Shown here: positions 1-64,000 of the stretch, one piece after another
Position numbering within the stretch: position 1 is the stretch's first letter
Layout: each line of letters opens with the position of its first letter
From: Thermoanaerobaculia bacterium
Lineage (GTDB): Bacteria; Acidobacteriota; Thermoanaerobaculia; Multivoradales; UBA5704
Direction of reading: 5' to 3'
DNA: 64,000 bases
Assembly (NCBI GenBank): GCA_049284515.1
Contig: JBAPYB010000416.1
Location: forward strand, 3,582-67,581
Program-made: the position numbers and the translations under genes
The notes under the pieces: generated by a model
What the model saw: the letters and a program-made list of their open reading frames with translations, nothing else
Database searches by the model: none
Told to the model about the DNA's origin: nothing

Positions 1-120
1 ACGTTTTCTTCCTCGTCTCTCCCCAGGAGCTCCGGGAGATGTGGTCGCTGCTAGAGGGCCGCCTTGGGAGACAAGAGAGTTTCTGGAGTTGGATTATGGA
101 GTCTCTAGAAGAGCTCGGAC

Positions 121-759
121 TTGCCTGACGCCACTCTCTCTCCGCTTGCCTGCCGAGTGCTGGCGATACTGGCCGAGTCCCAGCCTGGGTGGGCGCTGTC
201 CGGCCGGGCCGCCCTTCGAAGCCTCCCGGAATTGCCGAGCCCGATCAACCAGCTCGACCTCGTCTGGAATGACAGGGCTCGTTTGCGGTCTCTGCCCAGG
301 TTCATTCGGCGAACCTTGAAGGCTGCCGGCTTGGAGGCAGTCCGCCTCAGCGGCACGCCTCGGCGGGTCTGGATCAGGGTCCGTGAGGGAGAGTGCGACT
401 GTTTGCTGAGACTGGTCGCGCATCGCGGTCCGCCGCTGGCGCCTCCCAGGCGAGAGATGCTGGCTGGGATCTGTCTCGAGGTGGAGACTGAGCGCGAAGT
501 CCTCGCGACGACACTTTGCCTCCTCGAGGAGAGGCCGGAGGTCGAAGACTTCAAAAGCCTTCACCTGCTGCTGAGGAGCGGCGGCTCCCTGGATCTGGGC
601 TTCGTGGGTGCGTCGTCGCGGAATCCAGGGTTCTGCACGCTGGACTTTACGTGGAGGCTCGCGAAGCTGCCGATTGAGGATGCGGAATTGGAGGCATTCA
701 AGCGGGATCTGCTCGAAAACGTCCTGTCCCGCGTTAAGTCAGACTCCCGCGCCTCCTGA
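121..759 (+). CDS. Hypothetical protein, weakly nucleotidyltransferase (AbiEii-like)
   Basis: 212-aa ORF with coding-like composition. Resemblance to NTase-fold TA toxins is loose (INQLDLVW segment). No firm motif. Confidence 0.35.
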   Translation: MPDATLSPLACRVLAILAESQPGWALSGRAALRSLPELPSPINQLDLVWNDRARLRSLPRFIRRTLKAAGLEAVRLSGTPRRVWIRVREGECDCLLRLVAHRGPPLAPPRREMLAGICLEVETEREVLATTLCLLEERPEVEDFKSLHLLLRSGGSLDLGFVGASSRNPGFCTLDFTWRLAKLPIEDAELEAFKRDLLENVLSRVKSDSRAS

Positions 760-821
760 GCACCTCGGAGACTACAATCCGGACACCAACCTCACTCCCG
801 CTGGTCTCCGCGAGCTGCGAC

Positions 822-3365
822 TTGAATCCCCTCTCCCCCTTGCCCATCGACGAGGTCCTGCCGCCCCTCCTGGCCGCCCTGCGCGAGGGGCCGGCGGCCG
901 TGCTCGTCGCCCCGACCGGCGCGGGCAAGACGACCCGGGTGCCCCTCGCCCTGCTGGCAGCGGGAATCGCGGCGGGAATCGACGGCGGGCAGATCGTGAT
1001 GCTGGAGCCCCGCCGCATCGCCGCCCGCGCAGCGGCCCGCCGCATGGCCGAGGAGACCGGCACGACGCTGGGCGAGGAGATCGGTTACCAGGTGCGCTTC
1101 GACCGCCGGGCCGGGCCGCACACGAAGATCCTCGTGATCACCGAGGGAATCCTCGTCCAGCGCCTCCAGGCCGATCCGTTCCTCGAAGGCGTGGGCGCCG
1201 TGATCTTCGACGAGCTCCACGAGCGGAGCCTGGCGACGGACCTCTCGCTCGCCATGGCCCGGCGCGTCCAGCGCGAGGTGCGGCCGGACCTGAAGCTCCT
1301 CGCCATGTCCGCGACTCTCGATCCGGGGCCGATCGCGGCCTTCCTGGGGGACGCTCCCACGATCGAAAGCCGGGGGCGTCTCTTCCCGGTGGACATCCTC
1401 TATATGGAGAAACCGGACGACCGGCCCCTGCCCGTCCGGATCGCTGCCGGGGTGCGCCGGGTACTGAATGAGACGGCGGGGGACGTGCTCGTCTTCCTGC
1501 CCGGCGTCGGGGAGATCCAGCGTAGCGCCGAGGCCCTCGCCGGGCTGGCCGCCGAGCAGAGCCTCGCCGTGCTTCCTCTTTATGGCGATCTGCCGCCCGA
1601 GCGCCAGGACGAGGTGCTCCGTCCAATCTCCAGGAGGAAGGTCGTGCTGGCCACCAACGTGGCCGAGACCTCGCTCACCGTCGACGGCGTCACGGCCGTG
1701 GTCGATTCGGGACAGGTCCGCCGGCTGCGCTTCGATCCCGCCACGGGCCTGGACCGGCTGGAGCTGGGGAGGGTCAGCCGCGCCTCGGCGGACCAGCGGG
1801 CGGGGCGCGCCGGGCGGCAGGCGCCGGGGATCTGCCTGCGCCTCTGGCCCGCCTATGAGCATGCCGCCCTCGCCGAGCGGGAGACGCCGGAGATCGCCCG
1901 CGTCGATCTCGCCGGTCCCGCCCTCCAGCTCCTCGCCTGGGGCGAGACGGATCTCGCCTCCTTCGGCTGGTTTGCGGCCCCGTCCCCGGAATCGCTGGCC
2001 GCCGCCGTGCAGCTCCTGCGGCAGCTCGACGCCTTCGACGGTGTCGTCACCGCGCTGGGGAACGCGATGGCCCGCCTGCCCGTCCACCCCCGGCTCGCCC
2101 GCCTGCTCATCGAGGGCCAACGGGCCGGACGGACGCGGGAGGCCGCCCTCCTCGCCGCACTCCTCGCCGAGCGCGATCCGTTCCCTCGCGCCGCCGTCCG
2201 CGGCGCCGGCCCTCGCCGCAGCAGCTCCCGTTCCGACCTCCTCGATCGCCTGGATGCCCTGGAGAGCTTCGAGCGCCGGGACGGCAATGAAGAGTTGAAC
2301 GCCGGCACCGCCCGCTTCGTGCTGCGGGCGCGGGACCAACTCGCCGAGATGGCGCGGCGGGAGCTGGACGAACCTTCGGGTAGGGGCGAAACTGGCGACG
2401 CTCCCCTCCTGCGCGCCCTCCTCGCCGCCTATCCCGACCGGGTGGCCCGCCGGCGAGAGCCGCGGAGCCCGCGGGGCGTGATGGTGGGAGGCCGCGGAGT
2501 CCACCTCGCCGAGGAGAGCTCCGTGCTGGAGGCCGAGCTGTTCCTCTGCGTGGAGCTGGATGTTGGCGGGAGCCGAGGAGGCGAAGCCCTGGTACGCAAG
2601 GCCTCCGCGATAGAGCCCGAGTGGCTCTCCGCCGAGCGCCTGCGCGCCTCGATCGACCTGGAATTCGACGAGTCGAGGGAGCGGGTGGCGGCCTGGAAGC
2701 GGACCCGCTACGACGACCTGGTGATCGCCGAGGCCGAGGTGCCGGCGCCGAAGACCCTGGAGACCGAGCGCGTCCTCGTCCAGGCGGCCATGGACCGCCT
2801 CGACCGTGCCCTTCCTTTAGACGATCCCCAGGTGGCCGGCTTCCTGGCCCGGGTGCGCTCGCTGGCGGACTGGCGGCCCGAGCTCGAGCTCCCCCGCTTC
2901 ACGGAAGGCGAGATCCGCAATCTCCTACCAGCGCTCGCCGCCGGCCGCAAGTCGTTCGCCGAGCTGCGGCGAGCGCCGCTGCTGGAGGTCCTCCAGGGCG
3001 CCCTCTCCTACCCGCAGCTTGAAGCCCTGCGTCGCGAGGCCCCGGAGCGCCTGGAGGTCCCCAGCGGCAGCCATGTCAAGCTTCACTACGAGCCGGGAAA
3101 GCCGCCGGTGCTCGCTGCCCGCATCCAGGAGCTGTTCGGCCTGGCGGAGACTCCCTGCGTCGCCGCCGGCCGGGTCCCCGTCCTGCTGCATCTGCTCGCC
3201 CCCAACGGCCGGCCCCAGCAGGTGACCCACGACCTGCGGAGCTTCTGGACGAACACCTACCCGGAAGTGCGCAAAGAGCTGCAAGGGAGATATCCCCGGC
3301 ACGCCTGGCCCACGGACCCCTGGAACGCCCGGCCGGAACGGCGGCCGGCGCGGAGAAAGACCTAG
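822..3365 (+). CDS. hrpB: ATP-dependent RNA helicase HrpB (DEAH box)
   Basis: 847 aa with a TTG start. Walker A is APTGAGKTT and DEAH-type motif II is FDELHERS. SAT and QRAGRAGR motifs are present, and the C-terminal region is HrpB-like. Confidence 0.9.
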   Translation: MNPLSPLPIDEVLPPLLAALREGPAAVLVAPTGAGKTTRVPLALLAAGIAAGIDGGQIVMLEPRRIAARAAARRMAEETGTTLGEEIGYQVRFDRRAGPHTKILVITEGILVQRLQADPFLEGVGAVIFDELHERSLATDLSLAMARRVQREVRPDLKLLAMSATLDPGPIAAFLGDAPTIESRGRLFPVDILYMEKPDDRPLPVRIAAGVRRVLNETAGDVLVFLPGVGEIQRSAEALAGLAAEQSLAVLPLYGDLPPERQDEVLRPISRRKVVLATNVAETSLTVDGVTAVVDSGQVRRLRFDPATGLDRLELGRVSRASADQRAGRAGRQAPGICLRLWPAYEHAALAERETPEIARVDLAGPALQLLAWGETDLASFGWFAAPSPESLAAAVQLLRQLDAFDGVVTALGNAMARLPVHPRLARLLIEGQRAGRTREAALLAALLAERDPFPRAAVRGAGPRRSSSRSDLLDRLDALESFERRDGNEELNAGTARFVLRARDQLAEMARRELDEPSGRGETGDAPLLRALLAAYPDRVARRREPRSPRGVMVGGRGVHLAEESSVLEAELFLCVELDVGGSRGGEALVRKASAIEPEWLSAERLRASIDLEFDESRERVAAWKRTRYDDLVIAEAEVPAPKTLETERVLVQAAMDRLDRALPLDDPQVAGFLARVRSLADWRPELELPRFTEGEIRNLLPALAAGRKSFAELRRAPLLEVLQGALSYPQLEALRREAPERLEVPSGSHVKLHYEPGKPPVLAARIQELFGLAETPCVAAGRVPVLLHLLAPNGRPQQVTHDLRSFWTNTYPEVRKELQGRYPRHAWPTDPWNARPERRPARRKT

Positions 3366-6300
3366 AAAATCTCCCCCCATACTTCCGCGAGCCGCTGCTC
3401 CACCCAGATCGTCTCCCGCAGCGCCGCCGCGATCCGCCGGAATTCTTCGATCTCCTCAAAGCGCAGCGCCCTCTCCGCCCGCGCCGCGAGCCAGCGGTCC
3501 AGGACCCGATAGCCGCCCACGCGATAGTCCCAGACCTCGGGGCCGATCCCCTCGAAGGATTCCTTTCCTTTCCCTTCGCCCGTGAAGTGGACGGCCGGCT
3601 GGCGCAGCCGCTCCGAGCGCAGGAGGTGGAGGTCCACCAGGATGGAGCCCAGGCCGCTCAGCTCCAGGAAGGCTCCGCGGTCGCGCGGCAGCGGGACGCG
3701 GGGGAAGTCCGTGCGCAGCAGCTCAGCGTACCGGCGCCGGTACGGCGGACTGTAGAGGACGGCGTAGACGTACTCGAAAACCATCTCGGGCGGCGGCTCC
3801 TCGCCGAGCCGGTCGGTGAAAAGGCGGAGGACGTCCGGCGCCAGATTCGCCACCCGCGGCTCAAAAAGCGTGGGCTCGGGGAACAGGAACAAGGGGAACA
3901 GGGTGTCGATGTCGTACGTCGAGACCACCTTGTGGCCGATGATGAGGTCCGTGGCCAGCGCTCCGAAGTCCTCCTTGGATTGGCGGGCGACCACCAGCCC
4001 CAGGTTCGGCCCCGCCAGCATCTGGCGCATCACCGCCCGGCGCGGACGCTCGATCACGTAGACGGCATAGAAGATCGTCCGCCGATCGAAGGGCCGGAAG
4101 AGGATGGGCTTGAACCGGCTTCGCCAGTCTTCGTCTCTCGGAGCCTTCACGAGCGCCCGGGCGGGAGCGCCCAGGACGGGAACGCCTTCCTTCACCTCCC
4201 GCAGGGAGCGAATCCACCGCTTGAGCTTCTCGGGTTCCGTGTCGACGGCGAATTCGTCGCGGCCGGTGACGATTCCCACCGAGCGCTCGGTGAAAAGGTC
4301 GGCGACCGAGATGCCCAGGCGGTAGTCGTCCTCCAGGGCGGCGTCGCGGGGAGCGAAGAGGAAAGCCGGCCCGCGGGGTGCGATCCCTTGCCAGGGCGTC
4401 GTCTCGACGTCCCGCTCCGCAAGCCAGCGGAGCTTGTCGCCGCGGTTGCCCCAGAGATCGGCCCACAGCACCCGCTTCTGAAGCCCGGGCCGCTTCACCA
4501 GGAACATCACCGCCACACCCTGCCAGACGTCCTCGAAGACGTTGGCGTCGGCGGTGTCCGGCGAAGCGTCCGGCGCTCGCTCCTTCTTCTTGCGGTTACC
4601 GTGGAGGTCGAGGAGGTAGATCTCGTCGAAGCTCGCAAGGAGCGAGCTGCGCAGGCCCCGGAACGTGGGGTTGTCGAGGTAGCTGTGGTTGGTGACGAAG
4701 GCCACGATACCCTCGCCGGCCTCGTCGATCTTGCGCTGGGCGAGGCGGAGGAACTTGACGTAGTCGTCTTGCAGCCACTTGGGGTTGCGCTCTCCCAGGG
4801 GTTCACCGCCCACACGGCCATACCCGGCGACTGAGCGGCCATCGGCGCTGGTGTAGGGGTCGTGGATCAGATTTCTGAATTTCTTGTCCTTTTTCTTGTC
4901 TTTCTTGTCCCGGTTCGCGGAATGACCGGACCAAGGCGGATTGCCGAAGACGACCGTAATCCGCCGCTGCCGCTTGACGATGCCGGCCTCCTGCGACTCC
5001 TGGGTGAGAGCCGCCACGAACGGCAGGCTCGACTGCCGGAGCTCCTCCGTATCCTCCAGGGCGTTGGTGAGGTAGAGGGGGAACCGCTCGCCCCGGCGCA
5101 GGGGGTGGCCCATTTCTTCCAGCACCAGGCTCATCTTCAGGTGACCGATGGCGTAGGGGGCCATCATCAGCTCGAAGGCGTGGAAGTCCCGCAGCACGTG
5201 GTCGCGAAGCAGGGCTGGCACGCTGCCGTCTCCCATCTCGGCGCGCGCAGCCTCGACTGCGCAACGGGCGGCCTCGACCACGAAAGTGAGCGTGCCGGCC
5301 GCGGGATCGAGAAGCGTTACGCCAGGGTCCGCAAGGCCATCGCGCCGGCCGAGCCGGGTGACCAGCAGCCGGTGGACCGAACGCACCACGAAAGACACCA
5401 GCTCCTGCGGCGTGTAGTAGACCCCACGCCGCTTACGCAGACGGGGGTCGTAGGCGCGGAGGAAGGTCTGATAGAAATCCAGGACAGGGTCCCGCTCCCT
5501 TCGGTCGAGAGACCGCTCCAGCATAGGACGCACCGGGGCCGCGGCCAGGACGGCCACGATCTCGTCGACGATCCAGGCGATCTCCGGGTGCGGATCGCCC
5601 AGCGAGATGTTGAGGAAGACCTCGCGCAGGATGCCGCTGGAGGCGGGGATGGATCTCGCCGCCGTCTGGCGGTCGAACGTCCCCGTCGCCTGCCAGCGAG
5701 CGGCCAGCAGCCCGTAGGCGAGGGTCTGCGCATAGAGATCCGCGAAATCCCGGGGCGTCAGGGCCGCCACCAGGAACTCCTTGAACGCCTGGTAGAAGCT
5801 CGCGAAATTCGAGATCCCCTCCGGATCCCTCCTCAACAGCTCTTCGATGCCTGTCGCGAGAATGCGCGTCCGCCGGGCGAGGCGCTCCGCCAGGACGGCC
5901 GTCGAAGGGCTCGCGGGTGATTCGAAATCGGCAAAAAAGTCCAGCAGCTCCAGGAACCGCTCCGGACCGTCCGCCAGAGCCCCAGCCTGCGCCCGGAGGA
6001 CCCTCTTGCCGTGCCGGTACAGGCGGAATTCCCGGAAGTTGGTCAGGATGAGGTTGGGGAACGTCTCCTTGTAGCGCTGAAGCTGCTTCGACCCCTCGAC
6101 CGGGTCCAGATTCGTCCCAGGCCGTTTCGCCTCCACGTAGCCGGCGATCCGCTCCCCTCGCCACACCTGGAAGTCGAGGAGACACTCCTGGGTCTTGCGG
6201 GGGATGAGGGTCACCCGGAGATCCGCCAGACCCCGTTCCTCTGCGTGCCACTCCAAGAGGTCGAGGAGATCGGGGTAGAAGCCCTCCTCCCGCGACTCCC

Positions 6301-6418
6301 CGCGCCGCTCCCTGTCGTAGATCCGCTCCTGGTAGAGAAGAAGGACCTCACGAGGGTCGAGCCGGAGGCCCGCCGGTTGCCGGAAAAGGGAACCCGTCGC
6401 CGGAGAGGGAGTCTTCAC
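3362..6418 (-). CDS. Fused type IIG restriction-modification enzyme (PD-(D/E)xK nuclease plus gamma-class N6-adenine methyltransferase)
   Basis: 1018 aa. N-terminus has LLDFQVW...GYVEAKRPG (D...ExK) and LILTNFREFRLY. MTase motif I is LLDPAAGTLTF and motif IV is FGNPPW. The C-terminus WDYRVGGYRVLDRWL resembles the type ISP/IIG C-terminal domain. Confidence 0.75.
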   Translation of the reverse strand: MKTPSPATGSLFRQPAGLRLDPREVLLLYQERIYDRERRGESREEGFYPDLLDLLEWHAEERGLADLRVTLIPRKTQECLLDFQVWRGERIAGYVEAKRPGTNLDPVEGSKQLQRYKETFPNLILTNFREFRLYRHGKRVLRAQAGALADGPERFLELLDFFADFESPASPSTAVLAERLARRTRILATGIEELLRRDPEGISNFASFYQAFKEFLVAALTPRDFADLYAQTLAYGLLAARWQATGTFDRQTAARSIPASSGILREVFLNISLGDPHPEIAWIVDEIVAVLAAAPVRPMLERSLDRRERDPVLDFYQTFLRAYDPRLRKRRGVYYTPQELVSFVVRSVHRLLVTRLGRRDGLADPGVTLLDPAAGTLTFVVEAARCAVEAARAEMGDGSVPALLRDHVLRDFHAFELMMAPYAIGHLKMSLVLEEMGHPLRRGERFPLYLTNALEDTEELRQSSLPFVAALTQESQEAGIVKRQRRITVVFGNPPWSGHSANRDKKDKKKDKKFRNLIHDPYTSADGRSVAGYGRVGGEPLGERNPKWLQDDYVKFLRLAQRKIDEAGEGIVAFVTNHSYLDNPTFRGLRSSLLASFDEIYLLDLHGNRKKKERAPDASPDTADANVFEDVWQGVAVMFLVKRPGLQKRVLWADLWGNRGDKLRWLAERDVETTPWQGIAPRGPAFLFAPRDAALEDDYRLGISVADLFTERSVGIVTGRDEFAVDTEPEKLKRWIRSLREVKEGVPVLGAPARALVKAPRDEDWRSRFKPILFRPFDRRTIFYAVYVIERPRRAVMRQMLAGPNLGLVVARQSKEDFGALATDLIIGHKVVSTYDIDTLFPLFLFPEPTLFEPRVANLAPDVLRLFTDRLGEEPPPEMVFEYVYAVLYSPPYRRRYAELLRTDFPRVPLPRDRGAFLELSGLGSILVDLHLLRSERLRQPAVHFTGEGKGKESFEGIGPEVWDYRVGGYRVLDRWLAARAERALRFEEIEEFRRIAAALRETIWVEQRLAEVWGEIF

Positions 6419-6489
6419 GACTCCAAAGCATATCCTAAGTCAGCGCCAAGATATCCTTCGACGTAATCAATCTAGGATACAAAGAGCGA

Positions 6490-8106
6490 TTATGGAAGCT
6501 GCTCCTCTCCATGTTCCTCGTCGTCGTCCTCCTCCAGGGGATCGAGGACGTCCATCCACTGCAGCAGCTCGAGCCCCCGGTCCGTCTCGCCGAGGCGGTC
6601 CGCCAGGGCGGCAGCCGCGGCGATGAGGGCCAGGGCGGAGCCGTTGGGCTCGGCGTCCTCCGGCAGCCGGACGATCTCGGGATGGGCCGCGAGAGCCTGC
6701 CGGATGAGGGTCAGGGCGCGGTCGAGAACCGGCTTGAGGAGCGGCCGGCCGAGGAACGGGTAGCGCTCCAGCCCCAGCTCGGAGATGGCGTGGGAAAGAT
6801 CCTCCAGGACCTCCAGGCTGTCGAGGGCCGCGGGCTCGCCGGCGAGGTAGGAGAGCCACCGCGCGGCGTCCTCCTCGTTCCAGGCATCGAGCTCGTCGTC
6901 TTCGTCGTCCCAGTCTTCGCCCTCCTCGTCGTCCCAGGTCTCGTCCTCGCCGTCCTCCTCGTCCTCATCGATCTCAGACTCCGGGCCGAAGAACGCCTCG
7001 TCCCAGCCCTCCTCCGCCTCCCGCAACGCCTCCGGGGGCACCAGCCGTCCGGCGCCCGGATGACCCTCCAGGGGCGCGATGCCGTAGGTCGCCGTGGGCG
7101 GCTGCAGCCGGGCCAGCAGCTCCTGCAAGCGGAGGATGCCGTCCTTCACCTCGGTGCCGAGCGAGAACTCGAGCTGCGCCGCCTCGGGATCGCCGGCGAC
7201 CTTGTCGAGGAACTCCAACCCCGCCTCGGTGAGCGCCCCCGGATCGCGGCGGAAGCGTTCGCGGACGACCCGCGCCCGCTCGCCGGCTTCCGCCGTGCGG
7301 CCCTCGGTCATCAGCAGGCTCACCTCCAGGGGACCGAGGGCAGCGCTTCCGGGATCGTCCTTCCGCGCCTTCTCCAGGGCCTCCCAGGCAGCGTCCAGGT
7401 CGCCCTCGACGGCGTGGAAGCGGACCTGGTCCTCCCAGAGCACGGCCCGGAGGGCGGGCTTGAGGGATGTCCCGAGCCGCTTCACGGCCTCTGTCTTCTC
7501 CTCCAGCAGATCCAACTCGCCAAGAGCTTCGAGGTACACGTTCAGGGCCACCTCGTCGCGTTCGTCGAGGCGCTCGGGACGGTCCTCGAACATCGGCTGG
7601 ACCACAGCCAGGGCCCGCTCGGGATCGCCGTCGTCCAGAAAGGAGAGCGCGAGGTCGCCGGCGAGTTGGCGGGGGACTCGGCCGGACTCCCCCAGAGCCT
7701 CGACCTGCTCCAGGGGGAGCGCCTCGGCGATGAGGCGCCAGAGTCCTTCCGCATCCAAGGTCGGGACGTCCGACGCCCACTTGGCGCAGCACTTCTTGTA
7801 CTTGAGCCCCGAGCCGCAAGGGCAGGGATCGTTGCGCTCCGGAACCGGGAGAGGTCGGGGACGGAAGCCGTTGCCCGGCAAAGGCACCGAGTTCCATAGC
7901 ACGCGGCCGAGCTCCGCGACCGCGCTACGCCGGGCCGCCTCGTCGGGAAGCGGGCCATACAGCCGCGTCAAACGGGGCACCGCTTCCTGGTGCATCCAGG
8001 CCATGAAAGGCTCGCTCTCCTCCCGCTCCAGGATCCTGGCGACCGCCTCCCGGAGGAAGGACTCCAGCTCGTTCACGGCTTGGTTATCGAGGATCTCTTC
8101 GGTCAT
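6490..8106 (-). CDS. SEC-C motif domain protein with helical repeats and an acidic tract
   Basis: 538 aa. Contains DPCPCGSGLKYKKCC (SEC-C metal-binding motif) and a long D/E-rich segment. Confidence 0.7.
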   Translation of the reverse strand: MTEEILDNQAVNELESFLREAVARILEREESEPFMAWMHQEAVPRLTRLYGPLPDEAARRSAVAELGRVLWNSVPLPGNGFRPRPLPVPERNDPCPCGSGLKYKKCCAKWASDVPTLDAEGLWRLIAEALPLEQVEALGESGRVPRQLAGDLALSFLDDGDPERALAVVQPMFEDRPERLDERDEVALNVYLEALGELDLLEEKTEAVKRLGTSLKPALRAVLWEDQVRFHAVEGDLDAAWEALEKARKDDPGSAALGPLEVSLLMTEGRTAEAGERARVVRERFRRDPGALTEAGLEFLDKVAGDPEAAQLEFSLGTEVKDGILRLQELLARLQPPTATYGIAPLEGHPGAGRLVPPEALREAEEGWDEAFFGPESEIDEDEEDGEDETWDDEEGEDWDDEDDELDAWNEEDAARWLSYLAGEPAALDSLEVLEDLSHAISELGLERYPFLGRPLLKPVLDRALTLIRQALAAHPEIVRLPEDAEPNGSALALIAAAAALADRLGETDRGLELLQWMDVLDPLEEDDDEEHGEEQLP

Positions 8107-8354
8107 GAGAAATTCCTTTCGGGCAGGAGAACAGGGGAAAGAGCGCCCGTCTTCCCGATAATATCGCTCTCCTGTTACTCAGTTCCGTGCCGGCGGCAGG
8201 CCGCCGGGTGGCCGCAGGTCGCAGCAGGCACTCAAGAGAAGCCTGTCGCGTTATTCCGCCTTTTTGAGCGTGCCGCCGGATCCCCGCTCCTGATACAATT
8301 TACGCCATCACATTCCGCTGCCCGGCTCTTGCCGCCGGTGGGAGGGGAGGGTTT

Positions 8355-9344
8355 GTGGGGCGACAGGATCTCGGCTACCGCTCTCTGTTTGCCCATCGCC
8401 GCATGGTGGAGGAGCTCGTCCGCGGGTTCGTCCAGGAGGCCTGGGTCGACAAGCTCGACTTCAAAACGCTGAAACGGGTCAACGCATCCTTCGTCTCGTC
8501 GGATCTCAAGGGCCGCGAGGGGGACCTTCTCTGGAAGCTCCGTATGCGCGGCGGAACGCCGGTCTACGTCTACCTCTTCATCGAGCACCAGTCGCGGGTC
8601 GACCGCTTCATGGCGGTGCGCCTGATGGCCTACATCGCCCTGCTCTACCAGGCTCTCCTAAAAGAGGGGGAGGTGGCGCCGGACGGACGATTGCCGCTTG
8701 TCATCCCCTTGGTGCTCTACAATGGAGAGGCGCAGTGGTGGGCGCCGCAGGAGTTGGCGGAGCTGATCGAGCACCCCGGCGAGGAGGTCGAAGCCTACGT
8801 GCCGCGATTGCGGTATCAGGTGATCGACGAAGGGTGCTATTCCTTGAAGGATCTGGAGGCCCGGCAGAGCGTCGCGGCGCAGATTTTCTGGCTGGAACAA
8901 AGCCGGGAACGGAAGGCGCTCGACCGTGGGGCTGACCGCCTCGTGCCGCTGCTGAGCGGCCCGGCGGATGGCCCCCTACGGCGGGCGGTGCTGGTTTGGA
9001 TCGATCGCGTCCTGATGCCACGTCGGCGGCGGATCTCGTCGATCCCGCGAGCCTTGGGGCTGGAGGATTTCAGAACCATGTTGGAAAAGAGAGTCGAAGA
9101 GTGGAATCGCGAGCTTCGAGAGGAGGGCCGCCTCCTCGGCTTGAAGGAGGGGCGCCAGAAGGGCGTCCGGGAAGGGCGCCAGGAAGGCGAGGCCCGATTT
9201 CTGCTGCGTCTGCTTGAGCGGAAGTTCGGCCGGATCGATCCGCAGACACGCCGGAGGGTGCGCGGCGCGGATGCGGAGCGGCTGCTCCTCTGGGGCGAAA
9301 GGGTGCTCACCGCGGAGCGGCTGGAAGAAGTATTCGCCAATTAA
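8355..9344 (+). CDS. Rpn-family recombination-promoting nuclease / putative transposase (YhgA-like PD-(D/E)xK)
   Basis: 329 aa. The N-terminus (YRSLFAHRRMVEELVRGF...DLLWKL...VYLFIEHQS) is typical of the Rpn/YhgA family. The C-terminal RFLLRLLERKFG...LLLWGERVL tail is DUF4351-like. Confidence 0.8.
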   Translation: MGRQDLGYRSLFAHRRMVEELVRGFVQEAWVDKLDFKTLKRVNASFVSSDLKGREGDLLWKLRMRGGTPVYVYLFIEHQSRVDRFMAVRLMAYIALLYQALLKEGEVAPDGRLPLVIPLVLYNGEAQWWAPQELAELIEHPGEEVEAYVPRLRYQVIDEGCYSLKDLEARQSVAAQIFWLEQSRERKALDRGADRLVPLLSGPADGPLRRAVLVWIDRVLMPRRRRISSIPRALGLEDFRTMLEKRVEEWNRELREEGRLLGLKEGRQKGVREGRQEGEARFLLRLLERKFGRIDPQTRRRVRGADAERLLLWGERVLTAERLEEVFAN

Positions 9345-9377
9345 CTATTAACGGCGCCCCCTCGTCTTCTTGCTTAT

Positions 9378-9449
9378 CTCCGGGGACGTGCTCACGACGC
9401 CCTTGCTGCCGGGGCTCGAAATCAGGCTGGCCGACCTCTTCGACTGAGG
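9378..9449 (+). pseudogene. 3' remnant of a second Uma2-family endonuclease gene
   Basis: About 70 bp is near-identical to the 3' end of the intact Uma2 gene (10836-10910). It encodes GDVLTTPLLPGLEIRLADLFD-stop and has no 5' part. Confidence 0.6.
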
Positions 9450-9477
9450 AACTCTCTGGCGGCGACCGTAATGGCCG

Positions 9478-9545
9478 TTGTCTTTCTCCCTCTTCTCCCG
9501 GCCGGGGGGAGGGCGATGGGAGAAGAGGGCCGGGGTGATGAGGGG
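9478..9545. repeat. REP-like 68-bp hairpin element, copy 1
   Basis: Repeated at 27019-27086 with 2 mismatches. Contains the inverted repeat ctcttctccc...gggagaagag. Confidence 0.75.
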
Positions 9546-9609
9546 TCTTGGGAGGGTGGCAAGCCCTGGTTCCGTGCTATGGTCCCCTGTCGCTTCCGGA
9601 GGGAACCCG

Positions 9610-9846
9610 ATGAACCGGCAGACGCTGGCTCTCAGCATCGAGCAGGAGCTTTTGGAGGAGGCGCACGCAGTGGCGGTGCGGCGGCATACGTCCGTCAACG
9701 AGATGGTCCGCCAGTTCTTGAAGCAGGTCGTCCGGCAGGAACGCAAGCGCCTCGAGGCCTGGCACGACGTCAAGAAGCTCTTGGAAAAGCCCCAGGTCCG
9801 GCTCGGACCGGCTCTCCGGAGCCGGGAGCGGCTCCATGAAAGGTGA
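9610..9846 (+). CDS. VapB-like antitoxin
   Basis: ATG at 9610, trimmed from ORF 9478..9846 whose N-terminus reads through the REP element. 78 aa. Overlaps the start of the downstream PIN gene. Confidence 0.7.
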   Translation: MNRQTLALSIEQELLEEAHAVAVRRHTSVNEMVRQFLKQVVRQERKRLEAWHDVKKLLEKPQVRLGPALRSRERLHER

Positions 9847-10261
9847 GCTCGCCGCCTTCGTCGACACCAGCGTCCTCGTCTATGCCGTCTGCGCCGACCA
9901 GCCCCACAAGCAGCGGCTGGCCCGCAGCATCGTCGAGCGCGGTTTCGTCGAGGGGTGCTATGCCACCAGCACTCAGGTCCTCGTGGAGCTCTACGACCTC
10001 CTCACCCGTTGCGCCGAGGTGAAGCTCTCCGCCATGGAGGCCGCCGACTTCGTCCGCGCCCTCCGCGAGTGGCACCTCGTCGAGATGGACTCCGACCTCG
10101 TCTCCGCCGCCCTCAGCCTCGCCGAGCGCGAGGAAATGTCCCCCTGGGACGCCGCCATCCTCGAAGCCGCCCGCCGGGCGGACTGCACCCGCGTGCTCTC
10201 CGAGTCGCTACCGGCAGGGCGGACGTACGAGGGGGTACGGGTGGAGAATCCGTTCGCGTAG
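9836..10261 (+). CDS. vapC: PIN-domain toxin VapC
   Basis: 141 aa. N-terminus is AFVDTSVLVYAV (PIN acidic motif). The 11-nt overlap with the antitoxin is typical vapBC architecture. Confidence 0.85.
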   Translation: MKGELAAFVDTSVLVYAVCADQPHKQRLARSIVERGFVEGCYATSTQVLVELYDLLTRCAEVKLSAMEAADFVRALREWHLVEMDSDLVSAALSLAEREEMSPWDAAILEAARRADCTRVLSESLPAGRTYEGVRVENPFA

Positions 10262-10353
10262 GCGGCGAAGTGTGTTACGCCCCCGGTGCAACGGACCGGT
10301 GAAGAACCCAACCCGCCGTGCTAGGATCGTGGTCTCCGGAAGGAGGCGCGGCA

Positions 10354-10908
10354 ATGGCAGTTCACGATCTCCCCCGCAAGCTCACCTACGACGATTACGC
10401 CTCGATCCCTGAGGATGGCCAGCGCCACGAGATCCTCGACGGAGAGCACTACGTGAGCCCAGCGCCTCTCATTCCGCATCAAGAGGTCTCTTCCAACCTG
10501 CACACGGAGCTGGGCCCGTTCATCAAGAAGCACCGGCTGGGCAAGCTGCTGGCCGCTCCCACGGACGTGATCCTCTCTACTCACGACGTCGTCCAGCCGG
10601 ACTTCCTCTTCATCTCGACCCAGCGGTTCGGGATCATCACCCGGGAGAACGTCCAGGGCGCGCCGGACCTGATCATCGAGATCCTCTCTCCAGGGACCCG
10701 CAGCCGGGATGAAGGAATCAAGAGGGAGATCTACGAGCGCTACGGCGTCCCGGAGTACTGGCTGCTCGATCCGGACCGCAAGACCACCCGAGTTTACCGG
10801 CGCCTCGGCAACCGGCTCCGCCTCGTCGCCAAGCTCTCCGCGGGGGACGTGCTCACGACGCCCTTGCTGCCGGGGCTCGAAATCCGGCTGGCCGACGTCT
10901 TCAACTGA
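10354..10908 (+). CDS. Uma2-family (DUF820) putative endonuclease
   Basis: Contains YDDY...GQRHEILDGE...PDF.F......GAPDLIIEILSP...D...K...Y...GVPEYWLLD, the characteristic Uma2 pattern. Probable start is M13 of the ORF. Confidence 0.85.
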   Translation: MAVHDLPRKLTYDDYASIPEDGQRHEILDGEHYVSPAPLIPHQEVSSNLHTELGPFIKKHRLGKLLAAPTDVILSTHDVVQPDFLFISTQRFGIITRENVQGAPDLIIEILSPGTRSRDEGIKREIYERYGVPEYWLLDPDRKTTRVYRRLGNRLRLVAKLSAGDVLTTPLLPGLEIRLADVFN

Positions 10909-11300
10909 GGGCGGGCTGGAGTCTCAATGCCAACCACTACCCACGCCAGCACGGCGCAAGCCACGGCAGCAAACACAACCGATGCAACCACATCCTTCGA
11001 CGACCGATAAACTCTAAGTATTCGGCGTAAATGTTCCCCTTTCGAACCGCGCTCCTCCAGTCTTTGCTCTTCGACGGCCCGCGCTTGAAACCAACCAACA
11101 CAGTCCGCCAAGAATGTCAAGATGACTCCAACCGCTAAAAGGGACAGATACGTCAACCGCACTCCCCCGCGAACCCCATCGCTGGTCATCAAATTGACAG
11201 CGCTTGCCAAAAGTATTACAGCCAAAACATCATAGAACCGCCGGCTCAAACTAAAGACCAGCACTATCAGTGCAAACCAGAATTCTGCTAACATCCTCAC
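10794..11300 (-). CDS. Small integral membrane protein, last gene of the island operon
   Basis: 168 aa with about 4 hydrophobic helices. Its last ~38 codons read antisense through the 3' end of the Uma2 gene, so the native C-terminus is uncertain. Confidence 0.5.
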   Translation of the reverse strand: MRMLAEFWFALIVLVFSLSRRFYDVLAVILLASAVNLMTSDGVRGGVRLTYLSLLAVGVILTFLADCVGWFQARAVEEQRLEERGSKGEHLRRILRVYRSSKDVVASVVFAAVACAVLAWVVVGIETPARPQLKTSASRISSPGSKGVVSTSPAESLATRRSRLPRRR

Positions 11301-11303
11301 ATT

Positions 11304-12641
11304 TCACCGAGCCTTCCTATCCTGTAGCAACTCCACCACTTTCCTCACGCGCAAGTCATTCCCGCCGCTCTCGTCGATATTTCTACAGTCTTCTTGCCAT
11401 TTCTCTAGTCGCCCCCTATCTTGCTCCGCTTCAATAATTGCACCAAACTCTCTACCCTCTTCTGAAACAGGCTGAAGCAGCCTACGGTAAGTGTCACTAT
11501 TCCAAAGGCTACTCCAGATCCGACGCCACAACGCCAAAGTCTCGCCCCGCAAAACGCTAAGTGCTTGTTCTTTAGAGCGCTCTTCTTCTACTTCAAGGTC
11601 GGATAGTCCACCCGTAGCCTTTGGGTGAAATAGCCGAACTAAGAAAGCCAGCCTACTTGCGTCAATGATCAGGCCCGCTGCGCTGAGCTCCGAAACAATC
11701 GCCTCACTTGTCGACTCTTCCTTTTGTCGCTTTCGTACAACGCTCTCTACATACGTCCTCGCATCCTCCGAAAGGTCGCCGCAAATTTCGTCCACACAAC
11801 TCCTAAATGCGAGGGAGTAGCGCTCCGCCACAGCGAGGAGAAAACCCCAAAGCCCTCTTCGGTCACCGGGCAAAGGTACCGCCCTTGGAAGGCTTACGAC
11901 CTGATCTGCGAACCATTTACAAAGCATGGCGATCAGATGCGGATGCCTTCCACAGAAGGCTAAAATATCTTGTTCTACATACCTCAACTGAAAGTCCTCG
12001 CGCTCCTCCTTTCCAATCACCCTTGAAATAACCCCTCGTATAAGCTCCCGGCTTTCCTCTTCACTGAGCCCACGGATCACCATGTCGGGCCTCCCGACAA
12101 TTGGCTTCGGAAATGGTCGCTTGGACCATGCCACTTCTCCAGAATCATTCCTCTCCTCAAATACGATCTTAACCTCTACGTCACCTAGGAGCCCAGAAAA
12201 AATACTATTGACCTGAGCATCGATTTTGCTCGTCCTTCCCGGAACTCGAACTAAGAGCCGCTTTATCCCCATTCGCTTTAATCCATCAGCGATCATATAA
12301 CCCAGCCCCAAGAGGGACCGGCCTCTGGAAAGCTCCGCCGCCTGCTGAGCCCACTCCTTTCCGAGGTTGGACCCAACAAACTCTATGAGACCTTCAAGAG
12401 GCGTCTTATCTATGGGCTCAGGAACAAGCTTAAAGTATGCACCTCCATTGGCGACCACTTCAAAGGCTCTAACGATCATGCACGTCTTGCCGATCCTGTA
12501 CACTCCACGGACTCGTCGCAGATCGGAGCCGGAATCCGCCATGAAGGCCTTTAACTGCTCGAAAGGCCTCAAACGCGTACCTGTCGCCTCTAACCCGACG
12601 AGCACTTCGCCCTCCCCAAGCTTTTCGTTCTTCTCTTCCAT
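11304..12641 (-). CDS. Hypothetical protein in the island operon (~445 aa)
   Basis: Long ORF in low-GC DNA with the start trimmed to MEEKNEKLG. No motif was recognised by eye. Confidence 0.55.
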   Translation of the reverse strand: MEEKNEKLGEGEVLVGLEATGTRLRPFEQLKAFMADSGSDLRRVRGVYRIGKTCMIVRAFEVVANGGAYFKLVPEPIDKTPLEGLIEFVGSNLGKEWAQQAAELSRGRSLLGLGYMIADGLKRMGIKRLLVRVPGRTSKIDAQVNSIFSGLLGDVEVKIVFEERNDSGEVAWSKRPFPKPIVGRPDMVIRGLSEEESRELIRGVISRVIGKEEREDFQLRYVEQDILAFCGRHPHLIAMLCKWFADQVVSLPRAVPLPGDRRGLWGFLLAVAERYSLAFRSCVDEICGDLSEDARTYVESVVRKRQKEESTSEAIVSELSAAGLIIDASRLAFLVRLFHPKATGGLSDLEVEEERSKEQALSVLRGETLALWRRIWSSLWNSDTYRRLLQPVSEEGREFGAIIEAEQDRGRLEKWQEDCRNIDESGGNDLRVRKVVELLQDRKAR

Positions 12642-12661
12642 AGGGGCACTCACAATGGTCG

Positions 12662-14578
12662 TCAGACCCCTTCTACTCTGCTTGCTTGAGCCAGTAGACC
12701 TACCCTCAACCGACAAGTCTTGTTTGCTTCGTCAATATGGATGATCTCTTTCTCAGCCAGAGCCTGGATCAGCGGGCCTTCCGCTGCCACTACCTTCCTC
12801 GTGTAACCATGCTCCGAAAAACGCTCGGCGGTGCCGACCAGCCGTACAAGGAAGGTCCACTCTTCCTCGCTAATGCTTTCGCTCATGTACGCGATATAAT
12901 TGTGCTCCGTCACCAAAACCTCTTTGGCGACGGCTTTCATGATCTTTATGTCAATCGGAAATCTTCCTCCGTGGGCCGCGACGTAATCTACCGCTCTTTG
13001 GAACAAAAGCTGTGCCAACCCAGGCCACCCTCCGCTTGCGCACCAAATGTATTCTACCGCTAAATCGGTAAATTTGATCGATTCGGACACTTCTGCGAGT
13101 CTCTGTAAGTCGGGCAGGCTTAGGAAAGGCACTCTTCTCGGCAGCACTGAAACGCCTCCTGAATCGAAGCGTGTTTTCCAACCCCGGGACGACCAATCAT
13201 GCGTAACAAGCATTCTGTAACCGTTAGCACCACTGGCGAGTTCTTCAAGCAAGTCCAAAACCACGCTGGCATTACCCTTTAAGTTTGAGCGAATGACTGG
13301 TATGTCTAGTTCGTCAATGAAAAAGATAAATCCTTGCCTATCTGTGGCCTGAGATAGAAGCCCCAGAATCTCTCGTAGCCCTTCCGCCGAGAGGCTAAAC
13401 TGCGGACACCTCTGTAACACTCCACTATTCCTGGAGACGCTCTCCGCTATATCCAAATTGCCAACGGCCAAGCTGGAGACATACCTTTGCGCGCTGGCTG
13501 CGAGCTCAAAGCATATGTCACCGGCGCCTAAAACGTCATCTCCGTCCATTCTATTTTCCCACCATCCGAACACGTCAAGGACAAGAGGCATAAACTTCTT
13601 CTCTGCCTCTACCTCCCTCGCAATCCTTCTGAGAACAGTTGTCTTTCCTGTCCGACGGCAGCCACGTAACACAACCACTTTCTCCCCGCCCCAACTCTGC
13701 CCAGACAGTTCAGCTACGAGTGCCTTGTGCCGGCCCTTAACCAGCCGTTCCCACTGTAGCTCCGAAATGAGCGGTAAGTCCGCCACATACGGATTGACGA
13801 CGCTCAATGGCGGCGTGGGCGTGTGAAGGATGACCTCAAGATGGTTTGAGGATAGCATCCTCTCCGATGCCGATGCCGCACCGGACCAGCTTGATTCCGC
13901 CCAGAATTCGAGAACGCAGTCTTGCTCATATCTCACAGTGACAACTCTCCGAAGGCCCGAGTGCCCGGTAATATCTCCTAAACGCACAGTCCACAACCTC
14001 TTTTGCTTATCCCAAACTGAATCTTCAATACTAGGCTTACCATCGCCCAGCGCACGGAGATAAAGGGATGTGGCTCCTGCTCCCAATCGGCCTCTGTTTT
14101 CGATTGAAATCGGCAGGTCGAGAGAGTAAGGTCCACTCGCAGAATGGAGATCCTCTTCTATGACTTCGTGATCGAGTGACACAGCAAGGGACACGAGAAG
14201 AAACGCATTCTCCTCCTCACCGCGCAACCCTCTCAACCAACGGCGGGCTGTTTCGAGCATGATCAATTCTTCTGGAAGCCCCTCATCATCGATAGCCATG
14301 ATTTCTTCAAAAGCTGCGAGCCGGTCAGCCAGAAGATCGGGAGTACCGGAGCTACAAAAAGCCTCAGCTGAGTAGCCGACTAACTCTTTAAGGGGAGTCC
14401 TACCTTGAACGCTGTCTGCTGAAAAGGTGACGTTCTCCTGGAGAGGAGACGCGGTCGCAATTCTTACCAGTTCCGAGTAGACATTAACCCTTTCCTTCGC
14501 TCCTGGAACGCCGATCTCCGCAAGATTCATAAGCTCGTCGCGGTATCGGCCTAGCGCTTCCACCTCACGTAATTTCAT
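12662..14578 (-). CDS. STAND/ORC-like P-loop ATPase
   Basis: 638 aa. Walker A is LRGCRRTGKTTVL and Walker B is FIFFIDELD. A long N-terminal extension of ~300 aa and a helical C-terminus are present. Confidence 0.7.
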   Translation of the reverse strand: MKLREVEALGRYRDELMNLAEIGVPGAKERVNVYSELVRIATASPLQENVTFSADSVQGRTPLKELVGYSAEAFCSSGTPDLLADRLAAFEEIMAIDDEGLPEELIMLETARRWLRGLRGEEENAFLLVSLAVSLDHEVIEEDLHSASGPYSLDLPISIENRGRLGAGATSLYLRALGDGKPSIEDSVWDKQKRLWTVRLGDITGHSGLRRVVTVRYEQDCVLEFWAESSWSGAASASERMLSSNHLEVILHTPTPPLSVVNPYVADLPLISELQWERLVKGRHKALVAELSGQSWGGEKVVVLRGCRRTGKTTVLRRIAREVEAEKKFMPLVLDVFGWWENRMDGDDVLGAGDICFELAASAQRYVSSLAVGNLDIAESVSRNSGVLQRCPQFSLSAEGLREILGLLSQATDRQGFIFFIDELDIPVIRSNLKGNASVVLDLLEELASGANGYRMLVTHDWSSRGWKTRFDSGGVSVLPRRVPFLSLPDLQRLAEVSESIKFTDLAVEYIWCASGGWPGLAQLLFQRAVDYVAAHGGRFPIDIKIMKAVAKEVLVTEHNYIAYMSESISEEEWTFLVRLVGTAERFSEHGYTRKVVAAEGPLIQALAEKEIIHIDEANKTCRLRVGLLAQASRVEGV

Positions 14579-15977
14579 TACCCCCTCCTACCGCCATTCT
14601 CAAATCCCACGCAGCTTTAGATAGGTTCCGTATCCCTCGATAGAGTCCTGCTTCTCCGTCGATGCTGCCGGGTGATTCCTTCATCTCTATGAAACCACGA
14701 AGAAGCTCCACGCCGAGCGGCTGTACTCGAAACGACTCGTACTCTTCCAGCAAAATTTCGGGATGCAAAATCCATCTACGCGCAATCACAGGGGCGAGAC
14801 TCCAGGCGATCTCTCGGGGCTTCTCATTAGAAAGCAAGCCGACAATCCGAAGTCTCTCGTGCTCTAGGTCGGCGCAATGGTTAATCATTGCCGATAGGAT
14901 TTCTCTCAGTTCCTCGCTTATGGTCCCCCCCGACTCTCGCGCCAACGAAACTCCTTCTGTGAGGGCGGCTTCGAGGGCCAAATTTGCTTCATCGCGTTTA
15001 CCAACTTTTTTGCCGAGCTCCACCGCGGCACTTCGCATCCTCTCTACTTTCGCAAGACTTACAGATACTGAGCCTCTTCTCAGTCGCGCTCTCCTCCAGA
15101 GCAAGTAGGACCAGAGCGCTAGAGCACCAAAGCCGATGGGCAACCAAACGCGGACCATCTTCCCTCGGTACCCGCTCCACATATTCTCCGTTGACCCACC
15201 TGAGAGAACTCGAGGTCTCGGTTCCAGCGATATCGGAGCTTCAAGTTTATTCTGGAGAATGCGTCTTGTCTCCAGGAGGAGATTGGTGCCCTCCGACACT
15301 CGGATATACCTTCCATGCCCCAACACCCTCTGCCAGAGAAGCATCTCGCGTTGGCGATCCCCAACTGCTAGAATATTGACCTCTGCACCCCAAGCCTCCA
15401 GACTCCTGATGGCTTGCACAGGTGAAACAGAGTTAGTTGCTGTATACAAATCCTCGCCGCTAAGATAGCTTTTCTCCTCTGGTTCGCTCATTCGCCTCGG
15501 TTGAAGCCAAGGTTCCCCATCTGTAATCATGAAAACCAGACACATGCGATTGACAAAGCAAGGCTTGCCTCTCCGGAAGGCTGATAGAGCGTATTGAAGT
15601 GGAGGCCTGAAGTCCGTGAATGAGATCGGCACTGAGTACGAGAAAGGCGCCTGATCTCCCGACTTGCCATCCATCACTATTTTCGCTCCCAATTTTTCTC
15701 CAAAATCAACCGCTTCTATGTGAACCTCTAAACCGTAGAAATCGACCGCGCCTGCGAATTGCCTTAAAAGGCTCGTGGCTAATTTCGTTACGGCCGGTTC
15801 TCCGTTGTACTTCCTTGCCACCATGCTCGGTGATCTGTCTAGAAGAAGTACGATGTCCAATTTCGGCTCTGCGCTACTCACTTGCCCTAAGACTTCAGCC
15901 GAGACCCCCGTTGTTAACAGAGTCGAGAGTAGGAGAACTTCGAAAAGCACTCTTCCGACTGGTAGGTGTAAGGACAT
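14565..15977 (-). CDS. Membrane-anchored vWA-domain protein
   Basis: 470 aa. N-terminal signal-like segment is LLLSTLLTTGVSA. MIDAS motif is LLLDRSPSM and MITDGEPW follows. An internal TM helix (VWLPIGFGALALWSYLLW) precedes a helical tail. Confidence 0.7.
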   Translation of the reverse strand: MSLHLPVGRVLFEVLLLSTLLTTGVSAEVLGQVSSAEPKLDIVLLLDRSPSMVARKYNGEPAVTKLATSLLRQFAGAVDFYGLEVHIEAVDFGEKLGAKIVMDGKSGDQAPFSYSVPISFTDFRPPLQYALSAFRRGKPCFVNRMCLVFMITDGEPWLQPRRMSEPEEKSYLSGEDLYTATNSVSPVQAIRSLEAWGAEVNILAVGDRQREMLLWQRVLGHGRYIRVSEGTNLLLETRRILQNKLEAPISLEPRPRVLSGGSTENMWSGYRGKMVRVWLPIGFGALALWSYLLWRRARLRRGSVSVSLAKVERMRSAAVELGKKVGKRDEANLALEAALTEGVSLARESGGTISEELREILSAMINHCADLEHERLRIVGLLSNEKPREIAWSLAPVIARRWILHPEILLEEYESFRVQPLGVELLRGFIEMKESPGSIDGEAGLYRGIRNLSKAAWDLRMAVGGGNEIT

Positions 15978-16140
15978 AAGCTAGCCAACGTTAACGTTCT
16001 TGCAGCGCTTCTCGCAGAAGTCCTTTTCACCTTGTAAAACAACACCCTCAGAGGCAGCAATACGGCTTATGAAAGGACTCCAGCAGAGAATGAGCGCTTT
16101 TCTGGGTCTCATGGATGACCACCAAATCTGCGAGGTCGGC

Positions 16141-17646
16141 CTACTTTCTCTCGAAGTTCAAAGACAAGCATCCGCGGTAGCGGCTACGGCCCACGGTCTT
16201 CTGTAAGATGCTAGTCGAGACATCGCGAAGGTAGAGGGTCTTTCCTGAAATTGCTTTCGGGGAGGTGTCATCCTGTGTGCTCCAAGCGCCGAGCCAATTC
16301 TCTGCCCCGATGAAACTCATGTCGACAGAAATTGACAAAGGGATGGCTAGCTTCCATCGATCGCGCGGCTGCGAGACTAGTCGCTCGTAAGGGATCGAGA
16401 GCTCTAAGTACTGAACCATGGAACTATCCTGCACTGGCTGCTGGCGCTTGACCTCGAAGTGAGGGATGCCGCGTGTTAATCTCGCACCGAGATCCAGATT
16501 CCCCTCGGACGCACTCTTCCAAGCCTGCAAAGGTAGGCTTAGCAAAACGTCATCTTGGTTGATAGATAATCGAACCTTCACAGGAAATAGAATCTCCGAG
16601 GATCTTGGTTGCTCGAAGTCTAGCTCAGCTAAGCTCATTGAGGTATCCATCGGGCGATGAGTCCAGCTCCGAACACGAAATATATCGACGAAACCGGGCG
16701 AGGCCTGCTGATCTCCCGGCCCGTGAGAAACCTCTATCTCTTCTGGTTCTTCAACTACGAGTGAAGGCAAAATCCCAGGAAAGAACTCGATGACCTGGCT
16801 CTTGGAATGGCTACCTGCACTCAGACCGCTGTACCTTTCCAAATCTTCATGCAATCTCGCGACGAGTCGGCGCCCCTTCTCCCAATCTCGAGATACAACC
16901 CAACAATAGAAAGGCCTTTCACTCCCTTGCTGCAAGGTTATCCTTTGATTGGTTACAACACCCGCCGGTCCTCGGGTAAGAAGTACACTATAATAGACTC
17001 CATCGAAAGGGCTTTGAACTCCCAGAAGCCAAACCCCGAATCCTTTACCTGCAAGATCTCCCGTTACTGCCCTAACGATACCGGACCGATCAAAGCCAAA
17101 AGCTCTTCGTTCTTTAAAGGTCTCCAAATCTTGGGTGTTGTCCGTGATTACGACACTGAGAGAGGATTCCTTTCCGGAAGCTCGCTCTAGAGCCGCAACA
17201 ATATCCGTGTCGCGCTGGGAATAACTTCCCCTGCTTCTAACGAAATCTTGAAGATGGCTTAAAGGCGAGGGCGATGTAGGAACTTCACTTCCAAACGGAT
17301 AGAATCCTGGCACAACACCAAGGTCGTTCAATTCCTCCAGCAAAAGACTTTGCAAGAGTTGCTGGAGAGGTGACACGGGCATCGCGTGAGTAGCGTCACT
17401 AAGATATCCCTGCATAGACTCGGAGGAGTCCAGGTAGATATCCGCTTGGGTGACTGGCGCTGAAGCAAACTCGGTTGCTTTCTCAGAGTGGCACAATTTC
17501 TCCGCGTCCTCCGTACCCTCAGTGGTCCCTCCGCAAGATGTTCCCAAGAAAAGGGCGACTGTTGCCAACAGAGCAAGCCGGACAGTTAGCCGGTCGTTGA
17601 TTCTGCCCCTCCTCATCGATAGCCTCCTCAAAGCCTCAGACGACAA
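16141..17646 (-). CDS. Secreted or lipoprotein-like vWA-like protein
   Basis: 501 aa. Signal sequence has a lipobox-like FLGTSC. MIDAS-like motif is IYLDSSESM and VVITDNTQD follows. Confidence 0.6.
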   Translation of the reverse strand: MSSEALRRLSMRRGRINDRLTVRLALLATVALFLGTSCGGTTEGTEDAEKLCHSEKATEFASAPVTQADIYLDSSESMQGYLSDATHAMPVSPLQQLLQSLLLEELNDLGVVPGFYPFGSEVPTSPSPLSHLQDFVRSRGSYSQRDTDIVAALERASGKESSLSVVITDNTQDLETFKERRAFGFDRSGIVRAVTGDLAGKGFGVWLLGVQSPFDGVYYSVLLTRGPAGVVTNQRITLQQGSERPFYCWVVSRDWEKGRRLVARLHEDLERYSGLSAGSHSKSQVIEFFPGILPSLVVEEPEEIEVSHGPGDQQASPGFVDIFRVRSWTHRPMDTSMSLAELDFEQPRSSEILFPVKVRLSINQDDVLLSLPLQAWKSASEGNLDLGARLTRGIPHFEVKRQQPVQDSSMVQYLELSIPYERLVSQPRDRWKLAIPLSISVDMSFIGAENWLGAWSTQDDTSPKAISGKTLYLRDVSTSILQKTVGRSRYRGCLSLNFERK

Positions 17647-18454
17647 AGGTGCCCCTCCTCACCACCAAATCCTTCGAAATAAAGCCTTCGAGGGACCCCT
17701 GCGCTTCCAGGAGGGCACAGCGCCGAAGCTCTTTCACGAAGAGATCCACGCTTCCGCTGGCTCCCAGAACCTCAAAGAGATGATCATGCACCAGGGGATC
17801 ATAGCGGCTATAGTTGCGTGGGATGAGAAAGCGCCTGCAGTCCTTCTGGGGATCTCGGTATGCCACTGACAAGAAAAACCAATGATTCGAGCCGCCTCTC
17901 TCCACAGAGGGATAAGGCTCGATAATAGGTTCCGCTAAGCCCTCATTTCGAAAGTAATCGAGAAGTTTTTTCGATGCTTCCTCGAAGGCTCCTTCCATCC
18001 CAGGCCACACCCCCGCCAAGAATCCTGGCGCACTCAATTCACGAGCTAGCAGATTTTCGAGCGCGAGAGAATCCTGCTCCTCGCGTCTGGGGAGTTGCGG
18101 AAGCTGGTCAAGGTGCAGGGATGCAACGGCTTCATCTTCTTGGTTGTCATGCTGAGGAGCCCTTCTTGGTTCCGCCAGTTGCCCAGCCTTCCTGAAATCG
18201 GCTTGGAGCGCCAGAGCGTCGGTCAAGGGTTTGAGATCGAGGCTTTGGGGCTTCTGCGCCAGGATCTGCGTCAAAAGGAGATCGGTCTTACTCTCGACAT
18301 ACTTCTCGAGAGCCCGAAACTCCCGGCGCCAGTCCTCGATCGAAGGCAGGGACTGTCGGTTCTTTGCCTGCCGGCTCTGCAACCACAGCCACACTACGCC
18401 ACTGAGCGACAAGGCTTGGAGGACGACAAGCCAGATTAAGAGGGCCTGCTGCAA
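17636..18454 (-). CDS. N-terminally membrane-anchored protein of unknown function
   Basis: 272 aa. Has a single N-terminal TM helix (LLIWLVVLQALSLSGVVWLWL). Its start abuts the stop of the upstream gene. Confidence 0.55.
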   Translation of the reverse strand: MQQALLIWLVVLQALSLSGVVWLWLQSRQAKNRQSLPSIEDWRREFRALEKYVESKTDLLLTQILAQKPQSLDLKPLTDALALQADFRKAGQLAEPRRAPQHDNQEDEAVASLHLDQLPQLPRREEQDSLALENLLARELSAPGFLAGVWPGMEGAFEEASKKLLDYFRNEGLAEPIIEPYPSVERGGSNHWFFLSVAYRDPQKDCRRFLIPRNYSRYDPLVHDHLFEVLGASGSVDLFVKELRRCALLEAQGSLEGFISKDLVVRRGTFVV

Positions 18455-21400
18455 TCAGAGCCTCCTGGCTCGATAAAGCTGCTTCAGGTAGATCGTCTCG
18501 AGGAATCGCACGAGGATGCTGCGGTTTACCAACGGGCGCTCGATGTTCACGATGTCCTTGTTGCACTCCCTCTCAAGCGCTTGGACTTCGGCGCCTTTCT
18601 CGAACTGGATGAAATCCCAAGCTGGCGGGAGCTTGATCTCTGAAAGGACCGGATGCAAACGAGAGTCCGAGAGCTGATGGGGCACGACCTCATGCCAGGG
18701 CACATCTTCGCGCTTTCCCGAACCGTTGCTGTAGCGGACGTCAAATCCGACAACGGACCGGACGCCATTTACTCCGTTGCCGACATCCTCAATGCTGCGG
18801 TACAAATCTCTCTCTGCCGCTATGATCGTGCCGTAGCCAATCGCCGCCTTCGGTCCGGGCCAAGTAATACCGTTCCCGAGACTAGGCTCCCTTGCAGCCG
18901 TCAGTTTGGTGAAGCCCTCCCTCTCAAGAAGGAAGCGAAACACTTCACGAAAGCCGGCGCGGTAGTTAGAATCCTGGGAGGGTACGACATCGGCCAGAGA
19001 CCAGCCATTTCCTACGAGATAGAAGGTCACCTCTTCCTGACGATAGTCCTTCTGCCGATGGACCGACAATGAGTCGAACAAGCAACGAATAAAATGCGCG
19101 ATGGGAGAGTAGAATCGTATAAGCAGATCGATCATTACCTGCCGGGCATGAGCGTTGCCGCGATATTGCGTCCGCACGACGGTCTCGAATCCTCGCAGGC
19201 GGGTTTCCCGCAGCAACCACAAGAGGCGATGCCGCGCGTCGCGAGTCTCTGTGGGCTTCGGAAACAGGTCCGCTTGGCGATCATCGGCGAGTAGGCGCAG
19301 GAAGGCGTTGCCACCATAGAGCAGACTATCGATGAAGATTGGCTTCAGCTCGCTCTGATCCCATTCGAACATGCCGATGTCGGTAGTACCTCCCCCCATA
19401 TCTACAACCAAGGAGAGACCCTCAGGAACTCTTAGAGAAAACGCCGCCGCTCGCGACTCATCAATGAAGTGTTGAGTATTGGTCGGGAACCCAGTGAGCC
19501 TGTCGAGCGATTTCAAAACACGGTCAAGGCACTGGAGATACGTTTTCAACTTGGCTTGGGAAAAGGCTCGCGGGAATGACGCCCGCACTTTGAGGAATCC
19601 GGTCCTCGGCTCCTCGGCAATGATCGTCGCCAAGGTGAGAACGAGGAACAGCTCGAGGTAGCGAGACACGGCCTGTTCATAGGTGAAACGACCCGCGGCA
19701 TCGCCCTTCTCGTCCAAAGTCTTCAATTCGTAGATGACTTCTCCCTGGGGCTCCGAGACGTAGACGTGCAGAATGCGAAATCCGCCGATCGGCTTGTTCA
19801 GCATCTCCGCCGAGACCGGAGGAGTGACCACTAATTCTGACGGAATGAAGTAATTCATCCTCTCAATGATCTCGATGGGTTCTGGAGCCACGCCGTCCTC
19901 AGTTTGAAGTTCAGAGAAGTAGCGGGATCGAACCGTCTCCTCATCGTCGATGCGGTAAGTCGGCAGCCACTGAGAAGTCCGAATGATACGATCTGATATC
20001 GTTCGGTTTCCAATCAGCGTTTCGGTGAAGTCTCGAAACCGTATGACCTTGGGCGCATCGTCACCGATCCTATACCACACCGAGGAGCTCGACGTTCCAA
20101 AGTCGAGCGATATGGTCACCGGAGTCTGACCACGATGCTGCTCGACGCGAGAGGTCTCATAGATTCCCGACTGAGACTCGATCTTCCCGTCTTTAGAAAA
20201 GACAATCTCGAATGCTTCAAAAGGCTGCGTTAACTGGCCACGCCTGTCCGTTAACAGCGTCGGCTCACCGTGAGTATCCAGGCTTCGCAGGGTAATACCC
20301 GCCTTGTTCATCCCCGGGGTCGATTCAAGGAGGTAGTAGTATACGTTCCACCCCCTTAGGTTGAATCGCGGCCAGGAAAGGAGGATCGCTTCCTCCTTCT
20401 GGATCTCCTTGGGTGAGTACCGCAGAGTAATGGTGGTGCTCTTCCAGCCTTCGACGTTCACCTTTAGTGGTACGATGTAGTCACCCGACAGACGATCCAT
20501 TACAGCGCGCCTGTCATCCGCAATGGACACCAGTCCGTAGTACTCGCCCCGCACCGGCAAACTCGGCTCATACTGATGGCTGTTGTCCTGAGGGTCCTGA
20601 AAGAAGATCAGCCGAGTGCATTTGAGGGCGTCTTCCGTCAGGATGAGCCCGCGTATCTTGAGAGAGAATTTCCCCGTCTGGAGGACAATCCCATCTTGTT
20701 CGTAGGACACGTACTTGGAATAGGGGAGACGGCGCACGGGACTATCGGCAAAAGCATAAATGAGATAACGGTTTCGCCCCTCGTCAAATTTGATCCATGT
20801 CGCGTACTCCTCCAGCCAATTCTGCCTCGCGCCGCAGTGCGGGCAGCGACATTCATCAGGATGAGCGATGTCGACCTGACCTGTTTCTGTTGTGATGTCG
20901 AACCCGCAATTCTCGCAAACAATGGGCGTACCGATATAGAGAGGGATCTGGGGCTGTGAAACTTCTGCGGCCAAGCCAGCCTCCCCCAGGCGCAGAACCG
21001 GTCCAACTCCGAAGAGCCGCGCAGGCTCCCGCGGCAGCGAGCCCGATGCATCGGGATTCCACACCGCCGCCAACCTGTAGACCAAGGTGTAGAAGGGCAG
21101 ACGCCCCTGGTCTTGCTCATCGAAGGTGCGAACCCAACCGACGAAATACTCGGACGCCTTTTCCACATCCTTCGCCTGGACCGCCTCCTTCAAAGACGCG
21201 AGGGTCTCAGGTCTCAAGCGGGAAGCAGGAGCGAAACCGATACCTGGATACGTGAAGCCAATAACGCTACCAGAATACGTCAGGAATTGAAACCGAAATC
21301 CGGATTCGAACGATTCGAACTCTCGGTGGAGGATCAGCCCCAATTCTTTTAAATCCTCCAGCTTGACGTCTCGCGGTGTGATTAAGCCGAGATAGATTCC

Positions 21401-21667
21401 CTTGAGTATCAGGCTCCAGAGCTCGAAGCTCTCGCTGAAGCGAAGCCTGGAGCCCTTACCCTGGAGATCTAGCAGGTATTGGTCGAGACGATTTGCAAAG
21501 ACGAGCGCGTTCGCCAGCGGCGAAGGGGTTCCGAAGTCGCTGGCATCGAAGTAGTTCTCGCATAGATTGCGCTGATAATCCAGATCGGAGACCCCGTGGA
21601 GGCCAACCTCGGCTTGGTGGGGCCAATCCTGCACTTTCGGCTTGGGCAGCAGGGGAACGGTCGCCAT
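18455..21667 (-). CDS. Giant Hsp70/actin-fold ATPase with an N-terminal region containing a zinc ribbon
   Basis: 1070 aa. Zinc ribbon is CENCG...18 aa...CPHCG (aa 251-279). Phosphate-1 is SLDFGTSSSSV (aa ~519). Phosphate-2 is VVDMGGGTTDIG (aa ~753). An adenosine-like motif FYLVGNGWS is present. Confidence 0.75.
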   Translation of the reverse strand: MATVPLLPKPKVQDWPHQAEVGLHGVSDLDYQRNLCENYFDASDFGTPSPLANALVFANRLDQYLLDLQGKGSRLRFSESFELWSLILKGIYLGLITPRDVKLEDLKELGLILHREFESFESGFRFQFLTYSGSVIGFTYPGIGFAPASRLRPETLASLKEAVQAKDVEKASEYFVGWVRTFDEQDQGRLPFYTLVYRLAAVWNPDASGSLPREPARLFGVGPVLRLGEAGLAAEVSQPQIPLYIGTPIVCENCGFDITTETGQVDIAHPDECRCPHCGARQNWLEEYATWIKFDEGRNRYLIYAFADSPVRRLPYSKYVSYEQDGIVLQTGKFSLKIRGLILTEDALKCTRLIFFQDPQDNSHQYEPSLPVRGEYYGLVSIADDRRAVMDRLSGDYIVPLKVNVEGWKSTTITLRYSPKEIQKEEAILLSWPRFNLRGWNVYYYLLESTPGMNKAGITLRSLDTHGEPTLLTDRRGQLTQPFEAFEIVFSKDGKIESQSGIYETSRVEQHRGQTPVTISLDFGTSSSSVWYRIGDDAPKVIRFRDFTETLIGNRTISDRIIRTSQWLPTYRIDDEETVRSRYFSELQTEDGVAPEPIEIIERMNYFIPSELVVTPPVSAEMLNKPIGGFRILHVYVSEPQGEVIYELKTLDEKGDAAGRFTYEQAVSRYLELFLVLTLATIIAEEPRTGFLKVRASFPRAFSQAKLKTYLQCLDRVLKSLDRLTGFPTNTQHFIDESRAAAFSLRVPEGLSLVVDMGGGTTDIGMFEWDQSELKPIFIDSLLYGGNAFLRLLADDRQADLFPKPTETRDARHRLLWLLRETRLRGFETVVRTQYRGNAHARQVMIDLLIRFYSPIAHFIRCLFDSLSVHRQKDYRQEEVTFYLVGNGWSLADVVPSQDSNYRAGFREVFRFLLEREGFTKLTAAREPSLGNGITWPGPKAAIGYGTIIAAERDLYRSIEDVGNGVNGVRSVVGFDVRYSNGSGKREDVPWHEVVPHQLSDSRLHPVLSEIKLPPAWDFIQFEKGAEVQALERECNKDIVNIERPLVNRSILVRFLETIYLKQLYRARRL

Positions 21668-21683
21668 CGCTTACCTCCAGACT

Positions 21684-23099
21684 CTACAGACTAAAAACTT
21701 GCGCCAGATGCGACAGGAAGAGGTTCGAGAATCTTTCCGCGAAGGCTTCGGGAGTGCGTAGGTCCCTCTTCGGAAACTGTGCCACGACGTGCCGATCGTC
21801 ACACCAATCCTGGATCGCGGCGAGCGGCTCGGCGACTGTCTGATCGTAGCGCTCCGCCAAGACTCTTTCGGCTCCCTCTGGGAATGGGAAAAAGTGGGGA
21901 TGGTTCATTTTCTTGATCCAATCAACATTGGCGGTTGACTGGCCCTGGAGTTTTCCGAGGTAATCGGCAACGGCAGCAGTCACCTGATTGTCCGTCAGCG
22001 TGGAGCCTTTCAGCATGTTGATCGCCGTCTGGATCAAGATAGGCTGATGTGAGCCCGGAAGTCGCGGGAACTTTCGGAAAAACTTGCTGAGGATGCCTAG
22101 CCAGTGGCCGCGAACGTACGACCGGTGGATCACCTTGATCAGGCTGAGGGGGTCGGCGTTCGCCTCGCGATTCACCAACAGGTTACTGGCATTGAGTCCG
22201 CTTTCATCGTCGTACCAATATCCAGCTATTCCCTGAGGTGGGGAGAGAGCACCGGCGAAATGATTCTGGACCAGCAGAGCTGCCAGGAGATTGAGGATAT
22301 GAGGGACCTCATCCTGCGACGACTCGCTGCTGGTCCGGTCCACCTGGCCGGGATCAGGAACACCCAGGAGAAATACCGTGTTCACAAATTGACGCAGCCG
22401 CTCCCGGAAGTAGTAGATGCCGGCGGCCGCATTAGGCTCGAAATTCGCATTGAGATAGTCGTGTAGCTTCGCCTGGGAGGCCTTCACTCCACCTTCTGGT
22501 GGGATGAGACGGAACCACGGTAAGAAGATCATGGCGTCCACCTGAAGGTTGTAGCCAGGCTGGCCATTCAAGCGGGAAAGCTCAGAGGCGAGCATCGGCA
22601 CCCCGCCGGACCCGGTGCCTCCAAAGCAGGAACCGACGAGAATGACGTGCTTCTCTCCTCCTCTCAAGGCGTTCTTCAGGTCCTTCATATCCTCGTCGTC
22701 CTGCTGGATCTTGTACTGGATGCAGGTGGCCCCGATCGCGGGCCGGCCATACATGCCGGTACGGATCGGCGTATGCTCCGCTTCTTCGGAGAAGAGGCAA
22801 TTGAAGAGCTCCCGGCGGTCCCCCGCCAGGTTTCCGAACAAACTGCCAAACGTCTTTCGGTCGGCATCGGCGATCGGAAAGGGGTCGATCATCCAGCGGA
22901 GAGGGGGCTCCTTTCCACCTACCACTTCTTTGACCCTTCCCTTGAGCGTTGCGAGCACGCGGCCCAACGGGCCTTCGGTGTCTGAATCCACGACGTAGAA
23001 CGTCGCCGGAGTAAAGCCGGCCATCTCCGCAAGCCGCAGGTAGGCAGCGAGGACCATCTGCCCAGTACCGCCAACTCCGATGAGAACAGGGATCTTCAT
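21684..23099 (-). CDS. Tubulin/FtsZ-superfamily GTPase (Tubulin_2/FtsZl1-like)
   Basis: 471 aa. T1-like loop is VLIGVGGTGQ. T3-like loop is GMYGRPAIGA. The tubulin signature is GSCFGGTGSGGVP (nt ~22602-22622). Confidence 0.75.
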   Translation of the reverse strand: MKIPVLIGVGGTGQMVLAAYLRLAEMAGFTPATFYVVDSDTEGPLGRVLATLKGRVKEVVGGKEPPLRWMIDPFPIADADRKTFGSLFGNLAGDRRELFNCLFSEEAEHTPIRTGMYGRPAIGATCIQYKIQQDDEDMKDLKNALRGGEKHVILVGSCFGGTGSGGVPMLASELSRLNGQPGYNLQVDAMIFLPWFRLIPPEGGVKASQAKLHDYLNANFEPNAAAGIYYFRERLRQFVNTVFLLGVPDPGQVDRTSSESSQDEVPHILNLLAALLVQNHFAGALSPPQGIAGYWYDDESGLNASNLLVNREANADPLSLIKVIHRSYVRGHWLGILSKFFRKFPRLPGSHQPILIQTAINMLKGSTLTDNQVTAAVADYLGKLQGQSTANVDWIKKMNHPHFFPFPEGAERVLAERYDQTVAEPLAAIQDWCDDRHVVAQFPKRDLRTPEAFAERFSNLFLSHLAQVFSL

Positions 23100-23113
23100 G
23101 TCAACTCCTTGCC

Positions 23114-23746
23114 TCAGCCATTCTCCATGATGCGCTGAAATTTCTTTGCTGTCACGGACCTTGGAAGCGTCACTCCTACCCAGAAGAAGAGAAACGCCGC
23201 CAGGAGAGAAGTCAATAGAATGAAAAGGCCGAGAACGAGGCCGCCAAGCCAGCTTCGCAAGGCCCAGGCGGCAGGAAGGAACTGCTTGGCGAGCTCGACC
23301 TCATTGGTCGGCTGAAAGATAGCCCTGGGCAGGCCGATGCCTGAAAGGATGCACGCGACGGCGAACAGCAGGAACAACGCATTGAACCAGGACTTCGATT
23401 CTCGGTCGGCGGCAATGGCACGCGCGTTCATGGCTGAGGTCCAGCGATACCAACCCGCGAGCCCCATACCCATGAAGAGACTGATCAGAGCCCACACAGA
23501 GAGAAATAGCCATTTCTGGCTGGCTACGAACTCAGGGCGGATCAAGCCGCTTGAGCTCGTGTCGATCGGGCCGAGAAAGCGCCCCGTTATCGCGTTGACC
23601 TGGTTTGGCAACAAAGTCGTGTAGATGCTGAACATAACCGACAAGATCGTTGCGATTGAGGCTGCCACGTTGAAAACGGCGTCGAGCTTGCGCTGGTTGG
23701 CCACAGAAATCTCCTCACGCGTAAGCGCGGAACAAAATCGAGACAA
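23114..23746 (-). CDS. Integral membrane protein, first gene of the island operon
   Basis: 210 aa with about 4 TM helices. TTG start; an alternative GTG start lies at 23704. Confidence 0.6.
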   Translation of the reverse strand: MSRFCSALTREEISVANQRKLDAVFNVAASIATILSVMFSIYTTLLPNQVNAITGRFLGPIDTSSSGLIRPEFVASQKWLFLSVWALISLFMGMGLAGWYRWTSAMNARAIAADRESKSWFNALFLLFAVACILSGIGLPRAIFQPTNEVELAKQFLPAAWALRSWLGGLVLGLFILLTSLLAAFLFFWVGVTLPRSVTAKKFQRIMENG

Positions 23747-23815
23747 CAGCCCTCAAGAGAGGACGGGATCCCAGGCCTCTACATGTTCATTTAGGCACAG
23801 AGCACTCGTAGCCCT

Positions 23816-23844
23816 AGTATTCCACGCAGCGACGGGCTGGTCAA
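23816..23844 (-). promoter_or_regulatory. Candidate sigma-70 promoter of the island operon
   Basis: The minus strand reads TTGACC-17 nt-AATACT about 70 nt upstream of the first gene. The match is weak. Confidence 0.25.
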
Positions 23845-24072
23845 GGCTTCAAGGTCAGGCTAAAAATAGTTACGCATCGAAATATTGCAATGCTAGGCTA
23901 CGACGCTGGCCGCCCCTCTGTTCTAACCCCTGAAGACACCAGCCAAGTGGCTTTGGTTAGACGGATTGGACGCCGCAGGTGCTCGTGCTCCCGGCCCCTC
24001 CCGGCCCCTCCTTTACCTGTAAGCAACCCCGGTTCCGTGCTATGGTCCCCTGTCGCTTCCGGAGGGAACCCG

Positions 24073-24279
24073 ATGAACCGGCAGACGCTGGCTCTCAGCA
24101 TCGAGCAGGAGCTTTTGGAGGAGGCGCATGCGGTGGCGGTGCGGCGGCATACGTCGGTCAACGAGATGGTCCGCGCAAGCGCCTCGAAGCCTGGCACGAC
24201 GTCAGGAAGCTCCTGGAGAAGCCCCAGGTCTGGCTCGGGCCGGCTCTCCGGAGCCGGGAGCGGCTCCATGAAAGGTGAG
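24073..24279 (+). pseudogene. Degenerate second copy of vapB plus the first 4 codons of vapC
   Basis: 24031-24279 matches 9568-9847 apart from a few substitutions and a 31-bp internal deletion that shifts the frame. Similarity ends after ATGAAAGGTGAG. Confidence 0.75.
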
Positions 24280-24413
24280 TTGGGGGTGTCTCGAAAGATG
24301 GCGTCTGCGCCTCCGATGGCGCCCGGGGCTGAAGACCCGGGCGGTCAGGCGGAGATCAACACTTTCGAGACACCATCTTAAGGGAGCTACCAGGGGGCGG
24401 TGGGCCGAGACCG

Positions 24414-24725
24414 CTAGCCAATGCGGCGGTTCAGATCCCCGTAAGACAGGTGGAGCAGAGTCTTCACCTCCCCGATCTCTTTCCTGAGCTCCGATCGGTG
24501 AGCAACGAGCTTCTCGTCGAAAGTGCCCATCTTCTCCGCGAGCAACTGAACGTCCCCACGCAGACCCTCTACCATGACCTGGGTATGCCGGACACCTTCC
24601 TCCACGCGCTCAATGCGGCCGTTGGTCTCTTCGAACCTGCCGTTGGTCTCTTCGCGGAAGCTTGCAAGCTGCTGAGCGCTTTCGCGGAAGCGTTCGTCGA
24701 GATAGGTGATCAAGTCTTTGTCCAT
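24414..24725 (-). CDS. Small coiled-coil protein, hypothetical
   Basis: 103 aa starting at MDKDLITYL. Heptad-rich sequence; trimmed from the 148-aa ORF. Confidence 0.5.
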   Translation of the reverse strand: MDKDLITYLDERFRESAQQLASFREETNGRFEETNGRIERVEEGVRHTQVMVEGLRGDVQLLAEKMGTFDEKLVAHRSELRKEIGEVKTLLHLSYGDLNRRIG

Positions 24726-24947
24726 GGCACCCTGAGCCCCGAGGTTGGTAGCAGCAAGAAACGGTAGGCTACCGCAGGTCGCACCAGGCACACAAGAGAA
24801 AACCGCCCCCGCCGGAATACCTCCCACCCCTCCTCTTGTTCTCCTCGAACAGACGTTCAAAGGGGCTAAAATGCCGGGTCATCTATATGACGGAGCGCCA
24901 TTTGACAGGGTTGACCGGGGCCGAGTAGAGTGCTACGCGTGTGGGAG

Positions 24948-26879
24948 ATGCCTAGAATGCGGGCCCTTCGCCAGAGCTTGCCGCTGATCGTCGCAGTCAC
25001 CCTTCTCGGTCAGGCCGGCTCGGCGTTTGCCGAAGGCCGTCAGGTGGGCGTCGCCGGCCGGGTGGTCGGCGAGACGTCGCCTCTCGCGGCGGCCCAGATC
25101 TATGCTTATCAGCTCGTCGACCTCTCCCTCCACAAGGTGTTGACGGACACGCAGGGCAACTTCCTCTTCCAGAACCTCCCGGTCGGAAACTACCAGATCA
25201 TCGCCCACAAGGCCGGCTTCCTTCCCGTCGTGGTGATGCTCACCCGTACGACGGCTCAGGCCTATCAGTTCCTCGAGCTGCAGCTCGCCCAGCGCCAAGC
25301 GGGGCAGCCGGCTTCGGAGGACGATTTCTGGGCCGTTCGCGCCCGGGTGCCGGCCGACGTCCTGCGCGACATCGAGACCGCCGCCCAGACGGAGGACACC
25401 CGGATCGCCCTGTTCAATGGCACCGCCGAGACCATCGCCAGCAGCTTCAGGGCCGAGATCCAGGGCCTGACCGGCGTCGATCAGATCGCCGGCGGCCAGG
25501 TCTCCGGCGGCGGCGTGGGCCTCAAGGGCTACGTCGGCGACACCCAGGTGGACCTCAAGGGCCAGTTCAGGCAACTGAGCGCGGATCCCTTCCAGGGCAC
25601 GGCAGGCGGCGGCTTCGGCACGGGAACGGGACAGGCCAGCAGCCTCTCGCTCGATCTCGATCGCGATCACGGCAGCAGCCGGATCAACATCACCTCGCTC
25701 AACAACCGGATGATGACGCGAAGCGAGTCGGGAGCCCCGGTGTCGCCCGTGGACTTCGAGCACTACCAGGTGAATTGGTCGCAGGCAGTGGGCGACAGCG
25801 GCCATTCGGAGGTCTCCGCCCACTACACCGCCGAGAACAACTTCCACCGCCAGGCCCCGATCGACCCGCTGGGCATCCCCGAGACGTCCCGGTCGTGGCG
25901 CATCGAGGGCGCCTATACAGAGGCCTTCAGCGACACCAACACGCTGCAGGCCGGCCTGCGGTACCGCGAGCGCGAGTTCGGGCTCGGCGACGACCCAAGC
26001 CGGCAGGGCAAGGCCGCCGAGCGGCAGGCCCTCTCCAGCGTCGACCTGTTCAGCCGCGGCGGCGTCCGCGTCGAGCCGGCCGTGCTCATGGAGTATGGGC
26101 TCTACAGCACGCTCTCCGACGGCAGCCTGGCGCTCACCCCGCAGGGAGGCGTGGTCTTCCAACTCGGCTCCGCCTGGCAGCTCGAGACCACCGCCGCCCA
26201 CCGGGTCTACACCGCCGCCCAGGCCACTCCCGATTTCCTCCCCACCCTCTTCGAGCAGCGCGACCTCTGTGAGCAGGGCAGCCAGGCCTGCTACCAGATG
26301 AACCTGTCGCGCAAGGACGGGGACGACGACACCTTCACTTTCGGCGCCGTCCACCGCACGGTGGGCGACACGTTGCGGCTCTACTTCAGCGAGGACTTCT
26401 TCGATCGCCTGGAGAGCCTCTACCTGGTGCGGGGCGACAAGCTTCCCGAGATTCATGTCGGGATGCGTCACAAGATCTCGCCGAAAATTGTCACCAAGCT
26501 GGAGTCCAGCCTCGCCTCGGGCGGCGGCGGCAAGTTCTTCGCCGCTGACGGCCGCCCCTATGAGAACCAGGTGCGCTATCTGGTGGCCTCGCTCGACACC
26601 CAGTTCCTGGGCACCTCGACCGGGGTCTTCATCGCCTTTCATCGCCTGGCGCAGCAGCTCGACCCCGCCCTCGGCATCGCCGGCCCTCCGACCACCCTGG
26701 AGTACCAGCGCCTGCAGCTCAGGCTGAGCCAGAATCTCAACGTCCTGGCCAACCTCGTCTCCGATTGGGCCGTACAGCTCAACATGGAGCTCAGCCGCGG
26801 CGCCACGCTCACCGGCGATCCCACCAGCGGCGACGCCATTCGCCGGCGCATCCTCGGCGGCATCGCCGTCAAGTTCTAG
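24948..26879 (+). CDS. Outer-membrane beta-barrel protein with a carboxypeptidase-regulatory-like domain
   Basis: Signal peptide is LPLIVAVTLLGQAGSAFA. GRVVG...GNFLFQNLPVGNYQIIAHKAGF is CarbopepD_reg-like. The C-terminus ends in GGIAVKF, with a terminal aromatic residue. Confidence 0.7.
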   Translation: MPRMRALRQSLPLIVAVTLLGQAGSAFAEGRQVGVAGRVVGETSPLAAAQIYAYQLVDLSLHKVLTDTQGNFLFQNLPVGNYQIIAHKAGFLPVVVMLTRTTAQAYQFLELQLAQRQAGQPASEDDFWAVRARVPADVLRDIETAAQTEDTRIALFNGTAETIASSFRAEIQGLTGVDQIAGGQVSGGGVGLKGYVGDTQVDLKGQFRQLSADPFQGTAGGGFGTGTGQASSLSLDLDRDHGSSRINITSLNNRMMTRSESGAPVSPVDFEHYQVNWSQAVGDSGHSEVSAHYTAENNFHRQAPIDPLGIPETSRSWRIEGAYTEAFSDTNTLQAGLRYREREFGLGDDPSRQGKAAERQALSSVDLFSRGGVRVEPAVLMEYGLYSTLSDGSLALTPQGGVVFQLGSAWQLETTAAHRVYTAAQATPDFLPTLFEQRDLCEQGSQACYQMNLSRKDGDDDTFTFGAVHRTVGDTLRLYFSEDFFDRLESLYLVRGDKLPEIHVGMRHKISPKIVTKLESSLASGGGGKFFAADGRPYENQVRYLVASLDTQFLGTSTGVFIAFHRLAQQLDPALGIAGPPTTLEYQRLQLRLSQNLNVLANLVSDWAVQLNMELSRGATLTGDPTSGDAIRRRILGGIAVKF

Positions 26880-27018
26880 GGTTCTTCAGCCCGCGGAAGG
26901 TTCGGGACGGCTTGGGCGATATCTCCGCCCCGAGCCCTCACTCCCCCAACCCCCTCTCTCCCACCGCACTCCCACCCGACCGGGAGAGAGGGGGCTAAAA
27001 CAAAAATCCTGAACCCTA

Positions 27019-27086
27019 TTGTCTTTCTCCCTCTTCTCCCGGTTGGGGGGAGGGCGATGGGAGAAGAGGGCCGGGGTGATGAGGGG
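27019..27086. repeat. REP-like 68-bp hairpin element, copy 2
   Basis: Matches 9478-9545 at 66 of 68 positions. A second hairpin (ccccctctctccc...gggagagaggggg) lies at ~26960-27000. Confidence 0.75.
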
Positions 27087-27244
27087 CTCCCCAACCGCTT
27101 GAATCCAAAAAACCGGATCGTCTCCGTTTTTCTGGACGAACTGTCCGAAAAGTGTGAGAAAATCAGGGTTTAGGACGGATTCAAAATGTCGTTGGCGTGG
27201 CATAGAAAGTGCTTTATCCGCTCGTGGATCAGAGTCCTTTCTCC

Positions 27245-30057
27245 ATGACGCGGCTTCGCAATCTTCGACTGGCGCTCTCCCTTGCGCTCGCCATGGCAGT
27301 GGTGGCCTTGGGCGGCTTGAGCGTCGCCCGGAAGGTCCATAGCTTCCAGGCGCTGGGATTCGAGGTCACTCCCCAGGCCGGCGGCGTCGTGGTGAGCTCG
27401 GTGCAGATCCCCAAGACGGGACTGCGGCCGGGGGACGAGATCCTCACCGTCAACGGTCACGAAGTGCCGACCCGGGACCAGCTCGTGGAGGGGTTGCGCG
27501 AACGGCCGGCCAGCGAGCTCGGTTTCACCCGCGGCGACCAGTTCCTCCGCCTCCAGTACCACCGGCCGCCGCTCCAGATCGACTTCCCCTACCTGATCTT
27601 CTGCCTGATCTCCGTCGTCTACCTGGGGATCGGGCTCTATACCCTGCTGCGCCAGAAGGACGGCCAGGGATTTCTCTTCTACCTCTGGTGCCTGACCTCG
27701 GCGGCGCTCTACCTGTTCACTCTGGCGCCGCCGCCCGGCGCGGCCCGCACTCTGATCTACCTCGGCGACGAGCTCGCGCGACTGCTGCTGCCGGTGCTGA
27801 CGCTCCATCTGTTCCTGGTTTTCCCGACGCCGTTGGCCTCTGCGGCTACTGCGGCTACGCCGGAGACCAGAACCGCGGGCTGGATTCGCCGGCTGACTCC
27901 GTTCTTCTACCTGCCGGCGGCGGCGATGATGGCCCTGCAGCTCGACATGGTGCTCAACCACGGGCACATGGTGTTCGGCAAGGTCACGCCGGCGCGGCTC
28001 GCGGCCCTCGACCGCATCGAGCTGCTCTACTTCGCCGTCCTGCTGCTGGCGGCGGTCGGCGTCCTCTTCTGGCGCCTCCGCCGCGGCGCGGCCTGGGAGC
28101 AGCACCGCCAGATGCAATGGATGGCGTGGGGCGTCGCCTGCGGCTACCTACCGTTCCTGGCCCTGTACTTTGCCCCGCTCGCCCTGCACCTTCAGCCGTC
28201 GCAGCTCCTGACCTCGGCCGCCGTGCTCCCCCTGGGGCTGGTGCCGCTGACCTTCGCCTACGCCGTCCTGCGCTACAAGCTGTGGGACATCGAGGTCATC
28301 GTCCGCGACACGATCTCGCTGACGCTGACGCTGCTCCTCGGGATCATCGGCTTCTCGCTGGTCGACCTGGCGATCAACCACGGCATCTCCAAGGAGCTTT
28401 CCCTCGCCCGCAACCTGCTGTCGTTCCTCTCGGGCCTGGGCATCGCCGGCCTGCTGGTGCCCACCCGCGGCGCCATCTCCTCGGCGTTGGAGCGCATCCA
28501 CTACCGCGACACCTTCGGCAAGCGCAAGGCGCTGACGGGCCTCGGCCGCGAGTTGCTCCAGGAGCGCGATCTCGGACGCCTGTGCTCGGCCCTCCTCGAC
28601 CGCATTCAGGAAGCGGTGGACGTCGAGGCCACGAACCTCTATCTGCTCCAGGGGGAGGCTCTGGCGGTCATCCGGCCGGAGCCGGGTCTGCCCGGCCGGG
28701 TGCCGCTCGACGTCCTGGGCCTGGATCTCTGGACCCGGGACTTCGAGCGTCTCTCCGGCGTCGGCGTCTCCATGCCGGCCGAGTATCCCCTGCCCGGACG
28801 GTTGTTCGCGGCCGGCTACCGCTACGCCTTCCCGCTGACCGTGCGCGGCCGCGGCATCGGCATCGCCCTCGCCGGCTTCAAGCGCGACCACATGCCGCTC
28901 AACAGCGAGGACACGGACCTCATCCGCCACCTGCTCAACCAGGCGGCGCTCGCCATCGAGAACGCCCAGCTCGTGGGCCAGCTCCAGCTCCAACTGGAAG
29001 AGGTCCGCCAGCTCCAGAGCTACACCGAGGGGATCTTCGAGTCTTCCCCGGCCGGCATCGCGGTGCTGGACGGCGAGCGCCGGTTGCAGTCGGCCAACAG
29101 CGCTTTCGCCGGCATCGTGGGCCGCAGCCGCGACGAGGTCTCGGGCCTCAGCCTGGAAACCGTGCTGCCCGTGCAGCCGCTACCCGCTCCCGGCGAGGGG
29201 CCGGTCGAGGCGCGCTGGAGCGACGCCCAGGGGCGCGAGCGCCATCTCCAGCTCTCGCTCGCCTCCTTCGAGCACGGCTGGCGCCAGGGGCTCTACGTGC
29301 TGGTGGTGCACGACGTCTCGGAGCGGGTGGCGATGGAAAACGCACTGCACGAGAAGGATCGCCTGGCGGCCCTCGGCATGCTGGCAGCCGGCGTCGCCCA
29401 CGAGGTCAACACGCCGATCACCGGCATCTCCAGCTACGCCCAGATGCTGCTCCAGGAGACGGCGCCGTCGGATCCGCACTACGACATCCTGAAAAAGGTG
29501 GAGCGGCAGACGTTCCGCGCCTCGCGCATCGTCAACAACCTGCTCGACCACGCCCGCAGCCGCCAGAAGGAGCGGTCGCCGGTGGTCGTGGCGCCTCTGG
29601 TTTCCGAGTGTCTGGACCTCCTCGCCGAGCGGCTGAGCCAGAGCCACATCTCTCTACAGTGGACGCCATCTTCTGTTGACAGCAGCCGGCAGATCCAGGT
29701 GCTGGGCTGTGACGGCGAGCTCCAGCAGGTGTTCACCAACCTGATCGTCAACGCGGTGGACGCCATGCATGATACCGGCGGCCGGCTGACGGTCGAGCTG
29801 ACGGCGAATGACATGCTGGTAACTCTGCGGGTGAAGGACACCGGTCCAGGCGTGCCGGCCGACAAGCTCGAAATGATCTTCCAGCCCTTCTACTCGACCA
29901 AGCTCAGCCGCGGCGGTACCGGCCTGGGCCTGTCGATCAGCACCGAGATCGTCCAGCGCCACGGCGGCACCCTGCGGGTGGTGAGCCCGCCGGGAGAGGG
30001 GGCCTGCTTCCTGGTGGAGCTGCCCCGCTTCCAGGCTCCTCCTGGCAAAGTCACGGC

Positions 30058-30061
<4 letters not shown>
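27245..30061 (+). CDS. Sensor histidine kinase (PDZ, multi-TM, GAF/PAS, HisKA, HATPase)
   Basis: PDZ-like segment is GLRPGDEILTVNG. Many TM helices are present. H-box is AAGVAHEVNTPITGI. G-boxes are DTGPGVP and GTGLGLS. Confidence 0.85.
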
Positions 30062-31440
<1,379 letters not shown>

Positions 31441-31474
31441 TGACTCAGGAATCAGAAGAATTGGTGGAGTCCCA

Positions 31475-34192
31475 ATGGTCCGTAAGACGTCGTTCCTGAC
31501 GCTCGCTCTCGTCTTCACGGCGGTGTTCGCCTCGACTCGCGCCGGGATCGCCGGCGCCGAGGTCCCGGCCGGCCCGGCGCGCCCCGGAGTCATCGCGCCG
31601 CTTTCGCACGGCGAGACGCTCGATCTGCCCACCCTCGACGAGCGGCTCCCCCGCCCCGACGCCGTGCTGGGCTATCCCCTGGGCTCCCGTTTCACCTCCT
31701 GGGACCGCATCGTCGCCTACCTCGAAGCCCTGGATACGGCCTCGGCGAAAGTGAAGATGTGGGAGTACGGCCATACCTACGAGGGCCGGCCCCTGAAGCT
31801 GGTGGCGATCTCCAGCCCGGAGAACATCGAGCGGCTGGACGAGATCCGCGCCAACCTCCAGCGTCTGGCCGATCCGGCGGGCCTCACGGCAAGCGAGCGC
31901 GAGCGCCTGTTGCGCCATACGCCGGCCGTCGTCTGGCTGGCCTACGGCGTCCACGGCAACGAGGCCTCCTCGGCCGAGGCGGCGATGGGCACGGCCTACG
32001 TCCTCGCCGCCGCCCAGGGCGAGATGGCGCAGATGCTGGAGAGCCTGGTGGTGCTCGTCGATCCCTTGCAGAACCCCGACGGCCGGGAGCGCTACGTCAA
32101 CGGCTTCCGGCAGCGCCGGGGCGACGACGCGAATCCCCGCCGCGCCTCCGCCGAGCATTTCGAGGCCTGGCCCGGCGGCCGGCAGAACCACTACGTGATC
32201 GACCTCAACCGCGACTGGGCCTGGGCCAGCCAGCAGGAGACCCGGCAGCGCATCGCCGCCTACAGCTCCTGGGAGCCGCAGGTCTACGTCGACTTCCACG
32301 AGATGGGCACCGAGTCCTCCTACTTCTTCCCGCCCGCGGCCGAGCCGATCAATCCGTTGATCGATCGCCGCATCCTCGGCTGGCTCGACAAGTTCGGCCG
32401 CACCAACGCCGCCGCCTTCGACCACCAGGGCTGGATCTACTTCAAAGAGGAGAACTACGACCTCTTCTACCCTGGCTACGGCGACTCTTACCCGAGCCTG
32501 CGGGGCGCCGTGGGCATGACCTACGAGATGGCCGGCGGCGGCCGGGCGGGGACCGCGATGGCCCTCCAGGACGGCACCGTGCTGACCCTCGCCGACCGCG
32601 TAGCGCGCCACCTCACCACCTCGCTCGCCACGGTGCGCACGGCGGCCAGGAACAGCCACAAGCTGCTGGAGGATTTCACCGCCGGCAGGGCCAAGGCAGG
32701 CGGCGAGCCCGCGCGCACCTTCCTCTGGCCGGCGGACCAGCAGGAGGCCCGCGCCCTCGCCGACCTCCTGACCCTGCACGGCGTGCGGGTGAGCCAGCTC
32801 AAGCAGCCGGTGGAGGTCCCGGTCAAGCCCCTGAGCCGCGGCGCGGGCGAGCCGCAGCCGCGCAAGTTCGCGGCCGGCACCTACGCCGTCTCCACCGTGC
32901 AGCCGCTGGGCAACCTCGTCGCGGCACTGATGGAGCTCGAATCGCCTATGAACAAGGGCTTCCTCGACCGCCAGCGCCAGCGCCTGGAGCAGAACCTCGA
33001 CGCCGAGTTCTACGACATCACCGCCTGGTCGCTCCCCCTGGCCTACAACGTCCGCACCTGGATCGCCCAGGGCGACGTTACCAGCGGCAACGGCGGGAAC
33101 GGCAAGGCGGCCCTCGAGCCGGCGGCCGGCGGCATCCGCGGCGAGGGCGACCTCGGCTGGCTGGTGCCGCCGCAGGGGATCGCCTCCTATCGCCTGGCGG
33201 CGGCCCTCCAGAAACGGCAGGTGCGTTACCGCGTGGCGCTCGCCGCCTTCACCGGCGGCGGCGCCAGCTATCCGGCCGGCACCCTCTTCATCCCCCGCCG
33301 GGCCAATCCGGACAACCTGCGGGAGACGCTTCACGCCCTGCTTCAGGAGGACCGCCTGACCGCCCAGGCCGTGGCCTCGTCCTGGGACTTCAAGGGCTCG
33401 CTGGGCTCGCACGACATGGCGGCGGTGCGGCCCGCGCGGGTAGGGCTGATCAGCGGCGACGGCGTCGACTCCACCTCCTTCGGCTTCCTCTGGTACCTGC
33501 TCGACCGTCAGATCGGCGTGGACCATGACCGCATCGATCTCGCCCAGATCCGGCAGATCCCGCTCTCCGACTTCGACGTCCTCGTCTTCCCCAGCGGCGG
33601 CTATGACGACCGCGTGAGCGACAAGGTCAAGGAGGCGCTCGACGCCTGGGTGAAAGCCGGCGGCGTGCTGGTGGCCATCGGCGACGCCGTGAGCTGGCTC
33701 CAGGACAAGGAGCTGACCTCCATCAAGCGCTGGATGCCGCCGAAGAAGCCGGACACCGAGGACTCCAAGGAAACCGAGGACCCGGAGGTCGGCGAGACGC
33801 CGCTCGAAAAGCAGCTCGCCTCGAAACCCATCTTCACCCCCGGCGCCGTGCTGGCCACCAGGATGCAGTCGCAGCACGAGCTGACCCTGGGGCTCACCAC
33901 GCCGCCGGATGTCCTCTATGAGGGCTCGCTGGTGCTGAAGACCACGAACGATCCGCGGCAGGACGTGCTGACGGCCCTGGACGACCGGCCCGTGGTGGCC
34001 GGCTTCGCCTGGCCCGAGGCCGAGCGGCGGCTGGCGGGCTCGCTGCTGGTGGGCACCGAAGCGCGCGGCCGCGGCAGCGTCGTGCTCTTCGCCGAGGACC
34101 CCGCCTACCGTCTCTTCTGGCGCGGCACGACGCCCATCCTCCTCAACGCCCTGCTCTATGGTCCGAGCACGGGCCTGGGGCGGAGGTTCTAG
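31475..34192 (+). CDS. M14-family zinc carboxypeptidase-like protein
   Basis: 905 aa with a signal peptide. Contains HGNEASS (the HxxE zinc motif context) and DLNRDW. Confidence 0.8.
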   Translation: MVRKTSFLTLALVFTAVFASTRAGIAGAEVPAGPARPGVIAPLSHGETLDLPTLDERLPRPDAVLGYPLGSRFTSWDRIVAYLEALDTASAKVKMWEYGHTYEGRPLKLVAISSPENIERLDEIRANLQRLADPAGLTASERERLLRHTPAVVWLAYGVHGNEASSAEAAMGTAYVLAAAQGEMAQMLESLVVLVDPLQNPDGRERYVNGFRQRRGDDANPRRASAEHFEAWPGGRQNHYVIDLNRDWAWASQQETRQRIAAYSSWEPQVYVDFHEMGTESSYFFPPAAEPINPLIDRRILGWLDKFGRTNAAAFDHQGWIYFKEENYDLFYPGYGDSYPSLRGAVGMTYEMAGGGRAGTAMALQDGTVLTLADRVARHLTTSLATVRTAARNSHKLLEDFTAGRAKAGGEPARTFLWPADQQEARALADLLTLHGVRVSQLKQPVEVPVKPLSRGAGEPQPRKFAAGTYAVSTVQPLGNLVAALMELESPMNKGFLDRQRQRLEQNLDAEFYDITAWSLPLAYNVRTWIAQGDVTSGNGGNGKAALEPAAGGIRGEGDLGWLVPPQGIASYRLAAALQKRQVRYRVALAAFTGGGASYPAGTLFIPRRANPDNLRETLHALLQEDRLTAQAVASSWDFKGSLGSHDMAAVRPARVGLISGDGVDSTSFGFLWYLLDRQIGVDHDRIDLAQIRQIPLSDFDVLVFPSGGYDDRVSDKVKEALDAWVKAGGVLVAIGDAVSWLQDKELTSIKRWMPPKKPDTEDSKETEDPEVGETPLEKQLASKPIFTPGAVLATRMQSQHELTLGLTTPPDVLYEGSLVLKTTNDPRQDVLTALDDRPVVAGFAWPEAERRLAGSLLVGTEARGRGSVVLFAEDPAYRLFWRGTTPILLNALLYGPSTGLGRRF

Positions 34193-34297
34193 AGCCTCTC
34201 ACCGCGGGCCCCTCCTGCGCCTATGCCCGTGCGACCCGCCGATGCGAGCCCACATCGTGACGCTGGACGCGGCACTTTAGCCGTTGGACCTGTAAAT

Positions 34298-34425
34298 CGC
34301 GCCGATGGACGTGTCCATCGAGCCAATGTGCGTGTCCATCGAGCCGAGGTGCGTGTCCATCGAGCCGAGGTGCGTGTCCATCACGGAAAAGTGCGTGTCC
34401 ATCGAGCCGATGTGTGCGTCCATCG
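34298..34425. repeat. 21-bp tandem repeat array A (about 6 units)
   Basis: The unit cgagccgaggtgcgtgtccat is repeated head to tail. It shares the gtgcgtg core with arrays B and C. Confidence 0.85.
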
Positions 34426-34546
34426 TCTGGAGTGGCGGGGAACCCGAAGAGGGTGTTTGATGGTCGGCGGCTTCAACCTGTCCACCAACCGGAACATTCC
34501 GCAGTACAGCTTGACCTCTCCGCTGAGGAGACGATACAACGCCTCC

Positions 34547-34840
34547 ATGAAGACTCTCACCTTCACCGAGGCAAGGAAGAACCTGAGTCACTGGCTGGCG
34601 GCCGCCGCCGGTGGCGATGACGTCGGCATCATCTTGGGAGCCAACGTCATCGCCCTCCGCAAGGTGGAAGTGGAATCTACGGACTTTGCACAGCGTGAAT
34701 ACGGCGCGACGCCAGAGCAGGTCGCCGCTTTGCAGGAGGCCGTGGACGACCGCTATCGCCGGCTCAGGCGCTCGGGGAAACTCAAGACGGTCCCGGTGGA
34801 CGAGCTGAGAGGGCTGCTTGAAGAAGCCTCTCTCCCTTGA
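34547..34840 (+). CDS. Phd/YefM-like antitoxin with no adjacent toxin
   Basis: 97 aa starting MKTLTFTEARKNLSHWL, a typical Phd/YefM N-terminus. Trimmed from ORF 34223..34840, whose N-terminus is a translation of array A. Confidence 0.6.
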   Translation: MKTLTFTEARKNLSHWLAAAAGGDDVGIILGANVIALRKVEVESTDFAQREYGATPEQVAALQEAVDDRYRRLRRSGKLKTVPVDELRGLLEEASLP

Positions 34841-34881
34841 CCGGGACCGGGGAACGCAGATCGAATCGTTCTAGAGAAGCC

Positions 34882-35313
34882 ATGAGCGCCCACGAGAGAG
34901 CCCACCACGTCGAGCCCATCACCGTCCGCTGGGGCGACATGGACTCGATGGGCCACGTCAACAACGCCAAGTACTTCACCTACAGCGAGTCGGCCCGCAT
35001 GAGCTACTTCGCGGCGGTGCGCATGAAGGAGCTCAGCGAGGCCCCGCAGCACGGGCCGGCCCTGGCCGCGGCCAGCCTCAACTTCCGCGCCCAGGTGCGC
35101 TACCCCGCCGAGCTCGAAGTCGCCACCCGCGTCACCGAAATCGGCCGCAGCAGCTTCAAGATGGAGTACGAGATCCTCTACCGCGACACCGACGACCGCG
35201 TCGCCGACGGCACCGGCGTCATCGTCTGGGTCGACTATGGAACGGGCAAGCCGATCCCGCTCCCCGAGAGCCTCAAGGAGGAGATCCGGCGATTCGAGGG
35301 GATGGCGTCGTAA
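34882..35313 (+). CDS. Acyl-CoA thioesterase (4HBT/YbgC-like hotdog fold)
   Basis: Contains VRWGDMDSMGHVNNAKYFTY, the characteristic thioesterase motif. 143 aa. Confidence 0.8.
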   Translation: MSAHERAHHVEPITVRWGDMDSMGHVNNAKYFTYSESARMSYFAAVRMKELSEAPQHGPALAAASLNFRAQVRYPAELEVATRVTEIGRSSFKMEYEILYRDTDDRVADGTGVIVWVDYGTGKPIPLPESLKEEIRRFEGMAS

Positions 35314-35354
35314 CGCCGACCGCTCAACTCGTCTCGCCGAGCGCGCTACTCGCG

Positions 35355-35720
35355 ACAAAGTGCACTGTATTTCAGTCGTTGGACGTGCACGTCGGAATAA
35401 TGAGCACGCACTTTGTCTCGAGAAGCATGCTCCTCGTGACAAAGAGCACGCTTCTCGTGATGAAGAGCACGCTTCTCGTGACGAAGAGCATGCTCTTTTC
35501 AAAAAAGAGCGTGCTCCTCGGGACGAAGTGCGTGCTCCTCGGAGAAAAGAGTGTGCTCTTCGGACCGCAGAGCATGCTCCTTTCAAAAAAGAGCGTGCTC
35601 CGCGGGACAAAGAGCATGCTCCGCGGAGAAAAGAGCGTGCTCCGCGGACCGAAGAGCGTGCTCATTTCAAAAAAGTGCGTGCTCCTCGGAGAAAAGAGCA
35701 TGCTCTTCGTCACAAGGAGC
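35355..35720. repeat. 21-bp tandem repeat array B (about 15-17 units, core GAGCRYGCTC)
   Basis: Units such as gagcacgcttctcgtgacgaa and gagcatgctccgcggagaaaa are repeated head to tail. All six frames are open across the array. Confidence 0.9.
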
Positions 35721-35889
35721 GGTACTGTCCTAGTTTGATTTTCCCCCGGGAATTCGCCCCGTTTCCGCCCTGTTTGCGGTACCTTCCTCCGTAGGGGGAG
35801 GGGCCATCCTTCTCCCGCCCAAACCAGACGGCCCGGCGGTGTGCGCGAACACGTCCGCCGAGCCTGAGCCCAGCAGGAGGACTAACCCC

Positions 35890-36336
35890 ATGCCGGACCT
35901 AGCACGGAAGTCTATCGCGTCCAGTCCGCCCCCATCCCCACCGCCTGAAAAGGCCGTCTCTCCGCCCATCATCGACCCGGAGCACTTCGAGGACTTCATG
36001 GTGTTCCGCGAGACCTTCATGGTCTTCTTTCCGGACCGCAGGGCCAACGGCGAAATGAGGGGTTTCGCTCGTCTGCTTTTCGAGATGGTTATCGAGACGT
36101 GGGGCGGATGGCCGGATCACCCGGAGGGCATCTTTCCCGCCGAGCTGCGCGCTGCCGTGGCAGACATGCGGCACCTACAGGGCGCCATGTCGAATTGGTG
36201 CGGCCCGGCCTTCACGGCATCGGGCGAGTACGAAACCCGCCTTGCAGGAGTCGGCGCCAGCATCGCGCTCGCCGTGGGCGAGCTGGCAGACCGCTTGGAA
36301 GTGGAGCTGGACTCCTGGCAGGGCAAGCCGTCATGA
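35890..36336 (+). CDS. Hypothetical protein (transposon passenger)
   Basis: ORF 35839..36336 with probable start at MPDLARK. ATGA overlap with the next gene. Confidence 0.45.
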   Translation: MPDLARKSIASSPPPSPPPEKAVSPPIIDPEHFEDFMVFRETFMVFFPDRRANGEMRGFARLLFEMVIETWGGWPDHPEGIFPAELRAAVADMRHLQGAMSNWCGPAFTASGEYETRLAGVGASIALAVGELADRLEVELDSWQGKPS

Positions 36337-36725
36337 GTTGGAATCCCGCCGCCGACCGCAAGCGCCTTGCCCCCTTCGGGACCTACGATCCCGAGCGGTA
36401 CCGCGTCACCGTTCACGACACCTTCCAGCAATACAAGCTCCGCATGGCGGCGACTCAGATTCGGAGCGGCATGTCCGTGCCCGAGTTCCTACTCTTCGCG
36501 GCGGAGTACACCATTGCCCACCATCGCGAGCTGCGCCACTTCGCGGCAGTCTTCCGCAAGGGCGCCCGGGAGATCGCCGTAGCTGGCGCCAAGCCTGTGA
36601 ATCCCTCTCAGTACGTCTCCACCCCGGAATCGGAGCGGGAACGCAATCGCTACTCCGCCCTCTGTCACTTCTGCGCGTGGGCGGGAGAGAAGCTCATCCG
36701 CCGGGGAAAGGAGGAACAAGGGTGA
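36333..36725 (+). CDS. Hypothetical protein (transposon passenger)
   Basis: 130 aa starting at MSWNPAADRK. Coupled to its neighbours by ATGA upstream and GTGA downstream. Confidence 0.5.
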   Translation: MSWNPAADRKRLAPFGTYDPERYRVTVHDTFQQYKLRMAATQIRSGMSVPEFLLFAAEYTIAHHRELRHFAAVFRKGAREIAVAGAKPVNPSQYVSTPESERERNRYSALCHFCAWAGEKLIRRGKEEQG

Positions 36726-37165
36726 AGACGGCGAGCTTTACCGTGCATGCCGATGTCCGGCAGTCCGCGAGATGGAAGCAGGCGGCAGAGGGGGAAGGCT
36801 ATCCCTCAGTCGGCGGATGGCTCGCCGTGGCAGCGGACCGCCACCTGCAAGCCGTGGCACGTAGCGGACGGCCCGTCCCTCTGGCTTGGCGTCTGGGGAG
36901 CTTCAACGTCCGCCTGGAGGGCGGCGAGCTGGCGCGGGTCCGGGGCCACGTCTCGCCGCCGTTCGGTTCCTTCGCAGGGACGGATAAAGGCCCGGCAAGG
37001 TACGCCGGACGCGGGCGGCATCCGCTGGTGTTCCTGCCAGACTGCCGCATCATCGCCACCCTTCGCAGCTACCGCGAGTGCAAGACGTTGGCGGCAGAGA
37101 TCGCCCCCGCCCTGATTCGCGGCGAGCTTCCGGACCCTGCCGCCATCCTCAAGCATCACCTATAA
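36722..37165 (+). CDS. Hypothetical protein (transposon passenger)
   Basis: 147 aa from a GTG start (VKTASFTVHADV). Translationally coupled to the upstream gene. Confidence 0.5.
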   Translation: MKTASFTVHADVRQSARWKQAAEGEGYPSVGGWLAVAADRHLQAVARSGRPVPLAWRLGSFNVRLEGGELARVRGHVSPPFGSFAGTDKGPARYAGRGRHPLVFLPDCRIIATLRSYRECKTLAAEIAPALIRGELPDPAAILKHHL

Positions 37166-37217
37166 ACCACCACTGCGAGCCAGTCCTTCGGGGCTGGCTC
37201 GTGCTACTTTAGGAGCC

Positions 37218-37454
37218 ATGCCCATGCGCCCGAAACGTTCCGCCGATCCCGTCAAGGCTGCTCACCAGCTATACCTAGAGATCATCGGGGAAGCCCCCGT
37301 CCAGCCCATGCCGGAGAACACTCCGGCCGCCGTCGCCGTGCGCCGTGGCGCGGCTGAGGGGGGCCAGAAGCGAGCGGCCAAGCTCACCCCCGAGCGACGG
37401 CGAGAGATCGCCCAGAAGGCCGCCGCGAAGCGCTGGAAAAAGCCCTCCCCGTAG
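37218..37454 (+). CDS. Small basic protein, possible DNA-binding protein
   Basis: 78 aa. The C-terminus GGQKRAAKLTPERRREIAQKAAAKRWKK is a pattern common in phage and plasmid small proteins. Confidence 0.5.
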   Translation: MPMRPKRSADPVKAAHQLYLEIIGEAPVQPMPENTPAAVAVRRGAAEGGQKRAAKLTPERRREIAQKAAAKRWKKPSP

Positions 37455-37622
37455 TCCCCCGCCCCTGGTAGAATCCCCTCCGGCGTGGCTAGGTTTGGCC
37501 ACCGAACGCCGGTTCCCCACAGCCGGCCCGCCGCGCCTTTCTTCCCTTCTCCCTTCTGTGGGCGGCGCCTGTGGGGGTGCTTCATCGCCAAGTGGCCCGG
37601 AGATCCGGCAGCGATTCAGTGC

Positions 37623-38159
37623 ATGGTCAACATGCTCGCGGGTGAGTCTCCGCCTAGCATACGGGACGCCGCCGCCCGGTGTTGTCGTGGAATGTCCGGA
37701 GATCCGAAGAAGCATATTGAACGACTTCGCAGACGATACCGCACGCTTGCCAAGCGCGGTAAGCTTCCCCTGCCAGAAACTCCCGCCTCCCGCTTGCAAG
37801 CCAAGGTCGCCGAACTCAGGGCGATGTACGAACATACCGATGCCAGGATCGAGGTCGCCCGGCGGGATCTCGTTTTGGCTGAAGACGAAGCCAAAGCACT
37901 TGGGCTCGACATCGAAGGTCCAAAACTCCAGCCTGTTCTCGCGGCGCTAGATCTAACAAAGGACCGCCTGGAATCCCTCACTATTTACCCTACCGAGATC
38001 GCCTATTCGCATTACAGGAACCAAGGACTAACTGTAGATCAGGCAGAAGAGCGGCTCATTCAAGAAACCGCGAAACTACAGTTAGTGAAAGAGCAAATCG
38101 AAATCACTCGGAAGGTCCGCGACCTCCGGGCCATCGCAGGGATTCCCTACCACGAGTAG
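37623..38159 (+). CDS. Coiled-coil protein, hypothetical
   Basis: 178 aa from MVNMLAGE. The start is uncertain (the ORF opens at 37485). Confidence 0.45.
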   Translation: MVNMLAGESPPSIRDAAARCCRGMSGDPKKHIERLRRRYRTLAKRGKLPLPETPASRLQAKVAELRAMYEHTDARIEVARRDLVLAEDEAKALGLDIEGPKLQPVLAALDLTKDRLESLTIYPTEIAYSHYRNQGLTVDQAEERLIQETAKLQLVKEQIEITRKVRDLRAIAGIPYHE

Positions 38160-38173
38160 TTCTTCCCCAGGCG

Positions 38174-38263
38174 TGGGGAAAACTATCCAAGAGCCTGGGG
38201 AAAACCTGTCTTTGGCTGGGGAAAATTGCCTGCTAAGCTGGGGAAAAGTTGCATCTTTTCCCC
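38174..38263 (+). promoter_or_regulatory. Iteron-like array: 4 direct TGGGGAAAA repeats plus 1 inverted copy
   Basis: Direct copies lie at 38174, 38196, 38217 and 38239 (spacing 22/21/22 bp). The inverted copy ttttcccc lies at 38256-38263. Confidence 0.7.
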
Positions 38264-38558
38264 GCTAAAATCAATGTTTGCAACGGTTTGAGTCTTACGG
38301 TAGGGTGGGGGAGTTGAGGGCCGACGGATTCAGGCCGCCGACCCTCAAGAGAAACCAGACGTAGCGGTCCGGAGTTCTCCGCAAGGGCAGTATACCTCCG
38401 GACCGCCGCGCCTCGAAAGGAGGACGCGGTGATTTACCCCAACTGCAAGCGCTGGAAGCTCATGTGGTCCCACCTTCCCCGGAAGGCGTAGCTACGCCCC
38501 GAGCGGGCCGGGGAGGGACTAGCGCCGCATTTTTCTTGAACTTACTTCGTTCTACCTA

Positions 38559-38587
38559 TTGACTTTCCCGACAAGGGCAAGCATAAT
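38559..38587 (+). promoter_or_regulatory. Sigma-70-like promoter of the transposase, possibly giving a leaderless mRNA
   Basis: TTGACT (38559-38564), a 17-nt spacer, then CATAAT (38582-38587). The transposase ATG at 38595 is 7 nt downstream of the -10 element. Confidence 0.45.
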
Positions 38588-38594
38588 GACGATT

Positions 38595-39437
38595 ATGGCA
38601 AACGTACTCAGCACCGCGAAGCGCTCCCAGATCGTCGCCGCCCTAATCGAGGGGATGGGCGTGAGGGCAACTGCCCGGATGGTCGATGTCTCGAAGGACA
38701 CCGTCTCGAAGCTCTCGCTTGAACTCGGGGAAGCCTGCATCCGGTACATGGACGAAACGCTGGTCAACCTGCCCTGCAAGCGGCTTCAGGTGGATGAGAT
38801 CTGGGGCTTCTGCTACGCGAAGCAGAAGAACGTCCCGGCCGCAAAACAGGGCACCTTCGGCTATGGCGATCTCTGGGCGTTCACGGGCGTTTGCGCCGAT
38901 ACGAAGATCATCCCCACCTTCCTGGTAGGCTCGCGGGACGCGGGGAGCGCCACGGCCTTCATGCAGGATCTCGCGGGCCGGCTGACGAACCGGATTCAGC
39001 TCACCACGGACGGGCACAAGATGTACCTGTCCGCGGTGGAGGACGCTTTCGGCGGCGGCGTTGACTACGCGATGCTGGTGAAGGTCTACGGGGACATCCC
39101 GCAGGGTGAGCACCGCTACAGCCAGCCGGACTGCATCGGCGCCCAGAAGCACGCCGTCTCGGGTTGCCCCGATGCCAAGCACGTGAGCACGAGTTTTATT
39201 GAAAGGCACAACCTGACCCTGAGGATGGGCATGAGACGCTATACCAGACTCACGAACGCCCATTCCAAGAAGCTCAGGAACCACACCGCCGCCCTGGGGC
39301 TGTTCCTCTGCTTCTACAACTTCTGCAAGATTCACACGACCTTGCGCGTCACGCCCTGCATGGCGGCCGGCGTTACGTCCCGCGTGTGGGAAATCGCGGA
39401 CCTAGTCAAGCTCCTGGACCGGCCGGCCGCGGCCTAA
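38595..39437 (+). CDS. IS1-family DDE transposase (single-ORF type)
   Basis: N-terminal HTH is RSQIVAALIEGMGVRATARMVDVSKDTV. Also present: QVDEIWGFCYAKQKN, LTTDGHKMY, and ERHNLTLRMGMRRYTRLTNAHSKKLRNH...YNFCKIHTTLRVTPCMAAG. Confidence 0.8.
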   Translation: MANVLSTAKRSQIVAALIEGMGVRATARMVDVSKDTVSKLSLELGEACIRYMDETLVNLPCKRLQVDEIWGFCYAKQKNVPAAKQGTFGYGDLWAFTGVCADTKIIPTFLVGSRDAGSATAFMQDLAGRLTNRIQLTTDGHKMYLSAVEDAFGGGVDYAMLVKVYGDIPQGEHRYSQPDCIGAQKHAVSGCPDAKHVSTSFIERHNLTLRMGMRRYTRLTNAHSKKLRNHTAALGLFLCFYNFCKIHTTLRVTPCMAAGVTSRVWEIADLVKLLDRPAAA

Positions 39438-39588
39438 CCAAGCCCAGCCGCGGCACGGTCTCAGGGGGTTGCCTTCAGGCCAGAACGGAGTATACATACA
39501 ATCAAACCGGAGTCCGGTCCCGTGCTACAATCCCCCTTACCCCCCGAGCGCAGTGCTCAGGGGTGTCTCCTTATGGGCGGAGGAAGCC

Positions 39589-39930
39589 ATGCTAAACTTA
39601 GAACTCGATGCTATCCTGTTCGAGAGAACGCCCGGGTGCTGGGTGGGGCAGTGCCTCCAATACGATATCGGGGCACAGGCAGAGTCGCTGCCGGATCTCG
39701 CCTACCAGCTCGGACGCGCCATAGCCGGCTACGCGGTTATCTGTGAAGAGACCGGGGTAGAGCCGTTCACAGCTCTGGGGTCCGCCCCCAGGGAGTACTG
39801 GGATCTCTGGCGCCGGGCGACACTCACCGTAGTATCACAACAAGAGCCGCGATTCCGGCTACCTAAGGCCGTGTCCGTGCCCGAAACACGCATGAAGGTG
39901 GCAGAGAGCGAGAAGAAGAAGGCGGCTTGA
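39589..39930 (+). CDS. Hypothetical protein, possibly HicB-like antitoxin fold
   Basis: 113 aa from MLNLELDAILFERTPGCWVGQC. The stop lies next to the start of the following ORF. Confidence 0.4.
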   Translation: MLNLELDAILFERTPGCWVGQCLQYDIGAQAESLPDLAYQLGRAIAGYAVICEETGVEPFTALGSAPREYWDLWRRATLTVVSQQEPRFRLPKAVSVPETRMKVAESEKKKAA

Positions 39931-39931
39931 G

Positions 39932-40210
39932 ATGACCTATCCTATGGCGCCGGCCTTGACTCTCCGGCAGTTCATAGACAAGACAGTCCCGCACGGAGTC
40001 GTTGAACGTTCCGTACCTGGGGGTATGGTCGGACCGCGAGGGGATATGAAGATTAGCTATCTCGAAATCGCCCGCCCCGGCGCGATTCGCGTGACTGAGC
40101 CTCTTCCAGAGAATGAGGAATCTCTGCTCGCCTGGGACACAGTAAGGCGTCTTTGCCGCCAGCTAGAGATTCAGCCCCGCGACTTGGACATCGGCCTTCC
40201 ACTCGATTGA
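39932..40210 (+). CDS. Hypothetical protein
   Basis: 92-aa ORF immediately after the previous gene (TGAGATG junction). Confidence 0.4.
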   Translation: MTYPMAPALTLRQFIDKTVPHGVVERSVPGGMVGPRGDMKISYLEIARPGAIRVTEPLPENEESLLAWDTVRRLCRQLEIQPRDLDIGLPLD

Positions 40211-40274
40211 GCCCCGACCCACATCCCCCGGGGCGGCCCCTACCGCCGCCCCGGATTCAAACTAGGACAGTACC

Positions 40275-40575
40275 CAAGGAGCATGCTCTTCGTCACGAAA
40301 AGCGTGCTCTTCATCACGAGAAGCGTGCTCTTTATCGCGAGGAGCATGCTCTTTATTGCGAGTAGCGTGCTCTTTGTCACGATGAGCATGCTCATCATCA
40401 CGAGAAGAGTGCTCATCATCACGAGAAGCGTGCTCATCGTCGCGAGGAGAGCTCTCCTCAAAACGACGAGCGTGCCTCTTGTTCGAAACAGCGCGCTCCT
40501 CGAGACGATGGGAGGGCTCCACGAGGCGTGGAGCGGGCGTACCGAGCCGAGAGGCACGCTCATCGAAGGAAACCT
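40275..40575. repeat. 21-bp tandem repeat array C (about 13-14 units), inverted relative to most of array B
   Basis: Example units are gagcatgctcttcgtcacgaa and aagcgtgctcttcatcacgag. The reverse complement of ~35420-35482 matches 40279-40341 with a few mismatches. Confidence 0.9.
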
Positions 40576-40599
40576 GGCATCCTGAGCCCGGCGGCAGAC

Positions 40600-40735
40600 T
40601 TGTGGGCCCGGCTGGGGCCAAGGGCGCCCTTGGCAGGGCGGATTGAATGGACCGAATGACGCCTACCCAGGGCTTCCGCCGGCTGTCGCCGGCTCCGCCC
40701 TGGGCTACAAATCTGCCGCCCTCCGGGCTCGCGGT
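40600..40735. repeat. REP/MITE-like intergenic element, family 2
   Basis: Shares ccaagggcgcccttggcagggcgga and tgggctac..tctgccgccctccgggctcg with 45845-46155. Confidence 0.55.
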
Positions 40736-40779
40736 ATTGCAAACTGGAACGGTCTCGACTCGCCGAACGTAAACGGAGA

Positions 40780-41829
40780 GTGAAGCCTTTCTTTCGTAGC
40801 TCCCTCCGCGTCCTCGCCGTCACTGTCGTGACTCTCGCCGGCCTCCTGGGGCTGACCGCAGCCGCGATCACCCAGCCGACGTTCAGCATCACACGGCGGC
40901 CGGACGGCCCTCGCGCCGATCCTGAGCGTCTGCGGCGGCACGTGGAGCTGCTCACCCGGGAGGTATGGCCGCGGGACAGCGACCATCCGGAGAACCTCGA
41001 CCGTGCAGCGGTCTATCTGCGAGATCAATTTGCGGCCAGTCGCGTGCGGGTGACAACACCGGACTTCCATGTCCACGGCCGGACCTATCGCAACGTCGTC
41101 GCGTCCTTCGGCCCGGAGGCGGGGCCGATTCTGATCGTCGGCGCCCACTACGACTCTTTCGGCGGCTTCGGTGCCAACCCGGGAGCGGACGACAACGCCA
41201 GCGGCACGGCCGGCCTCCTCGAGCTGGCTCGTCTTCTGGCCGGTCACCGCCTGGAGCAGCGGGTGGATCTCGTGGCATTCGCCAACGAGGAGCCGCCATA
41301 CTTCGGCTCGGCCCAGATGGGAAGCGCCGTTCACGCTCGGTCGCTGGCGGGGCGGGAGGTCCGGGGAATGATCTGCCTGGAGATGATCGGCTACTTCACG
41401 CCACGCCAGCCCTCACCGAACTGGTTATTCCGGTTCCTCTACCCGAACCGGGGCGACTTCATCGCCGTCGCCGGCCGCTGGGCCGACCGCGAGCTCACCC
41501 GCCAAGTCAAACGCGCCATGCGCGGCGGCAGCGACCTCCCTGTCGTGAGCTTCACCGCTCCCCGGTCCGCAGGTCTGGACGGCTCCGACCAGATCAACTA
41601 TTGGGACCGCGGCATTCCTGCCGTGATGGTGACCGATACCGCCGACATCCGGAATCCTCACTATCACAGCCCTTTGGACACGGCGGAGACGCTGGACTAC
41701 CCCCGGATGGCTCGGGTGGTGGATGGCGTGACGAACGCGGTGCTGGCGATTTGTGGAAAGACCGCTCAGCATGCTGCCAGCATGCTACACTCTGAACATG
41801 GCGAATCTCCAGGTCAAGAACCTTCCTGA
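40780..41829 (+). CDS. M28-family aminopeptidase
   Basis: Signal/TM segment at the N-terminus. Contains GAHYDSFGG...GADDNASGTAGLLELARLL and NEEPPYFGS, which are M28 zinc-ligand contexts. Confidence 0.85.
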   Translation: MKPFFRSSLRVLAVTVVTLAGLLGLTAAAITQPTFSITRRPDGPRADPERLRRHVELLTREVWPRDSDHPENLDRAAVYLRDQFAASRVRVTTPDFHVHGRTYRNVVASFGPEAGPILIVGAHYDSFGGFGANPGADDNASGTAGLLELARLLAGHRLEQRVDLVAFANEEPPYFGSAQMGSAVHARSLAGREVRGMICLEMIGYFTPRQPSPNWLFRFLYPNRGDFIAVAGRWADRELTRQVKRAMRGGSDLPVVSFTAPRSAGLDGSDQINYWDRGIPAVMVTDTADIRNPHYHSPLDTAETLDYPRMARVVDGVTNAVLAICGKTAQHAASMLHSEHGESPGQEPS

Positions 41830-42031
41830 GCCCCTTCATACGCGCCTTCGGCGCTATGCGCGGCGGCATCACCGGACGCTCAGCGACGTTGCGCTAGCCG
41901 CTCTTGAGAGAGAGATGAACCGCTGCGAATGGTATGAGCGCTTGGCCCGGCGCCCGCCTACCGACCTCGGGGTCTCGGCGGCCTCGCTGCTTGAGGAAGA
42001 GCGGGGGCAGCGGCAGCGAGATCTCGATTGA
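41798..42031 (+). CDS. VapB/FitA-like antitoxin
   Basis: 77 aa starting MANLQVKNLPEPLHTRLRRYARRHHRTLSD, a typical FitA/VapB N-terminus. 4-nt overlap with the PIN gene. Confidence 0.7.
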   Translation: MANLQVKNLPEPLHTRLRRYARRHHRTLSDVALAALEREMNRCEWYERLARRPPTDLGVSAASLLEEERGQRQRDLD

Positions 42032-42429
42032 GCCGTTTTGTCATCGATGCCTCTGCGGCCGTGGAGTACCTTCTCCGCACTCCTCTCGGCCTCAGGCTCC
42101 AAGACCTCGTCGACGGCTCCTTCTTGATGGCGCCCGCTCTCTTGGATGTTGAAGTGCTCTCCGTATTGAGGCGTGCCGTTCTACACAGAGGACTCTCGGA
42201 AGCCAGGGCGGGATTGGCTCTCGAAGATCTCAGCGAATGGCCCATGGACCGTATACCGCACACAACCCTCATTAAAGAAGCCTGGCGGCATCGGCACAAC
42301 GTCAGTGCCTACGATGCATTCTATGTCGCCGTGGCCCGCCTCTACGAAGCGCCTCTCCTCACTACGGACGGTCCTCTTTCCCGCGCACCAGACCTCGGTA
42401 TCGACATACGCAATCTACGGATGGAGTAA
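42028..42429 (+). CDS. vapC: PIN-domain toxin VapC
   Basis: 133 aa. Has the FVIDASAAVEYLL N-terminus and AYDAFYVAVA...LLTTD motifs. Confidence 0.85.
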   Translation: MSRFVIDASAAVEYLLRTPLGLRLQDLVDGSFLMAPALLDVEVLSVLRRAVLHRGLSEARAGLALEDLSEWPMDRIPHTTLIKEAWRHRHNVSAYDAFYVAVARLYEAPLLTTDGPLSRAPDLGIDIRNLRME

Positions 42430-42607
42430 CAAGCAATCCGACGTTCGGCCCGAAACAGCATTGTCGCGGTCCGACTGCAATCGGGAGTCCATCCACGCCT
42501 GCCGCGCCCCTCCCCCTTTCCCTATCCTCCAGCTCGTGATTTCTATACAATGCGTAAGCTAGAGGGCGATCAAGTCTCACCCACCCGAGGCTTAGAGAGG
42601 TAGAGCT

Positions 42608-45346
42608 ATGGAAATAGGCGACCATCACCTTTTGCTGACTTTCCCTGAAGGGTGGTCGGCTGAGCAGAAGGGCGATTTTTTTGAGAGATTTGTCTCAGAG
42701 ATACTCAAGCCGATGCGATATTCGGTTGTCCAGCGCCTCAGGGTAACGGGAATGGAAATCGATCTTCTCGCAAGGAATGAGGATCAACCTACTACGATCT
42801 TGATAGAATGCAAGGCTCATAGAGATCCCATTTCCGCGGAAGTTATCTCCAAGCTCTTGGGAAATGTTACGCTCAGAAGGGCAGACAGCGGCTGGCTCTT
42901 TACTGCTAGCGACCTGACGAAGGATGCGAGAGGTCAGTGGGAGGAGATCCAAGCTGATCCTGAGCTGCGACGAAGGTTCACGTGGTTCTCACCACATCGG
43001 ACGCTTGATGTCTTAATTAGCCAGAAATCTGTTGTCGACCCACGAGATTTTGAGAGCGCGCTAAATGGCCGCGTAGTCGGCGATTGGACCCTAATCCTCT
43101 CCCCATCTGGCAAATCATGGCTTGCACAAATTGTGGAAGATGGACTTCCGGCTAGATTCAGTGTTTTTGATGCCAGCTCGGGTTTTCCGCTTTCAGCTAA
43201 AGCAGCCCAGGAAGTGGCTAATTCGTCGGCACGCTTTAGCTCCCTAAGCTTTCTCGACGTGGGGGCCGATGACCCTAAACGATACGCGACGCTACCGCCT
43301 CGTGCACCTGTCGCAAGAGTCATCTCTGGGGATGCTTGGGATGATCTACGGCCTTCACGACCACAAGACTTTGTGGGCCGCGACGATCTTATAGGCGATA
43401 TTTTCACATTCTTTGACGAAGTGCGTCAGAGCCGAACCTCGACTCGGATTTTTGCAGTGCAAGGCCCAAGCGGTTGGGGTAAGAGTTCTTTGCTTTTGAA
43501 ACTTGGCGATGTAGCACGGAAAAAGTCTAGATCATATTCACTGACAGCTATAGATACGCGATCAGCCACCAACTCAGCCTTCGTGAGTGAGGCTGTTAGT
43601 ATCGCTTTTGAAGAAGCGCGAGGGAAGGAACTACTGCCTGGAGCTACTAAACTTGAGGTTAACAGTCTTCGCGACCCACTCGATTCAAGTGGATTAGTGG
43701 CCGCGCTCAAAGTTCTCGCCGCTAATCGGACATGCATCGTTTTGGTATTTGACCAATTTGAGGAGCTTTTCGCAAAAGAAGAACTCTTCGAGACGTTTAA
43801 TGCTGTCCGAGATTTAAGCTTTGATATTGACGCGCGACAGGTTCCTATGATTTTGGGCTTCGCTTGGAAGACAGACGTATCGCTGCCACAACAACATCCC
43901 GCTTATCACTTGTGGCATCAGCTCACCGATAGAAGAAGGACCTTCAAGATTAGGGAATTCGGAAAGGGTGATGTAGGAAGATTGATAACCAAAGCTGAAA
44001 GGGCCTCAGGCAAGACGCTTAGCCGCGCCCTAAGGGCTCGCCTAATGGAACAATGCCAGGGATTGCCATGGCTATTGAAGAAACTTTTGGTACATGTCTT
44101 CCATCGAGTATCAGAGGTGCAATCGCAGTACGCACTACTGGAGAGAGAACTGGACGTAGAACTTCTCTTCAAGGAGGATCTGTCAGTGCTCAAGGAAGAG
44201 CAGATCAGATGTCTGAAGTTCGTCGCCAACCGCGCCCCAGTTCCGGTTGCAGAGGTGGAGGAAAACTTTTCGAGAGATACCACAAACCTCTTGATTAACG
44301 ACCATCTGCTTGTACGGAGCGGAATGAACTATGTTGTATATTGGGATATTTTCCGTGATTATTTGGTGGATGAAAAAGTGCCACAAATTCCGTGGGCAAA
44401 GACCTTTCAGCGCGATCCTCAAATGGCTGTAAGGGCCCTCCAAAAGCTGGCCGAGATCGGACCTTCGGCGTCATCTGCTTTGGCCGTTGCCCTTGGTCTC
44501 CGAGAGAAGCCGATTTTCAATATCGTAGGAGACCTTCTTGCATTACAGTTAATAGAACCCGATTCAGATGGGCTTTACACTCCAGCTTCTCATTTGCCTG
44601 ACCTTAGACCCGTAACAATCGCCCGCCACGTGCAAGGGCAACTTTCAAGGCATGTTGTGACGCGCGAATTGTTCTCAAGATGGGAGAGAGGACGGTTAAT
44701 CGATAGTCAGACATGGTATTCGTTCTTCAAAGATGCCCAGCCTCGGACTTCCACATTTTCGCAAAACACCGTTCATCAATATGCAAGCAACTTCCGCAGA
44801 TGGTTGTTGTTCGCCGGGCTTCTCGAACAGGATAGCCGTTGGCTAAGTCGACCTATGGGAAGTGGCTCACTAATGGGGAGTTTGGCTTCACAGAAAACGG
44901 CAGCAGGAGTCTTCTTGGGAACTGCTTCTCCTCCCTCTCTTGAGAGATTATTCATAGTTCTGAAGGAAAGCCGTGGAGTACTTGGAAGATCAGAGATTGC
45001 ACGGCAAGGGCTTCGAAATACTGCAACGGATGCTCTCGCCCTGGGGCTGGTATCAAATAGTCGCGATGGCCTGGTGCGGCTAATAGAGGAGGACTTATCC
45101 GTTGGTGAGTTGACAGCTAGAGCCAAGAGTGCGGTGCTTCGGCAACCGGCGATTCAGGCGGCTGCGCGAGCGAAGAATAGTGACCCTGCCGGCCAGGACA
45201 CGACCGCCATTGGGAGAGAGGTCGAAGAAGAGATGGGAGCGAGTTGGAAACCAAGTTCAGCAAAGCGCTATGGCAGTGGCCTACTGAGATATCTTGCTTG
45301 GGCATCGGCATCGGTTTCGCGCAAGGACGACGGGATGGTTGGCTAG
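42608..45346 (+). CDS. Mrr-like restriction endonuclease domain fused to a STAND-like P-loop NTPase
   Basis: 912 aa in low-GC DNA (sample line 43% G+C). N-terminus is FERFVSEIL...GMEIDLLA...ILIECKAH (D...ExK). Walker A is VQGPSGWGKSSLLLK and Walker B is IVLVFDQFEELF. The C-terminus is long and helical or wHTH-like. Confidence 0.7.
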   Translation: MEIGDHHLLLTFPEGWSAEQKGDFFERFVSEILKPMRYSVVQRLRVTGMEIDLLARNEDQPTTILIECKAHRDPISAEVISKLLGNVTLRRADSGWLFTASDLTKDARGQWEEIQADPELRRRFTWFSPHRTLDVLISQKSVVDPRDFESALNGRVVGDWTLILSPSGKSWLAQIVEDGLPARFSVFDASSGFPLSAKAAQEVANSSARFSSLSFLDVGADDPKRYATLPPRAPVARVISGDAWDDLRPSRPQDFVGRDDLIGDIFTFFDEVRQSRTSTRIFAVQGPSGWGKSSLLLKLGDVARKKSRSYSLTAIDTRSATNSAFVSEAVSIAFEEARGKELLPGATKLEVNSLRDPLDSSGLVAALKVLAANRTCIVLVFDQFEELFAKEELFETFNAVRDLSFDIDARQVPMILGFAWKTDVSLPQQHPAYHLWHQLTDRRRTFKIREFGKGDVGRLITKAERASGKTLSRALRARLMEQCQGLPWLLKKLLVHVFHRVSEVQSQYALLERELDVELLFKEDLSVLKEEQIRCLKFVANRAPVPVAEVEENFSRDTTNLLINDHLLVRSGMNYVVYWDIFRDYLVDEKVPQIPWAKTFQRDPQMAVRALQKLAEIGPSASSALAVALGLREKPIFNIVGDLLALQLIEPDSDGLYTPASHLPDLRPVTIARHVQGQLSRHVVTRELFSRWERGRLIDSQTWYSFFKDAQPRTSTFSQNTVHQYASNFRRWLLFAGLLEQDSRWLSRPMGSGSLMGSLASQKTAAGVFLGTASPPSLERLFIVLKESRGVLGRSEIARQGLRNTATDALALGLVSNSRDGLVRLIEEDLSVGELTARAKSAVLRQPAIQAAARAKNSDPAGQDTTAIGREVEEEMGASWKPSSAKRYGSGLLRYLAWASASVSRKDDGMVG

Positions 45347-45547
45347 TCATGACGAGTTGGGTGGTGTCGTCAGAGTATCCGGTCCAAATTGGTAGCCCTT
45401 CAAAAATCCCTGCAACACCTCCGCATTGGAAGAGGTCGCGTGCCCCTCGCCGCCGACAATCCGGTCGAGGAACCGCCGGCAGGGCAGCCTCTGGAGGCTC
45501 TCCTTGCCAGCGGCGTACATAAAGATATTCGTGTCGATCAGGATCAC
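45347..45547 (-). pseudogene. Truncated PIN-domain (vapC) gene
   Basis: Only ~50 PIN-like residues remain (ILIDTNIFMYAAGKE...). The homology ends where the low-GC insert begins. Confidence 0.65.
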
Positions 45548-45788
45548 GAGTAGCGCCTGGCGACGGACTCTTCAATCATTTCTTCGACAGGCCCCACAGG
45601 AGCGTTGAGCGACTTGAGTAGGGCCAAGGCTTCGCGGGGGCTCAGGTTGCTCCTCCGAGAGTCTCGTCGGCCTTCTCACGTAGTTGACGCCTTGCCCACT
45701 CTGCAAGCGGCAGGCGCGATCGGCGCGCAGCGGCCTGAAAGCTCGAATATTCCTGCTCACTGACGGGGATCTGAATGCGTTTGGTCAT
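45544..45788 (-). pseudogene. Frameshifted RHH-type antitoxin
   Basis: My translation gives MTKRIQIPVSEQEYSSFQAAARRSRLPLAEWARRQLREKADETLGGAT-stop. The expected C-terminus SPREALALLKSLNAPVGPVEEMIEESVARRYS continues in another frame. The 245-nt span is not a multiple of 3. Confidence 0.55.
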
Positions 45789-45844
45789 ACTCTTAGTTAG
45801 GCATGAGTATGACCGCCGGCCTACGGAGCGTCAAGGCAACTGAG

Positions 45845-46155
45845 AGGGTTACTGGCAGCGCTTGCAATCCGCACTTGGCAGGGCGGAGATAGGGTTGGTC
45901 GATCGGGGTTCCCAGGACTCGCGTTTTGGGCTACCAGCCCGGAGGGCGGCAGACTTGTAGCCCAGTGCGCAAGCGCTGGGAAACCGCGCAATATGAATCC
46001 CGAATCCCGCCCTGCCAAGGGCGCCCTTGGCAGGGCGGAGGATGGCGTTGGTCGACCCGGTCCCAGGACTCGCGTCCTGGGCTACGAGTCTGCCGCCCTC
46101 CGGGCTCGTCTCCGGGTCCACCGGGAGAGGTTTACAGGCAGCGCTTGCAATCCGA
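45845..46155. repeat. Cluster of REP/MITE-like elements, family 2
   Basis: ggcagcgcttgcaatccg occurs at both ends. Two copies of cttggcagggcgga...tcccaggactcgcgt..tgggctac are present, with the ctgccgccctccggg core in opposite orientations. Confidence 0.55.
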
Positions 46156-46381
46156 GGGCGTCGTGGTGGGGCAGAGGCTGTCGTCGGACCAGCCTTTGCC
46201 CGCAGCGTGCCGCAGATCCGGCGCGCTCAGTTGCAGAACGGTCTCTCTCGAAAGGTTGAGCTTTTTCAGGGTTTCGGTCTTCTTCATGAGCCGTCTCCTC
46301 TTGTCAGCCGCCCACACCCAGGCTCGGCGGTTTGGTATCAAGAGGTATACGGAGCACGGGATCGACTTGTTGCGGCCCGCT

Positions 46382-47482
46382 TCAGACCCGCCCACGCCGT
46401 CCCGCCATGTCCACTGCCACGGCGGCGACGAGGATGCCGCCTTTGAGGATGGGCTGCCAGAAGGCTTCGGTGTTGAGGAGGCTCATGCCGTTGTCGAGCG
46501 AGGCCATGACCAGGGCGCCCAGGAGGGCTCCCCAGACGGTTCCCTGACCGCCGAGCAGGGAGGTGCCGCCGATCACGGCGGCGGCGATGGCGTCGAGCTC
46601 CATGAGCTGGCCGGCGTTGGGGGTCGCGGCTCCCACCCTGGCGGTGAGGACCACGCCGGCCGCTCCCGCCAGCAGGCCCATGAGGGTGAAGACCCCGACG
46701 AGATGGCGCTCGATGGCGATGCCGGAGTAGAAGGCCGCCTCACGGTTGCCGCCGATCGCATAGAGGTGACGACCGAACGGAGTGTGGTGGGCGACGGTGG
46801 AAAGGACGGTCGCGAGGGCCAGGACCACCAGGACCGGCACCGGGACGCCCGCGTAGGCGTTCATCAACGCTACGGCGCCGATCGCCAGGGCGGCGAGGCC
46901 CAGGCGCCCGAGACGCCGGCGGCCCCATCGGCGGTCATCGATGCGCCAGGCGGTGAGCGCCAGGGCCACGGCGACGACTCCGGCCACGAGCCAGCCCGCG
47001 AGCGGCGGCAGGTAGGCCTGGCCCAGGAAGAGGAACGGCCGCGGCGGCGAGGTCGAGACGCCGCCGGTAACGCCGAGGAGCGTGCCCTGGAAGACGAGCA
47101 TGCCGCCCAGGGTGACGATGAAGGGGGGAATCCGCAGCCAGGCCACGAGGCTCCCTTCGAGGGCGCCCAGCACCGCGCCCACGGCGAGCGCCAGCAGGAT
47201 GGCGGGGCACAGCGGCCAGCTGAGCCGCGTGTAGGCGAGGGCCGCGAGGGCGCCGGTCAGGCCGGCCAGGGCGCCGACCGAGAGGTCGATCTGGCCGGCG
47301 ACGATCACCAGCACCATGCCGACTGCCAGGATGGAGGTCACCGCCATCTGGCGGGCCAGCAGGGAGAGGTTGCGCGGCAGCAGGAAGGTGCCGCCGGTGG
47401 CCACCGAGAAGACCAGCCAGATGGCGAGCAGCGCTCCCACCATGGTGAGCGCGCGCCAGTCGACGGGCAGGCGTTTCAGCAT
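46382..47482 (-). CDS. xylH: Xylose ABC transporter permease
   Basis: 366 aa with many TM helices. Sugar-type permease in an operon with xylF and xylG. Confidence 0.8.
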   Translation of the reverse strand: MLKRLPVDWRALTMVGALLAIWLVFSVATGGTFLLPRNLSLLARQMAVTSILAVGMVLVIVAGQIDLSVGALAGLTGALAALAYTRLSWPLCPAILLALAVGAVLGALEGSLVAWLRIPPFIVTLGGMLVFQGTLLGVTGGVSTSPPRPFLFLGQAYLPPLAGWLVAGVVAVALALTAWRIDDRRWGRRRLGRLGLAALAIGAVALMNAYAGVPVPVLVVLALATVLSTVAHHTPFGRHLYAIGGNREAAFYSGIAIERHLVGVFTLMGLLAGAAGVVLTARVGAATPNAGQLMELDAIAAAVIGGTSLLGGQGTVWGALLGALVMASLDNGMSLLNTEAFWQPILKGGILVAAVAVDMAGRRGRV

Positions 47483-47483
47483 C

Positions 47484-49031
<1,548 letters not shown>

Positions 49032-49102
49032 GGCGGCAGTCTACTGCGTCAGCGGAGCTCCGGGCGGCGGTCCCGGCAGGCCGCCGCCCGGTTGAGAACA
49101 AT

Positions 49103-50026
49103 TCAGTGGCCTGGAGTGCCGGAGGTGCAGGTGACGCAGACCCAGATGCAGTGCAGATGGTCGCATCCGTCGCTGGACTGATTGGGATCGGTGCTGTTCA
49201 GATCGCAGTGGCAGGTCTGGCGGGGGCACTGCCCCGCCGGACAACTGGGCGTCGGCGAGGGGGAGGGGCTCGTCGACGCGAGGGTGGGACGCGTCGGCTC
49301 CCCCTTGAGCACTGCCGGGGAGACGCCGGCGACGAAGTTCGAGGAGGCCGGCAGCACGGTGTCCGGCCGGCCGTCGCCGTCGGTGTCGATCTTGACGCCG
49401 GCCGGATACTGCGGCGCCTTGACGTAGGCCCAGACGGAGCGGCTGCCGGGCCCAAGATCGATACGGCGGGTGACTTCGCGCCGGCCGCTGCGGTCGCCGT
49501 CGACGGGCGTGAACACGGCCTTGACGCGCAAGGCCAGCGGCGCCGAGTAGGTCCCGCCGAGCGCCTCGGTCCGGAAGATGCGCATCGTCGTGACCGGCTG
49601 CTCGCCAGACAGGCTGACGGCGACGACGTACTGGCCGCAACTCGTCTCGATCGGCTTGACGCTCACCAGCGACAACGCCAGCAACTGGATGCGGGTCGTG
49701 GCCTCGCCCTGGGCATTGAAGGTCGCGTCGTCGAGCCGGCGCACGGCGGTGTCGATGCCGCCGAGGCTGCCGGCGGGCGATGCCGCGAGCGGCGCGCCCT
49801 TGAACACGATCTTGCCGGTGAAGGGCTGCGAGCCGGTGCAGAAGAAGTCCGCCGGGATCGGCTCGCTGGCGAAGCTCGTCTGCGCGAAACCTGCGACGGT
49901 GATCCACAGGTCGACGCCCGAGTGGATGGAATTTCCCGCTCCCGCGAAGGCGAGCGGGCCGCCGATGAGGGCAAGGAGCAAGGCTCCCGGAATGGCTGAA
50001 CGGATCCAAGGCCTCGTGATCTTCAT
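49103..50026 (-). CDS. Secreted protein of unknown function with a Cys/His-rich C-terminal tail
   Basis: Probable start is MKITRPW, with signal peptide ALLLALIGGPLAFAGAG. The tail reads CPAGQCPRQTCHCD...CDHLHCIWVCVTCTSG. Confidence 0.5.
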   Translation of the reverse strand: MKITRPWIRSAIPGALLLALIGGPLAFAGAGNSIHSGVDLWITVAGFAQTSFASEPIPADFFCTGSQPFTGKIVFKGAPLAASPAGSLGGIDTAVRRLDDATFNAQGEATTRIQLLALSLVSVKPIETSCGQYVVAVSLSGEQPVTTMRIFRTEALGGTYSAPLALRVKAVFTPVDGDRSGRREVTRRIDLGPGSRSVWAYVKAPQYPAGVKIDTDGDGRPDTVLPASSNFVAGVSPAVLKGEPTRPTLASTSPSPSPTPSCPAGQCPRQTCHCDLNSTDPNQSSDGCDHLHCIWVCVTCTSGTPGH

Positions 50027-50156
50027 TTCTCCGCTCCTTTCGGTCATTGTGGACTGTGGTGGGCTCTGGCCCGGGGCGGCCTGCGAGCCCCTTCTACAAG
50101 AACAGTGCACCGGAGCCCGGTCCGTGATACTCACCGGCGGGCCGCTGTTCCCAGGA

Positions 50157-51158
50157 CTATTTGCCGTATACCTGCTCGCGGCTATGGAAACCGTCGGCGA
50201 TCACGGTGGAGCCCAGGTTCGCCTTGTCCACGGCGATCGGATCCAACAGCACGCTCGGCACGTCCTTGAAGCCGTTGTTGAGCCGCCGGGTCGGCTTTTC
50301 GTACGGCTGCTTCTTCGCCATGGCCACCGCGATCTCCGCCGCCTTCGTGGCGAGGCCCTTGATGGGCTTGTAGACCGTCATGCTCTGGGTGCCGGCGACG
50401 ATCCGCTGGCAGGCGGTGAGCTCCGCGTCCTGGCCGGTGACCACGACCTTGCCCGCGAGCTGCTGCTCGGCCAACGCCTGGATCGCTCCGCCCGCCAGGC
50501 CGTCGTTGGCCGCCACCACCGCGTCGATGCGGTTGTTCTGCCGCGTCAGGGCGTTCTCCATGATCTTCAGCGCCTCGACGGGCTGCCAGTCGGCGGCGTA
50601 CTGGTCGGTGATGATGTCGATCTCGTGCCGGTCGACGTAGGGCTTCAGGACCTTCATCTGCCCCTGGTGGTAGAGGACGGCGTTGTTGTCGGCCGGCGAG
50701 CCGCCGATCACCACGTAATGCCCCTTGGGCGCTCGCTGCACCGCGTAGCCGGCCTGCAGCTCGCCCACCCGCTCGTTGTCGAACGAGAGATAGAGGTCGA
50801 CGTCCGCGTCGTTGATCAGCCGGTCGTAGGCGATGACCGGCACGCCCGCCCGGTGTGCCGCTTCGACGATCGTCGCCGCGGTCTTGCTGTTGTGCGGCGC
50901 CACCACCAGCACGTCCACGCCCTGGGTGAGGAGGTTCTCGGCCTGGGAGTTCTGCACCGCCTCGTCGTTGTTGGCCGCCTGCACGAGGACGCGGGCGTCC
51001 AGCTCGCCGCAGCGCTTGACGAACAGGTCGCGGTCGCGCTGCCAGCGCTCCTCGCGAAGGGTGTCGAGCGAGAGGCCGATGGTGAGCTGCCGGCCGCCGC
51101 GGCGGCAGCCGGCCGCGAAAGCCACGGCGAGCAGCAGGATCAGGACCTTCCATCGCAT
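50157..51158 (-). CDS. xylF: D-xylose ABC transporter substrate-binding protein
   Basis: Long collinear similarity to E. coli XylF as I recall it (RWQ.DRD.FVK, GVDVLV, YDR.INDAD.D.Y.SFDNE.VGELQA, GQMKVLKPYVD, KIMENALT..NN.IDAVVA.ND..AGGAIQAL, GTQ.MTVYKPI). Lipoprotein signal is AFAAGC. Confidence 0.85.
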   Translation of the reverse strand: MRWKVLILLLAVAFAAGCRRGGRQLTIGLSLDTLREERWQRDRDLFVKRCGELDARVLVQAANNDEAVQNSQAENLLTQGVDVLVVAPHNSKTAATIVEAAHRAGVPVIAYDRLINDADVDLYLSFDNERVGELQAGYAVQRAPKGHYVVIGGSPADNNAVLYHQGQMKVLKPYVDRHEIDIITDQYAADWQPVEALKIMENALTRQNNRIDAVVAANDGLAGGAIQALAEQQLAGKVVVTGQDAELTACQRIVAGTQSMTVYKPIKGLATKAAEIAVAMAKKQPYEKPTRRLNNGFKDVPSVLLDPIAVDKANLGSTVIADGFHSREQVYGK

Positions 51159-51248
51159 GGTGCGGGCCTCCCGAAGAGGGTTCCAGACGGTGGCGAGAGC
51201 CTACGGCCCGAGAGGAGGGGGCGTCAACGACTACACGGCTGCCGAGGC

Positions 51249-52367
51249 TCAAGGCCCCGCGGCCACCTCTCCCTGATTCATGAAGACCTCGGCCGTGTCG
51301 AAAGCCAGGGACTCGGTGTTGGTGTCCGAGCTGTTGGAGAGGACCATCACGGAAAGGCTCTCCTCGGGATAGTGGAGATAGTAGGCGGTGTACCCCATCC
51401 AGAGGCCCGAATGGCCGTAGTAAAGCTCGCCGGTGTCGGCCGAAACATCCACGAACCAGCCGAAGGCGTACGAGGAGGTCTCGCTGGGCGTCACCATCTC
51501 CCTCAGCAGGCCGGGCCTCAGCAAGGCGCCGCCGAAGAGCGCCCGGTCGTAACGGGCCAGGTCGGCGACGGTCGAGTAGACCTCCCCCGAGCCGTAGAGG
51601 AAGTTGAGAGAGTCGGAGTCGTCGACAACCCACTCGCCGAGTTGGCGGTCATACCCCAGGGCCCGCTTGGCCTGGCTCAACCGCGCGTCGTCGAAGATGA
51701 AGGTGTTGGTCATCCCCGACGGGCCGAAGACCCTTTCCTGCATGAACTGGGGAAAGGGCTCCTTGGCGACCCTCTCCACGATCAGCCCCAGAAGGTCGAA
51801 ACCCGTGTCGCTGTAGGCGTATTGGGTGCCGGGCCGGAAATCGAGGCGGCGCCACCTCGCCAGGAGCCGGAGGGAATCGTCGACCGTGGGCCTTCTGGGC
51901 CATTGCTCCAGGGTACTGTAGGGGTCCGGAACCCCGCTCGCGTTCTGCAGCAGGTTGCGGATCCTGACCTTGTCGCCCCAGCCGCGCATCTCCGGCAGAT
52001 AGCGGACCGCGCGATCGTCGAGCCGGAGCTTCCCGTCCTGGACGAGGAGGAGGATCGCCACCGCCGTCATCTCCTTGCCGCAGGAGGCGAGATGGAAGGC
52101 GGTGTCTTTGTCCACCGGCGTCTTCTTGCGCAGGTCGGCGGAGCCGTAGCCTCCCTGGAAGACCACCTGCCCCTTGTGGACCACACCGACGGCGGCCCCG
52201 GGCGTATCGCCGTCGAATCCCGCGAACAGCTCGTCCACCCGCTCCCGCACCGTCTGGCCGGGCCGCGGCCGGCGGCCCACCCAGGTGACCGACACCGCCT
52301 CCAGCGACAGACAGGCGCAGACGGCGACCGCCAGCACCGAGATGTAAATCAAGCGTCTCCAGAGCAT
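51249..52367 (-). CDS. Serine hydrolase (beta-lactamase/PBP4-like family)
   Basis: SxxK motif is ASCGKEMTA. A YSDTG-type Y.x.N-equivalent region is present, with an N-terminal TM/signal segment. Confidence 0.8.
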   Translation of the reverse strand: MLWRRLIYISVLAVAVCACLSLEAVSVTWVGRRPRPGQTVRERVDELFAGFDGDTPGAAVGVVHKGQVVFQGGYGSADLRKKTPVDKDTAFHLASCGKEMTAVAILLLVQDGKLRLDDRAVRYLPEMRGWGDKVRIRNLLQNASGVPDPYSTLEQWPRRPTVDDSLRLLARWRRLDFRPGTQYAYSDTGFDLLGLIVERVAKEPFPQFMQERVFGPSGMTNTFIFDDARLSQAKRALGYDRQLGEWVVDDSDSLNFLYGSGEVYSTVADLARYDRALFGGALLRPGLLREMVTPSETSSYAFGWFVDVSADTGELYYGHSGLWMGYTAYYLHYPEESLSVMVLSNSSDTNTESLAFDTAEVFMNQGEVAAGP

Positions 52368-52422
52368 CGTCGCGTCCTCGCCCCCAGACCCGAAGGGATG
52401 CAAGAACCAGGACCACGATAAC

Positions 52423-53187
52423 TCAAGGGGCGGGCGGACATGCCAGGGCGGGGAAGGATCTCTGCCTCCGCCTCTCTTTCAGCTCCAGGTACTTCCGCTT
52501 GCGCTGGCGCGCCATCCAGATCTGCGGCGCCACGGTGAGCACGATGAGGAGGGCGACCACCGCCGCGAACTGGACGTAGATCTTGTTGCGCTCGGGACCT
52601 GCGAGGTGAACCAGGGAGGATGCGAAGTAGGCATAGAGGAGATTGGCGGGAATCAGCCCGAGCGCGGTCGTGAGCATGAAAAGGCCCGGCGGGATTCCTG
52701 CCAGCGCGGCGCAGTAGTTGACCAGCGGATAGGGGATCGGCAAGAGGCGCACGGCGACGAGGCTCCAGAACCCCCGTCGTGCAATGGCGCGTTCCACCTT
52801 CTTCAAGTGGTTCCCCGCCAGGTGGAGCACGAAGTCGCGTCCCAGGATGCGCCCCAGGAAATAGGTCACGACGCCCCCCAGCCAGAGCCCCACCATGTTG
52901 TAGAGGAAGCCCCGAAGGAACCCGAAGACGATTCCCCCGGCGAGCATGAGGGGAGACGCCGGCACGGGCAGCGGGCAGAGCACGACGTAGGCCGCGATCA
53001 GCGCCAGGGGCGCCCACCAGCTCGCCCGCAGCCGGTCGAAGAGGGCGGAGATCTTTTCGACCGTCAGATAGTTATGCAGAGGGGTGAAACGCAGAACGGC
53101 GGCGCCGGTGACCACCAGGACCACCAGGGCCACGAAGCGGAGCACGAGGTGCCGTGGCACCCGTCGTTGATGAGATTGGGATGTCAT
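52423..53187 (-). CDS. TVP38/TMEM64 (DedA-related) family membrane protein
   Basis: Multi-TM protein. Contains PLPVPASPLMLAGGIVFG and RLLPIPYPLVNYCAALAGI, which are family-typical segments. Confidence 0.75.
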   Translation of the reverse strand: MTSQSHQRRVPRHLVLRFVALVVLVVTGAAVLRFTPLHNYLTVEKISALFDRLRASWWAPLALIAAYVVLCPLPVPASPLMLAGGIVFGFLRGFLYNMVGLWLGGVVTYFLGRILGRDFVLHLAGNHLKKVERAIARRGFWSLVAVRLLPIPYPLVNYCAALAGIPPGLFMLTTALGLIPANLLYAYFASSLVHLAGPERNKIYVQFAAVVALLIVLTVAPQIWMARQRKRKYLELKERRRQRSFPALACPPAP

Positions 53188-53249
53188 TGGCAGGAAAGTG
53201 TCCGAGTCAAGCGGACGATATGCGATGCATGGCTCGGCGGCAAGCCAGC

Positions 53250-53543
53250 TCAACTCCGCTGTTTCCAGTGTTTCGGATTGCGAGCGTTGTGCAGGATCGC
53301 AGTCACTCGGACCGTGTCTCCATCGATCCGGTAGAAGATTCCGTAGGGAAAGCGACCTGTGGCGGCTGCTCTTCGGACCGCCGGATCCACCCGAGGGTAG
53401 ATCCGCGGATTCTCGCGGATGGATGAAAGAGTCGCTTCAATCGCGGCGAGGAACGAACTCCCAAGACCTGGTTGTCTTGTTTCGTACCAGTCTGTCGCTT
53501 CCCGAAGATCGGCCTTTGCTTGCAGGCGAAGAATCAGCCTCAT
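53250..53543 (-). CDS. RelE/ParE-family toxin
   Basis: 97 aa with A.ADL.EA..WY...PGLG..F and YGIFYRIDGDTVRVTAILH, which are ParE/RelE hallmarks. Confidence 0.8.
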   Translation of the reverse strand: MRLILRLQAKADLREATDWYETRQPGLGSSFLAAIEATLSSIRENPRIYPRVDPAVRRAAATGRFPYGIFYRIDGDTVRVTAILHNARNPKHWKQRS

Positions 53544-53767
53544 GTCTTGGGCTGGAGCTCTGCTTTGACCTCTTCCCAGGTTTGCTCGGCGGCGGGGTTG
53601 CGCTCGATGTCCGCCGAGCGCTCCTCAAGGATCTGCCTCTGCCAATCAGGGATGGCGAGGAACCGAGCCTCATCTCCAGGATCAACGCTCTCCCAAAGAA
53701 TCTGGGCAAGCTCCATACGCTCGTCTAGAGGCAGCTCCAGCAGCTTTCGGATCTCGGCGGTCTTCAT
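53540..53767 (-). CDS. Addiction-module antitoxin
   Basis: 75 aa. Contains LPLDERMELAQILWESV, a putative addiction-module component pattern. 4-nt overlap with the toxin gene. Confidence 0.7.
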   Translation of the reverse strand: MKTAEIRKLLELPLDERMELAQILWESVDPGDEARFLAIPDWQRQILEERSADIERNPAAEQTWEEVKAELQPKT

Positions 53768-53798
53768 GACTCAAAGTCTACAGGAAATGGAGCCGGCC

Positions 53799-54083
53799 CT
53801 ACTTGAGCTGCGTCAGCGGAGATCCCTCGCCGGGCTTTGCTTCGGCGGGAAACAGGAACTCCTTCATATGCTTCGTCAGGGTCTCCTGCGCCACGGGGTC
53901 CATGAAGTTGAGGCGCAGCTCGTTGATGACCATGACTTCCATCTTCTGCCATTCGTTCCAGCAGTCGAGGCAGACCCGCTCGCGGACCTCGGCGCCGAGC
54001 CTTCCGGGAAGGGGCTGACGGGGCAGGGCGGGCGCCTCGAGGCGGCCGCAACGGGCACAGTGGAGGGTTGCCGGGTCCGCCAT
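53799..54083 (-). CDS. yggX: Fe(II)-trafficking / oxidative-damage protection protein YggX
   Basis: Contains C.RCG......P.PG.LG......VC..CW.EW...E.MVINELRLN. 94 aa. Confidence 0.8.
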   Translation of the reverse strand: MADPATLHCARCGRLEAPALPRQPLPGRLGAEVRERVCLDCWNEWQKMEVMVINELRLNFMDPVAQETLTKHMKEFLFPAEAKPGEGSPLTQLK

Positions 54084-54350
54084 CTAACGCACCTCGCCAG
54101 GTAGGACGATGAGACTGTCGGCGCGCTCCAGGACTTCCTTCGGCACGCGCACCAGCAGCAGCAGATCGCGCTCCTCGCGCCGTCCCTTGAGGCTCTTCAC
54201 CACTTCGTCGGGAACGGAGAGGGTGACGTAGGCCGGCCGCTTGGCGTTCTGGCGGGCGCTGTCCGTCACCAGCTCCTCGACGTGCACCATCTCCACCCGC
54301 TGCGGGTACTTTTCGAGGGCGTAGCTCAGGGCCTTCAGGGGATCTTGCAT
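54084..54350 (-). CDS. Hypothetical small protein
   Basis: 88-aa ORF whose stop abuts the yggX start. No motif was recognised. Confidence 0.4.
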   Translation of the reverse strand: MQDPLKALSYALEKYPQRVEMVHVEELVTDSARQNAKRPAYVTLSVPDEVVKSLKGRREERDLLLLVRVPKEVLERADSLIVLPGEVR

Positions 54351-54359
54351 GGCTCGATT

Positions 54360-55316
54360 CTACACGCGGGGAGCGCTCTGGCCGGCGAGGACGCCGCGGA
54401 AGTAGGCGATGGTGCTCTCCAGCCCCTTGGCCAGCGGCACCTTGGGCTCCCAGCCCAGCCGCGTGCGGGCGAGAGTGATGTCCGGCTGACGGGTCTGCGG
54501 ATCGTCCACCGGCAGCGGGTTGAAGATGATGGGGCTCGAGCTGCCGACGGCGGCGCGAATGGTCTCGGCGAACTCCAGGATGGTCATCTCGTGAGGATTG
54601 CCGATGTTGCACGGCTCTTCGAGATCGCTCATCAGCAGCCGCCAGATCCCCTCGATGAGGTCGTCCACGTAGCAGAAGGAGCGGGTCTGCTGGCCGGAGC
54701 CGAAGACGGTCATGGGCTCGCCGCTGAGGGCCTGCTGCACGAAGGCCGGCACCACCCGGCCGTCGCGCACCCGCATGCGCGGCCCGTAGGTGTTGAAGAT
54801 ACGCACGATGCGCACCTCCAGGCCGTGATAGCGGTGATAGGCCATGGCCATCGCCTCGGCGAAGCGCTTGGCCTCGTCGTAGACGCCGCGGGGACCGATG
54901 GGGTTGACGTTGCCCCAGTAGGTCTCCTTCTGCGGGTGCTCCTTGGGGTCGCCGTAGACCTCGGAGGTGGAGGCGAGGAGGAAGCGCGCCCGCTTCGCCT
55001 TGGCCAGGCCGAGGCTGTTGTGGGTGCCGAGCGAGCCGACCTTCAACGTCTGGATGGGCAGCTCCAGGTAGTCGATGGGCGAGGCGGGCGAGGCGAAGTG
55101 GAGGATGTAGTCGACCGGCCCCTCCACCTCGTAGGGCTTCGAGACGTCGTGCTCCAGGTACTCGAACTCTTCCCTGCCGCCGAGATGGGCGATGTTCTCC
55201 TTCCGTCCGGTCAGGAGGTTGTCGACGCAGACTACCCGGTGGCCCTCGGCGAGCGCCCTTTCGCAAAGGTGGGAGCCGAGGAAGCCGGCACCGCCCGTGA
55301 TGACCACCCGGCTCAT
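54360..55316 (-). CDS. uxs: UDP-glucuronate decarboxylase (UDP-xylose synthase)
   Basis: Start is [17 protein letters not shown]. Contains [12 protein letters not shown] and YDEAKR (catalytic YxxxK). ATGA overlap with ugd. Confidence 0.85.
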
Positions 55317-56665
55317 GAGCGTCCCCCAGCCGTCACCACGGCGGGGCGAGCCTCGGGGACTCCCTCGGGGCGGCCGATCGAGACGTAGCGGAAGCCGGCG
55401 GCGGCCATCTTCTCGGGATCGTAGAGGTTGCGCAGGTCGATCACCAGCGGCTCCCGCAGCAGCTCCAGCAGGCGGTCGAGCTCCAGCTTGCGGAACTGGT
55501 TCCACTCGGTGACGATGACCAGGGCGTCCGCCCCTGCCGCCGTCTCGTAGGCGTGCTCACAATAGGTCACGGTGGGAAAGAGGGGCTTGCACCCCTCCAT
55601 CGCCTCGGGATCGAAAGCCCGCACCACGGCGCCGCGTGCGAGCAGCCCCGCGAGGATGGGCAGGGCCGGCGACTCGCGCATGTCATCCGTGTTCGGCTTG
55701 AAGGAGAGGCCGAGGACGGCGATCGTCTTGCCGGCGATCTCGCCGAGGGCGTTCTCGATCTTGGCGATCATCCGCTTCTGGGTGGCCTCGTTGACTTCGA
55801 GGACGGCCTCGATGATGCGGAACTTCAGCCCCTGGTCGCGGGCGATCTGGGCCACGGCGCGCGTGTCCTTGGGGAAGCAGGAGCCGCCATAGCCGGGGCC
55901 GGCGGAGAGGAATTTCGGGCCGATCCGGTTGTCGAGCCCCATGCCCTTGGACACCACCTCGACGTTGGCGCCCCAGGCCTCGCAGATCTGGGCCACCTCG
56001 TTGATGAACGAGATCTTGGTGGCGAGGAAGCCGTTGGAGGCGTACTTGATGAGCTCGGCCGTCTCGACGTCGGTGACGATGAACGGCACGTCGGCGGCGG
56101 CGAGCGGCGAGTAGACGTCCTTCATCAGCTCTGCGGCCCGCGGGTCCTTGGTGCCGATGACCACCCGGTCGGGTTGCATGAAGTCCTCGATGGCCGAGCC
56201 CTCGCGCAGGAACTCGGGGTTGCTCACCACGGCGAACTTGTGGCGGCTCCCCGCTCCCTCGCGGACGATGGCCTCGATCATCTGGCCGGTGCCGATGGGC
56301 ACCGTGCTCTTGGTGACGATGATCTTGTAGCCGTTCAGGTGCTGGGCGATGGAGGCGGCGACCTCGCGGATGAAGGTGAGATCGGCCGAGCCGTCGGACT
56401 TCGGCGGCGTGCCCACGGCGATGAACACCGCCTGGGCCTCCTCGATGGCGGGGCCGAGGTCGGTGGTGAACCGCAGCCTCCCCTCTTCCATGTTCTTCTG
56501 CACCAGGGTCTCGAGGCCGGGCTCGTAGATGGGGACCTTGCCGCGCGACAGGGCCGCGACCTTGGCCACGTCCTTGTCCACCCCCACCACGTGCATCCCG
56601 AAGTCCGCCAGGCAGACGCCCGTCACCAGACCGACGTAACCGCTACCGACGACGCAGATGTTCAT
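55313..56665 (-). CDS. ugd: UDP-glucose 6-dehydrogenase
   Basis: 450 aa. N-terminus is [16 protein letters not shown], and GGSCFPKD carries the catalytic Cys motif. Confidence 0.9.
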
Positions 56666-56681
56666 ATTGAATCAGGCTCGC

Positions 56682-57662
56682 TCAAGAAATGTTTGAGGTT
56701 TTGAGACGTTCGGCGCGCTCACGATACCAGGAGACGAAACGGCGCAGGCCTTCCCGGATGGGTACCTTCGGGGAGTAACCCAGGATTCGTGCCGCCTTGG
56801 AGACGTCGGCGTAGGTGATCGGAACGTCGCCGGGTTGGGCAGGAAGATAGTCGATCCTGGGCTCGACGGCAAGCTCCGCGGCGATCCAGGCCACCAGGTC
56901 GCGCAGGGAGGTGGTGTCCGCGCCGCCCAGGTTGAGGATCTCGAACCCCGGCGCGAGGTCGAGCGACGCCAGGAGGCCGTCGACGATGTCGTCGACGTAG
57001 GTGTAGTCCCGCCGGCTCGCGCCGTCGCCGAACATGGGCACCGGCAGGCCCCGGTAGAGGAGATCCGTGAACTTGTGGATCGCCATCTCCGGGCGCTGTC
57101 CGGGGCCGAAGACCGTGAAGAAGCGCAGGCAGGCCACCCGGAAGCCGTGGAGGTGATGGTAGTTGTAGCAGAGCAGCTCGCCCGCGCGCTTGGTGGTGGC
57201 GTAGGGGCTGATGGGCTGATTCACCTCGTCGGCCTCGCAGAAGGGCACCTTCTCGTTGATGCCGTAGACCGACGAGGAAGAGCCGAAAATGAAGGTCTTC
57301 GGCCCGTGCCGCCGTGCCGCTTCCAGCAGCCGCAGGGTGCCGATGCAGTTGACGTCCTCATAGAGGACGGGCTCCGCGAGGCTCGGGCGCACCCCGGCGC
57401 GCGCCGCGAGGTGCACGACGGCGTCGAATTGCCCTCCGGCATACAGGCGGTCGACCAGCAGCTCGTCGCGGATGTCCCCCTCGACCAGCCGGTAGGCGGG
57501 GTCCGGCAGGAACGAGGCGACGTTCTCCCGCTTGCGGGCGGGATCGTAGAAGTCGTTGAAGTCGTCCAGCACGGTCACCCGGTCACCGCGGGCGAGCAGC
57601 CGCCGGGTGAGGTGCGAGCCAATGAAACCCGCGCCGCCGGTCACCAGGATGTGGGATGCCAT
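56682..57662 (-). CDS. NAD-dependent sugar-nucleotide epimerase (UDP-glucuronate 4-epimerase-like)
   Basis: Start is MASHILVTGGAGFIGSHL. Contains YATTKRAGE (YxxxK). Confidence 0.8.
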   Translation of the reverse strand: MASHILVTGGAGFIGSHLTRRLLARGDRVTVLDDFNDFYDPARKRENVASFLPDPAYRLVEGDIRDELLVDRLYAGGQFDAVVHLAARAGVRPSLAEPVLYEDVNCIGTLRLLEAARRHGPKTFIFGSSSSVYGINEKVPFCEADEVNQPISPYATTKRAGELLCYNYHHLHGFRVACLRFFTVFGPGQRPEMAIHKFTDLLYRGLPVPMFGDGASRRDYTYVDDIVDGLLASLDLAPGFEILNLGGADTTSLRDLVAWIAAELAVEPRIDYLPAQPGDVPITYADVSKAARILGYSPKVPIREGLRRFVSWYRERAERLKTSNIS

Positions 57663-57696
57663 GGCTCTCTTCGTCGTCTCCCAGGAGGTTGCGGCC

Positions 57697-58944
57697 TCAT
57701 TCCGGCGGCTTGGGGGGCGGGGTCTCCTCCGCCCCCGTATCTGCTCCCGTATCAAGGGGCTCCACCGTGCCGCCCGACTGCTCGATCGCCTTCTTCGCCG
57801 CGTCGTACCGCGTCTCGATCCCCTTCTTCTGCCGGTTGCGGATCAGCCAGCGCAGAAACCGGGACTCGTTGACCCCGACGACGACGTCCTTGACGGCGTC
57901 GTAGACCTGGGGGTCGTTGATGAGCTTTGCCGCCGAGCCGTTGCCCTGCGAGAGCTTACGCGAGACCTCGTTGAGGTTCTCGACCGTCTGCCGGAGCTGC
58001 TCGGTGACCTCGCGGCCGTACGCCTCGTCCTTGACCAGGCGGGGAACGAGGGCGTTGCTCTTCTCCAGGTTCGCCGTGAAGCTCTGCAGATTCTGTGTCA
58101 CCTGGTGCAGCGAGGCGAGGGTGTCGTTGAGCTGGGTCTTGGCGTTCGGGTCGTTGAGCAGGCTGGGGAGCAGCCCTTCACCGCTCTCGGCCTTGGTCAG
58201 CAGGGCCTGAAGACGGTCCATGGACTGGCCGAGCTGGTCGGCCAGGGCGCGGTCGTTGAGCAGCCGCGGCAGGGGGCCCTGGCCGGTGTCGATCTTGTTC
58301 GCGACCCGCTGCAAGGCCTCCGAGGTGCCGAGGAGCGAGGCCCTGAGGCTGCGGCTGGACTCGGAGTCCGAGGTCAGCTCGCCCAGCAGACCCTCGCCGC
58401 GCTCGATGCGGGCGAGGACTTTGTTGAGCGAGCTCGAGATCGCCACCACGTTGCCCATCACGTCCTCGCCCGAGGCCAGCAGGGCGTCGACGTTGGTGGC
58501 CTGCGCCGCCGGGATGGGTGCGCCATCGGGGATGACCTCGTAGCCCGGCGAGCCGGAGGAGAGGTCGATGAACTTGTCGCCCAGCAGCCCCAGGGTCTTG
58601 ATGCGGGCCACGGAGGGGGTCTGGCCGGGCACCAGCGCCTGCATGCCCTGGGGACCCCGGATGCGCGAGCCGTAGCGGCTCTCCACCCGAATCCACACCC
58701 GGATCATGCCCCGCCAGGGGTTGACCGGCAGCTCCACCCGCTCGACCGTGCCGACGTCGACGCCGTTGAGCTGCACCGGGTTGCCCGGTTTCAGGCCGCT
58801 TACCGAGCTCAGCTCGACGTAGTAGTGGTTCTTGCTCGAAAACAGGCTGTTCTTCTGGCCGAGCAGGAAGATGGCGACGGCGAGCACGGCGAGGGCCGCC
58901 AGGATCAGCAGGCCGACGCGGACTTCGCGGGCTCTAGGCGGCAT
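57697..58944 (-). CDS. mlaD: MlaD/MCE-domain protein
   Basis: N-terminal TM helix followed by the MCE domain GLKPGNPVQLNGVDVGTVERVEL, with a long helical C-terminus. Confidence 0.8.
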   Translation of the reverse strand: MPPRAREVRVGLLILAALAVLAVAIFLLGQKNSLFSSKNHYYVELSSVSGLKPGNPVQLNGVDVGTVERVELPVNPWRGMIRVWIRVESRYGSRIRGPQGMQALVPGQTPSVARIKTLGLLGDKFIDLSSGSPGYEVIPDGAPIPAAQATNVDALLASGEDVMGNVVAISSSLNKVLARIERGEGLLGELTSDSESSRSLRASLLGTSEALQRVANKIDTGQGPLPRLLNDRALADQLGQSMDRLQALLTKAESGEGLLPSLLNDPNAKTQLNDTLASLHQVTQNLQSFTANLEKSNALVPRLVKDEAYGREVTEQLRQTVENLNEVSRKLSQGNGSAAKLINDPQVYDAVKDVVVGVNESRFLRWLIRNRQKKGIETRYDAAKKAIEQSGGTVEPLDTGADTGAEETPPPKPPE

Positions 58945-59704
58945 TCTCTTCGTCCTCCTCCCGGCCGGCCAGGAAGTCGGCGACCTGGGGATCCTGAGAG
59001 CTGTCGGCCTCCTGCCAGGTGCCGAGGAAGCAGAAGCGTCCGTCGACGAGCAGGGCGAGGCGGTCGCCCACCCGCCGGGCGAGCGGGATGTCGTGCGTCA
59101 CCACCACCGCGGTGACGCCGAGCTCCTTCTGGATCGAGTTGATGAGCTTGCCGATCGTCGCGGAGGTGACGGGATCGAGCCCGGTGGTGGGCTCGTCGAA
59201 CAGCACCACCTCGGGGTCGAGGGCCAGGGAGCGGGCGAGGGACACCCGTTTCTTCATTCCTCCGGAGAGGTCCGACGGCATCTTCTGCTCGACGTCCTTC
59301 AGGCGCACCATGGCGAGCTTCTCGCGCACCGTCCCGGCGATCTTCGCCGCATCGAGGTCGGTGTGCTCCCGCAGCGGGAAGGCGATGTTGTCGAAGACGT
59401 TCATCGAGTCGAACAGGGCCCCGCCCTGGAACAGCATGGCGATCCGGCGACGGTAGGGATAGAGCTCGCGCTCCTCGAGCTGCGTCAGGTCGACGCCGTC
59501 GAACACCACGCTTCCCGCATCCGGCTGTTCGAGGCCGTTGAGCTGCCGCAGCATCACGCTCTTGCCCATCCCCGACCGGCCGAGGACGACGAAACACTCG
59601 CCACGCAGGATGTCGAAATCCAGATCGTCGAGGATCACCCGGCTGCCGTACCGCTTGGTCATGCCGCGAATCTCGAAGAGCGCTTCGGCCACGTCGGCTT
59701 TCAT
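58934..59704 (-). CDS. mlaF: ABC transporter ATP-binding protein MlaF-like
   Basis: Probable start is MKADVAEALFEIRG. Walker A is GRSGMGKS and the signature is LSGGMKKR. Confidence 0.85.
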   Translation of the reverse strand: MKADVAEALFEIRGMTKRYGSRVILDDLDFDILRGECFVVLGRSGMGKSVMLRQLNGLEQPDAGSVVFDGVDLTQLEERELYPYRRRIAMLFQGGALFDSMNVFDNIAFPLREHTDLDAAKIAGTVREKLAMVRLKDVEQKMPSDLSGGMKKRVSLARSLALDPEVVLFDEPTTGLDPVTSATIGKLINSIQKELGVTAVVVTHDIPLARRVGDRLALLVDGRFCFLGTWQEADSSQDPQVADFLAGREEDEENAA

Positions 59705-59705
59705 C

Positions 59706-60464
59706 TCAGGGCAACAGGAAGAAAAGCTTGGTGAGGAAGAAGTCCGAAACCAGGACGAGGATGGAGGCGAGCACCACCGTGTTGGTGGTGGCCCGGCCGA
59801 CGCCGTCGGCGCCGCCGGTGGTGTTGAGGCCATTGTAGCAGCCGATGATGGTGATGAAGTAGGCGAAGAAAAACGACTTGGCGACGCCGCTGAACAGGTC
59901 CCCGAACTTCAGGGTGTGGAGCACGTCGTTGACGTAGAGCCCATGAGCGAGGTCGAGGGTGAGGGTGGCGACGATCAGGCCGCCGAGGATGCCGAGGGCG
60001 TCGCCCAGAAGGGTCAGGGCCGGCAGCATCACCAGGGTCGCCACCAGCTTGGGCACCACCAGCTTCTTCACCGGGTCGGCGGCCATGGCGCGCAGGGCGT
60101 CGATCTGCTCGGTGACCTTCATGGTGCCGATCTCGGCTGTCATTCCTGAGCCGATGCGCCCCCCGACGATGAGGGCGGTGAGCACCGGCCCGAGCTCGCG
60201 CACCAGGGATTTGGAGACCACGGAGCCGATGTAGTACTTCACCCCCAGGGCCGGCAGCGAGAGGGCGGTCTGCAGGGCGAGGACCATGCCGGTGAAGAGG
60301 GTGGTGATCGCCGCCACTCCCAGCGAGCGGACGCCGATCTGGTCCATCTGGCGCACCCATTGTCCGATTTCGTAAGGAGGCGCGATCATGGCGAGGAACG
60401 CCCGTCCGGTGAGGATTCCCAGGGCTCCGGTCTGCGCCGCGATCTCCTCGAGACGGGCTTTCAC
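59706..60464 (-). CDS. mlaE: ABC transporter permease MlaE-like
   Basis: GTG start at 60464 forms a GTGA overlap with the upstream gene. 252 aa, multi-TM, with a typical MlaE C-terminal region. Confidence 0.8.
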   Translation of the reverse strand: MKARLEEIAAQTGALGILTGRAFLAMIAPPYEIGQWVRQMDQIGVRSLGVAAITTLFTGMVLALQTALSLPALGVKYYIGSVVSKSLVRELGPVLTALIVGGRIGSGMTAEIGTMKVTEQIDALRAMAADPVKKLVVPKLVATLVMLPALTLLGDALGILGGLIVATLTLDLAHGLYVNDVLHTLKFGDLFSGVAKSFFFAYFITIIGCYNGLNTTGGADGVGRATTNTVVLASILVLVSDFFLTKLFFLLP

Positions 60465-60877
60465 GAGCGGATGGGCCACCAGGAGCCGGCGTGAAGGACG
60501 CTGAACGCGAGGTCCACCGCCGCCAGGGGCACGAGTCCGCCGAGGCCGGAGCCGGTGAGCGCCAGGACGACGAAGGTCGCCGCCCCCAGGGCCCGGCCGG
60601 CGATGGCGACGGTGATGATCAGGCTGTAGCGGCGCGGATCGTAGGCTGCGGCGAGGTAGAGCGCGGCGAGCATCAGCAGCAGGACGGCCAGGATCCACAA
60701 GTAGAATCTCCCCTCCGGCAGAGGCGGAAGCGGAAGGTTCAAGATCCGTGCCGGAATCCGCGGCGCCGCCACCATCAGGACGGCGAAGGCGAAGTCGTAG
60801 AGCGCTCCCGCCACCAGGCTGCCGCGCAACAGGCTGAGAAGCCTGAAGCGCCGGACGAATGGGCTGGTCATGGCCAT
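60461..60877 (-). CDS. Small membrane protein, hypothetical
   Basis: 138 aa with 4 hydrophobic helices. Translationally coupled to mlaE. Confidence 0.5.
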   Translation of the reverse strand: MAMTSPFVRRFRLLSLLRGSLVAGALYDFAFAVLMVAAPRIPARILNLPLPPLPEGRFYLWILAVLLLMLAALYLAAAYDPRRYSLIITVAIAGRALGAATFVVLALTGSGLGGLVPLAAVDLAFSVLHAGSWWPIRS

Positions 60878-60912
60878 GGCGTGGATTCTAGCAGGCTGAA
60901 CGCCGCCGGCCG

Positions 60913-61338
60913 CGGGAGGACATTGCCCTGCTGGTGGATTTCTTCCTGCAAAAGTACAGCAAGCAGATGGAGATGCCGTTGCGGCAGATCTCGATCGAGG
61001 CGATGCAGATCCTGGAGAGCTACGACTGGCCGGGCAACGTCCGCGAGCTCGAAAACCTGATCGAGAGAGTTCTGGCCCTCTCCCACTCCGAAACCATCAC
61101 CACCCGCGACCTGCCCGTCCACCTCCTCACCAACCGGCGGACCCACCCCGACCTCGTCCAGCTCCCCGAAGAGGGCCTGGACCTCGAGGCCTACCTCGAA
61201 TCCATCCGCACCCAGCTCATGATCCAGGCCCTGGAGCGCACCAACGGCGTCCAGACCCAGGCCGCCGAGCTGCTGGGGATGAGCTTCCGGTCCTTCCGGT
61301 ACTACGCGAAGAAGGCGGGGTTGAAGGGCGGGGATTGA
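60913..61338 (+). pseudogene. 3' fragment of a sigma-54-dependent activator
   Basis: Only REDIALLVDFFLQKY...WPGNVRELENLIER plus the Fis-type HTH (QAAELLGMSFRSFRYYAKK) remain. There is no receiver domain or AAA+ core, and an in-frame stop lies at 60889. Confidence 0.7.
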
Positions 61339-61379
61339 GGGGGCGGCGACTACCTTCTGGACGGAAAATGCGGTAAAAT

Positions 61380-61607
61380 TTGCGCATGGAGCCGATACGC
61401 GACCCTGACCTGATCGCTCGAGTACAGACGACCTTTGACCTCTACGAGGCGGCCGAAGCCATGATGCGCCAGAACCTGCGCCGCCGCTTCCCGCAGGAGA
61501 GCCCGGAGCAGCTAGAGACCCGGCTGCTCGCCTGGCTCCACGACCGGCCGGGGGCGGAGATCGGCGACGCCGCGGGACCGTTCCAGGTGCGACGCATCTT
61601 TCAGTGA
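61380..61607 (+). CDS. Small protein, possible antitoxin/regulator of the downstream NTase
   Basis: 75 aa. GTGA overlap with the next gene. Confidence 0.45.
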   Translation: MRMEPIRDPDLIARVQTTFDLYEAAEAMMRQNLRRRFPQESPEQLETRLLAWLHDRPGAEIGDAAGPFQVRRIFQ

Positions 61608-62194
61608 ATCGCCTCCAGAGCGCCTTCGCCCGGCTCGTCGCCGACCTAAGAACGCTCAAGCTCGATTGGGCGCTGGTCGGGGGAATGGCCGTCACAGTCA
61701 GAGCCCGGCCACGAACAACCGAAGATCTCGACGTTGTAATCGCAGTTGCAAGCGACCGCGAAGCTGAAAGAGTCGCTTTCTCATTCCGCAACCTGGGATA
61801 TCGCTACCTGCCACAGCACGCTCTCGAACAGAAGGATGTTGGCCGGTTGGCGACCGTGCGCTTCTATGCCCCGGGCGAGGAAGAGGGCCGCGTCATTGCA
61901 GACCTTCTCTTCGCTTCGTCGGGGATTGAGTCCGAAGTCGTGGCTGCAGCAGTGCCCGAAGAGATCCTGCCTGGCCTGGTGGTCCCAGTTGCCCTGACAG
62001 GCCACCTCGTGGCCCTGAAAGTACTCGCCGGCCGGGAGCTCGACGCGCGGGACGTACGCTGGCTCTGGGAGGTCGCGGACGAGGGAGAGAAACAGCTTGC
62101 TCGCGATTCGCTCATTCTGATCACACAGCGTCGTTTCAATCGAGGCAAGGACCTCTTCTCCGAGCTTGCCAGACTCCTGGCAGGGGAGTCCTGA
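61604..62194 (+). CDS. Nucleotidyltransferase-fold protein
   Basis: 196 aa. WALVGGMAVTVRARPRTTEDLDVVI is a GG...[DE]hD minimal NTase pattern. Confidence 0.55.
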   Translation: MNRLQSAFARLVADLRTLKLDWALVGGMAVTVRARPRTTEDLDVVIAVASDREAERVAFSFRNLGYRYLPQHALEQKDVGRLATVRFYAPGEEEGRVIADLLFASSGIESEVVAAAVPEEILPGLVVPVALTGHLVALKVLAGRELDARDVRWLWEVADEGEKQLARDSLILITQRRFNRGKDLFSELARLLAGES

Positions 62195-64000
62195 TGGACT
62201 CCCTCCATCAGCAAATCCTCCAGCGCCTCGCTGGGGAGCTGGATCCGAAGGTCTTCGAGGACTGCGCCTGCGACCTCCTGCGCGACGTCTATCCGAGCCT
62301 CGTTCCGGTACGAGGTGGTCATGATGCGGGAATGGATGGGGCCATCGCCGATGGTGAAGGCGAGGCGTTTCCCCTGATCTGCACGACAGACGAGGACTTC
62401 CGGCGAAATCTCGTCAAGAGCCTCGATTCCTACTTGGCGCACGGAAGGCGGCGCCGCAGAGCGGTCTTCGCCACATCCCGGGAGATCACTCCCACAAAAC
62501 GTCGCCTTCTGGAGGACGAAGCGCACAAGCGAGGCTTTACCTTGATACAAATCGTCGATCGGCAAGGAATCGCGCAGCGCTTGTACTGGAACCCGCGGTG
62601 GCTCCTGGCACTCGGCCTCTCGACAAGACCATCTGCTCTCTCGGCCATTCCGCAGTCCCGGCGTCCGTTGCTCGATCTCGAGCCGATCGGCCGCGAGGAG
62701 GATCTGAGCTGGATTCGATCGACGCCGGGGGACCTCGTGCTCGCCGGCGAGCCTGGCTCGGGAAAAACATTTCTTTTCGTGCATCTGATACGGCAGGGCT
62801 GGAACGGCCTGTTTCTCGTCGACCTAGACCGGAGGGAGGTCAAGAAGGCTCTCCTCGAACAACGGCCGGCCGTCGTGATCGTTGACGACGCGCATGTACG
62901 GCCGGAGGTCTTGGGGATGCTCACGCACCTGCGGGCAGAAATGGGAGCTGAATTCTCCCTGGTAGCGACCACGTGGACTTGGAAGCAGGATCTCGACGAA
63001 GTTGTTGCAGCGCTGCCCGGCGCGCAGACGCGCGAGTTGCGTCTGCTGCCCCGCCATCAGATTCTAGAGATCTTTCAGCAAGCTGGTGTACAGGGATCGA
63101 ATGAGCTCCTGCGGGAGCTTGTCGACCAGGCTGCGAACAAACCGGGCCTCGCCGCGACCATTGCCCATCTCTGGAAAAGGGGAACCTGGCAAGAGATTCT
63201 GGAAGGCAAGACTCTCCATCGGGAAGTCCTTACGGCCTTCGGCACTGCTGGAGAGGCCGTGGAGGACCTCTTGGCTGCATTTAGTTTGGGGGGCAACCGC
63301 GGGATGGGGCTTGAGTCGGTCCGCCGATTTCTCAATCTCGACCGGCCCGAGATCCGCAGGCAGACGGCGGCCCTCGCGGCAGGCGGAGTACTCGGGGAAG
63401 AGAGAGAGGACGCCCTGTCCGTCTGGCCCCGGCGGCTTCGGACGTCGCTGCTGCGCACGGTCTTTTTCTCCAGCCCGGCACAAGGACATGCTTATCGCGA
63501 GTTGCTGGAAAAAGCGCCGAGCTTCGCAGAGGCGGTAAGGGAAATCGCCGTGGTCCGCCAAGTGGGGGCCCGGGTACCGGAGATCCATGAACTCGTCCTC
63601 CAGGCAGGCTGTAAGGAGGAGAGCGCCAAGTTGGCTTGGCGCTTGCTCGCCGGAACCAATGAGGAGGAAGCTCGCTGGGTCTTGCAGAACTATCCCGATG
63701 ATCTGCTCGACGTCGCATATGCCCTCCTCGAGCAGATCCCTAGTGAGGTGATTCCGCGCCTCCTGGATCGGGCAGATGAAGATTCACGGTCCCGGCAGCG
63801 GGAAAATCGGGCGATGAGTCTTCTGTCTTCCTGGGCCCAGAAATCTTATTCGAACCCCCGGGAAGACCCTGTCCGCAGGCGAGAGTTGATCGCTCTGGCA
63901 GCGAAACGATTCCTTGCAAAAGGCGGAGATTTGGGGACCGGAGTCCAAGGCATCTGCCTTGCCCTCAAACCCAATCTGGAAGGGAGTAGCTGGGACCCTG
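62194..64000 (+). CDS. Mrr-like N-terminal domain plus P-loop ATPase, 3'-partial
   Basis: Absent from the ORF track because it has no stop in the window. I translated it by hand from the ATG at 62194 (TGATG overlap) and found no stop through 64000 in the lines checked. Contains RGGHDAGMDGAI, Walker A GEPGSGKT and Walker B VVIVDDAH. Confidence 0.65.
   Translation, partial: MDSLHQQILQRLAGELDPKVFEDCACDLLRDVYPSLVPVRGGHDAGMDGAIADGEGEAFPLICTTDEDFRRNLVKSLDSYLAHGRRRRRAVFATSREITPTKRRLLEDEAHKRGFTLIQIVDRQGIAQRLYWNPRWLLALGLSTRPSALSAIPQSRRPLLDLEPIGREEDLSWIRSTPGDLVLAGEPGSGKTFLFVHLIRQGWNGLFLVDLDRREVKKALLEQRPAVVIVDDAHVRPEVLGMLTHLRAEMGAEFSLVATTWTWKQDLDEVVAALPGAQTRELRLLPRHQILEIFQQAGVQGSNELLRELVDQAANKPGLAATIAHLWKRGTWQEILEGKTLHREVLTAFGTAGEAVEDLLAAFSLGGNRGMGLESVRRFLNLDRPEIRRQTAALAAGGVLGEEREDALSVWPRRLRTSLLRTVFFSSPAQGHAYRELLEKAPSFAEAVREIAVVRQVGARVPEIHELVLQAGCKEESAKLAWRLLAGTNEEEARWVLQNYPDDLLDVAYALLEQIPSEVIPRLLDRADEDSRSRQRENRAMSLLSSWAQKSYSNPREDPVRRRELIALAAKRFLAKGGDLGTGVQGICLALKPNLEGSSWDP

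Follow-up and report, generated by a model that had tools for sequence, protein, structure and literature searches.

How does a block of acquired DNA come to lie between two copies of the same antitoxin gene segment when neither it nor its surroundings encode an evident means of movement? The question is raised by a contig of a Thermoanaerobaculia bacterium, of which we analyzed a window of 64,000 nucleotides. A minus-strand operon of 8-9 genes fills 13 kb (10911-23950), and GC content from 10911 to ~23950 is 49-59%, against 62-73% in the flanks, with sharp edges on both sides. A repeat search places this low-GC block between direct copies of one vapB segment on the plus strand. The left copy (9564-9847), 1 kb from the left GC edge, comprises a promoter box, an intact vapB and vapC codons 1-4. 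The right copy (24027-24279) comprises the promoter box, a vapB lacking 31 bp (CAGTTCTTGAAGCAGGTCGTCCGGCAGGAAC) of the left copy, so that the frame is lost past VapB residue 34, and again vapC codons 1-4. The copies align in two segments (9564-9711 with 24027-24174 at 97%; 9742-9847 with 24174-24279 at 94%), are 96.4% identical overall, and share a longest exact run of 98 bp (9568-9665 and 24031-24128) at a spacing of 14,463 bp. Each is the other's best match, and the 7.8-Mb assembly has no third copy of the segment. The duplication with its frame-shifting deletion had been described in a sequence-only reading of this DNA, and it stands. That reading also had the last ~70 bp of a Uma2 gene duplicated and both repeat pairs flanking the island. 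The Uma2 pair is real, but it spans 98 bp at 86% identity (9352-9449 and 10813-10910), and because both of its copies lie left of the low-GC block, only the vapB copies enclose the latter.

The earlier statement that no integrase, transposase or tRNA lies in or beside the island was borne out by Pfam, tRNA and Rfam scans. There is no tRNA in positions 1-40000, no Rfam match in 8-26 kb, and no integrase or transposase domain among the ORFs scanned in 3.3-35.8 kb (Pfam, NCBIfam, PADLOC), the Rpn family excepted. The operon fills the island and leaves no room for another gene, and in the five other contexts where the operon is conserved (L030, L031, L039-L041) no recombinase lies beside it. An integrase-mediated genomic island was rejected for want of a tyrosine or serine recombinase gene at the edge, and a tRNA/att-site island because there is no tRNA and the repeat is a 250-bp gene segment. 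As for a transposon, the only transposase-related gene is Rpn (Transposase_31), the repeat search found no inverted repeats of at least 30 bp, and the direct repeat present is a 9-mer, GTTCCGTGC, at 8182, 9569 and 24032.

We compared the locus with 40 genus relatives and seven metagenome contigs (Thermoanaerobaculia). This comparison, which the earlier reading had proposed as a way to define the empty site, located that site in genome G066, where the SEC-C gene is followed by 47 bp, vapBC (94%), 16 bp and the right flank. The slot downstream of vapBC holds a single NMT1/TrkA gene in G010, 18 kb of low-GC TIR and ParA/STAND cargo in G005, and a Tubulin_2/vWA island in L061. In L058, L059 and L060, low-GC cargo lies upstream of vapB and the downstream slot is empty or contains only a coiled-coil gene. 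Cargo in the relatives enters at one of two points, immediately before the vapB promoter or immediately behind the vapC stop, that of L058-L060 ending 48 bp further upstream and not at the promoter box, and the slot varies in size between 0.8 and 43 kb. In all, among these related soil Acidobacteriota, different cargo lies between the flanking core genes in G010, G005, G011, G019, G002, G004 and L058-L061. With common core flanks that enclose an empty site or other cargo, the locus is a hotspot of horizontal gene transfer (HGT). The segment at 8.2-24.8 kb is one state of this genus-wide variable hotspot, not a one-off insertion, and the hotspot is built around a conserved vapBC cassette between the Type ISP enzyme and SEC-C genes on one side and a CarboxypepD_reg-domain gene on the other.

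The left conserved flank (3362-8106, minus strand) consists by Pfam of a Type ISP/IIG restriction-modification enzyme gene (3362-6418) and a SEC-C-motif protein gene (6490-8106), both on the minus strand. It is collinear at 78-82% with G066, G005, G010, G069 and L061, and the SEC-C gene is present in 31/40 other genus genomes. The right conserved flank (24812-26879, plus strand, from boundary alignments) begins GGAA(A)TACC and carries the gene for the CarboxypepD_reg-domain protein (24930-26879, plus strand). It is present in 39 of the 41 genomes searched, and its boundary falls on the same nucleotide in G066, G010, G005, L058 and L059.

The operon is preceded by a promoter-like site at 23844-23816 on the minus strand. 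Its ORFs, all on that strand and with family matches that are weak, encode a TM protein (23114-23746), a tubulin-like GTPase (21684-23099; weak family match and fold), a 1070-aa protein with an Hsp70/actin-like motif (18455-21667), a 272-aa protein (17636-18454), two DxSxS (vWA-like) proteins (16141-17646 and 14565-15977), a P-loop ATPase (12662-14578), a 470-aa protein (11304-12716) and a small TM ORF product (10940-11300). The AF2 model of the tubulin-like GTPase (pLDDT 83) has a tubulin/FtsZ fold, and every one of the best 50 among its 188 PDB matches (E<=1e-3) is a tubulin, FtsZ or BtubA structure, with TM-scores of only 0.22-0.31. The motifs DSSESM and DRSPSM are readable in the two vWA-like proteins; neither has a significant Pfam VWA match, and a homologue in L039 has a faint one. 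A close homologue of the tubulin-like gene is absent from the other 91 family genomes, the gene was not found among 185,579 species genomes, and a word-based search of 5.8 billion protein clusters returned only 37 other homologues of its product. Atypical composition combined with absence from close relatives marks the block as cargo, and the horizontal acquisition proposed earlier is upheld by the GC contrast and the lack of a close homologue in the 91 family genomes.

The closest match for this cargo is the FtsZl1 (Pfam Tubulin_2) operons, which include genes for vWA and membrane proteins (Makarova and Koonin 2010, PMC2875224), with which it shares a tubulin/FtsZ-fold GTPase without a recognizable C-terminal domain, DxSxS and transmembrane proteins, and a patchy distribution. 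Unlike them, its GTPase falls below the Pfam cut-off (22.4 bits for PF13809 against 27), and the operon additionally encodes a rapidly diverging P-loop ATPase and the 1070-aa Hsp70/actin-like protein. Some homologues of the GTPase carry the PF13809 annotation. BLASTP found no similarity between it and the relatives' Tubulin_2 proteins at the same locus. That several unrelated tubulin-like/vWA systems occur at one locus across the genus was unexpected.

The cassette itself begins with an intact vapB (9610-9846, plus strand) within the left repeat copy, a 78-aa ORF that matches PF19891 (DUF6364) and overlaps by 11 bp the intact PIN-domain toxin gene vapC (9836-10261, plus strand; PF01850, E 6e-11). 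With a PIN toxin gene behind a small overlapping antitoxin gene, this is a predicted VapBC type II toxin-antitoxin system, and its VapC is 93-99% identical to those of the relatives. Next comes a Uma2 module (10308-10908, plus strand; PF05685, E 2e-36) that runs from its promoter box (CCGTGCTAGGAT) to the stop codon, with the coding sequence called at 10354-10908 (plus strand). A Uma2 copy in G005, 90% identical, matches exactly 10308-10908 and lies 226 kb from the G005 vapBC. On the other side of the cassette, 8191-9568 (plus strand) is a 1.38-kb insertion relative to G066, G005 and G010, and is missing from L061 as well. It contains an Rpn/Transposase_31 and DUF4351 nuclease gene (8355-9344; Pfam), the Uma2 3' fragment (9352-9449) and a REP-like element (9478-9556) with hundreds of copies genome-wide, all on the plus strand; the order Rpn, Uma2 fragment, REP, vapB, vapC, Uma2 given earlier holds. 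A decayed Rpn paralogue on contig C490, 88-96% identical, has in common only 8198-9360, not the block ends. Intact Uma2 modules lie upstream of vapB in G022, G002 and L064, and the fragment is the remnant of such an upstream module whose 5' part was replaced by the Rpn gene. It is a scar separate from that of the vapB copies.

Beyond the right copy, a 100-bp hairpin repeat element (24284-24383, no strand assigned; fold energy -62 kcal/mol, z = -5.45) stands where codon 5 to the stop codon of vapC would be. Further hairpin copies occur elsewhere in the same genome and in G066, G069, G005 and G018, and L060 has an intact vapC at the position held here by the hairpin. Window positions 24382-24654 match L060 3392-3665 at 92%, directly 3' of the intact L060 vapC, and a small coiled-coil protein gene (24417-24725, minus strand), found downstream of vapC in L060 as well, has no significant Pfam match. 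The decayed right vapB copy sits in an older context common to L060.

The two vapB copies have no differences in the first 97 compared bases and nine in the next 151 bp. Because the 5' part evolves ~2.5-3 times slower between species, zero differences there have an estimated P of ~0.12, and the contrast of 0/97 with 9/151 is a weak mosaic signal. Over the same 151 bp, either copy differs at 8-13 sites from G005, G066, G010 and mg58-mg60, and at 15-22 sites from mg61, G018, mg62 and G069. This 3' divergence equals the distance between species, and so the pair is probably not a simple in-place duplication. Third-codon-position identity to the relatives is higher in vapBC (82-88%) than in the left (66-72%) or right (78-81%) flank, which suggests that the cassette has been exchanged more recently than the flanks diverged. 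We infer that the copies are two alleles of one cassette rather than attachment sites. As in Campbell-type integration, a direct duplication of the anchor lies on both sides of the insert.

We propose, with somewhat better than even confidence, that the two alleles were joined by host recombination, through one homologous exchange and one illegitimate join, and that the island arrived with the left copy. The right copy would be the older resident, which later decayed through the 31-bp frameshift in vapB and the hairpin repeat in place of vapC. The intact left vapBC would have come in with the Uma2 module and the 13-kb low-GC operon, integrated by the recombination of the host and not by an island-encoded recombinase. 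The exchange may have taken place in the vapB promoter/5' region, at the 98-bp exact run, and the illegitimate join between 24026 and 24027. Either a single crossover with a fragment that had re-circularised or one-ended (homology-facilitated) recombination would be expected to yield such a product. The Rpn/Uma2-fragment/REP block (8191-9568) would be a separate insertion at the same promoter box. No donor genome with vapBC, Uma2 and the operon was found, nor any alternative junction contig in the assembly. The earlier preference for recombination involving the vapBC cassette over site-specific integration is supported by the empty site in G066, the alternative cargo and the non-att nature of the repeat.

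An alternative that we consider unlikely is a single 15.8-kb insertion (8191-24031) into the resident vapB promoter with GTTCCGTGC as a 9-bp target duplication, made by end-joining at a staggered break or by an unrecognized transposition-like activity, for which the Rpn nuclease is one candidate. The left vapBC would then be merely cargo, homologous exchange would be unnecessary, and one event would suffice. Junction alignments place the 9-mer, with which the vapB promoter box begins, at 8182-8190 (plus strand) next to the SEC-C leader, and with its repeat at 24032-24040 it flanks the whole block. The 9-mer occurs 30 times in 15.6 Mb, both strands counted. Joining 8107-8190 to the 32 bp after either vapB box (9578-9609 or 24041-24072, counted from coordinates) gives a 116-bp intergenic spacer between SEC-C and vapB, compared with 117 bp in G010. 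The Rpn gene is situated 165 bp in from the left end, and Rpn proteins of E. coli raise RecA-independent recombination (PMC5350276). However, the 9-mer recurs at 9569-9577, so that the 1.38-kb Rpn block alone is equally well flanked, and it belongs to a promoter-like box found in G069 in front of another gene as well. Nor are there terminal inverted repeats, the C490 paralogue does not share the block ends, and an additional gene conversion would have to be invoked to make the vapB 5' regions identical over 98 bp.

Tandem duplication in place, of vapBC or of vapBC-Uma2, with later entry of the island between the copies and decay of the second, seems to us similarly improbable. It would account for the periodic order of Uma2 fragment, vapBC, Uma2 and vapB, for the best match of the Uma2 fragment being the neighboring Uma2, and for the mutual best match of the vapB copies, which group together weakly in the tree (support 81/74). 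Against it stand the between-species level of their 3' divergence and the longer terminal branch of the functional left copy (0.036, against 0.011 for the right). Moreover, a Uma2 divergence of 14% and a vapB divergence of 3.6% do not fit one duplication, and a tandem vapBC is found in none of the 40 genus genomes or the seven contigs.

Still less probable is an assembly artefact, in which the assembly path ran two times through the 98-bp exact repeat, the chromosome having only the decayed vapB while vapBC, Uma2 and the operon belong to a 14.46-kb circle or a co-occurring strain. In its favor, the draft genome is in 695 contigs, GC content changes abruptly, and the island proteins occur on one contig only. 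Yet the left edge, where the island adjoins the Uma2 stop, has no repeat able to cause a misjoin, the putative circle lacks replication and partition genes, and both flanks are collinear with the single locus of the relatives. The closed chromosome of G005 and independent contigs have comparable low-GC islands at the locus, and sister MAGs have k141 contig names; if k=141 applied here, 141-mers would span the repeat. Site-specific integration at the vapB promoter box as att site, by a recombinase located elsewhere or since lost, would suit the sharp insertion boundaries that recur across genomes and the three 9-mer copies, but is highly improbable given that no recombinase lies in or near the island or beside the operon in its five other contexts, that the L058-L060 cargo stops short of the box, and that the repeat is 250 bp of gene sequence with allelic differences.

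Hotspots without mobile elements are common (Oliveira et al. 2017, PMC5635113), and this locus is an already known kind of integrase-free hotspot, with a proposed route of gene gain that is known too. It resembles those described previously, including the core defence hotspots of Pseudomonas aeruginosa (Johnson et al. 2023, PMC10250203), in its genus-conserved flanks, empty site and lack of an integrase, in the 0.8-43 kb span of its slot and unrelated low-GC cargo, and in its defence-type neighbors (Type ISP enzyme, Rpn, VapBC and Uma2, with a TIR protein in G005). It differs in that its two insertion points lie tightly against a small toxin-antitoxin cassette within the hotspot, and in that the visible scar is two cassette alleles, whereas a plain double crossover in the flanks would leave none. 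For the joining of two alleles by host recombination that we favor, the closest parallel is additive integration: single crossovers of re-circularised fragments yield anchor duplications of 109-950 bp (PMC3240628), and a single exchange plus an illegitimate join has also been proposed for the orphan immunity-gene arrays of the Vibrio cholerae T6SS (PMC5361080). There as here, the anchor, a few hundred bp long, is duplicated on both sides of the insert, one junction is homology-free, and the incoming toxin/antidote module displaces the resident toxin and leaves the resident antidote gene as an orphan. Here, however, the event is deduced from sequence alone, the anchor is a type II antitoxin gene, and the orphan is already frameshifted. 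Additive integration also takes in homology-facilitated illegitimate recombination (HFIR), which in its classical form, unlike this locus, more often deletes than duplicates.

The two repeats would be able to recombine with each other and delete 14.46 kb. Most such deletions would remove the only intact vapBC, so that selection through post-segregational toxicity should act against losing the island. A deletion by crossover downstream of the 31-bp gap would leave vapB functional and ought to be tolerated. The position of the sole intact vapBC within the deletable segment recalls the toxin-antitoxin stabilisation of chromosomal islands and cassette arrays (reviewed in PMC12548467 and PMC5543033). 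The vapBC cassette around which this hotspot is built may thus stabilise the island against loss.

The block between the Uma2 gene and the right-hand vapB copy has a GC content of 49-59% against a background of 62-73%, with sharp edges at 10911 and about 23900-23950. The left flank carries genes for a Type ISP/IIG restriction-modification enzyme and a SEC-C-motif protein, followed in order by an Rpn nuclease gene, a Uma2 fragment, a REP element, vapB (9610-9846), vapC, encoding a PIN toxin (9836-10261), and Uma2 (CDS 10354-10908). The block itself is taken up by a single minus-strand operon, eight genes long, and a small membrane ORF. To its right lie a decayed vapB copy, a 100-bp hairpin element and a small coiled-coil gene, and then the right flank, with a CarboxypepD_reg-domain gene, a histidine kinase, a sigma-54 regulator and an M14 peptidase. 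Another low-GC patch (GC 49-59%) occurs at 42000-46000.

A repeat search recovered both of the repeat pairs described in the sequence-only reading. The vapB segment at 9564-9847 recurs at 24027-24279 as two aligned blocks of 97% and 94% identity, parted by a 31-bp gap in the right copy; this deletion does break the frame, as had been claimed, past VapB residue 34. The copies are spaced 14,463 bp apart, their longest identical run is 98 bp, and these are the only two occurrences of the segment in the whole 7.8-Mb, 695-contig assembly. The 3'-terminal 98 bp of Uma2 (10813-10910) is repeated at 9352-9449 with 86% identity. Because the low-GC block has both Uma2 copies on its left side, the vapB pair is the only bracketing pair, and the earlier idea that the Uma2 pair also brackets the island does not hold. 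Between the vapB copies are vapC, Uma2 and the island. The reported lack of an integrase, transposase or tRNA was borne out: ORFs scanned from 3.3 to 35.8 kb contained no integrase or transposase domains, the Rpn (Transposase_31) nuclease family excepted, and a tRNA scan of positions 1-40000 returned none. Neither Rfam families nor terminal inverted repeats or further long repeats were present in 8-26 kb.

Comparison with relatives shows how this locus varies. The relatives are Thermoanaerobaculia/Thermoanaerobaculaceae (Acidobacteriota), all of them MAGs, with one genome per species, and conservation is genus-wide for the left flank (about 2000-8169) as well as for the right (from 24812). The empty site that related genomes had been expected to reveal was found in genome G066, which has SEC-C, 47 bp, vapBC (94% identical), 16 bp and then the right flank. 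Genome G010 has a single NMT1/TrkA-domain gene 3' of vapC, and the closed chromosome of G005 has 18 kb there with a GC content of 50-62%, including genes for a TIR protein and for a ParA/STAND-like one, the latter matching a PADLOC candidate system. Between SEC-C and the right flank, G066 has 0.8 kb, G010 3.1 kb, this genome 16.7 kb and G005 19 kb, while G019, G011, G002 and G004 have 27-43 kb; some genomes have these anchors unlinked. Scanning metagenomes with VapC brought in contigs L058 and L059, where low-GC cargo precedes vapB and the slot downstream is empty, and L061, with SEC-C, vapBC and then a low-GC island; in genome G069 an insert of 4.8 kb separates SEC-C from vapB. Cargo thus occurs on either side of vapBC, which makes two points of insertion. 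On the right, the boundary lies at the identical nucleotide, GGAA(A)TACC, in G066, G010, G005, L058, L059 and this genome. A look-up of the exact VapC sequence matched no record. Genome G022 has two vapBC copies (contigs C360 and C150; loci L007 and L025), 90% and 82% identical to this one, and C360 terminates within vapB, which would be expected of a cassette repeated in that genome as well.

Third-codon-position identity to G066, G005 and G010 is 82-88% in vapBC, compared with 66-72% for the left and 78-81% for the right flank. Because it is higher than in both flanks, exchange of the cassette seems to postdate the divergence of its surroundings.

Several observations bear on which of the two vapB copies is the resident one. 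Locus L060 has an intact vapBC, then the same coiled-coil gene (92% over 274 bp), then the right flank, and it is therefore the right copy that stands in the older context. Homology between L060 and this genome picks up again at 24382-24384, directly past the hairpin, which occupies the place of vapC of the right copy from codon 5 to the stop. Overall the copies are 96.4% identical, with 9 differences in 248 bp. Across the first 97 bp they show no differences, while each differs from every relative at 3 or more positions (3-8 in the closer genomes); the counts are small, and zero differences in this slower-evolving 5' part has P ~0.12 by our own estimate. All 9 differences fall in the remaining 151 bp, where the copies are no nearer each other than to their closest relatives: either copy has 8-13 differences to G005, G066, G010 and the metagenome copies mg58-mg60, and 15-22 to mg61, G018, mg62 and G069. 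In a tree the two copies still pair, weakly (support 81/74), and the terminal branch of the intact left copy is 0.036 versus 0.011 for the right copy. As estimated from these alignments, the branch lengths are the reverse of what would be expected for a constrained left original and a drifting right duplicate. With one genome per species, the relatives showed no donor state and no recipient state.

We propose that two cassette alleles were joined here through host recombination, as read from sequence comparison. This probably took a single exchange within the promoter/5' region of vapB and a single illegitimate join between 24026 and 24027, with vapC, Uma2 and the operon brought in as a single piece. 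The redundant resident vapB copy would then have decayed following integration. Single-crossover integration of a re-circularised fragment has been seen experimentally to leave anchor duplications of 109-950 bp, the product that such an event would give here (PMC3240628). An identical scheme was put forward to explain the orphan immunity genes that incoming effector-immunity modules leave behind (PMC5361080), and hotspots that contain no mobility genes and diversify via recombination at conserved flanks are well documented (PMC5635113, PMC10250203). The feature is of a known kind, an integrase-free hotspot island with a recombination scar; the original observation is confirmed, and its interpretation is partly supported and refined to this form.

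Judged by its length, the 98-bp exact repeat is long enough that homologous deletion of 14.46 kb could occur. After a crossover within this run, vapC would be gone and the frameshifted vapB alone would remain, so that losing the island would entail losing the only working antitoxin gene. We would expect deletants to be disfavoured through toxin-antitoxin loss, on the ground of general toxin-antitoxin biology (PMC12548467, PMC5543033).

The left side of the locus has a repeat structure of its own. The sequence GTTCCGTGC, the start of the vapB promoter box, is retained beside the SEC-C leader (8182-8190) and occurs again at 9569-9577 and 24032-24040. This 9-bp direct repeat flanks the 1.38-kb block of Rpn gene, Uma2 fragment and REP element, and equally the entire 15.8-kb segment. 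When 8190 is fused to one or the other of the copies further downstream, the SEC-C-to-vapB spacer comes to 116 bp (117 bp in G010), and the repeat thus does not discriminate between a 1.38-kb and a 15.8-kb insert. We rejected GGTTCCGTGCTATGGTCC as a common genomic motif, as it has only 7 loose matches in the genome. We also rejected the idea that the 75 bp upstream of the right vapB copy derive by divergence from the 48-bp leader of G066, G005 and L058-L060, because their local alignment did not surpass that of shuffles (p ~0.6).

The small modules and repeat elements at the locus have counterparts elsewhere. The Uma2 fragment fits an arrangement that is intact in G022, G002 and locus L064, where Uma2 is directly upstream of vapB. 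The complete Uma2 gene is a discrete module; a 90% identical copy in G005 lies 226 kb from the vapBC of that genome and matches exactly from promoter box to stop codon. A promoter-like box, CCCTGGTTCCGTGCTATGGTCC, is found upstream of vapB, and in G069 (L046 7935-7960) upstream of another small gene; the Uma2 module opens with a similar box, CCGTGCTAGGAT, at 10308, and for both of these small modules (vapBC and Uma2) homology spans promoter box to stop codon. The REP-like repeat at 9478-9556 is about 75 bp long, has hundreds of copies in the genome, also occurs in relatives, and is often at contig ends. The Rpn gene (8355-9344; Transposase_31 and DUF4351) has a paralogue on contig C490 (4683-5525) with 88-96% identity, a 325-bp internal deletion and REP elements on its flanks. 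The hairpin at 24284-24383 is 100 bp and near-perfect (dG -62 kcal/mol, z = -5.45), with copies on contigs C598 and C30 of this genome and in G066, G069, G005 and G018. It belongs to a second repeat family, rarer than REP, and here stands in place of most of a vapC gene; its junction with the decayed vapB copy was in no relative searched.

Pfam, NCBIfam and PADLOC returned almost nothing for the genes of the operon. A 471-aa protein carries a GGTGSGG motif, and its fold, predicted with a homologue alignment, has a pLDDT of 83 and a pTM of 0.87. The best 50 of its 188 structural matches (E<=1e-3) are all tubulin/FtsZ/BtubA, with low TM-scores of 0.22-0.31, and we therefore call only the GTPase core tubulin-like. 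Reading the sequences identified an Hsp70/actin-type DMGGGTTD motif in a 1070-aa protein, DxSxS motifs in two proteins and a Walker A motif in one. Among described systems, the FtsZl1 (Pfam Tubulin_2) operons, with their vWA and membrane proteins, come closest (PMC2875224). A core made up of a TM protein, the tubulin-like protein and proteins of about 1060, 265 and 480 aa is conserved in metagenome contigs L030 (tubulin-like protein 79% identical), L031/L032 (66%) and L039-L041 (51-54%). Integrase, vapB and Uma2 are absent from these contigs, and the neighbours differ; operon GC is below that of the flanks in L030, L031 and L040, not in L041. A tubulin-like profile had no match in the contigs of 185,579 species genomes, and a homologue search with the last operon gene returned the query alone.

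Divergence is uneven along the operon. Identity to L030 is 68-79% for the tubulin-like and 1070-aa proteins, while the 3' genes diverge steeply, with the P-loop ATPase and the last gene at 25-28% (11304-14578 versus L030 10602-13608). This gradient suggests that the 3' genes may form a fast-evolving or swapped sensor module.

One of these contigs can be placed at an equivalent locus. In L031 (1103-21416), which we compared with G019 (L026/L027), G069 (L046) and G014 (L090/L091), the operon allele sits beside a PBP1c and alpha-2-macroglobulin pair, and the flank is 90% identical to G019. This pair lies within the same locus in G019, G014, G011, G002 and G069, where it adjoins the right flank or vapC; the locus lacks it in this genome and in G066, G005 and G010. 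L031 therefore carries a 66%-identical operon allele at the equivalent locus of another genus member.

Other fillings of the hotspot encode tubulin-superfamily and vWA proteins unrelated to those of this operon. At least three mutually unrelated system types alternate at the locus within one Thermoanaerobaculia genus: this operon with its L031 allele; a double-Tubulin_2/DZR/vWA system, in L061 (10929-19567; two Tubulin_2 proteins, one zinc-ribbon protein and one vWA protein) and in G014 (L090 7278-19173, 8.5 kb from the right flank); and, in L059 (1416-5399, 8293-9513), a 1327-aa Tubulin_2 and double-zinc-ribbon protein (E 1e-62) with a vWA-FHA protein. The islands of L058-L061, G014, G018, G005 and G076 have no proteins in common with this operon by tblastn and BLASTP. 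All three Tubulin_2 genes of G018 are within 21 kb of vapBC or the right flank (C126:59031-68473, C77:160678-161721), and one in G076 is 25 kb from SEC-C. Tubulin_2 hits number 24, spread over 17 of the 41 genus genomes, and at least 6 of them are at the locus (within about 25 kb of the anchors), in 4 separate islands; our own estimate of the chance expectation is about 0.3.

The recurrence of tubulin/vWA cargo at one locus is an unexpected pattern, and the part of this work most deserving follow-up. We tentatively suggest, while considering it rather doubtful, that the slot is a hypervariable locus largely for tubulin-superfamily/vWA systems, swapped by recombination anchored at vapBC and the core flanks, with vapBC serving as both portable homology and addiction module. 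Such a slot could be likened to O-antigen, capsule and T6SS effector-immunity loci.

Together, the empty site, the alternative fillings and the scar of two toxin-antitoxin cassette alleles offer a nucleotide-level case of a large foreign operon entering a genome without any mobility gene. To our knowledge, such processes are hardly documented in the host's uncultured soil lineage. A rare tubulin-like/Hsp70-like/vWA/ATPase operon, along with other Tubulin_2/vWA systems, is thereby placed in a turnover hotspot whose neighbours include restriction, Rpn, VapBC and TIR genes. This context is the best clue so far that the systems act in biological conflict, not in housekeeping membrane remodelling. 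If the slot does largely serve tubulin/vWA systems, a conflict or defence role would be indicated for FtsZl1-type systems, which have been without an assigned function since 2010.

Follow-up and report, generated by a model that had tools for sequence, protein, structure and literature searches.

Do nine closely packed ORFs in a low-GC stretch of DNA from a Thermoanaerobaculia bacterium (Acidobacteriota) constitute one operon, and what kind of system could they encode? The window, i.e. the whole stretch of DNA that was analysed, comprised 64,000 nt (contig JBAPYB010000416.1, GCA_049284515.1, positions 3,582-67,581). The nine ORFs that an initial annotation had listed, here termed g1-g9, were all found at the same positions on the minus strand (Table 1), and their tight packing was reproduced in every junction, with gaps of 14 nt after g1, 16 nt after g2 and 163 nt at 15978-16140, overlaps of 11 nt at 17636-17646 and 14 nt at 14565-14578, and direct abutment at 18455/18454.

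Table 1. Features of the low-GC block and its borders (coordinates refer to the window).
Feature	Coordinates	Strand	Description and basis
g1, core	23114..23746	-	~200-aa membrane protein, four hydrophobic segments; hydropathy scan
g2, core	21684..23099	-	tubulin/FtsZ-superfamily GTPase (predicted), 471 aa; predicted structure, Foldseek, motif conservation
g3, core	18455..21667	-	Hsp70-like ATPase with zinc ribbon (predicted), 1070 aa; predicted structure, Foldseek, motifs
g4, core	17636..18454	-	membrane-anchored protein; hydropathy, charge distribution, alignment
g5, core	16141..17646	-	exported, lipoprotein-like; signal sequence, then invariant Cys38
g6, accessory	14565..15977	-	exported vWA transmembrane protein; profile, MIDAS conservation
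g7, accessory	12662..14578	-	AAA+/STAND-like P-loop NTPase; weak Pfam matches, conserved motifs
g8, accessory	11304..12716	-	paralog of g7 NTPase module; hhalign, Walker A
g9	10794..11300	-	hydrophobic ORF; straddles block border
Horizontally acquired low-GC block	10911..24022	.	13,112 nt; between Uma2 stop and vapB-like (DUF6364) gene
Left copy of flanking direct repeat	9559..9847	+	DUF6364 antitoxin gene and upstream region; 94-97% identical to 24023-24279
Intact PIN toxin gene	9836-10261		after left-copy DUF6364 antitoxin gene; Pfam DUF6364 and PIN
Right copy of direct repeat	24023..24279	+	degenerate DUF6364 antitoxin gene, 31-nt deletion; abuts block
Uma2-family gene (left border)	10318..10908	+	Pfam Uma2, E 2e-36

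In 1-kb windows, G+C was 0.50-0.59 within the block and 0.64-0.73 outside (0.544 for the block vs 0.680 and 0.649 for the left and right flanks), and GC3 was 0.54-0.71 in island genes vs 0.81-0.94 in flanking genes. The reported drop in G+C is thus real; it is smaller than samples of 60-nt lines had implied, and the flanks are not 77-80% but 64-73% G+C. A low-GC block does lie within the limits originally given (10908 to ~24.03 kb), which could be sharpened with its duplicated flanks. The last ~100 nt of the Uma2 gene (3' end, 10813-10910) are repeated at 9352-9449 (repeat family D3, 86% identity), and the vapB-like gene with its upstream region has its duplicate in the left repeat copy. In this paralogous 'empty' arrangement (9352-9847), the Uma2 gene end and the vapB-like gene are separated by a 109-nt spacer only, which fixes the block borders at 10911-24022. 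The 13-kb block is foreign DNA, horizontally acquired as a discrete unit, as the annotation had held on the basis of composition. Its surroundings were also correctly described as toxin-antitoxin, restriction and Uma2 genes: the block adjoins a Type ISP restriction enzyme, a YhgA-like protein, a PIN/DUF6364 toxin-antitoxin pair and Uma2. In family-model searches, no gene of the block was recognised as a DNA-binding adaptor or as a replication, integrase or transfer gene.

For comparison, 12 distinct loci were sampled, the window included. The order g1-g5 was identical in all of them, save for g1 in L016, where the sequence ends before its position; g4 and g5 were present in 12/12 loci, and an HMM recovered g1 homologs from all other loci but one (10 of 11). 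The triad g6-g8 was present in 7/12 loci, and g9 had no homolog in any other locus (nor is the 159-aa ORF that occupies its position in L007 a homolog). Co-occurrence with conserved gene order therefore holds for g1-g5, and the proposed nine-gene operon resolves into a five-gene core (g1-g5), an optional accessory triad (g6-g8) and a non-conserved junction ORF (g9). The core stands alone in L015. CHAT proteases, which match the PADLOC SAVED_CHAT model at E 5e-17, replace the triad in some loci, and an RHS/YD protein or an LRR-Roc-COR-Mrr (Mrr_cat) protein in others, these defence-type neighbours being domain-level matches, each in single loci. L014 carries vWA, OmpA, TPR and lipoprotein partners. 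Housekeeping neighbourhoods, with no defence islands, were seen in L007 (ribosomal proteins and Obg) and L011 (PBP1c), and homologous loci lie on long chromosomal contigs. Core G+C spans 37% to 67% between loci, and in several hosts the operon is lower in G+C than its upstream flank. Family members are rare and patchily distributed, with 24 and 38 proteins out of 5.8 billion, and there are no relatives on viral contigs.

None of the core proteins reached the threshold of a Pfam, NCBIfam, PADLOC or PHROG model, no toxic effector is recognisable among them, and all single-sequence family matches of the nine proteins sit below curated thresholds. As no paper describing a tubulin-like and Hsp70-like pair was found in the literature either, the impression that the combination lacks a characterised counterpart was borne out: the five-gene set, with a tubulin-like GTPase and a giant Hsp70-like ATPase at its centre, is rare and undescribed.

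The g2 structure was predicted with a pLDDT of 87.6 and a pTM of 0.90, and consists of a GTPase domain (~aa 1-300) and an all-helical C-terminal domain, which replaces that of FtsZ/tubulin. In Foldseek searches against the PDB, the 50 best-ranked matches were tubulin, FtsZ, CetZ and BtubA (E from 2e-6), and 725 matches had E <= 1e-3; in the family alignment, the GGTGSGG motif and residues G10, G11, G13, Q14 and G160-G165 were invariant. The structure prediction thus confirms the tubulin/FtsZ fold proposed for g2, and places g2 as far from PhuZ and phage tubulins as from cellular tubulins, or farther. The best Pfam match was Tubulin_2 with 22.4 bits vs a threshold of 27 bits, and the roughly 1000-aa coiled-coil architecture of FtsZl1 is absent; membership of g2 in FtsZl1/Tubulin_2, a kinship suggested earlier, was therefore rejected.

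In g3, a conserved peptide (aa 1-48) is followed by a helical domain (~50-240), a zinc ribbon (C251, C254, C275, C278), a beta-rich domain (~290-510) and an ATPase domain (~515-1070). The structural model (pLDDT 81.6) yielded Foldseek matches to Hsp70/BiP/DnaK with E 1e-11 and TM-scores of up to 0.58 vs isolated nucleotide-binding domains, to which it is closer than to FtsA, MreB, MamK or ParM. The match in a profile search against the PDB falls on the DMGGGTTD region, and all ASKHA ATPase motifs are conserved, their residues being invariant throughout the wide family, which comprises 595 clusters. Structure prediction thus confirms the ATPase domain as one of Hsp70 type, and both fold and zinc ribbon (CxxC...CxxC) agree with the initial annotation. 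In ten distant representative clusters, a g2-family domain is fused to a g3-like ATPase in one polypeptide, for which reason g2 and g3 probably work together physically; g2-like and g3-like genes are adjacent also in the very distant loci L010 and L017. In one g3 homolog (one protein, one contig), a TIR domain takes the place of the N-terminal 245 residues and the ATPase motifs are degenerate.

According to a hydropathy scan, three of the five core proteins are membrane-bound or exported. For g1, family-model searches returned no match. In g4, an N-terminal membrane anchor (aa 5-23), followed by positive charges, precedes a coiled coil with a variable linker and a conserved ~130-aa C-terminal domain, which is predicted to be cytoplasmic and for which a PDB search gave no meaningful match. 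The position of Cys38 suggests that g5 is probably a lipoprotein; its family alignment revealed a conserved DxSx[ST]...TD motif that resembles a metal site (invariant residues C38, D73, S75, T168, D169). The vWA-like fold attributed to g5 was not supported, with no match in PDB or Pfam and an hhalign probability of 1.2% vs the g6 vWA profile.

Among the accessory proteins, g6 was rightly described as a vWA-TM protein: it comprises a signal sequence, an extracytoplasmic vWA domain with an intact MIDAS (D47, S49, S51, T121 and D153 invariant), a transmembrane segment (~aa 277-296) and a cytoplasmic helical domain, and its family profile matches PDB vWA structures at E 2.8e-8. Its homolog is fused to that of g7 in L006 and L012, and is disrupted by an IS in L011, which suggests that g6 is dispensable. 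The assignment of g7 as a STAND-like P-loop ATPase was retained as AAA+/STAND-like, on weak family-level matches only (Pfam AAA_14, AAA_16, ATPase_2 and nSTAND5; best PDB match 2fna, E 9e-4), with Walker A GCRRTGKT at 306, Walker B around D422-D425 and GGWPG at 515-519, behind an N-terminal domain of ~290 aa with no assigned function. Previously left without a functional class, g8 is a paralog of g7 (hhalign of family alignments: probability 91%, E 1e-6, 262 columns) that has a Walker A (GVYRIGKT at 71) and lacks the acidic Walker B, and is therefore probably non-hydrolysing. Its reported length of 445 aa corresponds to an internal ATG at residue 26; from the first possible start (TTG at 12716) it has 470 aa and overlaps g7. 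Homologs of g8 follow those of g7 in L005, L006, L007, L011, L012 and L014. The reading frame of g9 runs past the border of the acquired block for its last ~39 codons (10794-10910), which are antisense to Uma2. Read in antisense, the Uma2-end duplicate at 9360-9449 matches the g9 C-terminus. That g9 belongs to the system is doubtful.

We consider it about an even call that the block encodes a conflict (defence-type) system that is horizontally mobile, membrane-associated and driven by nucleotides, akin to predicted tubulin/vWA conflict systems. This is supported by the predicted folds of g2 and g3 with their conserved nucleotide-binding motifs, the 12-locus core synteny, the g2-g3 fusions, the insertion beside restriction, toxin-antitoxin and Uma2 genes, the lower G+C, and the rarity and patchiness of the family. 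The topology, with the g6 vWA domain outside and its tail inside, the g5 cysteine after a signal sequence and the positive charges of g4, points the same way, as does the constant core with swapped CHAT, RHS/YD, LRR-Roc-COR-Mrr and TIR modules, an organisation described for predicted conflict systems (PMC7159879). Against it stand the absence of a PADLOC match or recognisable toxic effector in the core, the housekeeping surroundings of several loci, the single-locus nature of the defence-type neighbours, the single TIR fusion with degenerate motifs, the unsupported vWA fold of g5, and the partners in L014, which are equally typical of envelope machines.

For such a conflict system, we infer an interaction of g2 with g3, membrane recruitment and a direction of signalling, as follows: the cytoplasmic g2 would join g3 in a single complex that g1 and g4 tether to the inner membrane. 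By turning over ATP, g3 may control the GTP-dependent assembly of g2 (by functional analogy, FtsA with FtsZ), and g5 would couple this complex to envelope events. The optional downstream module would serve as trigger or output. In the window, the exported vWA of g6 could bind a ligand outside and relay the signal across the membrane to g7 and the presumably inactive g8; elsewhere, CHAT proteases, an RHS/YD protein, the LRR-Roc-COR-Mrr nuclease protein or the TIR domain may fill the role of the triad. The outcome would probably be growth arrest, membrane damage or invader containment.

Less likely, though plausible, is a non-immune machine for envelope or membrane remodelling, in which a cytoskeleton-like tubulin/Hsp70-like complex under the inner membrane would be coupled to the periplasm or outer membrane via g1, g4 and g5, and via vWA proteins where present, for use in vesicle formation, adhesion, surface motility or upkeep of the envelope, the kind of role suggested for FtsZl1 operons by Makarova and Koonin. 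The membrane-bound or exported majority of the core, the vWA-TM, vWA-OmpA and TPR partners, the housekeeping neighbourhoods of some loci and the missing obvious toxic effector would suit it, and precedents exist in the FtsZl1/vWA/OmpA prediction (PMC2875224) and in the Myxococcus gliding machinery, whose adhesin CglB is a vWA lipoprotein of the outer membrane (PMC9946355). However, the family is rare, patchy and unlike its hosts in G+C, and is present here as a discrete insertion in a defence-type neighbourhood; exchange for CHAT, RHS, Roc-COR-Mrr and TIR modules is unexpected in a structural machine, and the IS-disrupted g6 suggests a dispensable gene.

It is improbable that the locus is a plain member of the DO-GTPase/GAP1 systems (Kaur et al., 2020) or of the FtsZl1-vWA-GTPase-OmpA system (Makarova and Koonin, 2010). 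They have a tubulin homolog, an exported or TM vWA and membrane components in common with it, the adjacent P-loop paralogs g7 and g8 superficially recall paired DO-GTPases, and Tubulin_2 is the best, though sub-threshold, Pfam match of g2. Yet no TRAFAC GTPase domain was detected in the nine proteins; g7 and g8 match AAA+/STAND-type models and have no [NT]KxD motif, and as they are missing from 5/12 loci, they cannot be the defining core. Nothing like GAP1, FNIII repeats, GrpE or DnaJ was detected in family-model searches, g2 has 471 aa and no coiled coil whereas FtsZl1 proteins have ~1000 aa, and PMC7159879 describes its tubulin and HSP70 themes as non-overlapping, whereas here the pairing is obligate and fusion frequent.

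A maintenance or segregation module of a mobile element, with g2 and g3 as TubZ-like or ParM-like partition filaments, is very improbable: both superfamilies include plasmid and phage segregation proteins and the block was horizontally acquired, but it lacks adaptor, replication, integrase and transfer genes, its relatives are on long chromosomal and not viral contigs and match no PHROG, g2 shows no greater structural likeness to PhuZ or phage tubulins than to their cellular counterparts, g3 resembles Hsp70 and not ParM or MreB, and three of five core proteins are membrane-bound or exported. That the ORFs are a chance juxtaposition or the folds misassigned, as the sub-threshold single-sequence matches might suggest, is scarcely credible and is refuted by the 12-locus synteny, the fusions, the confident models and the consistent fold matches.

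A tubulin homolog acts beside an actin/Hsp70-fold ATPase at the membrane in FtsZ with FtsA (divisome). The same holds for MamK with FtsZm (magnetosome island). These pairs combine, as the core may do, a tubulin-superfamily GTPase, an ASKHA-fold ATPase and membrane tethers; the likeness is a functional analogy only, as there is no sequence relationship beyond the superfamily and g3 is nearest to Hsp70 domains. Hsp70-like NBD/SBD proteins (CnuD) occur in CoCoNuT type III systems (PMC11090510), where, similarly, an Hsp70-like domain was recruited into a predicted defence operon that includes vWA proteins; they differ in their fusion to or association with McrB/McrC, in lacking a tubulin partner and in the degeneracy of their ATPase motifs, which are invariant in the g3 family.

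FtsZl1 (Pfam Tubulin_2) operons with vWA, GTPase, protein kinase and OmpA were predicted to function in membrane remodelling (Makarova and Koonin, 2010, PMC2875224). Common features are an FtsZ/tubulin GTPase domain that has diverged strongly and lacks the canonical C-terminal domain, MIDAS-intact vWA proteins with signal peptides or TM segments, occasionally OmpA (L014), many lineage-specific membrane proteins and a patchy distribution. Unlike in FtsZl1 operons, g2 is short, without coiled coil and under the Tubulin_2 threshold, the core partner is an Hsp70-like ATPase and not a GTPase, and vWA proteins, their commonest partner, are optional (7/12 loci) unless g5 proves to be one. A closer precedent than FtsZl1, to which the initial annotation had pointed, are the DO-GTPase/GAP1-N2 conflict systems with tubulin or HSP70 themes, a computational prediction only (Kaur, Burroughs, Iyer and Aravind, 2020, PMC7159879). 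Like the locus, these systems have a constant core that contains an NTPase and is joined by variable partners; they include a tubulin homolog whose C-terminal domain is helical and a vWA protein that has transmembrane helices and exposes its vWA domain outside the cell, and they are set close to the membrane. STAND NTPases, TIR and peptidases occur among their associated domains too, and regulated assembly of cytoskeleton-like complexes is the shared predicted mode of action. The locus differs in lacking a DO-GTPase, a recognisable GAP1, FNIII, GrpE and DnaJ, and in host range (an Acidobacteriota MAG and diverse metagenomes vs Firmicutes and Actinobacteria). A DO-GTPase system has either the tubulin or the HSP70 theme but not both, and its HSP70 is a conventional chaperone, whereas the tubulin-like protein here has an obligate partner, often fused to it, in the giant zinc-ribbon Hsp70-like ATPase.

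The genes of 11 further distinct loci (12 with the window) were assigned by BLAST and family HMMs. Genes g1-g5 of the low-GC block, numbered in the direction of transcription, occur in all 12 in the same order and orientation (g1 lost at the contig end in L016); the initial annotation had proposed to look for such co-occurrence and conserved gene order elsewhere, and both were found. The triad g6-g7-g8 is encoded in 7 of the 12 loci, and g9, the ORF at the left junction of the block, has no homolog in the 11 others. On this distribution, the previously described nine-gene operon is to be divided into a five-gene core (g1-g5), an optional three-gene module (g6-g8) and a junction ORF (g9). The last ~39 codons of g9 lie outside the block, antisense to Uma2, with the C-terminal antisense peptide also encoded at the duplicate of the Uma2 end; g9 may be a truncated or fortuitous ORF.

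The five-gene cores span 37% to 67% G+C, and in L015 the core stands alone. Downstream or flanking genes encode CHAT proteases (L004, L013), a CarboxypepD_reg protein and an RHS/YD protein (L001), an LRR-Roc-COR-Mrr_cat protein with TPR (L016) or, besides the g6-g8 triad, a vWA-OmpA protein with TPR (L014). The 858-aa protein encoded after the L016 core combines LRR, Roc/Ras GTPase, COR-A/COR-B and an Mrr-type nuclease, and is of the ROCO type with a nuclease domain. Just upstream of the core, L005, L006 and L012 have one or two genes for AraC-type (HTH_18) regulators, which suggest dedicated transcriptional control in these three loci; the window's block has no AraC-type regulator gene. CarboxypepD_reg proteins, which are common in Acidobacteriota, adjoin the system in two places: in the window the gene is divergent and lies outside the block, and in L001 it is downstream on the same strand. 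This adjacency may be coincidental.

Homologs are rare. Out of 5.8 billion proteins, 24 were retrieved with g3 and 38 with g2; every one of them derives from a metagenome or MAG, and a functional name is attached to none. No close relatives turned up in a scan of reference genomes, which yielded only three distant ones, all in MAGs of Gammaproteobacteria (two from Methylococcales, one from Rhodanobacteraceae); a scan of viral contigs yielded no relatives, and a metagenome scan with the ~860-aa clade, the patterns of which are too generic, one locus. No single sequence matched Pfam, NCBIfam or PADLOC at curated thresholds, and PHROG gave zero matches. The PADLOC search envisaged in the initial annotation connected no component to a defence-system model: in PADLOC-DB v2, g7 matched PDC-S01 over its P-loop motif (E 1e-3) and g3 matched PDC-M61B over 21 residues only, and PADLOC matches of partner genes in the other loci were at domain level only (CHAT, TIR, OmpA/MotB).

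Re-reading the sequence returned the same nine minus-strand ORFs as annotated initially, with exact agreement of coordinates. They are packed with gaps of 14 and 16 nt, one direct abutment and overlaps of 11 and 14 nt, the only long gap being that of 163 nt between g5 and g6; promoter/terminator scans scored no better than shuffled sequence and were uninformative on an internal promoter there. In 1-kb windows, G+C is 0.50-0.59 across ~10.9-24.0 kb against 0.64-0.73 around it, with means of 0.544 for the block against 0.680 and 0.649 for the flanks, and G+C at third codon positions is 0.54-0.71 for genes of the island, compared with 0.81-0.94 for eight ORFs that flank it; the contrast reported initially is real, the flank figure of 77-80% too high. 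In several hosts the operon lies below its upstream flank in G+C, and G+C is in every case lower in the accessory genes than in the core. A second, smaller dip (0.58) within the window coincides with an ORF with weak matches to IS1/IS240 transposases and HTH domains. In the database annotation, g3 (WAM82_22910), g2 (WAM82_22915) and g5 (WAM82_22900) are hypothetical proteins.

A repeat search revealed second copies of the sequences at both block borders, namely of the last ~100 nt of the Uma2 gene (86% identity) and of a ~260-290-nt stretch that takes in the larger part of a small antitoxin gene together with its upstream region (94-97% identity). In the left arrangement, 109 nt separate the Uma2 fragment from the antitoxin gene (Pfam DUF6364), and an intact toxin gene (Pfam PIN) comes next; on the right, the low-GC DNA of 13,112 nt lies between the Uma2 end and the antitoxin copy, which has a 31-nt deletion and is without a PIN partner. 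The window holds its own "empty-site" paralog, and the block is therefore a discrete insertion or replacement. Within the block there is neither an integrase, a transposase nor a tRNA gene, and its borders likewise have no tRNA gene. Just to its right, within a 148-aa minus-strand ORF, lies a perfect 16-nt tandem duplication (GCCGTTGGTCTCTTCG, 21-nt spacing). The genes on the left comprise an HrpB-type helicase, a Type ISP restriction-modification enzyme, a SEC-C protein, a YhgA-like protein (Transposase_31), the PIN/DUF6364 pair and Uma2, and those on the right a CarboxypepD_reg protein, a histidine kinase, a sigma-54 activator and an M14 peptidase, so that the defence-island setting proposed for the locus is real on the left side only.

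Coordinates of features in the window and in the other loci
Locus	Position	Strand	Feature
Window	822-3365	+	HrpB-type DEAH helicase gene, convergent with the Type ISP-like gene
Window	3362-6418	-	Type ISP-like gene (1018 aa); methylase and specificity domains present, helicase or nuclease part not detected
Window	9352-9847		Left (empty-site) arrangement
Window	9352-9449		Second copy of Uma2 3' end
Window	9360-9449		Second coding site of the g9 C-terminal antisense peptide
Window	9559-9847		Second copy of the antitoxin stretch
Window	10794-11300	-	g9
Window	10794-10910	-	Part of g9 outside the block
Window	10813-10910		Uma2 3' end
Window	10911-24022		Low-GC block
Window	15978-16140		g5-g6 gap
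Window	21524-21667	-	g3 residues 1-48
Window	24023-24279		Antitoxin stretch, right copy
Window	24618-24654		16-nt tandem duplication
Window	24930-26879		CarboxypepD_reg gene
Window	37500-39500		Second G+C dip
Window	38559-39437		ORF in second G+C dip
L001	17237-19537		CarboxypepD_reg gene
L003	10001-12982		TIR fusion (P0023)
L005	5145-7210		AraC-type gene(s)
L006	2366-3010		AraC-type gene(s)
L010	5516-10291		Tubulin-like and g3-like region (Methylococcales MAG)
L010	6845-8395		g3-like region, first ORF
L010	8447-10291		g3-like region, second ORF
L011	15441-18352		g6 homolog split by IS element
L011	16301-17470		DDE_Tnp_1 transposase
L012	5109-6494		AraC-type gene(s)
L016	8403-10979		858-aa ROCO-type protein

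For g2, an AlphaFold model (pLDDT 87.6, pTM 0.90) was compared to the PDB with Foldseek, giving 725 matches at E <= 1e-3 with TM-scores relative to the target of ~0.4; the best-ranked 50 are all tubulin, FtsZ, CetZ or BtubA (E from 2e-6), with phage tubulins matching more poorly. The T1 loop residues G10, G11, G13 and Q14 and the T4 loop (G160-G161-T162-G163-S164-G165) are invariant in 35 sequences, and the g2 profile aligns its glycine-rich motif with that of CetZ (4b46). Judged by this model and these loops, g2 belongs to the FtsZ/tubulin superfamily at the fold level, in line with its initial assignment. In FtsZ and tubulin, the T7 loop of the C-terminal activation domain completes the GTPase site of the next filament subunit. 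Past about residue 300 the g2 model is all-helical without a beta-sheet C-terminal domain, and this canonical domain is therefore probably missing; g2 and its homologs have 467-482 aa, with a helical C-terminal region of ~170 aa and no long coiled coil. Against Pfam Tubulin_2 (PF13809) g2 scored 22.4 bits, below the gathering threshold of 27; at E <= 0.01, 29 of 35 family members matched (best E 9e-7), and precomputed Pfam tables place PF13809 on 7 of the 38 family proteins.

In the g3 model (pLDDT 81.6, pTM 0.73), a 48-residue N-terminus is followed by a helical domain, a zinc ribbon with four invariant cysteines, a beta-rich domain and an Hsp70-like C-terminal half. The best-ranked 50 Foldseek matches in the PDB are all of the Hsp70 family (E 1e-11), and the C-terminal half aligned to isolated nucleotide-binding domains (NBDs) of Hsp70, BiP and DnaK with TM-scores of 0.55-0.58. 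The PDB matches listed for the g3 profile consist of Hsp70-family members and two further ASKHA-fold proteins, exopolyphosphatase and EutJ, the match to the Hsp70 NBD falling on the DMGGGTTD motif. Residues of the phosphate-1, connect-1, phosphate-2 and adenosine motifs (D522, G524, T525, E737, D756, G758, D763, G886) do not vary among 39 sequences drawn from across the wide family of g3-related clusters, the sole exception seen to these conserved motifs being the TIR fusion described below. The C-terminal half of g3 is thus predicted to have the Hsp70-type NBD fold, as had been claimed. Canonical Hsp70s of the DnaK family consist of an NBD followed by a substrate-binding domain and lid, and work with GrpE and DnaJ. 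As such a chaperone g3 was rejected: extra domains precede its NBD, no member of its family matched Pfam HSP70 above threshold (14 of 24 weakly, best E 1.7e-3), and GrpE and DnaJ genes are absent from every locus examined. Residues 1-48 are among the most conserved of the family, with more than 20 nearly invariant positions, and have a pLDDT below 50, a combination that would fit a peptide taking up its fold only when bound to a partner.

An exhaustive search of 1.84 billion representatives with the g3 profile returned 595 related clusters at 50% identity, 193 of them with E <= 1e-10, and none covered by a Pfam family (24 close and 17 wider members scanned). Ten of the 595 are proteins of 1590-1790 aa, in which the N-terminus matches the g2 HMM (E 1e-12 to 1e-37) and the C-terminus is g3-like; the Methylococcaceae locus L008 is one such g2-g3 fusion. 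The recurrent fusion is strong evidence that g2 and g3 act as one physical unit. Adjacent g2-like and g3-like genes with a weak g5-like ORF nearby were found in the distant loci L010 and L017. In L010, the tubulin-like gene is apparently frameshifted, matching in two frames, and the g3-like region is divided into two ORFs by either gene fission or an assembly error. In the g3-like protein P0023, a TIR domain replaces the N-terminal 245 residues, and with them the helical domain, and the ATPase motifs are degenerate (DFGTS to DFDTS, DMGGGTTD to NMGSDTTD); its gene is a solitary one that immediately follows toxin-antitoxin genes of the PIN and DUF6364 families. An insertion site shared with the window and marked by DUF6364/PIN was rejected, the proteins of the two loci not being detectably similar.

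The remaining core proteins are membrane-bound or exported in appearance. g1 has four hydrophobic segments, and g4 an N-terminal anchor, a coiled coil and a conserved C-terminal domain of ~130 aa, with nothing meaningful in a PDB profile search. g5 is lipoprotein-like because its signal sequence ends in an invariant cysteine. Its conserved DxSx[ST] (D73, S75) and T168-D169 align with the MIDAS motifs of g6 at an hhalign probability of only 1.2%, it has no match in Pfam or in a PDB profile search, and a large homolog search with its profile yielded only 4 proteins and no annotated relatives. Its initial annotation as a vWA-like lipoprotein is unproven, given this probability and the missing PDB match.

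In the accessory module, g6 consists of a signal sequence, a vWA domain, a hydrophobic segment, the stretch RRARLRR and a helical tail, an order that places the vWA domain outside and the tail in the cytoplasm. Its family profile matched vWA domains in the PDB (4cn8, E 2.8e-8; also 3txa, 2ww8, TRAP and VWA2) and all five MIDAS residues (D47, S49, S51, T121, D153) are invariant; the domain is, on sequence criteria, a bona fide vWA with the motif DxSxS...T...D, which upholds the reading of g6 as a vWA-TM protein. STAND NTPases have a Walker A/B P-loop followed by a helical/winged-helix module with a GxP-type motif and usually sensor repeats. In g7, Walker A, Walker B and GGWPG are invariant in the family and there is no C-terminal repeat array; Pfam gave weak, sub-threshold matches to AAA_16, ATPase_2 and nSTAND5, with AAA_35 on the L006 fusion, and in the PDB the archaeal ATPase 2fna matched best (E 9e-4). 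g7 is a probable AAA+/STAND-like P-loop NTPase. Initially given as of unknown function, g8 aligns with the NTPase module of g7 (hhalign probability 91%, E 1e-6) and is a paralog of it, with Walker A retained and no acidic Walker B. A SrfA/SrfB lead from faint matches of g8 and of the distant P0142 was discarded, SrfB being non-recurrent in 24 close and 17 wider members. In L006 and L012, g6 and g7 form a single protein of 1269-1364 aa. In L011, the g6 homolog is split by an IS element, and the module is therefore being lost or dispensable in that genome.

The two great families of proteins whose assembly is driven by nucleotides are the tubulins and the Hsp70/actin-fold proteins. We propose that g2 and g3 would assemble into an inner-membrane complex, with g1 and g4 as its tethers and g5 as its link to the periplasm. 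In this complex the Hsp70-like ATPase would control the GTP-dependent assembly of g2, in functional analogy to FtsA with FtsZ, and the variable downstream module would supply the trigger or output. In the window, g6 would bind an outside ligand via its MIDAS, and the STAND-like g7-g8 pair in the cytoplasm would receive the signal from it. The fact that two genomes encode g6 and g7 as a single membrane-spanning protein makes this plausible, and such a vWA-outside/ATPase-inside receptor may carry signals across the membrane.

With middling confidence, we predict that the system serves in biological conflict, since its features fit the "grammar" of predicted conflict systems (Kaur et al., 2020; PMC7159879): a constant core with variable modules, CHAT, RHS, Mrr and TIR partners, rarity, horizontal transfer, and insertion adjoining restriction and toxin-antitoxin genes. 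The main rival, a non-immune envelope or membrane-remodelling machine (cf. Makarova and Koonin, 2010; PMC2875224), is possible and somewhat doubtful; it is favoured by the number of components that are exported or membrane-bound, by the partners of vWA-OmpA-TPR type in L014, by the housekeeping neighbourhoods in L007 and L011 and by a core without a toxic effector. A role in segregating a mobile element is unlikely, as DNA-binding and mobility genes and viral relatives are lacking and the partners are membrane proteins. We tentatively suggest that the g2-g3 pair, encoded by neighbouring genes or as a single polypeptide of 1600-1800 aa, could represent an unrecognised, widespread class of prokaryotic two-NTPase systems, with a cytoskeletal-type polymer and a chaperone-type ATPase in one membrane-tethered assembly as inducible immune sensor or effector.

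If true, a mobile tubulin-Hsp70 pairing with membrane and exported partners and swappable protease, nuclease or TIR modules would be a new design of conflict or envelope machine and, as a "cytoskeletal" immune complex, one without a characterised counterpart; the pair could rank as a new class if it turns out to work autonomously as a two-NTPase machine. The family is added without a Pfam, NCBIfam or PADLOC model, and its fusion proteins and invariant catalytic motifs open the way to direct experiments. Being compact, with clear catalytic handles and natural fusion proteins, the system should appeal to specialists in the prokaryotic cytoskeleton and in immunity.

Two sets of computationally predicted systems are comparable. 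FtsZl1 proteins of ~1000 aa, with a domain resembling FtsZ at the N-terminus, a long coiled coil and a helical C-terminal domain, are encoded in FtsZl1/Tubulin_2 operons with vWA, GTPase, kinase and OmpA proteins (Makarova and Koonin, 2010; PMC2875224); g2, with 471 aa, no coiled coil and a sub-threshold Pfam score, differs from these and was rejected as a member. DO-GTPase/GAP1-N2 systems carry one or two TRAFAC-clade DO-GTPases, with a GAP1-N, -M, -C protein encoded beside the GTPase, and have as their theme either tubulin, together with two vWA proteins, or HSP70-GrpE, the two themes being described as non-overlapping (Kaur et al., 2020; PMC7159879). In contrast, g7 and g8 are AAA+/STAND-like, with 2fna as best PDB match and no [NT]KxD motif, and are missing from 5 of the 12 loci. 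No TRAFAC GTPase family matched g1-g9 at E <= 1, dedicated DO-GTPase models possibly lying outside the Pfam set, and Pfam scans of the nine proteins, run without a GAP1 positive control, gave no GAP1 match. The Hsp70-like proteins of CoCoNuT were considered and rejected as a different system. A literature search for a tubulin plus Hsp70/ASKHA defence or envelope system returned nothing beyond the two comparative-genomics papers, and the pair of a tubulin-like and a giant Hsp70-like protein, obligate, often fused and accompanied by g1, g4 and g5, is described in neither. The system is real, conserved and horizontally mobile, and both headline folds, of g2 and g3, are correct. We file it, with a putative function, among the predicted tubulin/vWA membrane-associated conflict systems, where its five-gene core provides a concrete test case for the predictions of divergent tubulins in membrane-associated multi-protein systems (PMC2875224, PMC7159879).

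Follow-up and report, generated by a model that had tools for sequence, protein, structure and literature searches.

A predicted Hsp70/actin-type ATPase paired with a tubulin-like GTPase in a low-GC genomic island of a Thermoanaerobaculia bacterium

Motifs of the Hsp70/actin superfamily in a 1070-aa protein, whose gene follows one for a tubulin-like protein, raise the question of whether this protein is a genuine ATPase, and what the two NTPases may do together. The window analyzed here is the whole stretch of 64,000 nucleotides containing the locus. The open reading frame on which the original prediction was based is real, as 23 full-length homologues (43-74% identity) keep its start and length, and the product is identical to the NCBI MAG protein WAM82_22910 from Thermoanaerobaculia bacterium. 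The family is rare and patchy (24 clusters in 5.8 billion proteins), and no relatives were found in the IMG/VR viral contigs and PLSDB plasmids searched. The target has no above-threshold match in Pfam, NCBIfam or PADLOC, and PADLOC models yield nothing for the family except weak PDC-M61B matches; the family is undescribed and is covered by no model of these three collections. Computational analysis shows that the protein consists of five parts, listed below with the gene and its upstream spacer.

18455..21667, minus strand: target gene, 1070-aa multidomain protein (ATG start; ORF call and 23 full-length homologues)
21668..21683, minus strand: 16-nt spacer with GGAGG Shine-Dalgarno sequence
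21527..21667, minus strand: residues 1-47, N-terminal peptide LLP..W.P..G.H..DYQRNLCENYY.ASDFGTPSPLA (invariant or near-invariant columns)
20942..21526, minus strand: residues 48-242, alpha/beta N-terminal domain (pLDDT 75-95)
20828..20926, minus strand: residues 248-280, predicted Cys4 zinc ribbon, a rubredoxin-like knuckle pair (C251, C254, C275, C278)
20132..20815, minus strand: residues 285-512, beta-rich middle region (DSSP strands)
18818..20125, minus strand: residues ~515-950, predicted ASKHA (Hsp70/actin-type) ATPase core (PDB profile, Foldseek, DSSP topology, invariance)
18458..18817, minus strand: residues 951-1070, conserved C-terminal tail with short strands and two helices (DSSP)

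The C-terminal module of about 555 residues very probably has a divergent Hsp70/actin-type ASKHA fold, as judged by sequence profiles and the structural model. Searched against PDB, the family profile had 103 chains with E <= 10, of which the best 60 were all ASKHA proteins, led by the BiP nucleotide-binding domain (NBD) with E = 7.5e-4 and an alignment that keeps register at INEPTAAA...DLGGGTFD; matches to PDB sequences were confined to profile positions 707-848, with none elsewhere. The AlphaFold (AF2) model (pLDDT 77.8), predicted from an alignment that is shallow (23 sequences), gave 267 Foldseek matches in PDB at E <= 1e-3, of which the best 50 listed all belong to the Hsp70 family (E = 2.6e-9 to 3.2e-7; BiP, Hsc70 and DnaK are named), while the fold search of BFVD retrieved viral Hsp70 homologues, nearly all significant matches being Hsp70-family proteins. 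Since TM-scores against Hsp70 NBDs are just 0.42-0.49, with large rmsd, the fold call rests on the Foldseek probability, the topology and the motifs. According to DSSP, the model contains the beta-beta-beta-alpha-beta-alpha-beta-alpha order twice, with the phosphate motifs on beta1-beta2 hairpins, and the core carries IB-like (~552-690) and IIB-like (~796-871) insertions. Relatives show sub-threshold matches to MreB, FtsA, Ppx-GppA, EutJ, EutA and HscA, and in one of them the Ppx-GppA match is above the gathering threshold.

At the sequence level, the module retains every predicted catalytic element, namely the phosphate-1 Asp (D522-F-G-T-S), a conserved Lys (K649, the candidate catalytic one), the connect-1 Glu (E737), DxGGGTxD of phosphate-2 (D756-M-G-G-G-T-T-D763) and the adenosine GxG (G886-N-G-W), and is likely to be an active ATPase. 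All motifs quoted in the original prediction are present and unchanged across the homologues. Phosphate-1 SLDFGTSSSSV (residues 520-530) and phosphate-2 VVDMGGGTTDIG (residues 754-765) had been placed 3 nt off, at ~20080-20113 and ~19376-19411, the recomputed coordinates being 20078-20110 and 19373-19408, respectively; the adenosine motif FYLVGNGWS spans residues 882-890 (nt 18998-19024). D522, G524, T525, S526, D756, G758-760, T761 and D763 are invariant in the 23 homologues, and so are G886, N887, G888 and W889. In 43 distant relatives (19-28% identity) few columns are invariant, the ASKHA catalytic positions among them, and the window protein carries every such column.

It is thus very improbable that the C-terminal half has a fold other than ASKHA and bears its motifs by chance, or that the reading frame is not a real gene. 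The single sequence, lacking a Pfam match and giving only non-significant phmmer values against PDB (E = 0.23-0.97), would be compatible with such an explanation, but the start and length are conserved in the full-length homologues, the motifs are invariant as far as 19% identity, and profile and fold searches return ASKHA/Hsp70 with the correct secondary-structure topology. Profile and structure analysis, by which the fold was to be challenged, left the ASKHA reading standing, and the non-ASKHA reading is effectively refuted by profile, fold, topology and distant-relative invariance. The predicted architecture, an ASKHA core behind an N-terminal region of ~500 residues with a Cys4 ribbon, agrees with the profile, the model, the topology and the pattern of invariance. 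The claimed absence of a substrate-binding domain (SBD) is likewise consistent with the data, as no match extends beyond the NBD and the tail of ~120 residues is too short for SBD-beta and the lid; invariant residues of this tail include W991, W1017, R1049, S1050, R1054 and F1055.

For the N-terminal 512 residues neither a sequence nor a fold relative was found in PDB. Residues 1-47 are predicted to be disordered (pLDDT < 50 in both models) and may form a partner-binding motif. The ribbon, C251-x2-C254-x20-C275-x2-C278, maps to nt 20834-20917; its four Cys are invariant in 24/24 sequences, and a fifth one nearby, C273, is almost invariant. The pattern previously written as CENCG-x18-CPHCG is present, except that the gap from G255 to C275 is x19. 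Metal binding by this ribbon appears plausible from its Cys pattern, which aligns with the rubredoxin metal site at a non-significant level (PDB, E = 1.6). The fold search with the beta-rich middle region gave Ig-like matches only, none of them significant. The end of this region (~420-510, 'WPxF...GWN.YY') accompanies the ASKHA core, tubulin fusions included, and residues 432-540 match the fusion protein P0144 (BLASTP, E = 5e-5).

Together with the target, the neighboring genes form a cluster of nine, with the following features.

11000..24000: low-GC island (50-58% GC vs 65-68% in the flanks)
23114..23746, minus strand: 210-aa protein with four hydrophobic helices, first core gene (hydropathy scan)
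21684..23099, minus strand: 471-aa tubulin/FtsZ-like GTPase, FtsZl1/Tubulin_2 type (sub-threshold Pfam matches and motifs)
17636..18454, minus strand: 272-aa core protein with one N-terminal TM helix, a variable linker and a conserved C-terminal domain of ~130 aa
16141..17646, minus strand: core vWA protein of 501 aa whose N-terminus is hydrophobic and lipoprotein-like (motif assignment)
14565..15977, minus strand: 470-aa second vWA protein with an N-terminal hydrophobic segment, variable cargo (weak VWA_2, E = 0.017; DRSPS, MIDAS-like)
12662..14578, minus strand: 638-aa P-loop ATPase, AAA/STAND-like, variable cargo (AAA_14, AAA_16, ATPase_2 and nSTAND_NTPase5, all sub-threshold)
11304..12716, minus strand: 470-aa protein, variable cargo (no family match, no orthologue in other loci)
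10794..11300, minus strand: 168-aa protein with four hydrophobic helices, last cluster gene

The 471-aa protein is assigned to the FtsZl1/Tubulin_2 type from matches under the gathering threshold (Tubulin_2, E = 8.3e-5; Tubulin, E = 7.3e-4), a match of the ortholog profile to CetZ/FtsZ 4b46 (E = 0.036) and invariant motifs, T1-like GVGGTGQ and the T4 signature GSCFGGTGSGG. Its gene and the ASKHA gene are paired in 7/7 operon contexts examined, those outside the window being L002/L003, L004, L005, L010, L011 and L012, where the upstream genes are tubulin-like homologues (hhalign probability 99.7-99.9%); in three distant relatives of 1600-1800 aa (P0102, P0144 and L007) the two are fused. By computational analysis the target and this tubulin-like GTPase of FtsZl1 type are shown to be obligate partners, and functional coupling of the two proteins can be stated with high confidence, given the conserved synteny, the fusions and the spacer between them. 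This spacer (sequence AGTCTGGAGGTAAGCG) is exactly of the predicted 16 nt and has GGAGG 6 nt 5' of the target ATG, while at the other end the target stop TGA abuts the TTG start of the 272-aa gene. The co-expression originally proposed is therefore supported by synteny and fusions. The ftsA-ftsZ operon is the textbook pairing of an ASKHA protein and a tubulin-fold GTPase. Calling such a pairing unusual was an overstatement, in view of ftsA-ftsZ itself, FtsZl1-vWA-'DnaK' and the systems of Kaur et al. 2020.

The loci share a conserved five-gene core (4-TM protein, tubulin-like, ASKHA, 1-TM protein, vWA lipoprotein) followed by variable cargo (vWA, STAND-like ATPase, CHAT). This core was acquired horizontally. 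Orthologues of the 210-aa protein are found in L002, L004 and L005, and those of the 501-aa vWA protein in the same loci and, distantly, in L010; the latter protein was undetected in the Pfam search, with its MIDAS (IYLD-x-S-x-SM) and TDG-x-QD motifs being invariant. In the cargo, the second vWA protein has no orthologue in other loci, and the 638-aa ATPase has only a 65-aa similarity, to the vWA-AAA_35 protein of L005. The island is coextensive with the nine-gene cluster, its borders are sharp, and Uma2 and YhgA-like transposase genes lie in its flanks. An Mrr-nSTAND1 gene is found elsewhere in the window.

One relative, P0023, is a stand-alone protein with a TIR domain (residues 26-127, TIR_2, E = 3.7e-20) in place of the first ~240 residues, its match to the family beginning at profile position 243. 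It adjoins a PIN toxin-antitoxin pair; the core vWA lipoprotein is missing from its locus, in which a faint VWA_CoxE gene, the second one upstream, is the sole vWA candidate. The neighbors seen among the relatives include CHAT, CHAT-FGE-sulfatase, trypsin and caspase genes.

As a whole, the explanation that we slightly incline to accept is a membrane-associated conflict system of vWA/FtsZl1 type, directed against invaders and driven by NTPs. In such a system membrane and vWA components would sense an envelope or invader cue, and the ASKHA ATPase would serve as a switch or assembly module; its N-terminal domain might engage the tubulin-like GTPase, and this would let the two NTPases build a joint higher-order assembly, which in turn would contain the invader or switch on variable partners (the STAND-like ATPase in this operon, CHAT proteases in others). 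The existence of the stand-alone TIR variant suggests that the ribbon, beta region and ASKHA core could form an autonomous ATP-dependent sensor/oligomeriser, driving an effector directly, like STAND NTPases. Whether the operon has a conflict role at all we regard as evenly balanced. Such a role is indicated by the TIR swap beside the toxin-antitoxin pair, the protease and CHAT neighbors together with the STAND-like cargo, the low-GC island with its transposase flanks, the Mrr-nSTAND1 gene and the patchy distribution, and by the domain vocabulary, which agrees with Kaur et al. 2020 (PMC7159879). The failure to find relatives in the IMG/VR viral contigs and PLSDB plasmids searched counts against it, as does the lack of PADLOC matches other than the weak PDC-M61B ones, and the variable neighbors could be coincidental, with about ten neighborhoods inspected.

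The membrane-rich core fits equally well the membrane-remodelling reading proposed for vWA/FtsZl1 operons (Makarova & Koonin 2010, PMC2875224). An FtsZ-FtsA-like cytoskeletal machine with no immune role is rather unlikely, though to be taken seriously: the tubulin-like protein would polymerise, the ASKHA protein would tether or regulate the polymer at the membrane via TM partners, and extracytoplasmic vWA proteins would provide the envelope link, serving to form vesicles, shape the envelope or adhere to surfaces. Hydrophobic helices in 3/5 core proteins, N-terminal hydrophobic segments on two vWA proteins, the ftsA-ftsZ-like adjacency and weak FtsA and MreB profile matches in some relatives agree with it, while the patchy low-GC locus is atypical of a housekeeping cytoskeleton, and the TIR-fused variant and the CHAT, caspase, trypsin and STAND-like neighbors do not suit it; moreover, the fold search preferred Hsp70 over FtsA, MreB and actin, and Pfam gave no FtsA-type SHS2/1C match. 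A dedicated chaperone that folds, metal-loads or assembles the co-encoded vWA proteins, by analogy with MoxR-vWA or CoxD-CoxE pairs and with the ribbon in DnaJ-like client handling, is improbable. The closest structural neighbors of the ATPase are true chaperones (BiP, DnaK, Hsc70), a vWA gene belongs to the conserved core, and NTPase-vWA chaperone pairs are established (PMC7159879), but no SBD and no DnaJ or GrpE partner were found, the vWA domains are predicted to lie outside the cytoplasm whereas the ATPase carries neither a signal peptide nor a TM helix, and neither the strict coupling or fusion with the tubulin-like GTPase nor P0023 would be explained.

Compared with Hsp70 NBDs (DnaK, BiP, Hsc70), the target shares the predicted two-lobed fold, giving the best fold and profile matches, and phosphate-1 D-x-G-T, connect-1 I-[ND]-E-x-x-A-A-A, phosphate-2 D-x-G-G-G-T-x-D and adenosine G-x-G; it differs in ~14% identity, no Pfam HSP70 match, large insertions, the lack of the interdomain linker, SBD-beta, lid and co-chaperone partners, and in the 512 unrelated residues, zinc ribbon included, preceding the core. 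CnuD/CnuCD of type III CoCoNuT (PMC11090510) is also a divergent Hsp70-like module in a predicted defence operon, sometimes with vWA nearby, but it keeps the SBD, has degenerate ATPase motifs (intact in the target) and is partnered with the McrBC GTPase/nuclease rather than a tubulin-like GTPase. P0023 resembles TIR-STAND receptors (Avs-like) in the N-terminal TIR effector fused to a predicted switching/oligomerising NTPase, which here is ASKHA and not P-loop STAND, and no repeat-type sensor domain was recognised in it.

As in FtsA-FtsZ of the dcw cluster, an ASKHA protein and a GTPase of the tubulin superfamily, which act at the membrane, are encoded by neighboring genes of the same direction, and by this analogy it is suggested that the ASKHA protein may couple a tubulin-like polymer to membrane partners. 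Here the two genes stand in the opposite order, the ASKHA protein is closer to Hsp70 than to FtsA, without a detected 1C/SHS2 domain or C-terminal amphipathic helix, the tubulin-like protein lacks FtsZ_C, and the locus is rare and horizontally acquired, whereas FtsA-FtsZ is a housekeeping division locus. DO-GTPase/GAP1 systems (Kaur et al. 2020, PMC7159879) are similarly NTPase-centred, vWA-containing and membrane-proximal, with variable effectors and a common vocabulary of TIR, caspase/CHAT and FGS domains. Tubulin and HSP70 components occur in these GTPase-centred conflict systems, proposed to form NTP-dependent assemblies, as non-overlapping tubulin and HSP70(+GrpE) themes; here the two are strictly coupled, and no DO-GTPase was detected by Pfam in the operon. 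The vWA/FtsZl1 operons, read as membrane-remodelling machinery (PMC2875224), share the Tubulin_2-type gene, vWA genes, membrane proteins and lineage-specific unknowns. The searched text of that study has no mention of an Hsp70-like partner, while its supplement lists M. magneticum amb2958-amb2961 as FtsZl1, vWA, vWA and a 1626-aa 'COG0443 DnaK', so that, by the listed label only, a giant Hsp70-like protein is already present in one neighborhood. In the family described here the Hsp70-like protein is a constant partner, has a ribbon-containing N-terminal half and may be fused to the tubulin-like protein.

The target gene occupies positions 18455-21667 of the minus strand, with an ATG start and 1070 codons, exactly where the original prediction had placed it. 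It is separated by 16 nt, as predicted, from the upstream ORF of a 471-aa tubulin-like protein (21684-23099, minus strand), and GGAGG sits 6 nt ahead of the ATG; at its other end, the TGA stop is followed without a gap by the next gene, which starts with TTG. A Thermoanaerobaculia MAG encodes an identical protein, annotated as hypothetical. All motifs previously noted in the protein are present, while two of their coordinates were 3 nt off and the stretch between CENCG and CPHCG, given before as x18, should read x19, both without consequence. The recomputed positions are:

nt 20834-20917, minus strand, Cys4 element C251-x2-C254-x20-C275-x2-C278
nt 20078-20110, minus strand, SLDFGTSSSSV, residues 520-530
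nt 19373-19408, minus strand, VVDMGGGTTDIG, residues 754-765
nt 18998-19024, minus strand, FYLVGNGWS, residues 882-890

The target taken alone has no match above the gathering threshold in Pfam or NCBIfam. Single-sequence scans of Pfam, NCBIfam and PADLOC yielded just EutJ (0.0015) and PDC-M61B (0.022), both on the phosphate-2 loop, and single-sequence phmmer against the PDB found nothing significant. At E <= 10 the family profile matched 103 PDB sequences, the best 60 of which all belong to the actin/Hsp70/sugar-kinase (ASKHA) superfamily, led by the BiP nucleotide-binding domain (NBD; E = 7.5e-4) and followed by mortalin, DnaK, EutJ and exopolyphosphatase, with alignments in register with the Hsp70 segment INEPTAAA...DLGGGTFD. 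The AlphaFold2 model, built on a 23-sequence alignment, has a mean pLDDT of 77.8 (80-95 over most of residues 610-1070). With this model Foldseek retrieved 267 PDB matches at E <= 1e-3, the best 50 of which are all from the Hsp70 family (E = 2.6e-9 to 3.2e-7, probability 1.00), and, in the independent BFVD library, closterovirus HSP70h and giant-virus Hsp70. When normalised to NBD-only targets, the TM-scores stay at a modest 0.42-0.49, which we attribute to large insertions and lobe orientation and which remains a caveat.

According to DSSP, the predicted structure runs twice through the order beta-beta-beta-alpha-beta-alpha-beta-alpha, the diagnostic duplicated ASKHA topology, with strands (E) and helices (H) as follows:

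lobe I: E517-522, E527-533, E540-542, H544-551 ... E691-698, H704-725, E729-736, H737-743
lobe II: E750-757, E762-770, E773-782, H786-794 ... E880-885, H887-894, E922-924, H941-949

In the model, the two beta1-beta2 hairpins carry the phosphate-1 and phosphate-2 motifs, and the beta4'-alpha2' junction carries GNGW. The sequence carries the phosphate-1 (D522-F-G-T-S), phosphate-2 (D756-M-G-G-G-T-T-D763) and adenosine (G886-N-G888) motifs that characterize ASKHA proteins. In the close-family alignment of 23 homologues these three motifs, the connect-1 segment IDESRAAA and the four ribbon cysteines are invariant. Among Pfam and NCBIfam models, distant relatives match those of ASKHA families only (MreB, FtsA, Ppx-GppA, EutJ, EutA, HscA), one of them (P0031) passing the Ppx-GppA threshold with 35.9 against 27 bits, over 70 residues only. 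Profile, fold search, topology and motif invariance agree that the predicted ASKHA core is real and its motifs are not fortuitous: residues ~515-950 are an ATPase of the Hsp70/actin clade whose catalytic residues are all in place, and from these residues the target is predicted to bind and hydrolyse Mg-ATP.

The hydropathy peak at residues 666-684, considered as a transmembrane (TM) segment, was rejected, as the model has a buried ASKHA helix at this place (H663-685).

The resemblance to Hsp70 is limited to the fold. All alignments of the profile to PDB sequences fall within NBD positions 707-848, with no Hsp70 substrate-binding domain matched further C-terminally, Pfam HSP70 does not match the target, and the tail that follows the NBD in the model (~120 residues) is too short for such a domain, in agreement with the earlier observation that substrate-binding features are missing. 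Moreover, Pfam and NCBIfam scans detected neither DnaJ nor GrpE among the nine cluster proteins. A canonical chaperone of the DnaK/HscA type is thus ruled out, and the target is Hsp70-like in fold while standing outside the canonical chaperone family. FtsA identity is likewise ruled out by the lack of the 1C domain: the Pfam models SHS2_FTSA and FtsA do not match the target, the hydropathy scan shows no amphipathic or TM segment at its termini, and weak FtsA matches in a few relatives cover the phosphate-2 region only.

The strongest result of the analysis is the link between the target and the tubulin-like protein. The latter matches Tubulin_2, the Pfam model for the FtsZ-like families of Makarova and Koonin (PMC2875224), at E = 8.3e-5 (22.4 bits against a gathering threshold of 27, hence sub-threshold), and Tubulin, also sub-threshold, at 7.3e-4. 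GVGGTGQ and GSCFGGTGSGG are invariant among its orthologues, and a four-sequence profile matches only archaeal CetZ/FtsZ (E = 0.036). Judging by these sequence features, the protein probably has a tubulin fold. In every operon-type relative inspected, three very distant ones among them, a homologue is encoded directly upstream or with one gene in between; the upstream genes of these three were recognized by hhalign (99.9, 99.9 and 99.7%; E = 1e-34 to 5e-26). In three proteins of 1608-1787 aa, one of them from a Methylococcaceae MAG, the tubulin-like domain is fused N-terminally to the beta region with the pattern WPxF..GWN.YY and the ASKHA core, a classical Rosetta-stone arrangement that points to partners cooperating physically or functionally. 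By computational comparison, pairing or fusion is obligate for the operon-type relatives examined.

The N-terminal half has a layout common to both the full-length and the separate AlphaFold2 models. Residues 1-47 (21527-21667, minus strand) are disordered (pLDDT < 50 in both models), yet among the most conserved of the family (LLP..W.P..G.H..DYQRNLCENYY.ASDFGTPSPLA); they may be a peptide docking on a partner, for example the tubulin-like protein. Residues 48-242 form a confident alpha/beta domain, the same in both models, followed by the ribbon (248-280) and a beta-rich region (285-512). The zinc ribbon is assigned from its sequence pattern, two CxxC knuckles with the usual spacing of ~15-25 residues and four invariant cysteines, and is a putative binding site for one Zn. 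The profile of this half found no relative in the PDB, only a non-significant rubredoxin-like alignment of the two knuckles, and Foldseek with its separate model gave 0 PDB matches at E <= 1e-3; among solved structures, the half has no known fold. In one distant locus (L012) an extra gene (5172-6917) for a 581-aa protein without detectable similarity lies between the tubulin-like and ASKHA-like genes. The ASKHA protein of this locus (875 aa) lacks the N-terminal half, and the 581-aa product may stand in for it.

The target belongs to a nine-gene co-directional cluster (10794-23746) that forms a sharply bounded low-GC island (50-58% GC versus 65-68% in the flanks). Horizontal acquisition of the cluster is established computationally. 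Two genes mark the low-coordinate edge of the island, the second of which runs convergently into the last gene of the cluster (10794-11300, minus strand), overlapping its 3' end by ~115 nt:

8355-9344, plus strand, YhgA-like Transposase_31 gene (E = 9e-34)
10318-10908, plus strand, Uma2 endonuclease-like gene (E = 2e-36)

Syntenic metagenome loci share a five-gene core with membrane and vWA components, encoding a 4-TM protein, the tubulin-like protein, the target, a 1-TM protein of 272 aa and a vWA protein of ~500 aa. In the window, this last protein (16141-17646, minus strand) has no Pfam match, but its invariant MIDAS (IYLD-x-S-x-SM, conforming to D-x-S-x-S), its TDG-x-QD motif and its hydrophobic, lipoprotein-like N-terminus provide the core with a vWA protein of its own, besides the weakly detected one at 14565-15977 (minus strand; VWA_2 match at 0.017). 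A MIDAS-containing vWA gene and membrane-associated partners, the features of vWA/FtsZl1 operons, are both present, with hydrophobic helices in five of the nine cluster proteins.

The remaining genes are variable cargo: in the window, the second vWA protein, an AAA/STAND-like ATPase and two proteins without assignment; elsewhere, a vWA-AAA_35 fusion, CHAT, a CHAT-FGE-sulfatase or an RHS/YD-repeat protein (TEN_YD-shell). A single intergenic region of the cluster is of notable size, a 163-nt gap (15978-16140) that falls exactly between the core and the four variable genes; every other junction is at most 16 nt or overlapping. The position of the gap suggests two modules or transcription units. 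Promoter and terminator scans were not above chance (10 found versus 6 expected and 15 versus 14.6), and the single positionally plausible promoter is at 23844-23816 (minus strand).

A second low-GC patch of the window (42-46 kb, 53-54% GC) contains a gene (42608-45346, plus strand) for a 912-aa protein in which a Mrr_cat restriction-endonuclease domain precedes an nSTAND1 NTPase; the architecture is that of an Avs-like antiviral STAND protein.

The close family is small. A search of 5.8 billion proteins yielded 24 clusters in all, every one full length (993-1078 aa, 43-100% identity), and in one only was there a Pfam annotation. When 1.84 billion representatives were searched exhaustively with the profile, 648 proteins emerged at E <= 1e-3, most of them sharing just the C-terminal ~450 residues. 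An alignment of 43 of these 648, with 19-28% identity to one another, has 14 invariant columns in all, including the phosphate-1 D-x-G-T, a Lys, the connect-1 Glu, the phosphate-2 D-x-G...D and the Gly of GNGW; from this set the target keeps D522, G524, T525, K649, E737, D756, G758, D763 and G886. At the sequence level, this pattern is the signature of selection on a putative nucleotide-hydrolysing active site, not of a chance motif. Pfam, NCBIfam and PADLOC have no model for the wider superfamily (~650 representative clusters at 50% identity). Two of its members weakly match PDC-M61B, a PADLOC candidate defence protein (best 2.7e-5, centred on the phosphate-2 loop), and an ASKHA protein, either unrelated or very distantly related, may be part of that candidate system. 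No relatives were found among IMG/VR viral contigs or PLSDB plasmids; a GTDB genome scan, swamped by the generic DMGGGTTD pattern, gave at least three distant relatives among the matches listed.

One relative (P0023; locus L001, 10001-12982) carries a TIR domain (TIR_2, E = 3.7e-20) in place of residues 1-242. Its locus has no tubulin-like, TM or core vWA-lipoprotein genes; it adjoins a PIN/DUF6364 toxin-antitoxin pair, and a nearby gene has a faint VWA_CoxE match. This stand-alone swap suggests that the N-terminal domain is the protein's link to the other core components, and that ribbon, beta region and ASKHA core would form a unit that works on its own and can control an effector. In a locus with a tubulin-ASKHA fusion (L006), the neighbours are CHAT, trypsin and caspase (Peptidase_C14); in a syntenic locus (L004), a CHAT-FGE-sulfatase fusion and a second CHAT protease (6007-7926 and 16394-17680) flank the conserved core. 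PADLOC has no model for the family and returns weak PDC-M61B matches only. The TIR domain, the CHAT, trypsin and caspase neighbours (from about ten neighbourhoods inspected), the flanks of the island, the Mrr-nSTAND1 gene of the second low-GC patch, rarity and mobility are circumstantial hints to a conflict role, and the chance that the cluster acts as a conflict system is, in our estimate, about even.

Such a system would receive its cue through the membrane and extracytoplasmic vWA proteins. The ASKHA ATPase would be an ATP-dependent switch or assembly factor, engaging the tubulin-like GTPase via the N-terminal domain or peptide, and the resulting NTP-dependent assembly would contain the invader or activate cargo effectors. 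The reading of Makarova and Koonin, in which the cluster would be a non-immune membrane-remodelling machine with FtsA-FtsZ-like logic, is somewhat unlikely. That the target serves as a dedicated vWA chaperone is improbable.

Within the conflict reading, a more specific and doubtful proposal is a two-NTPase immune module, in which an ASKHA protein, not a STAND or AAA+ P-loop NTPase, would be the sensor and oligomerisation switch. Triggered co-polymerisation with the tubulin-like protein at the membrane would wall off the invader or activate effectors, and in the stand-alone TIR-ASKHA protein the module would be reduced to a single gene, its minimal form. If true, this would define a new class of NTPase-switch receptors in prokaryotic immunity and a defensive role for a cytoskeleton-like pair with the folds of eukaryotic actin and tubulin.

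The target itself is solidly real and mechanistically suggestive, its function being putative. It represents a wider superfamily whose only deeply conserved residues are those of the ATPase active site and which is locked to a tubulin-like GTPase by strict synteny and by fusion, which gives concrete and testable grounds for a new partnership of actin and tubulin folds in a setting other than cell division. The vWA/FtsZl1 operons, described in 2010 and long unexplained, gain a second constant enzymatic component, and the TIR-swapped relative offers a simple handle, an NADase read-out, on what the ASKHA module senses. A defensive function would widen the set of immune NTPase switches; a cytoskeletal one would add a new bacterial membrane-remodelling machine.

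No characterised tubulin-like/Hsp70-like defence system was found by the literature search. The Pfam-less ASKHA family with its ribbon-bearing N-terminal half, its strict coupling or fusion to a specific tubulin-like subfamily and the TIR-swapped variant all appear to be undescribed in the searchable literature. The ftsA-ftsZ pair is ubiquitous. To call a tubulin-fold and an actin-fold NTPase in one operon unusual, as the original prediction did, was too strong in view of this pair, of the 2010 FtsZl1 supplement, which lists FtsZl1-vWA-vWA-'DnaK (HSP70)' in M. magneticum AMB-1 (PMC2875224), and of the tubulin and HSP70 components that Kaur et al. 2020 describe, as non-overlapping themes, in DO-GTPase systems (PMC7159879). 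CoCoNuT systems also contain Hsp70-like modules (PMC11090510). Membership in a DO-GTPase/GAP1 system was rejected, as no DO-GTPase was found in the cluster at the sensitivity of Pfam profiles, its sole P-loop protein giving AAA/STAND-type matches. The systems of Kaur et al. 2020 combine a constant NTPase core with variable effectors, and this organization is matched by the hints from the cluster in the window.
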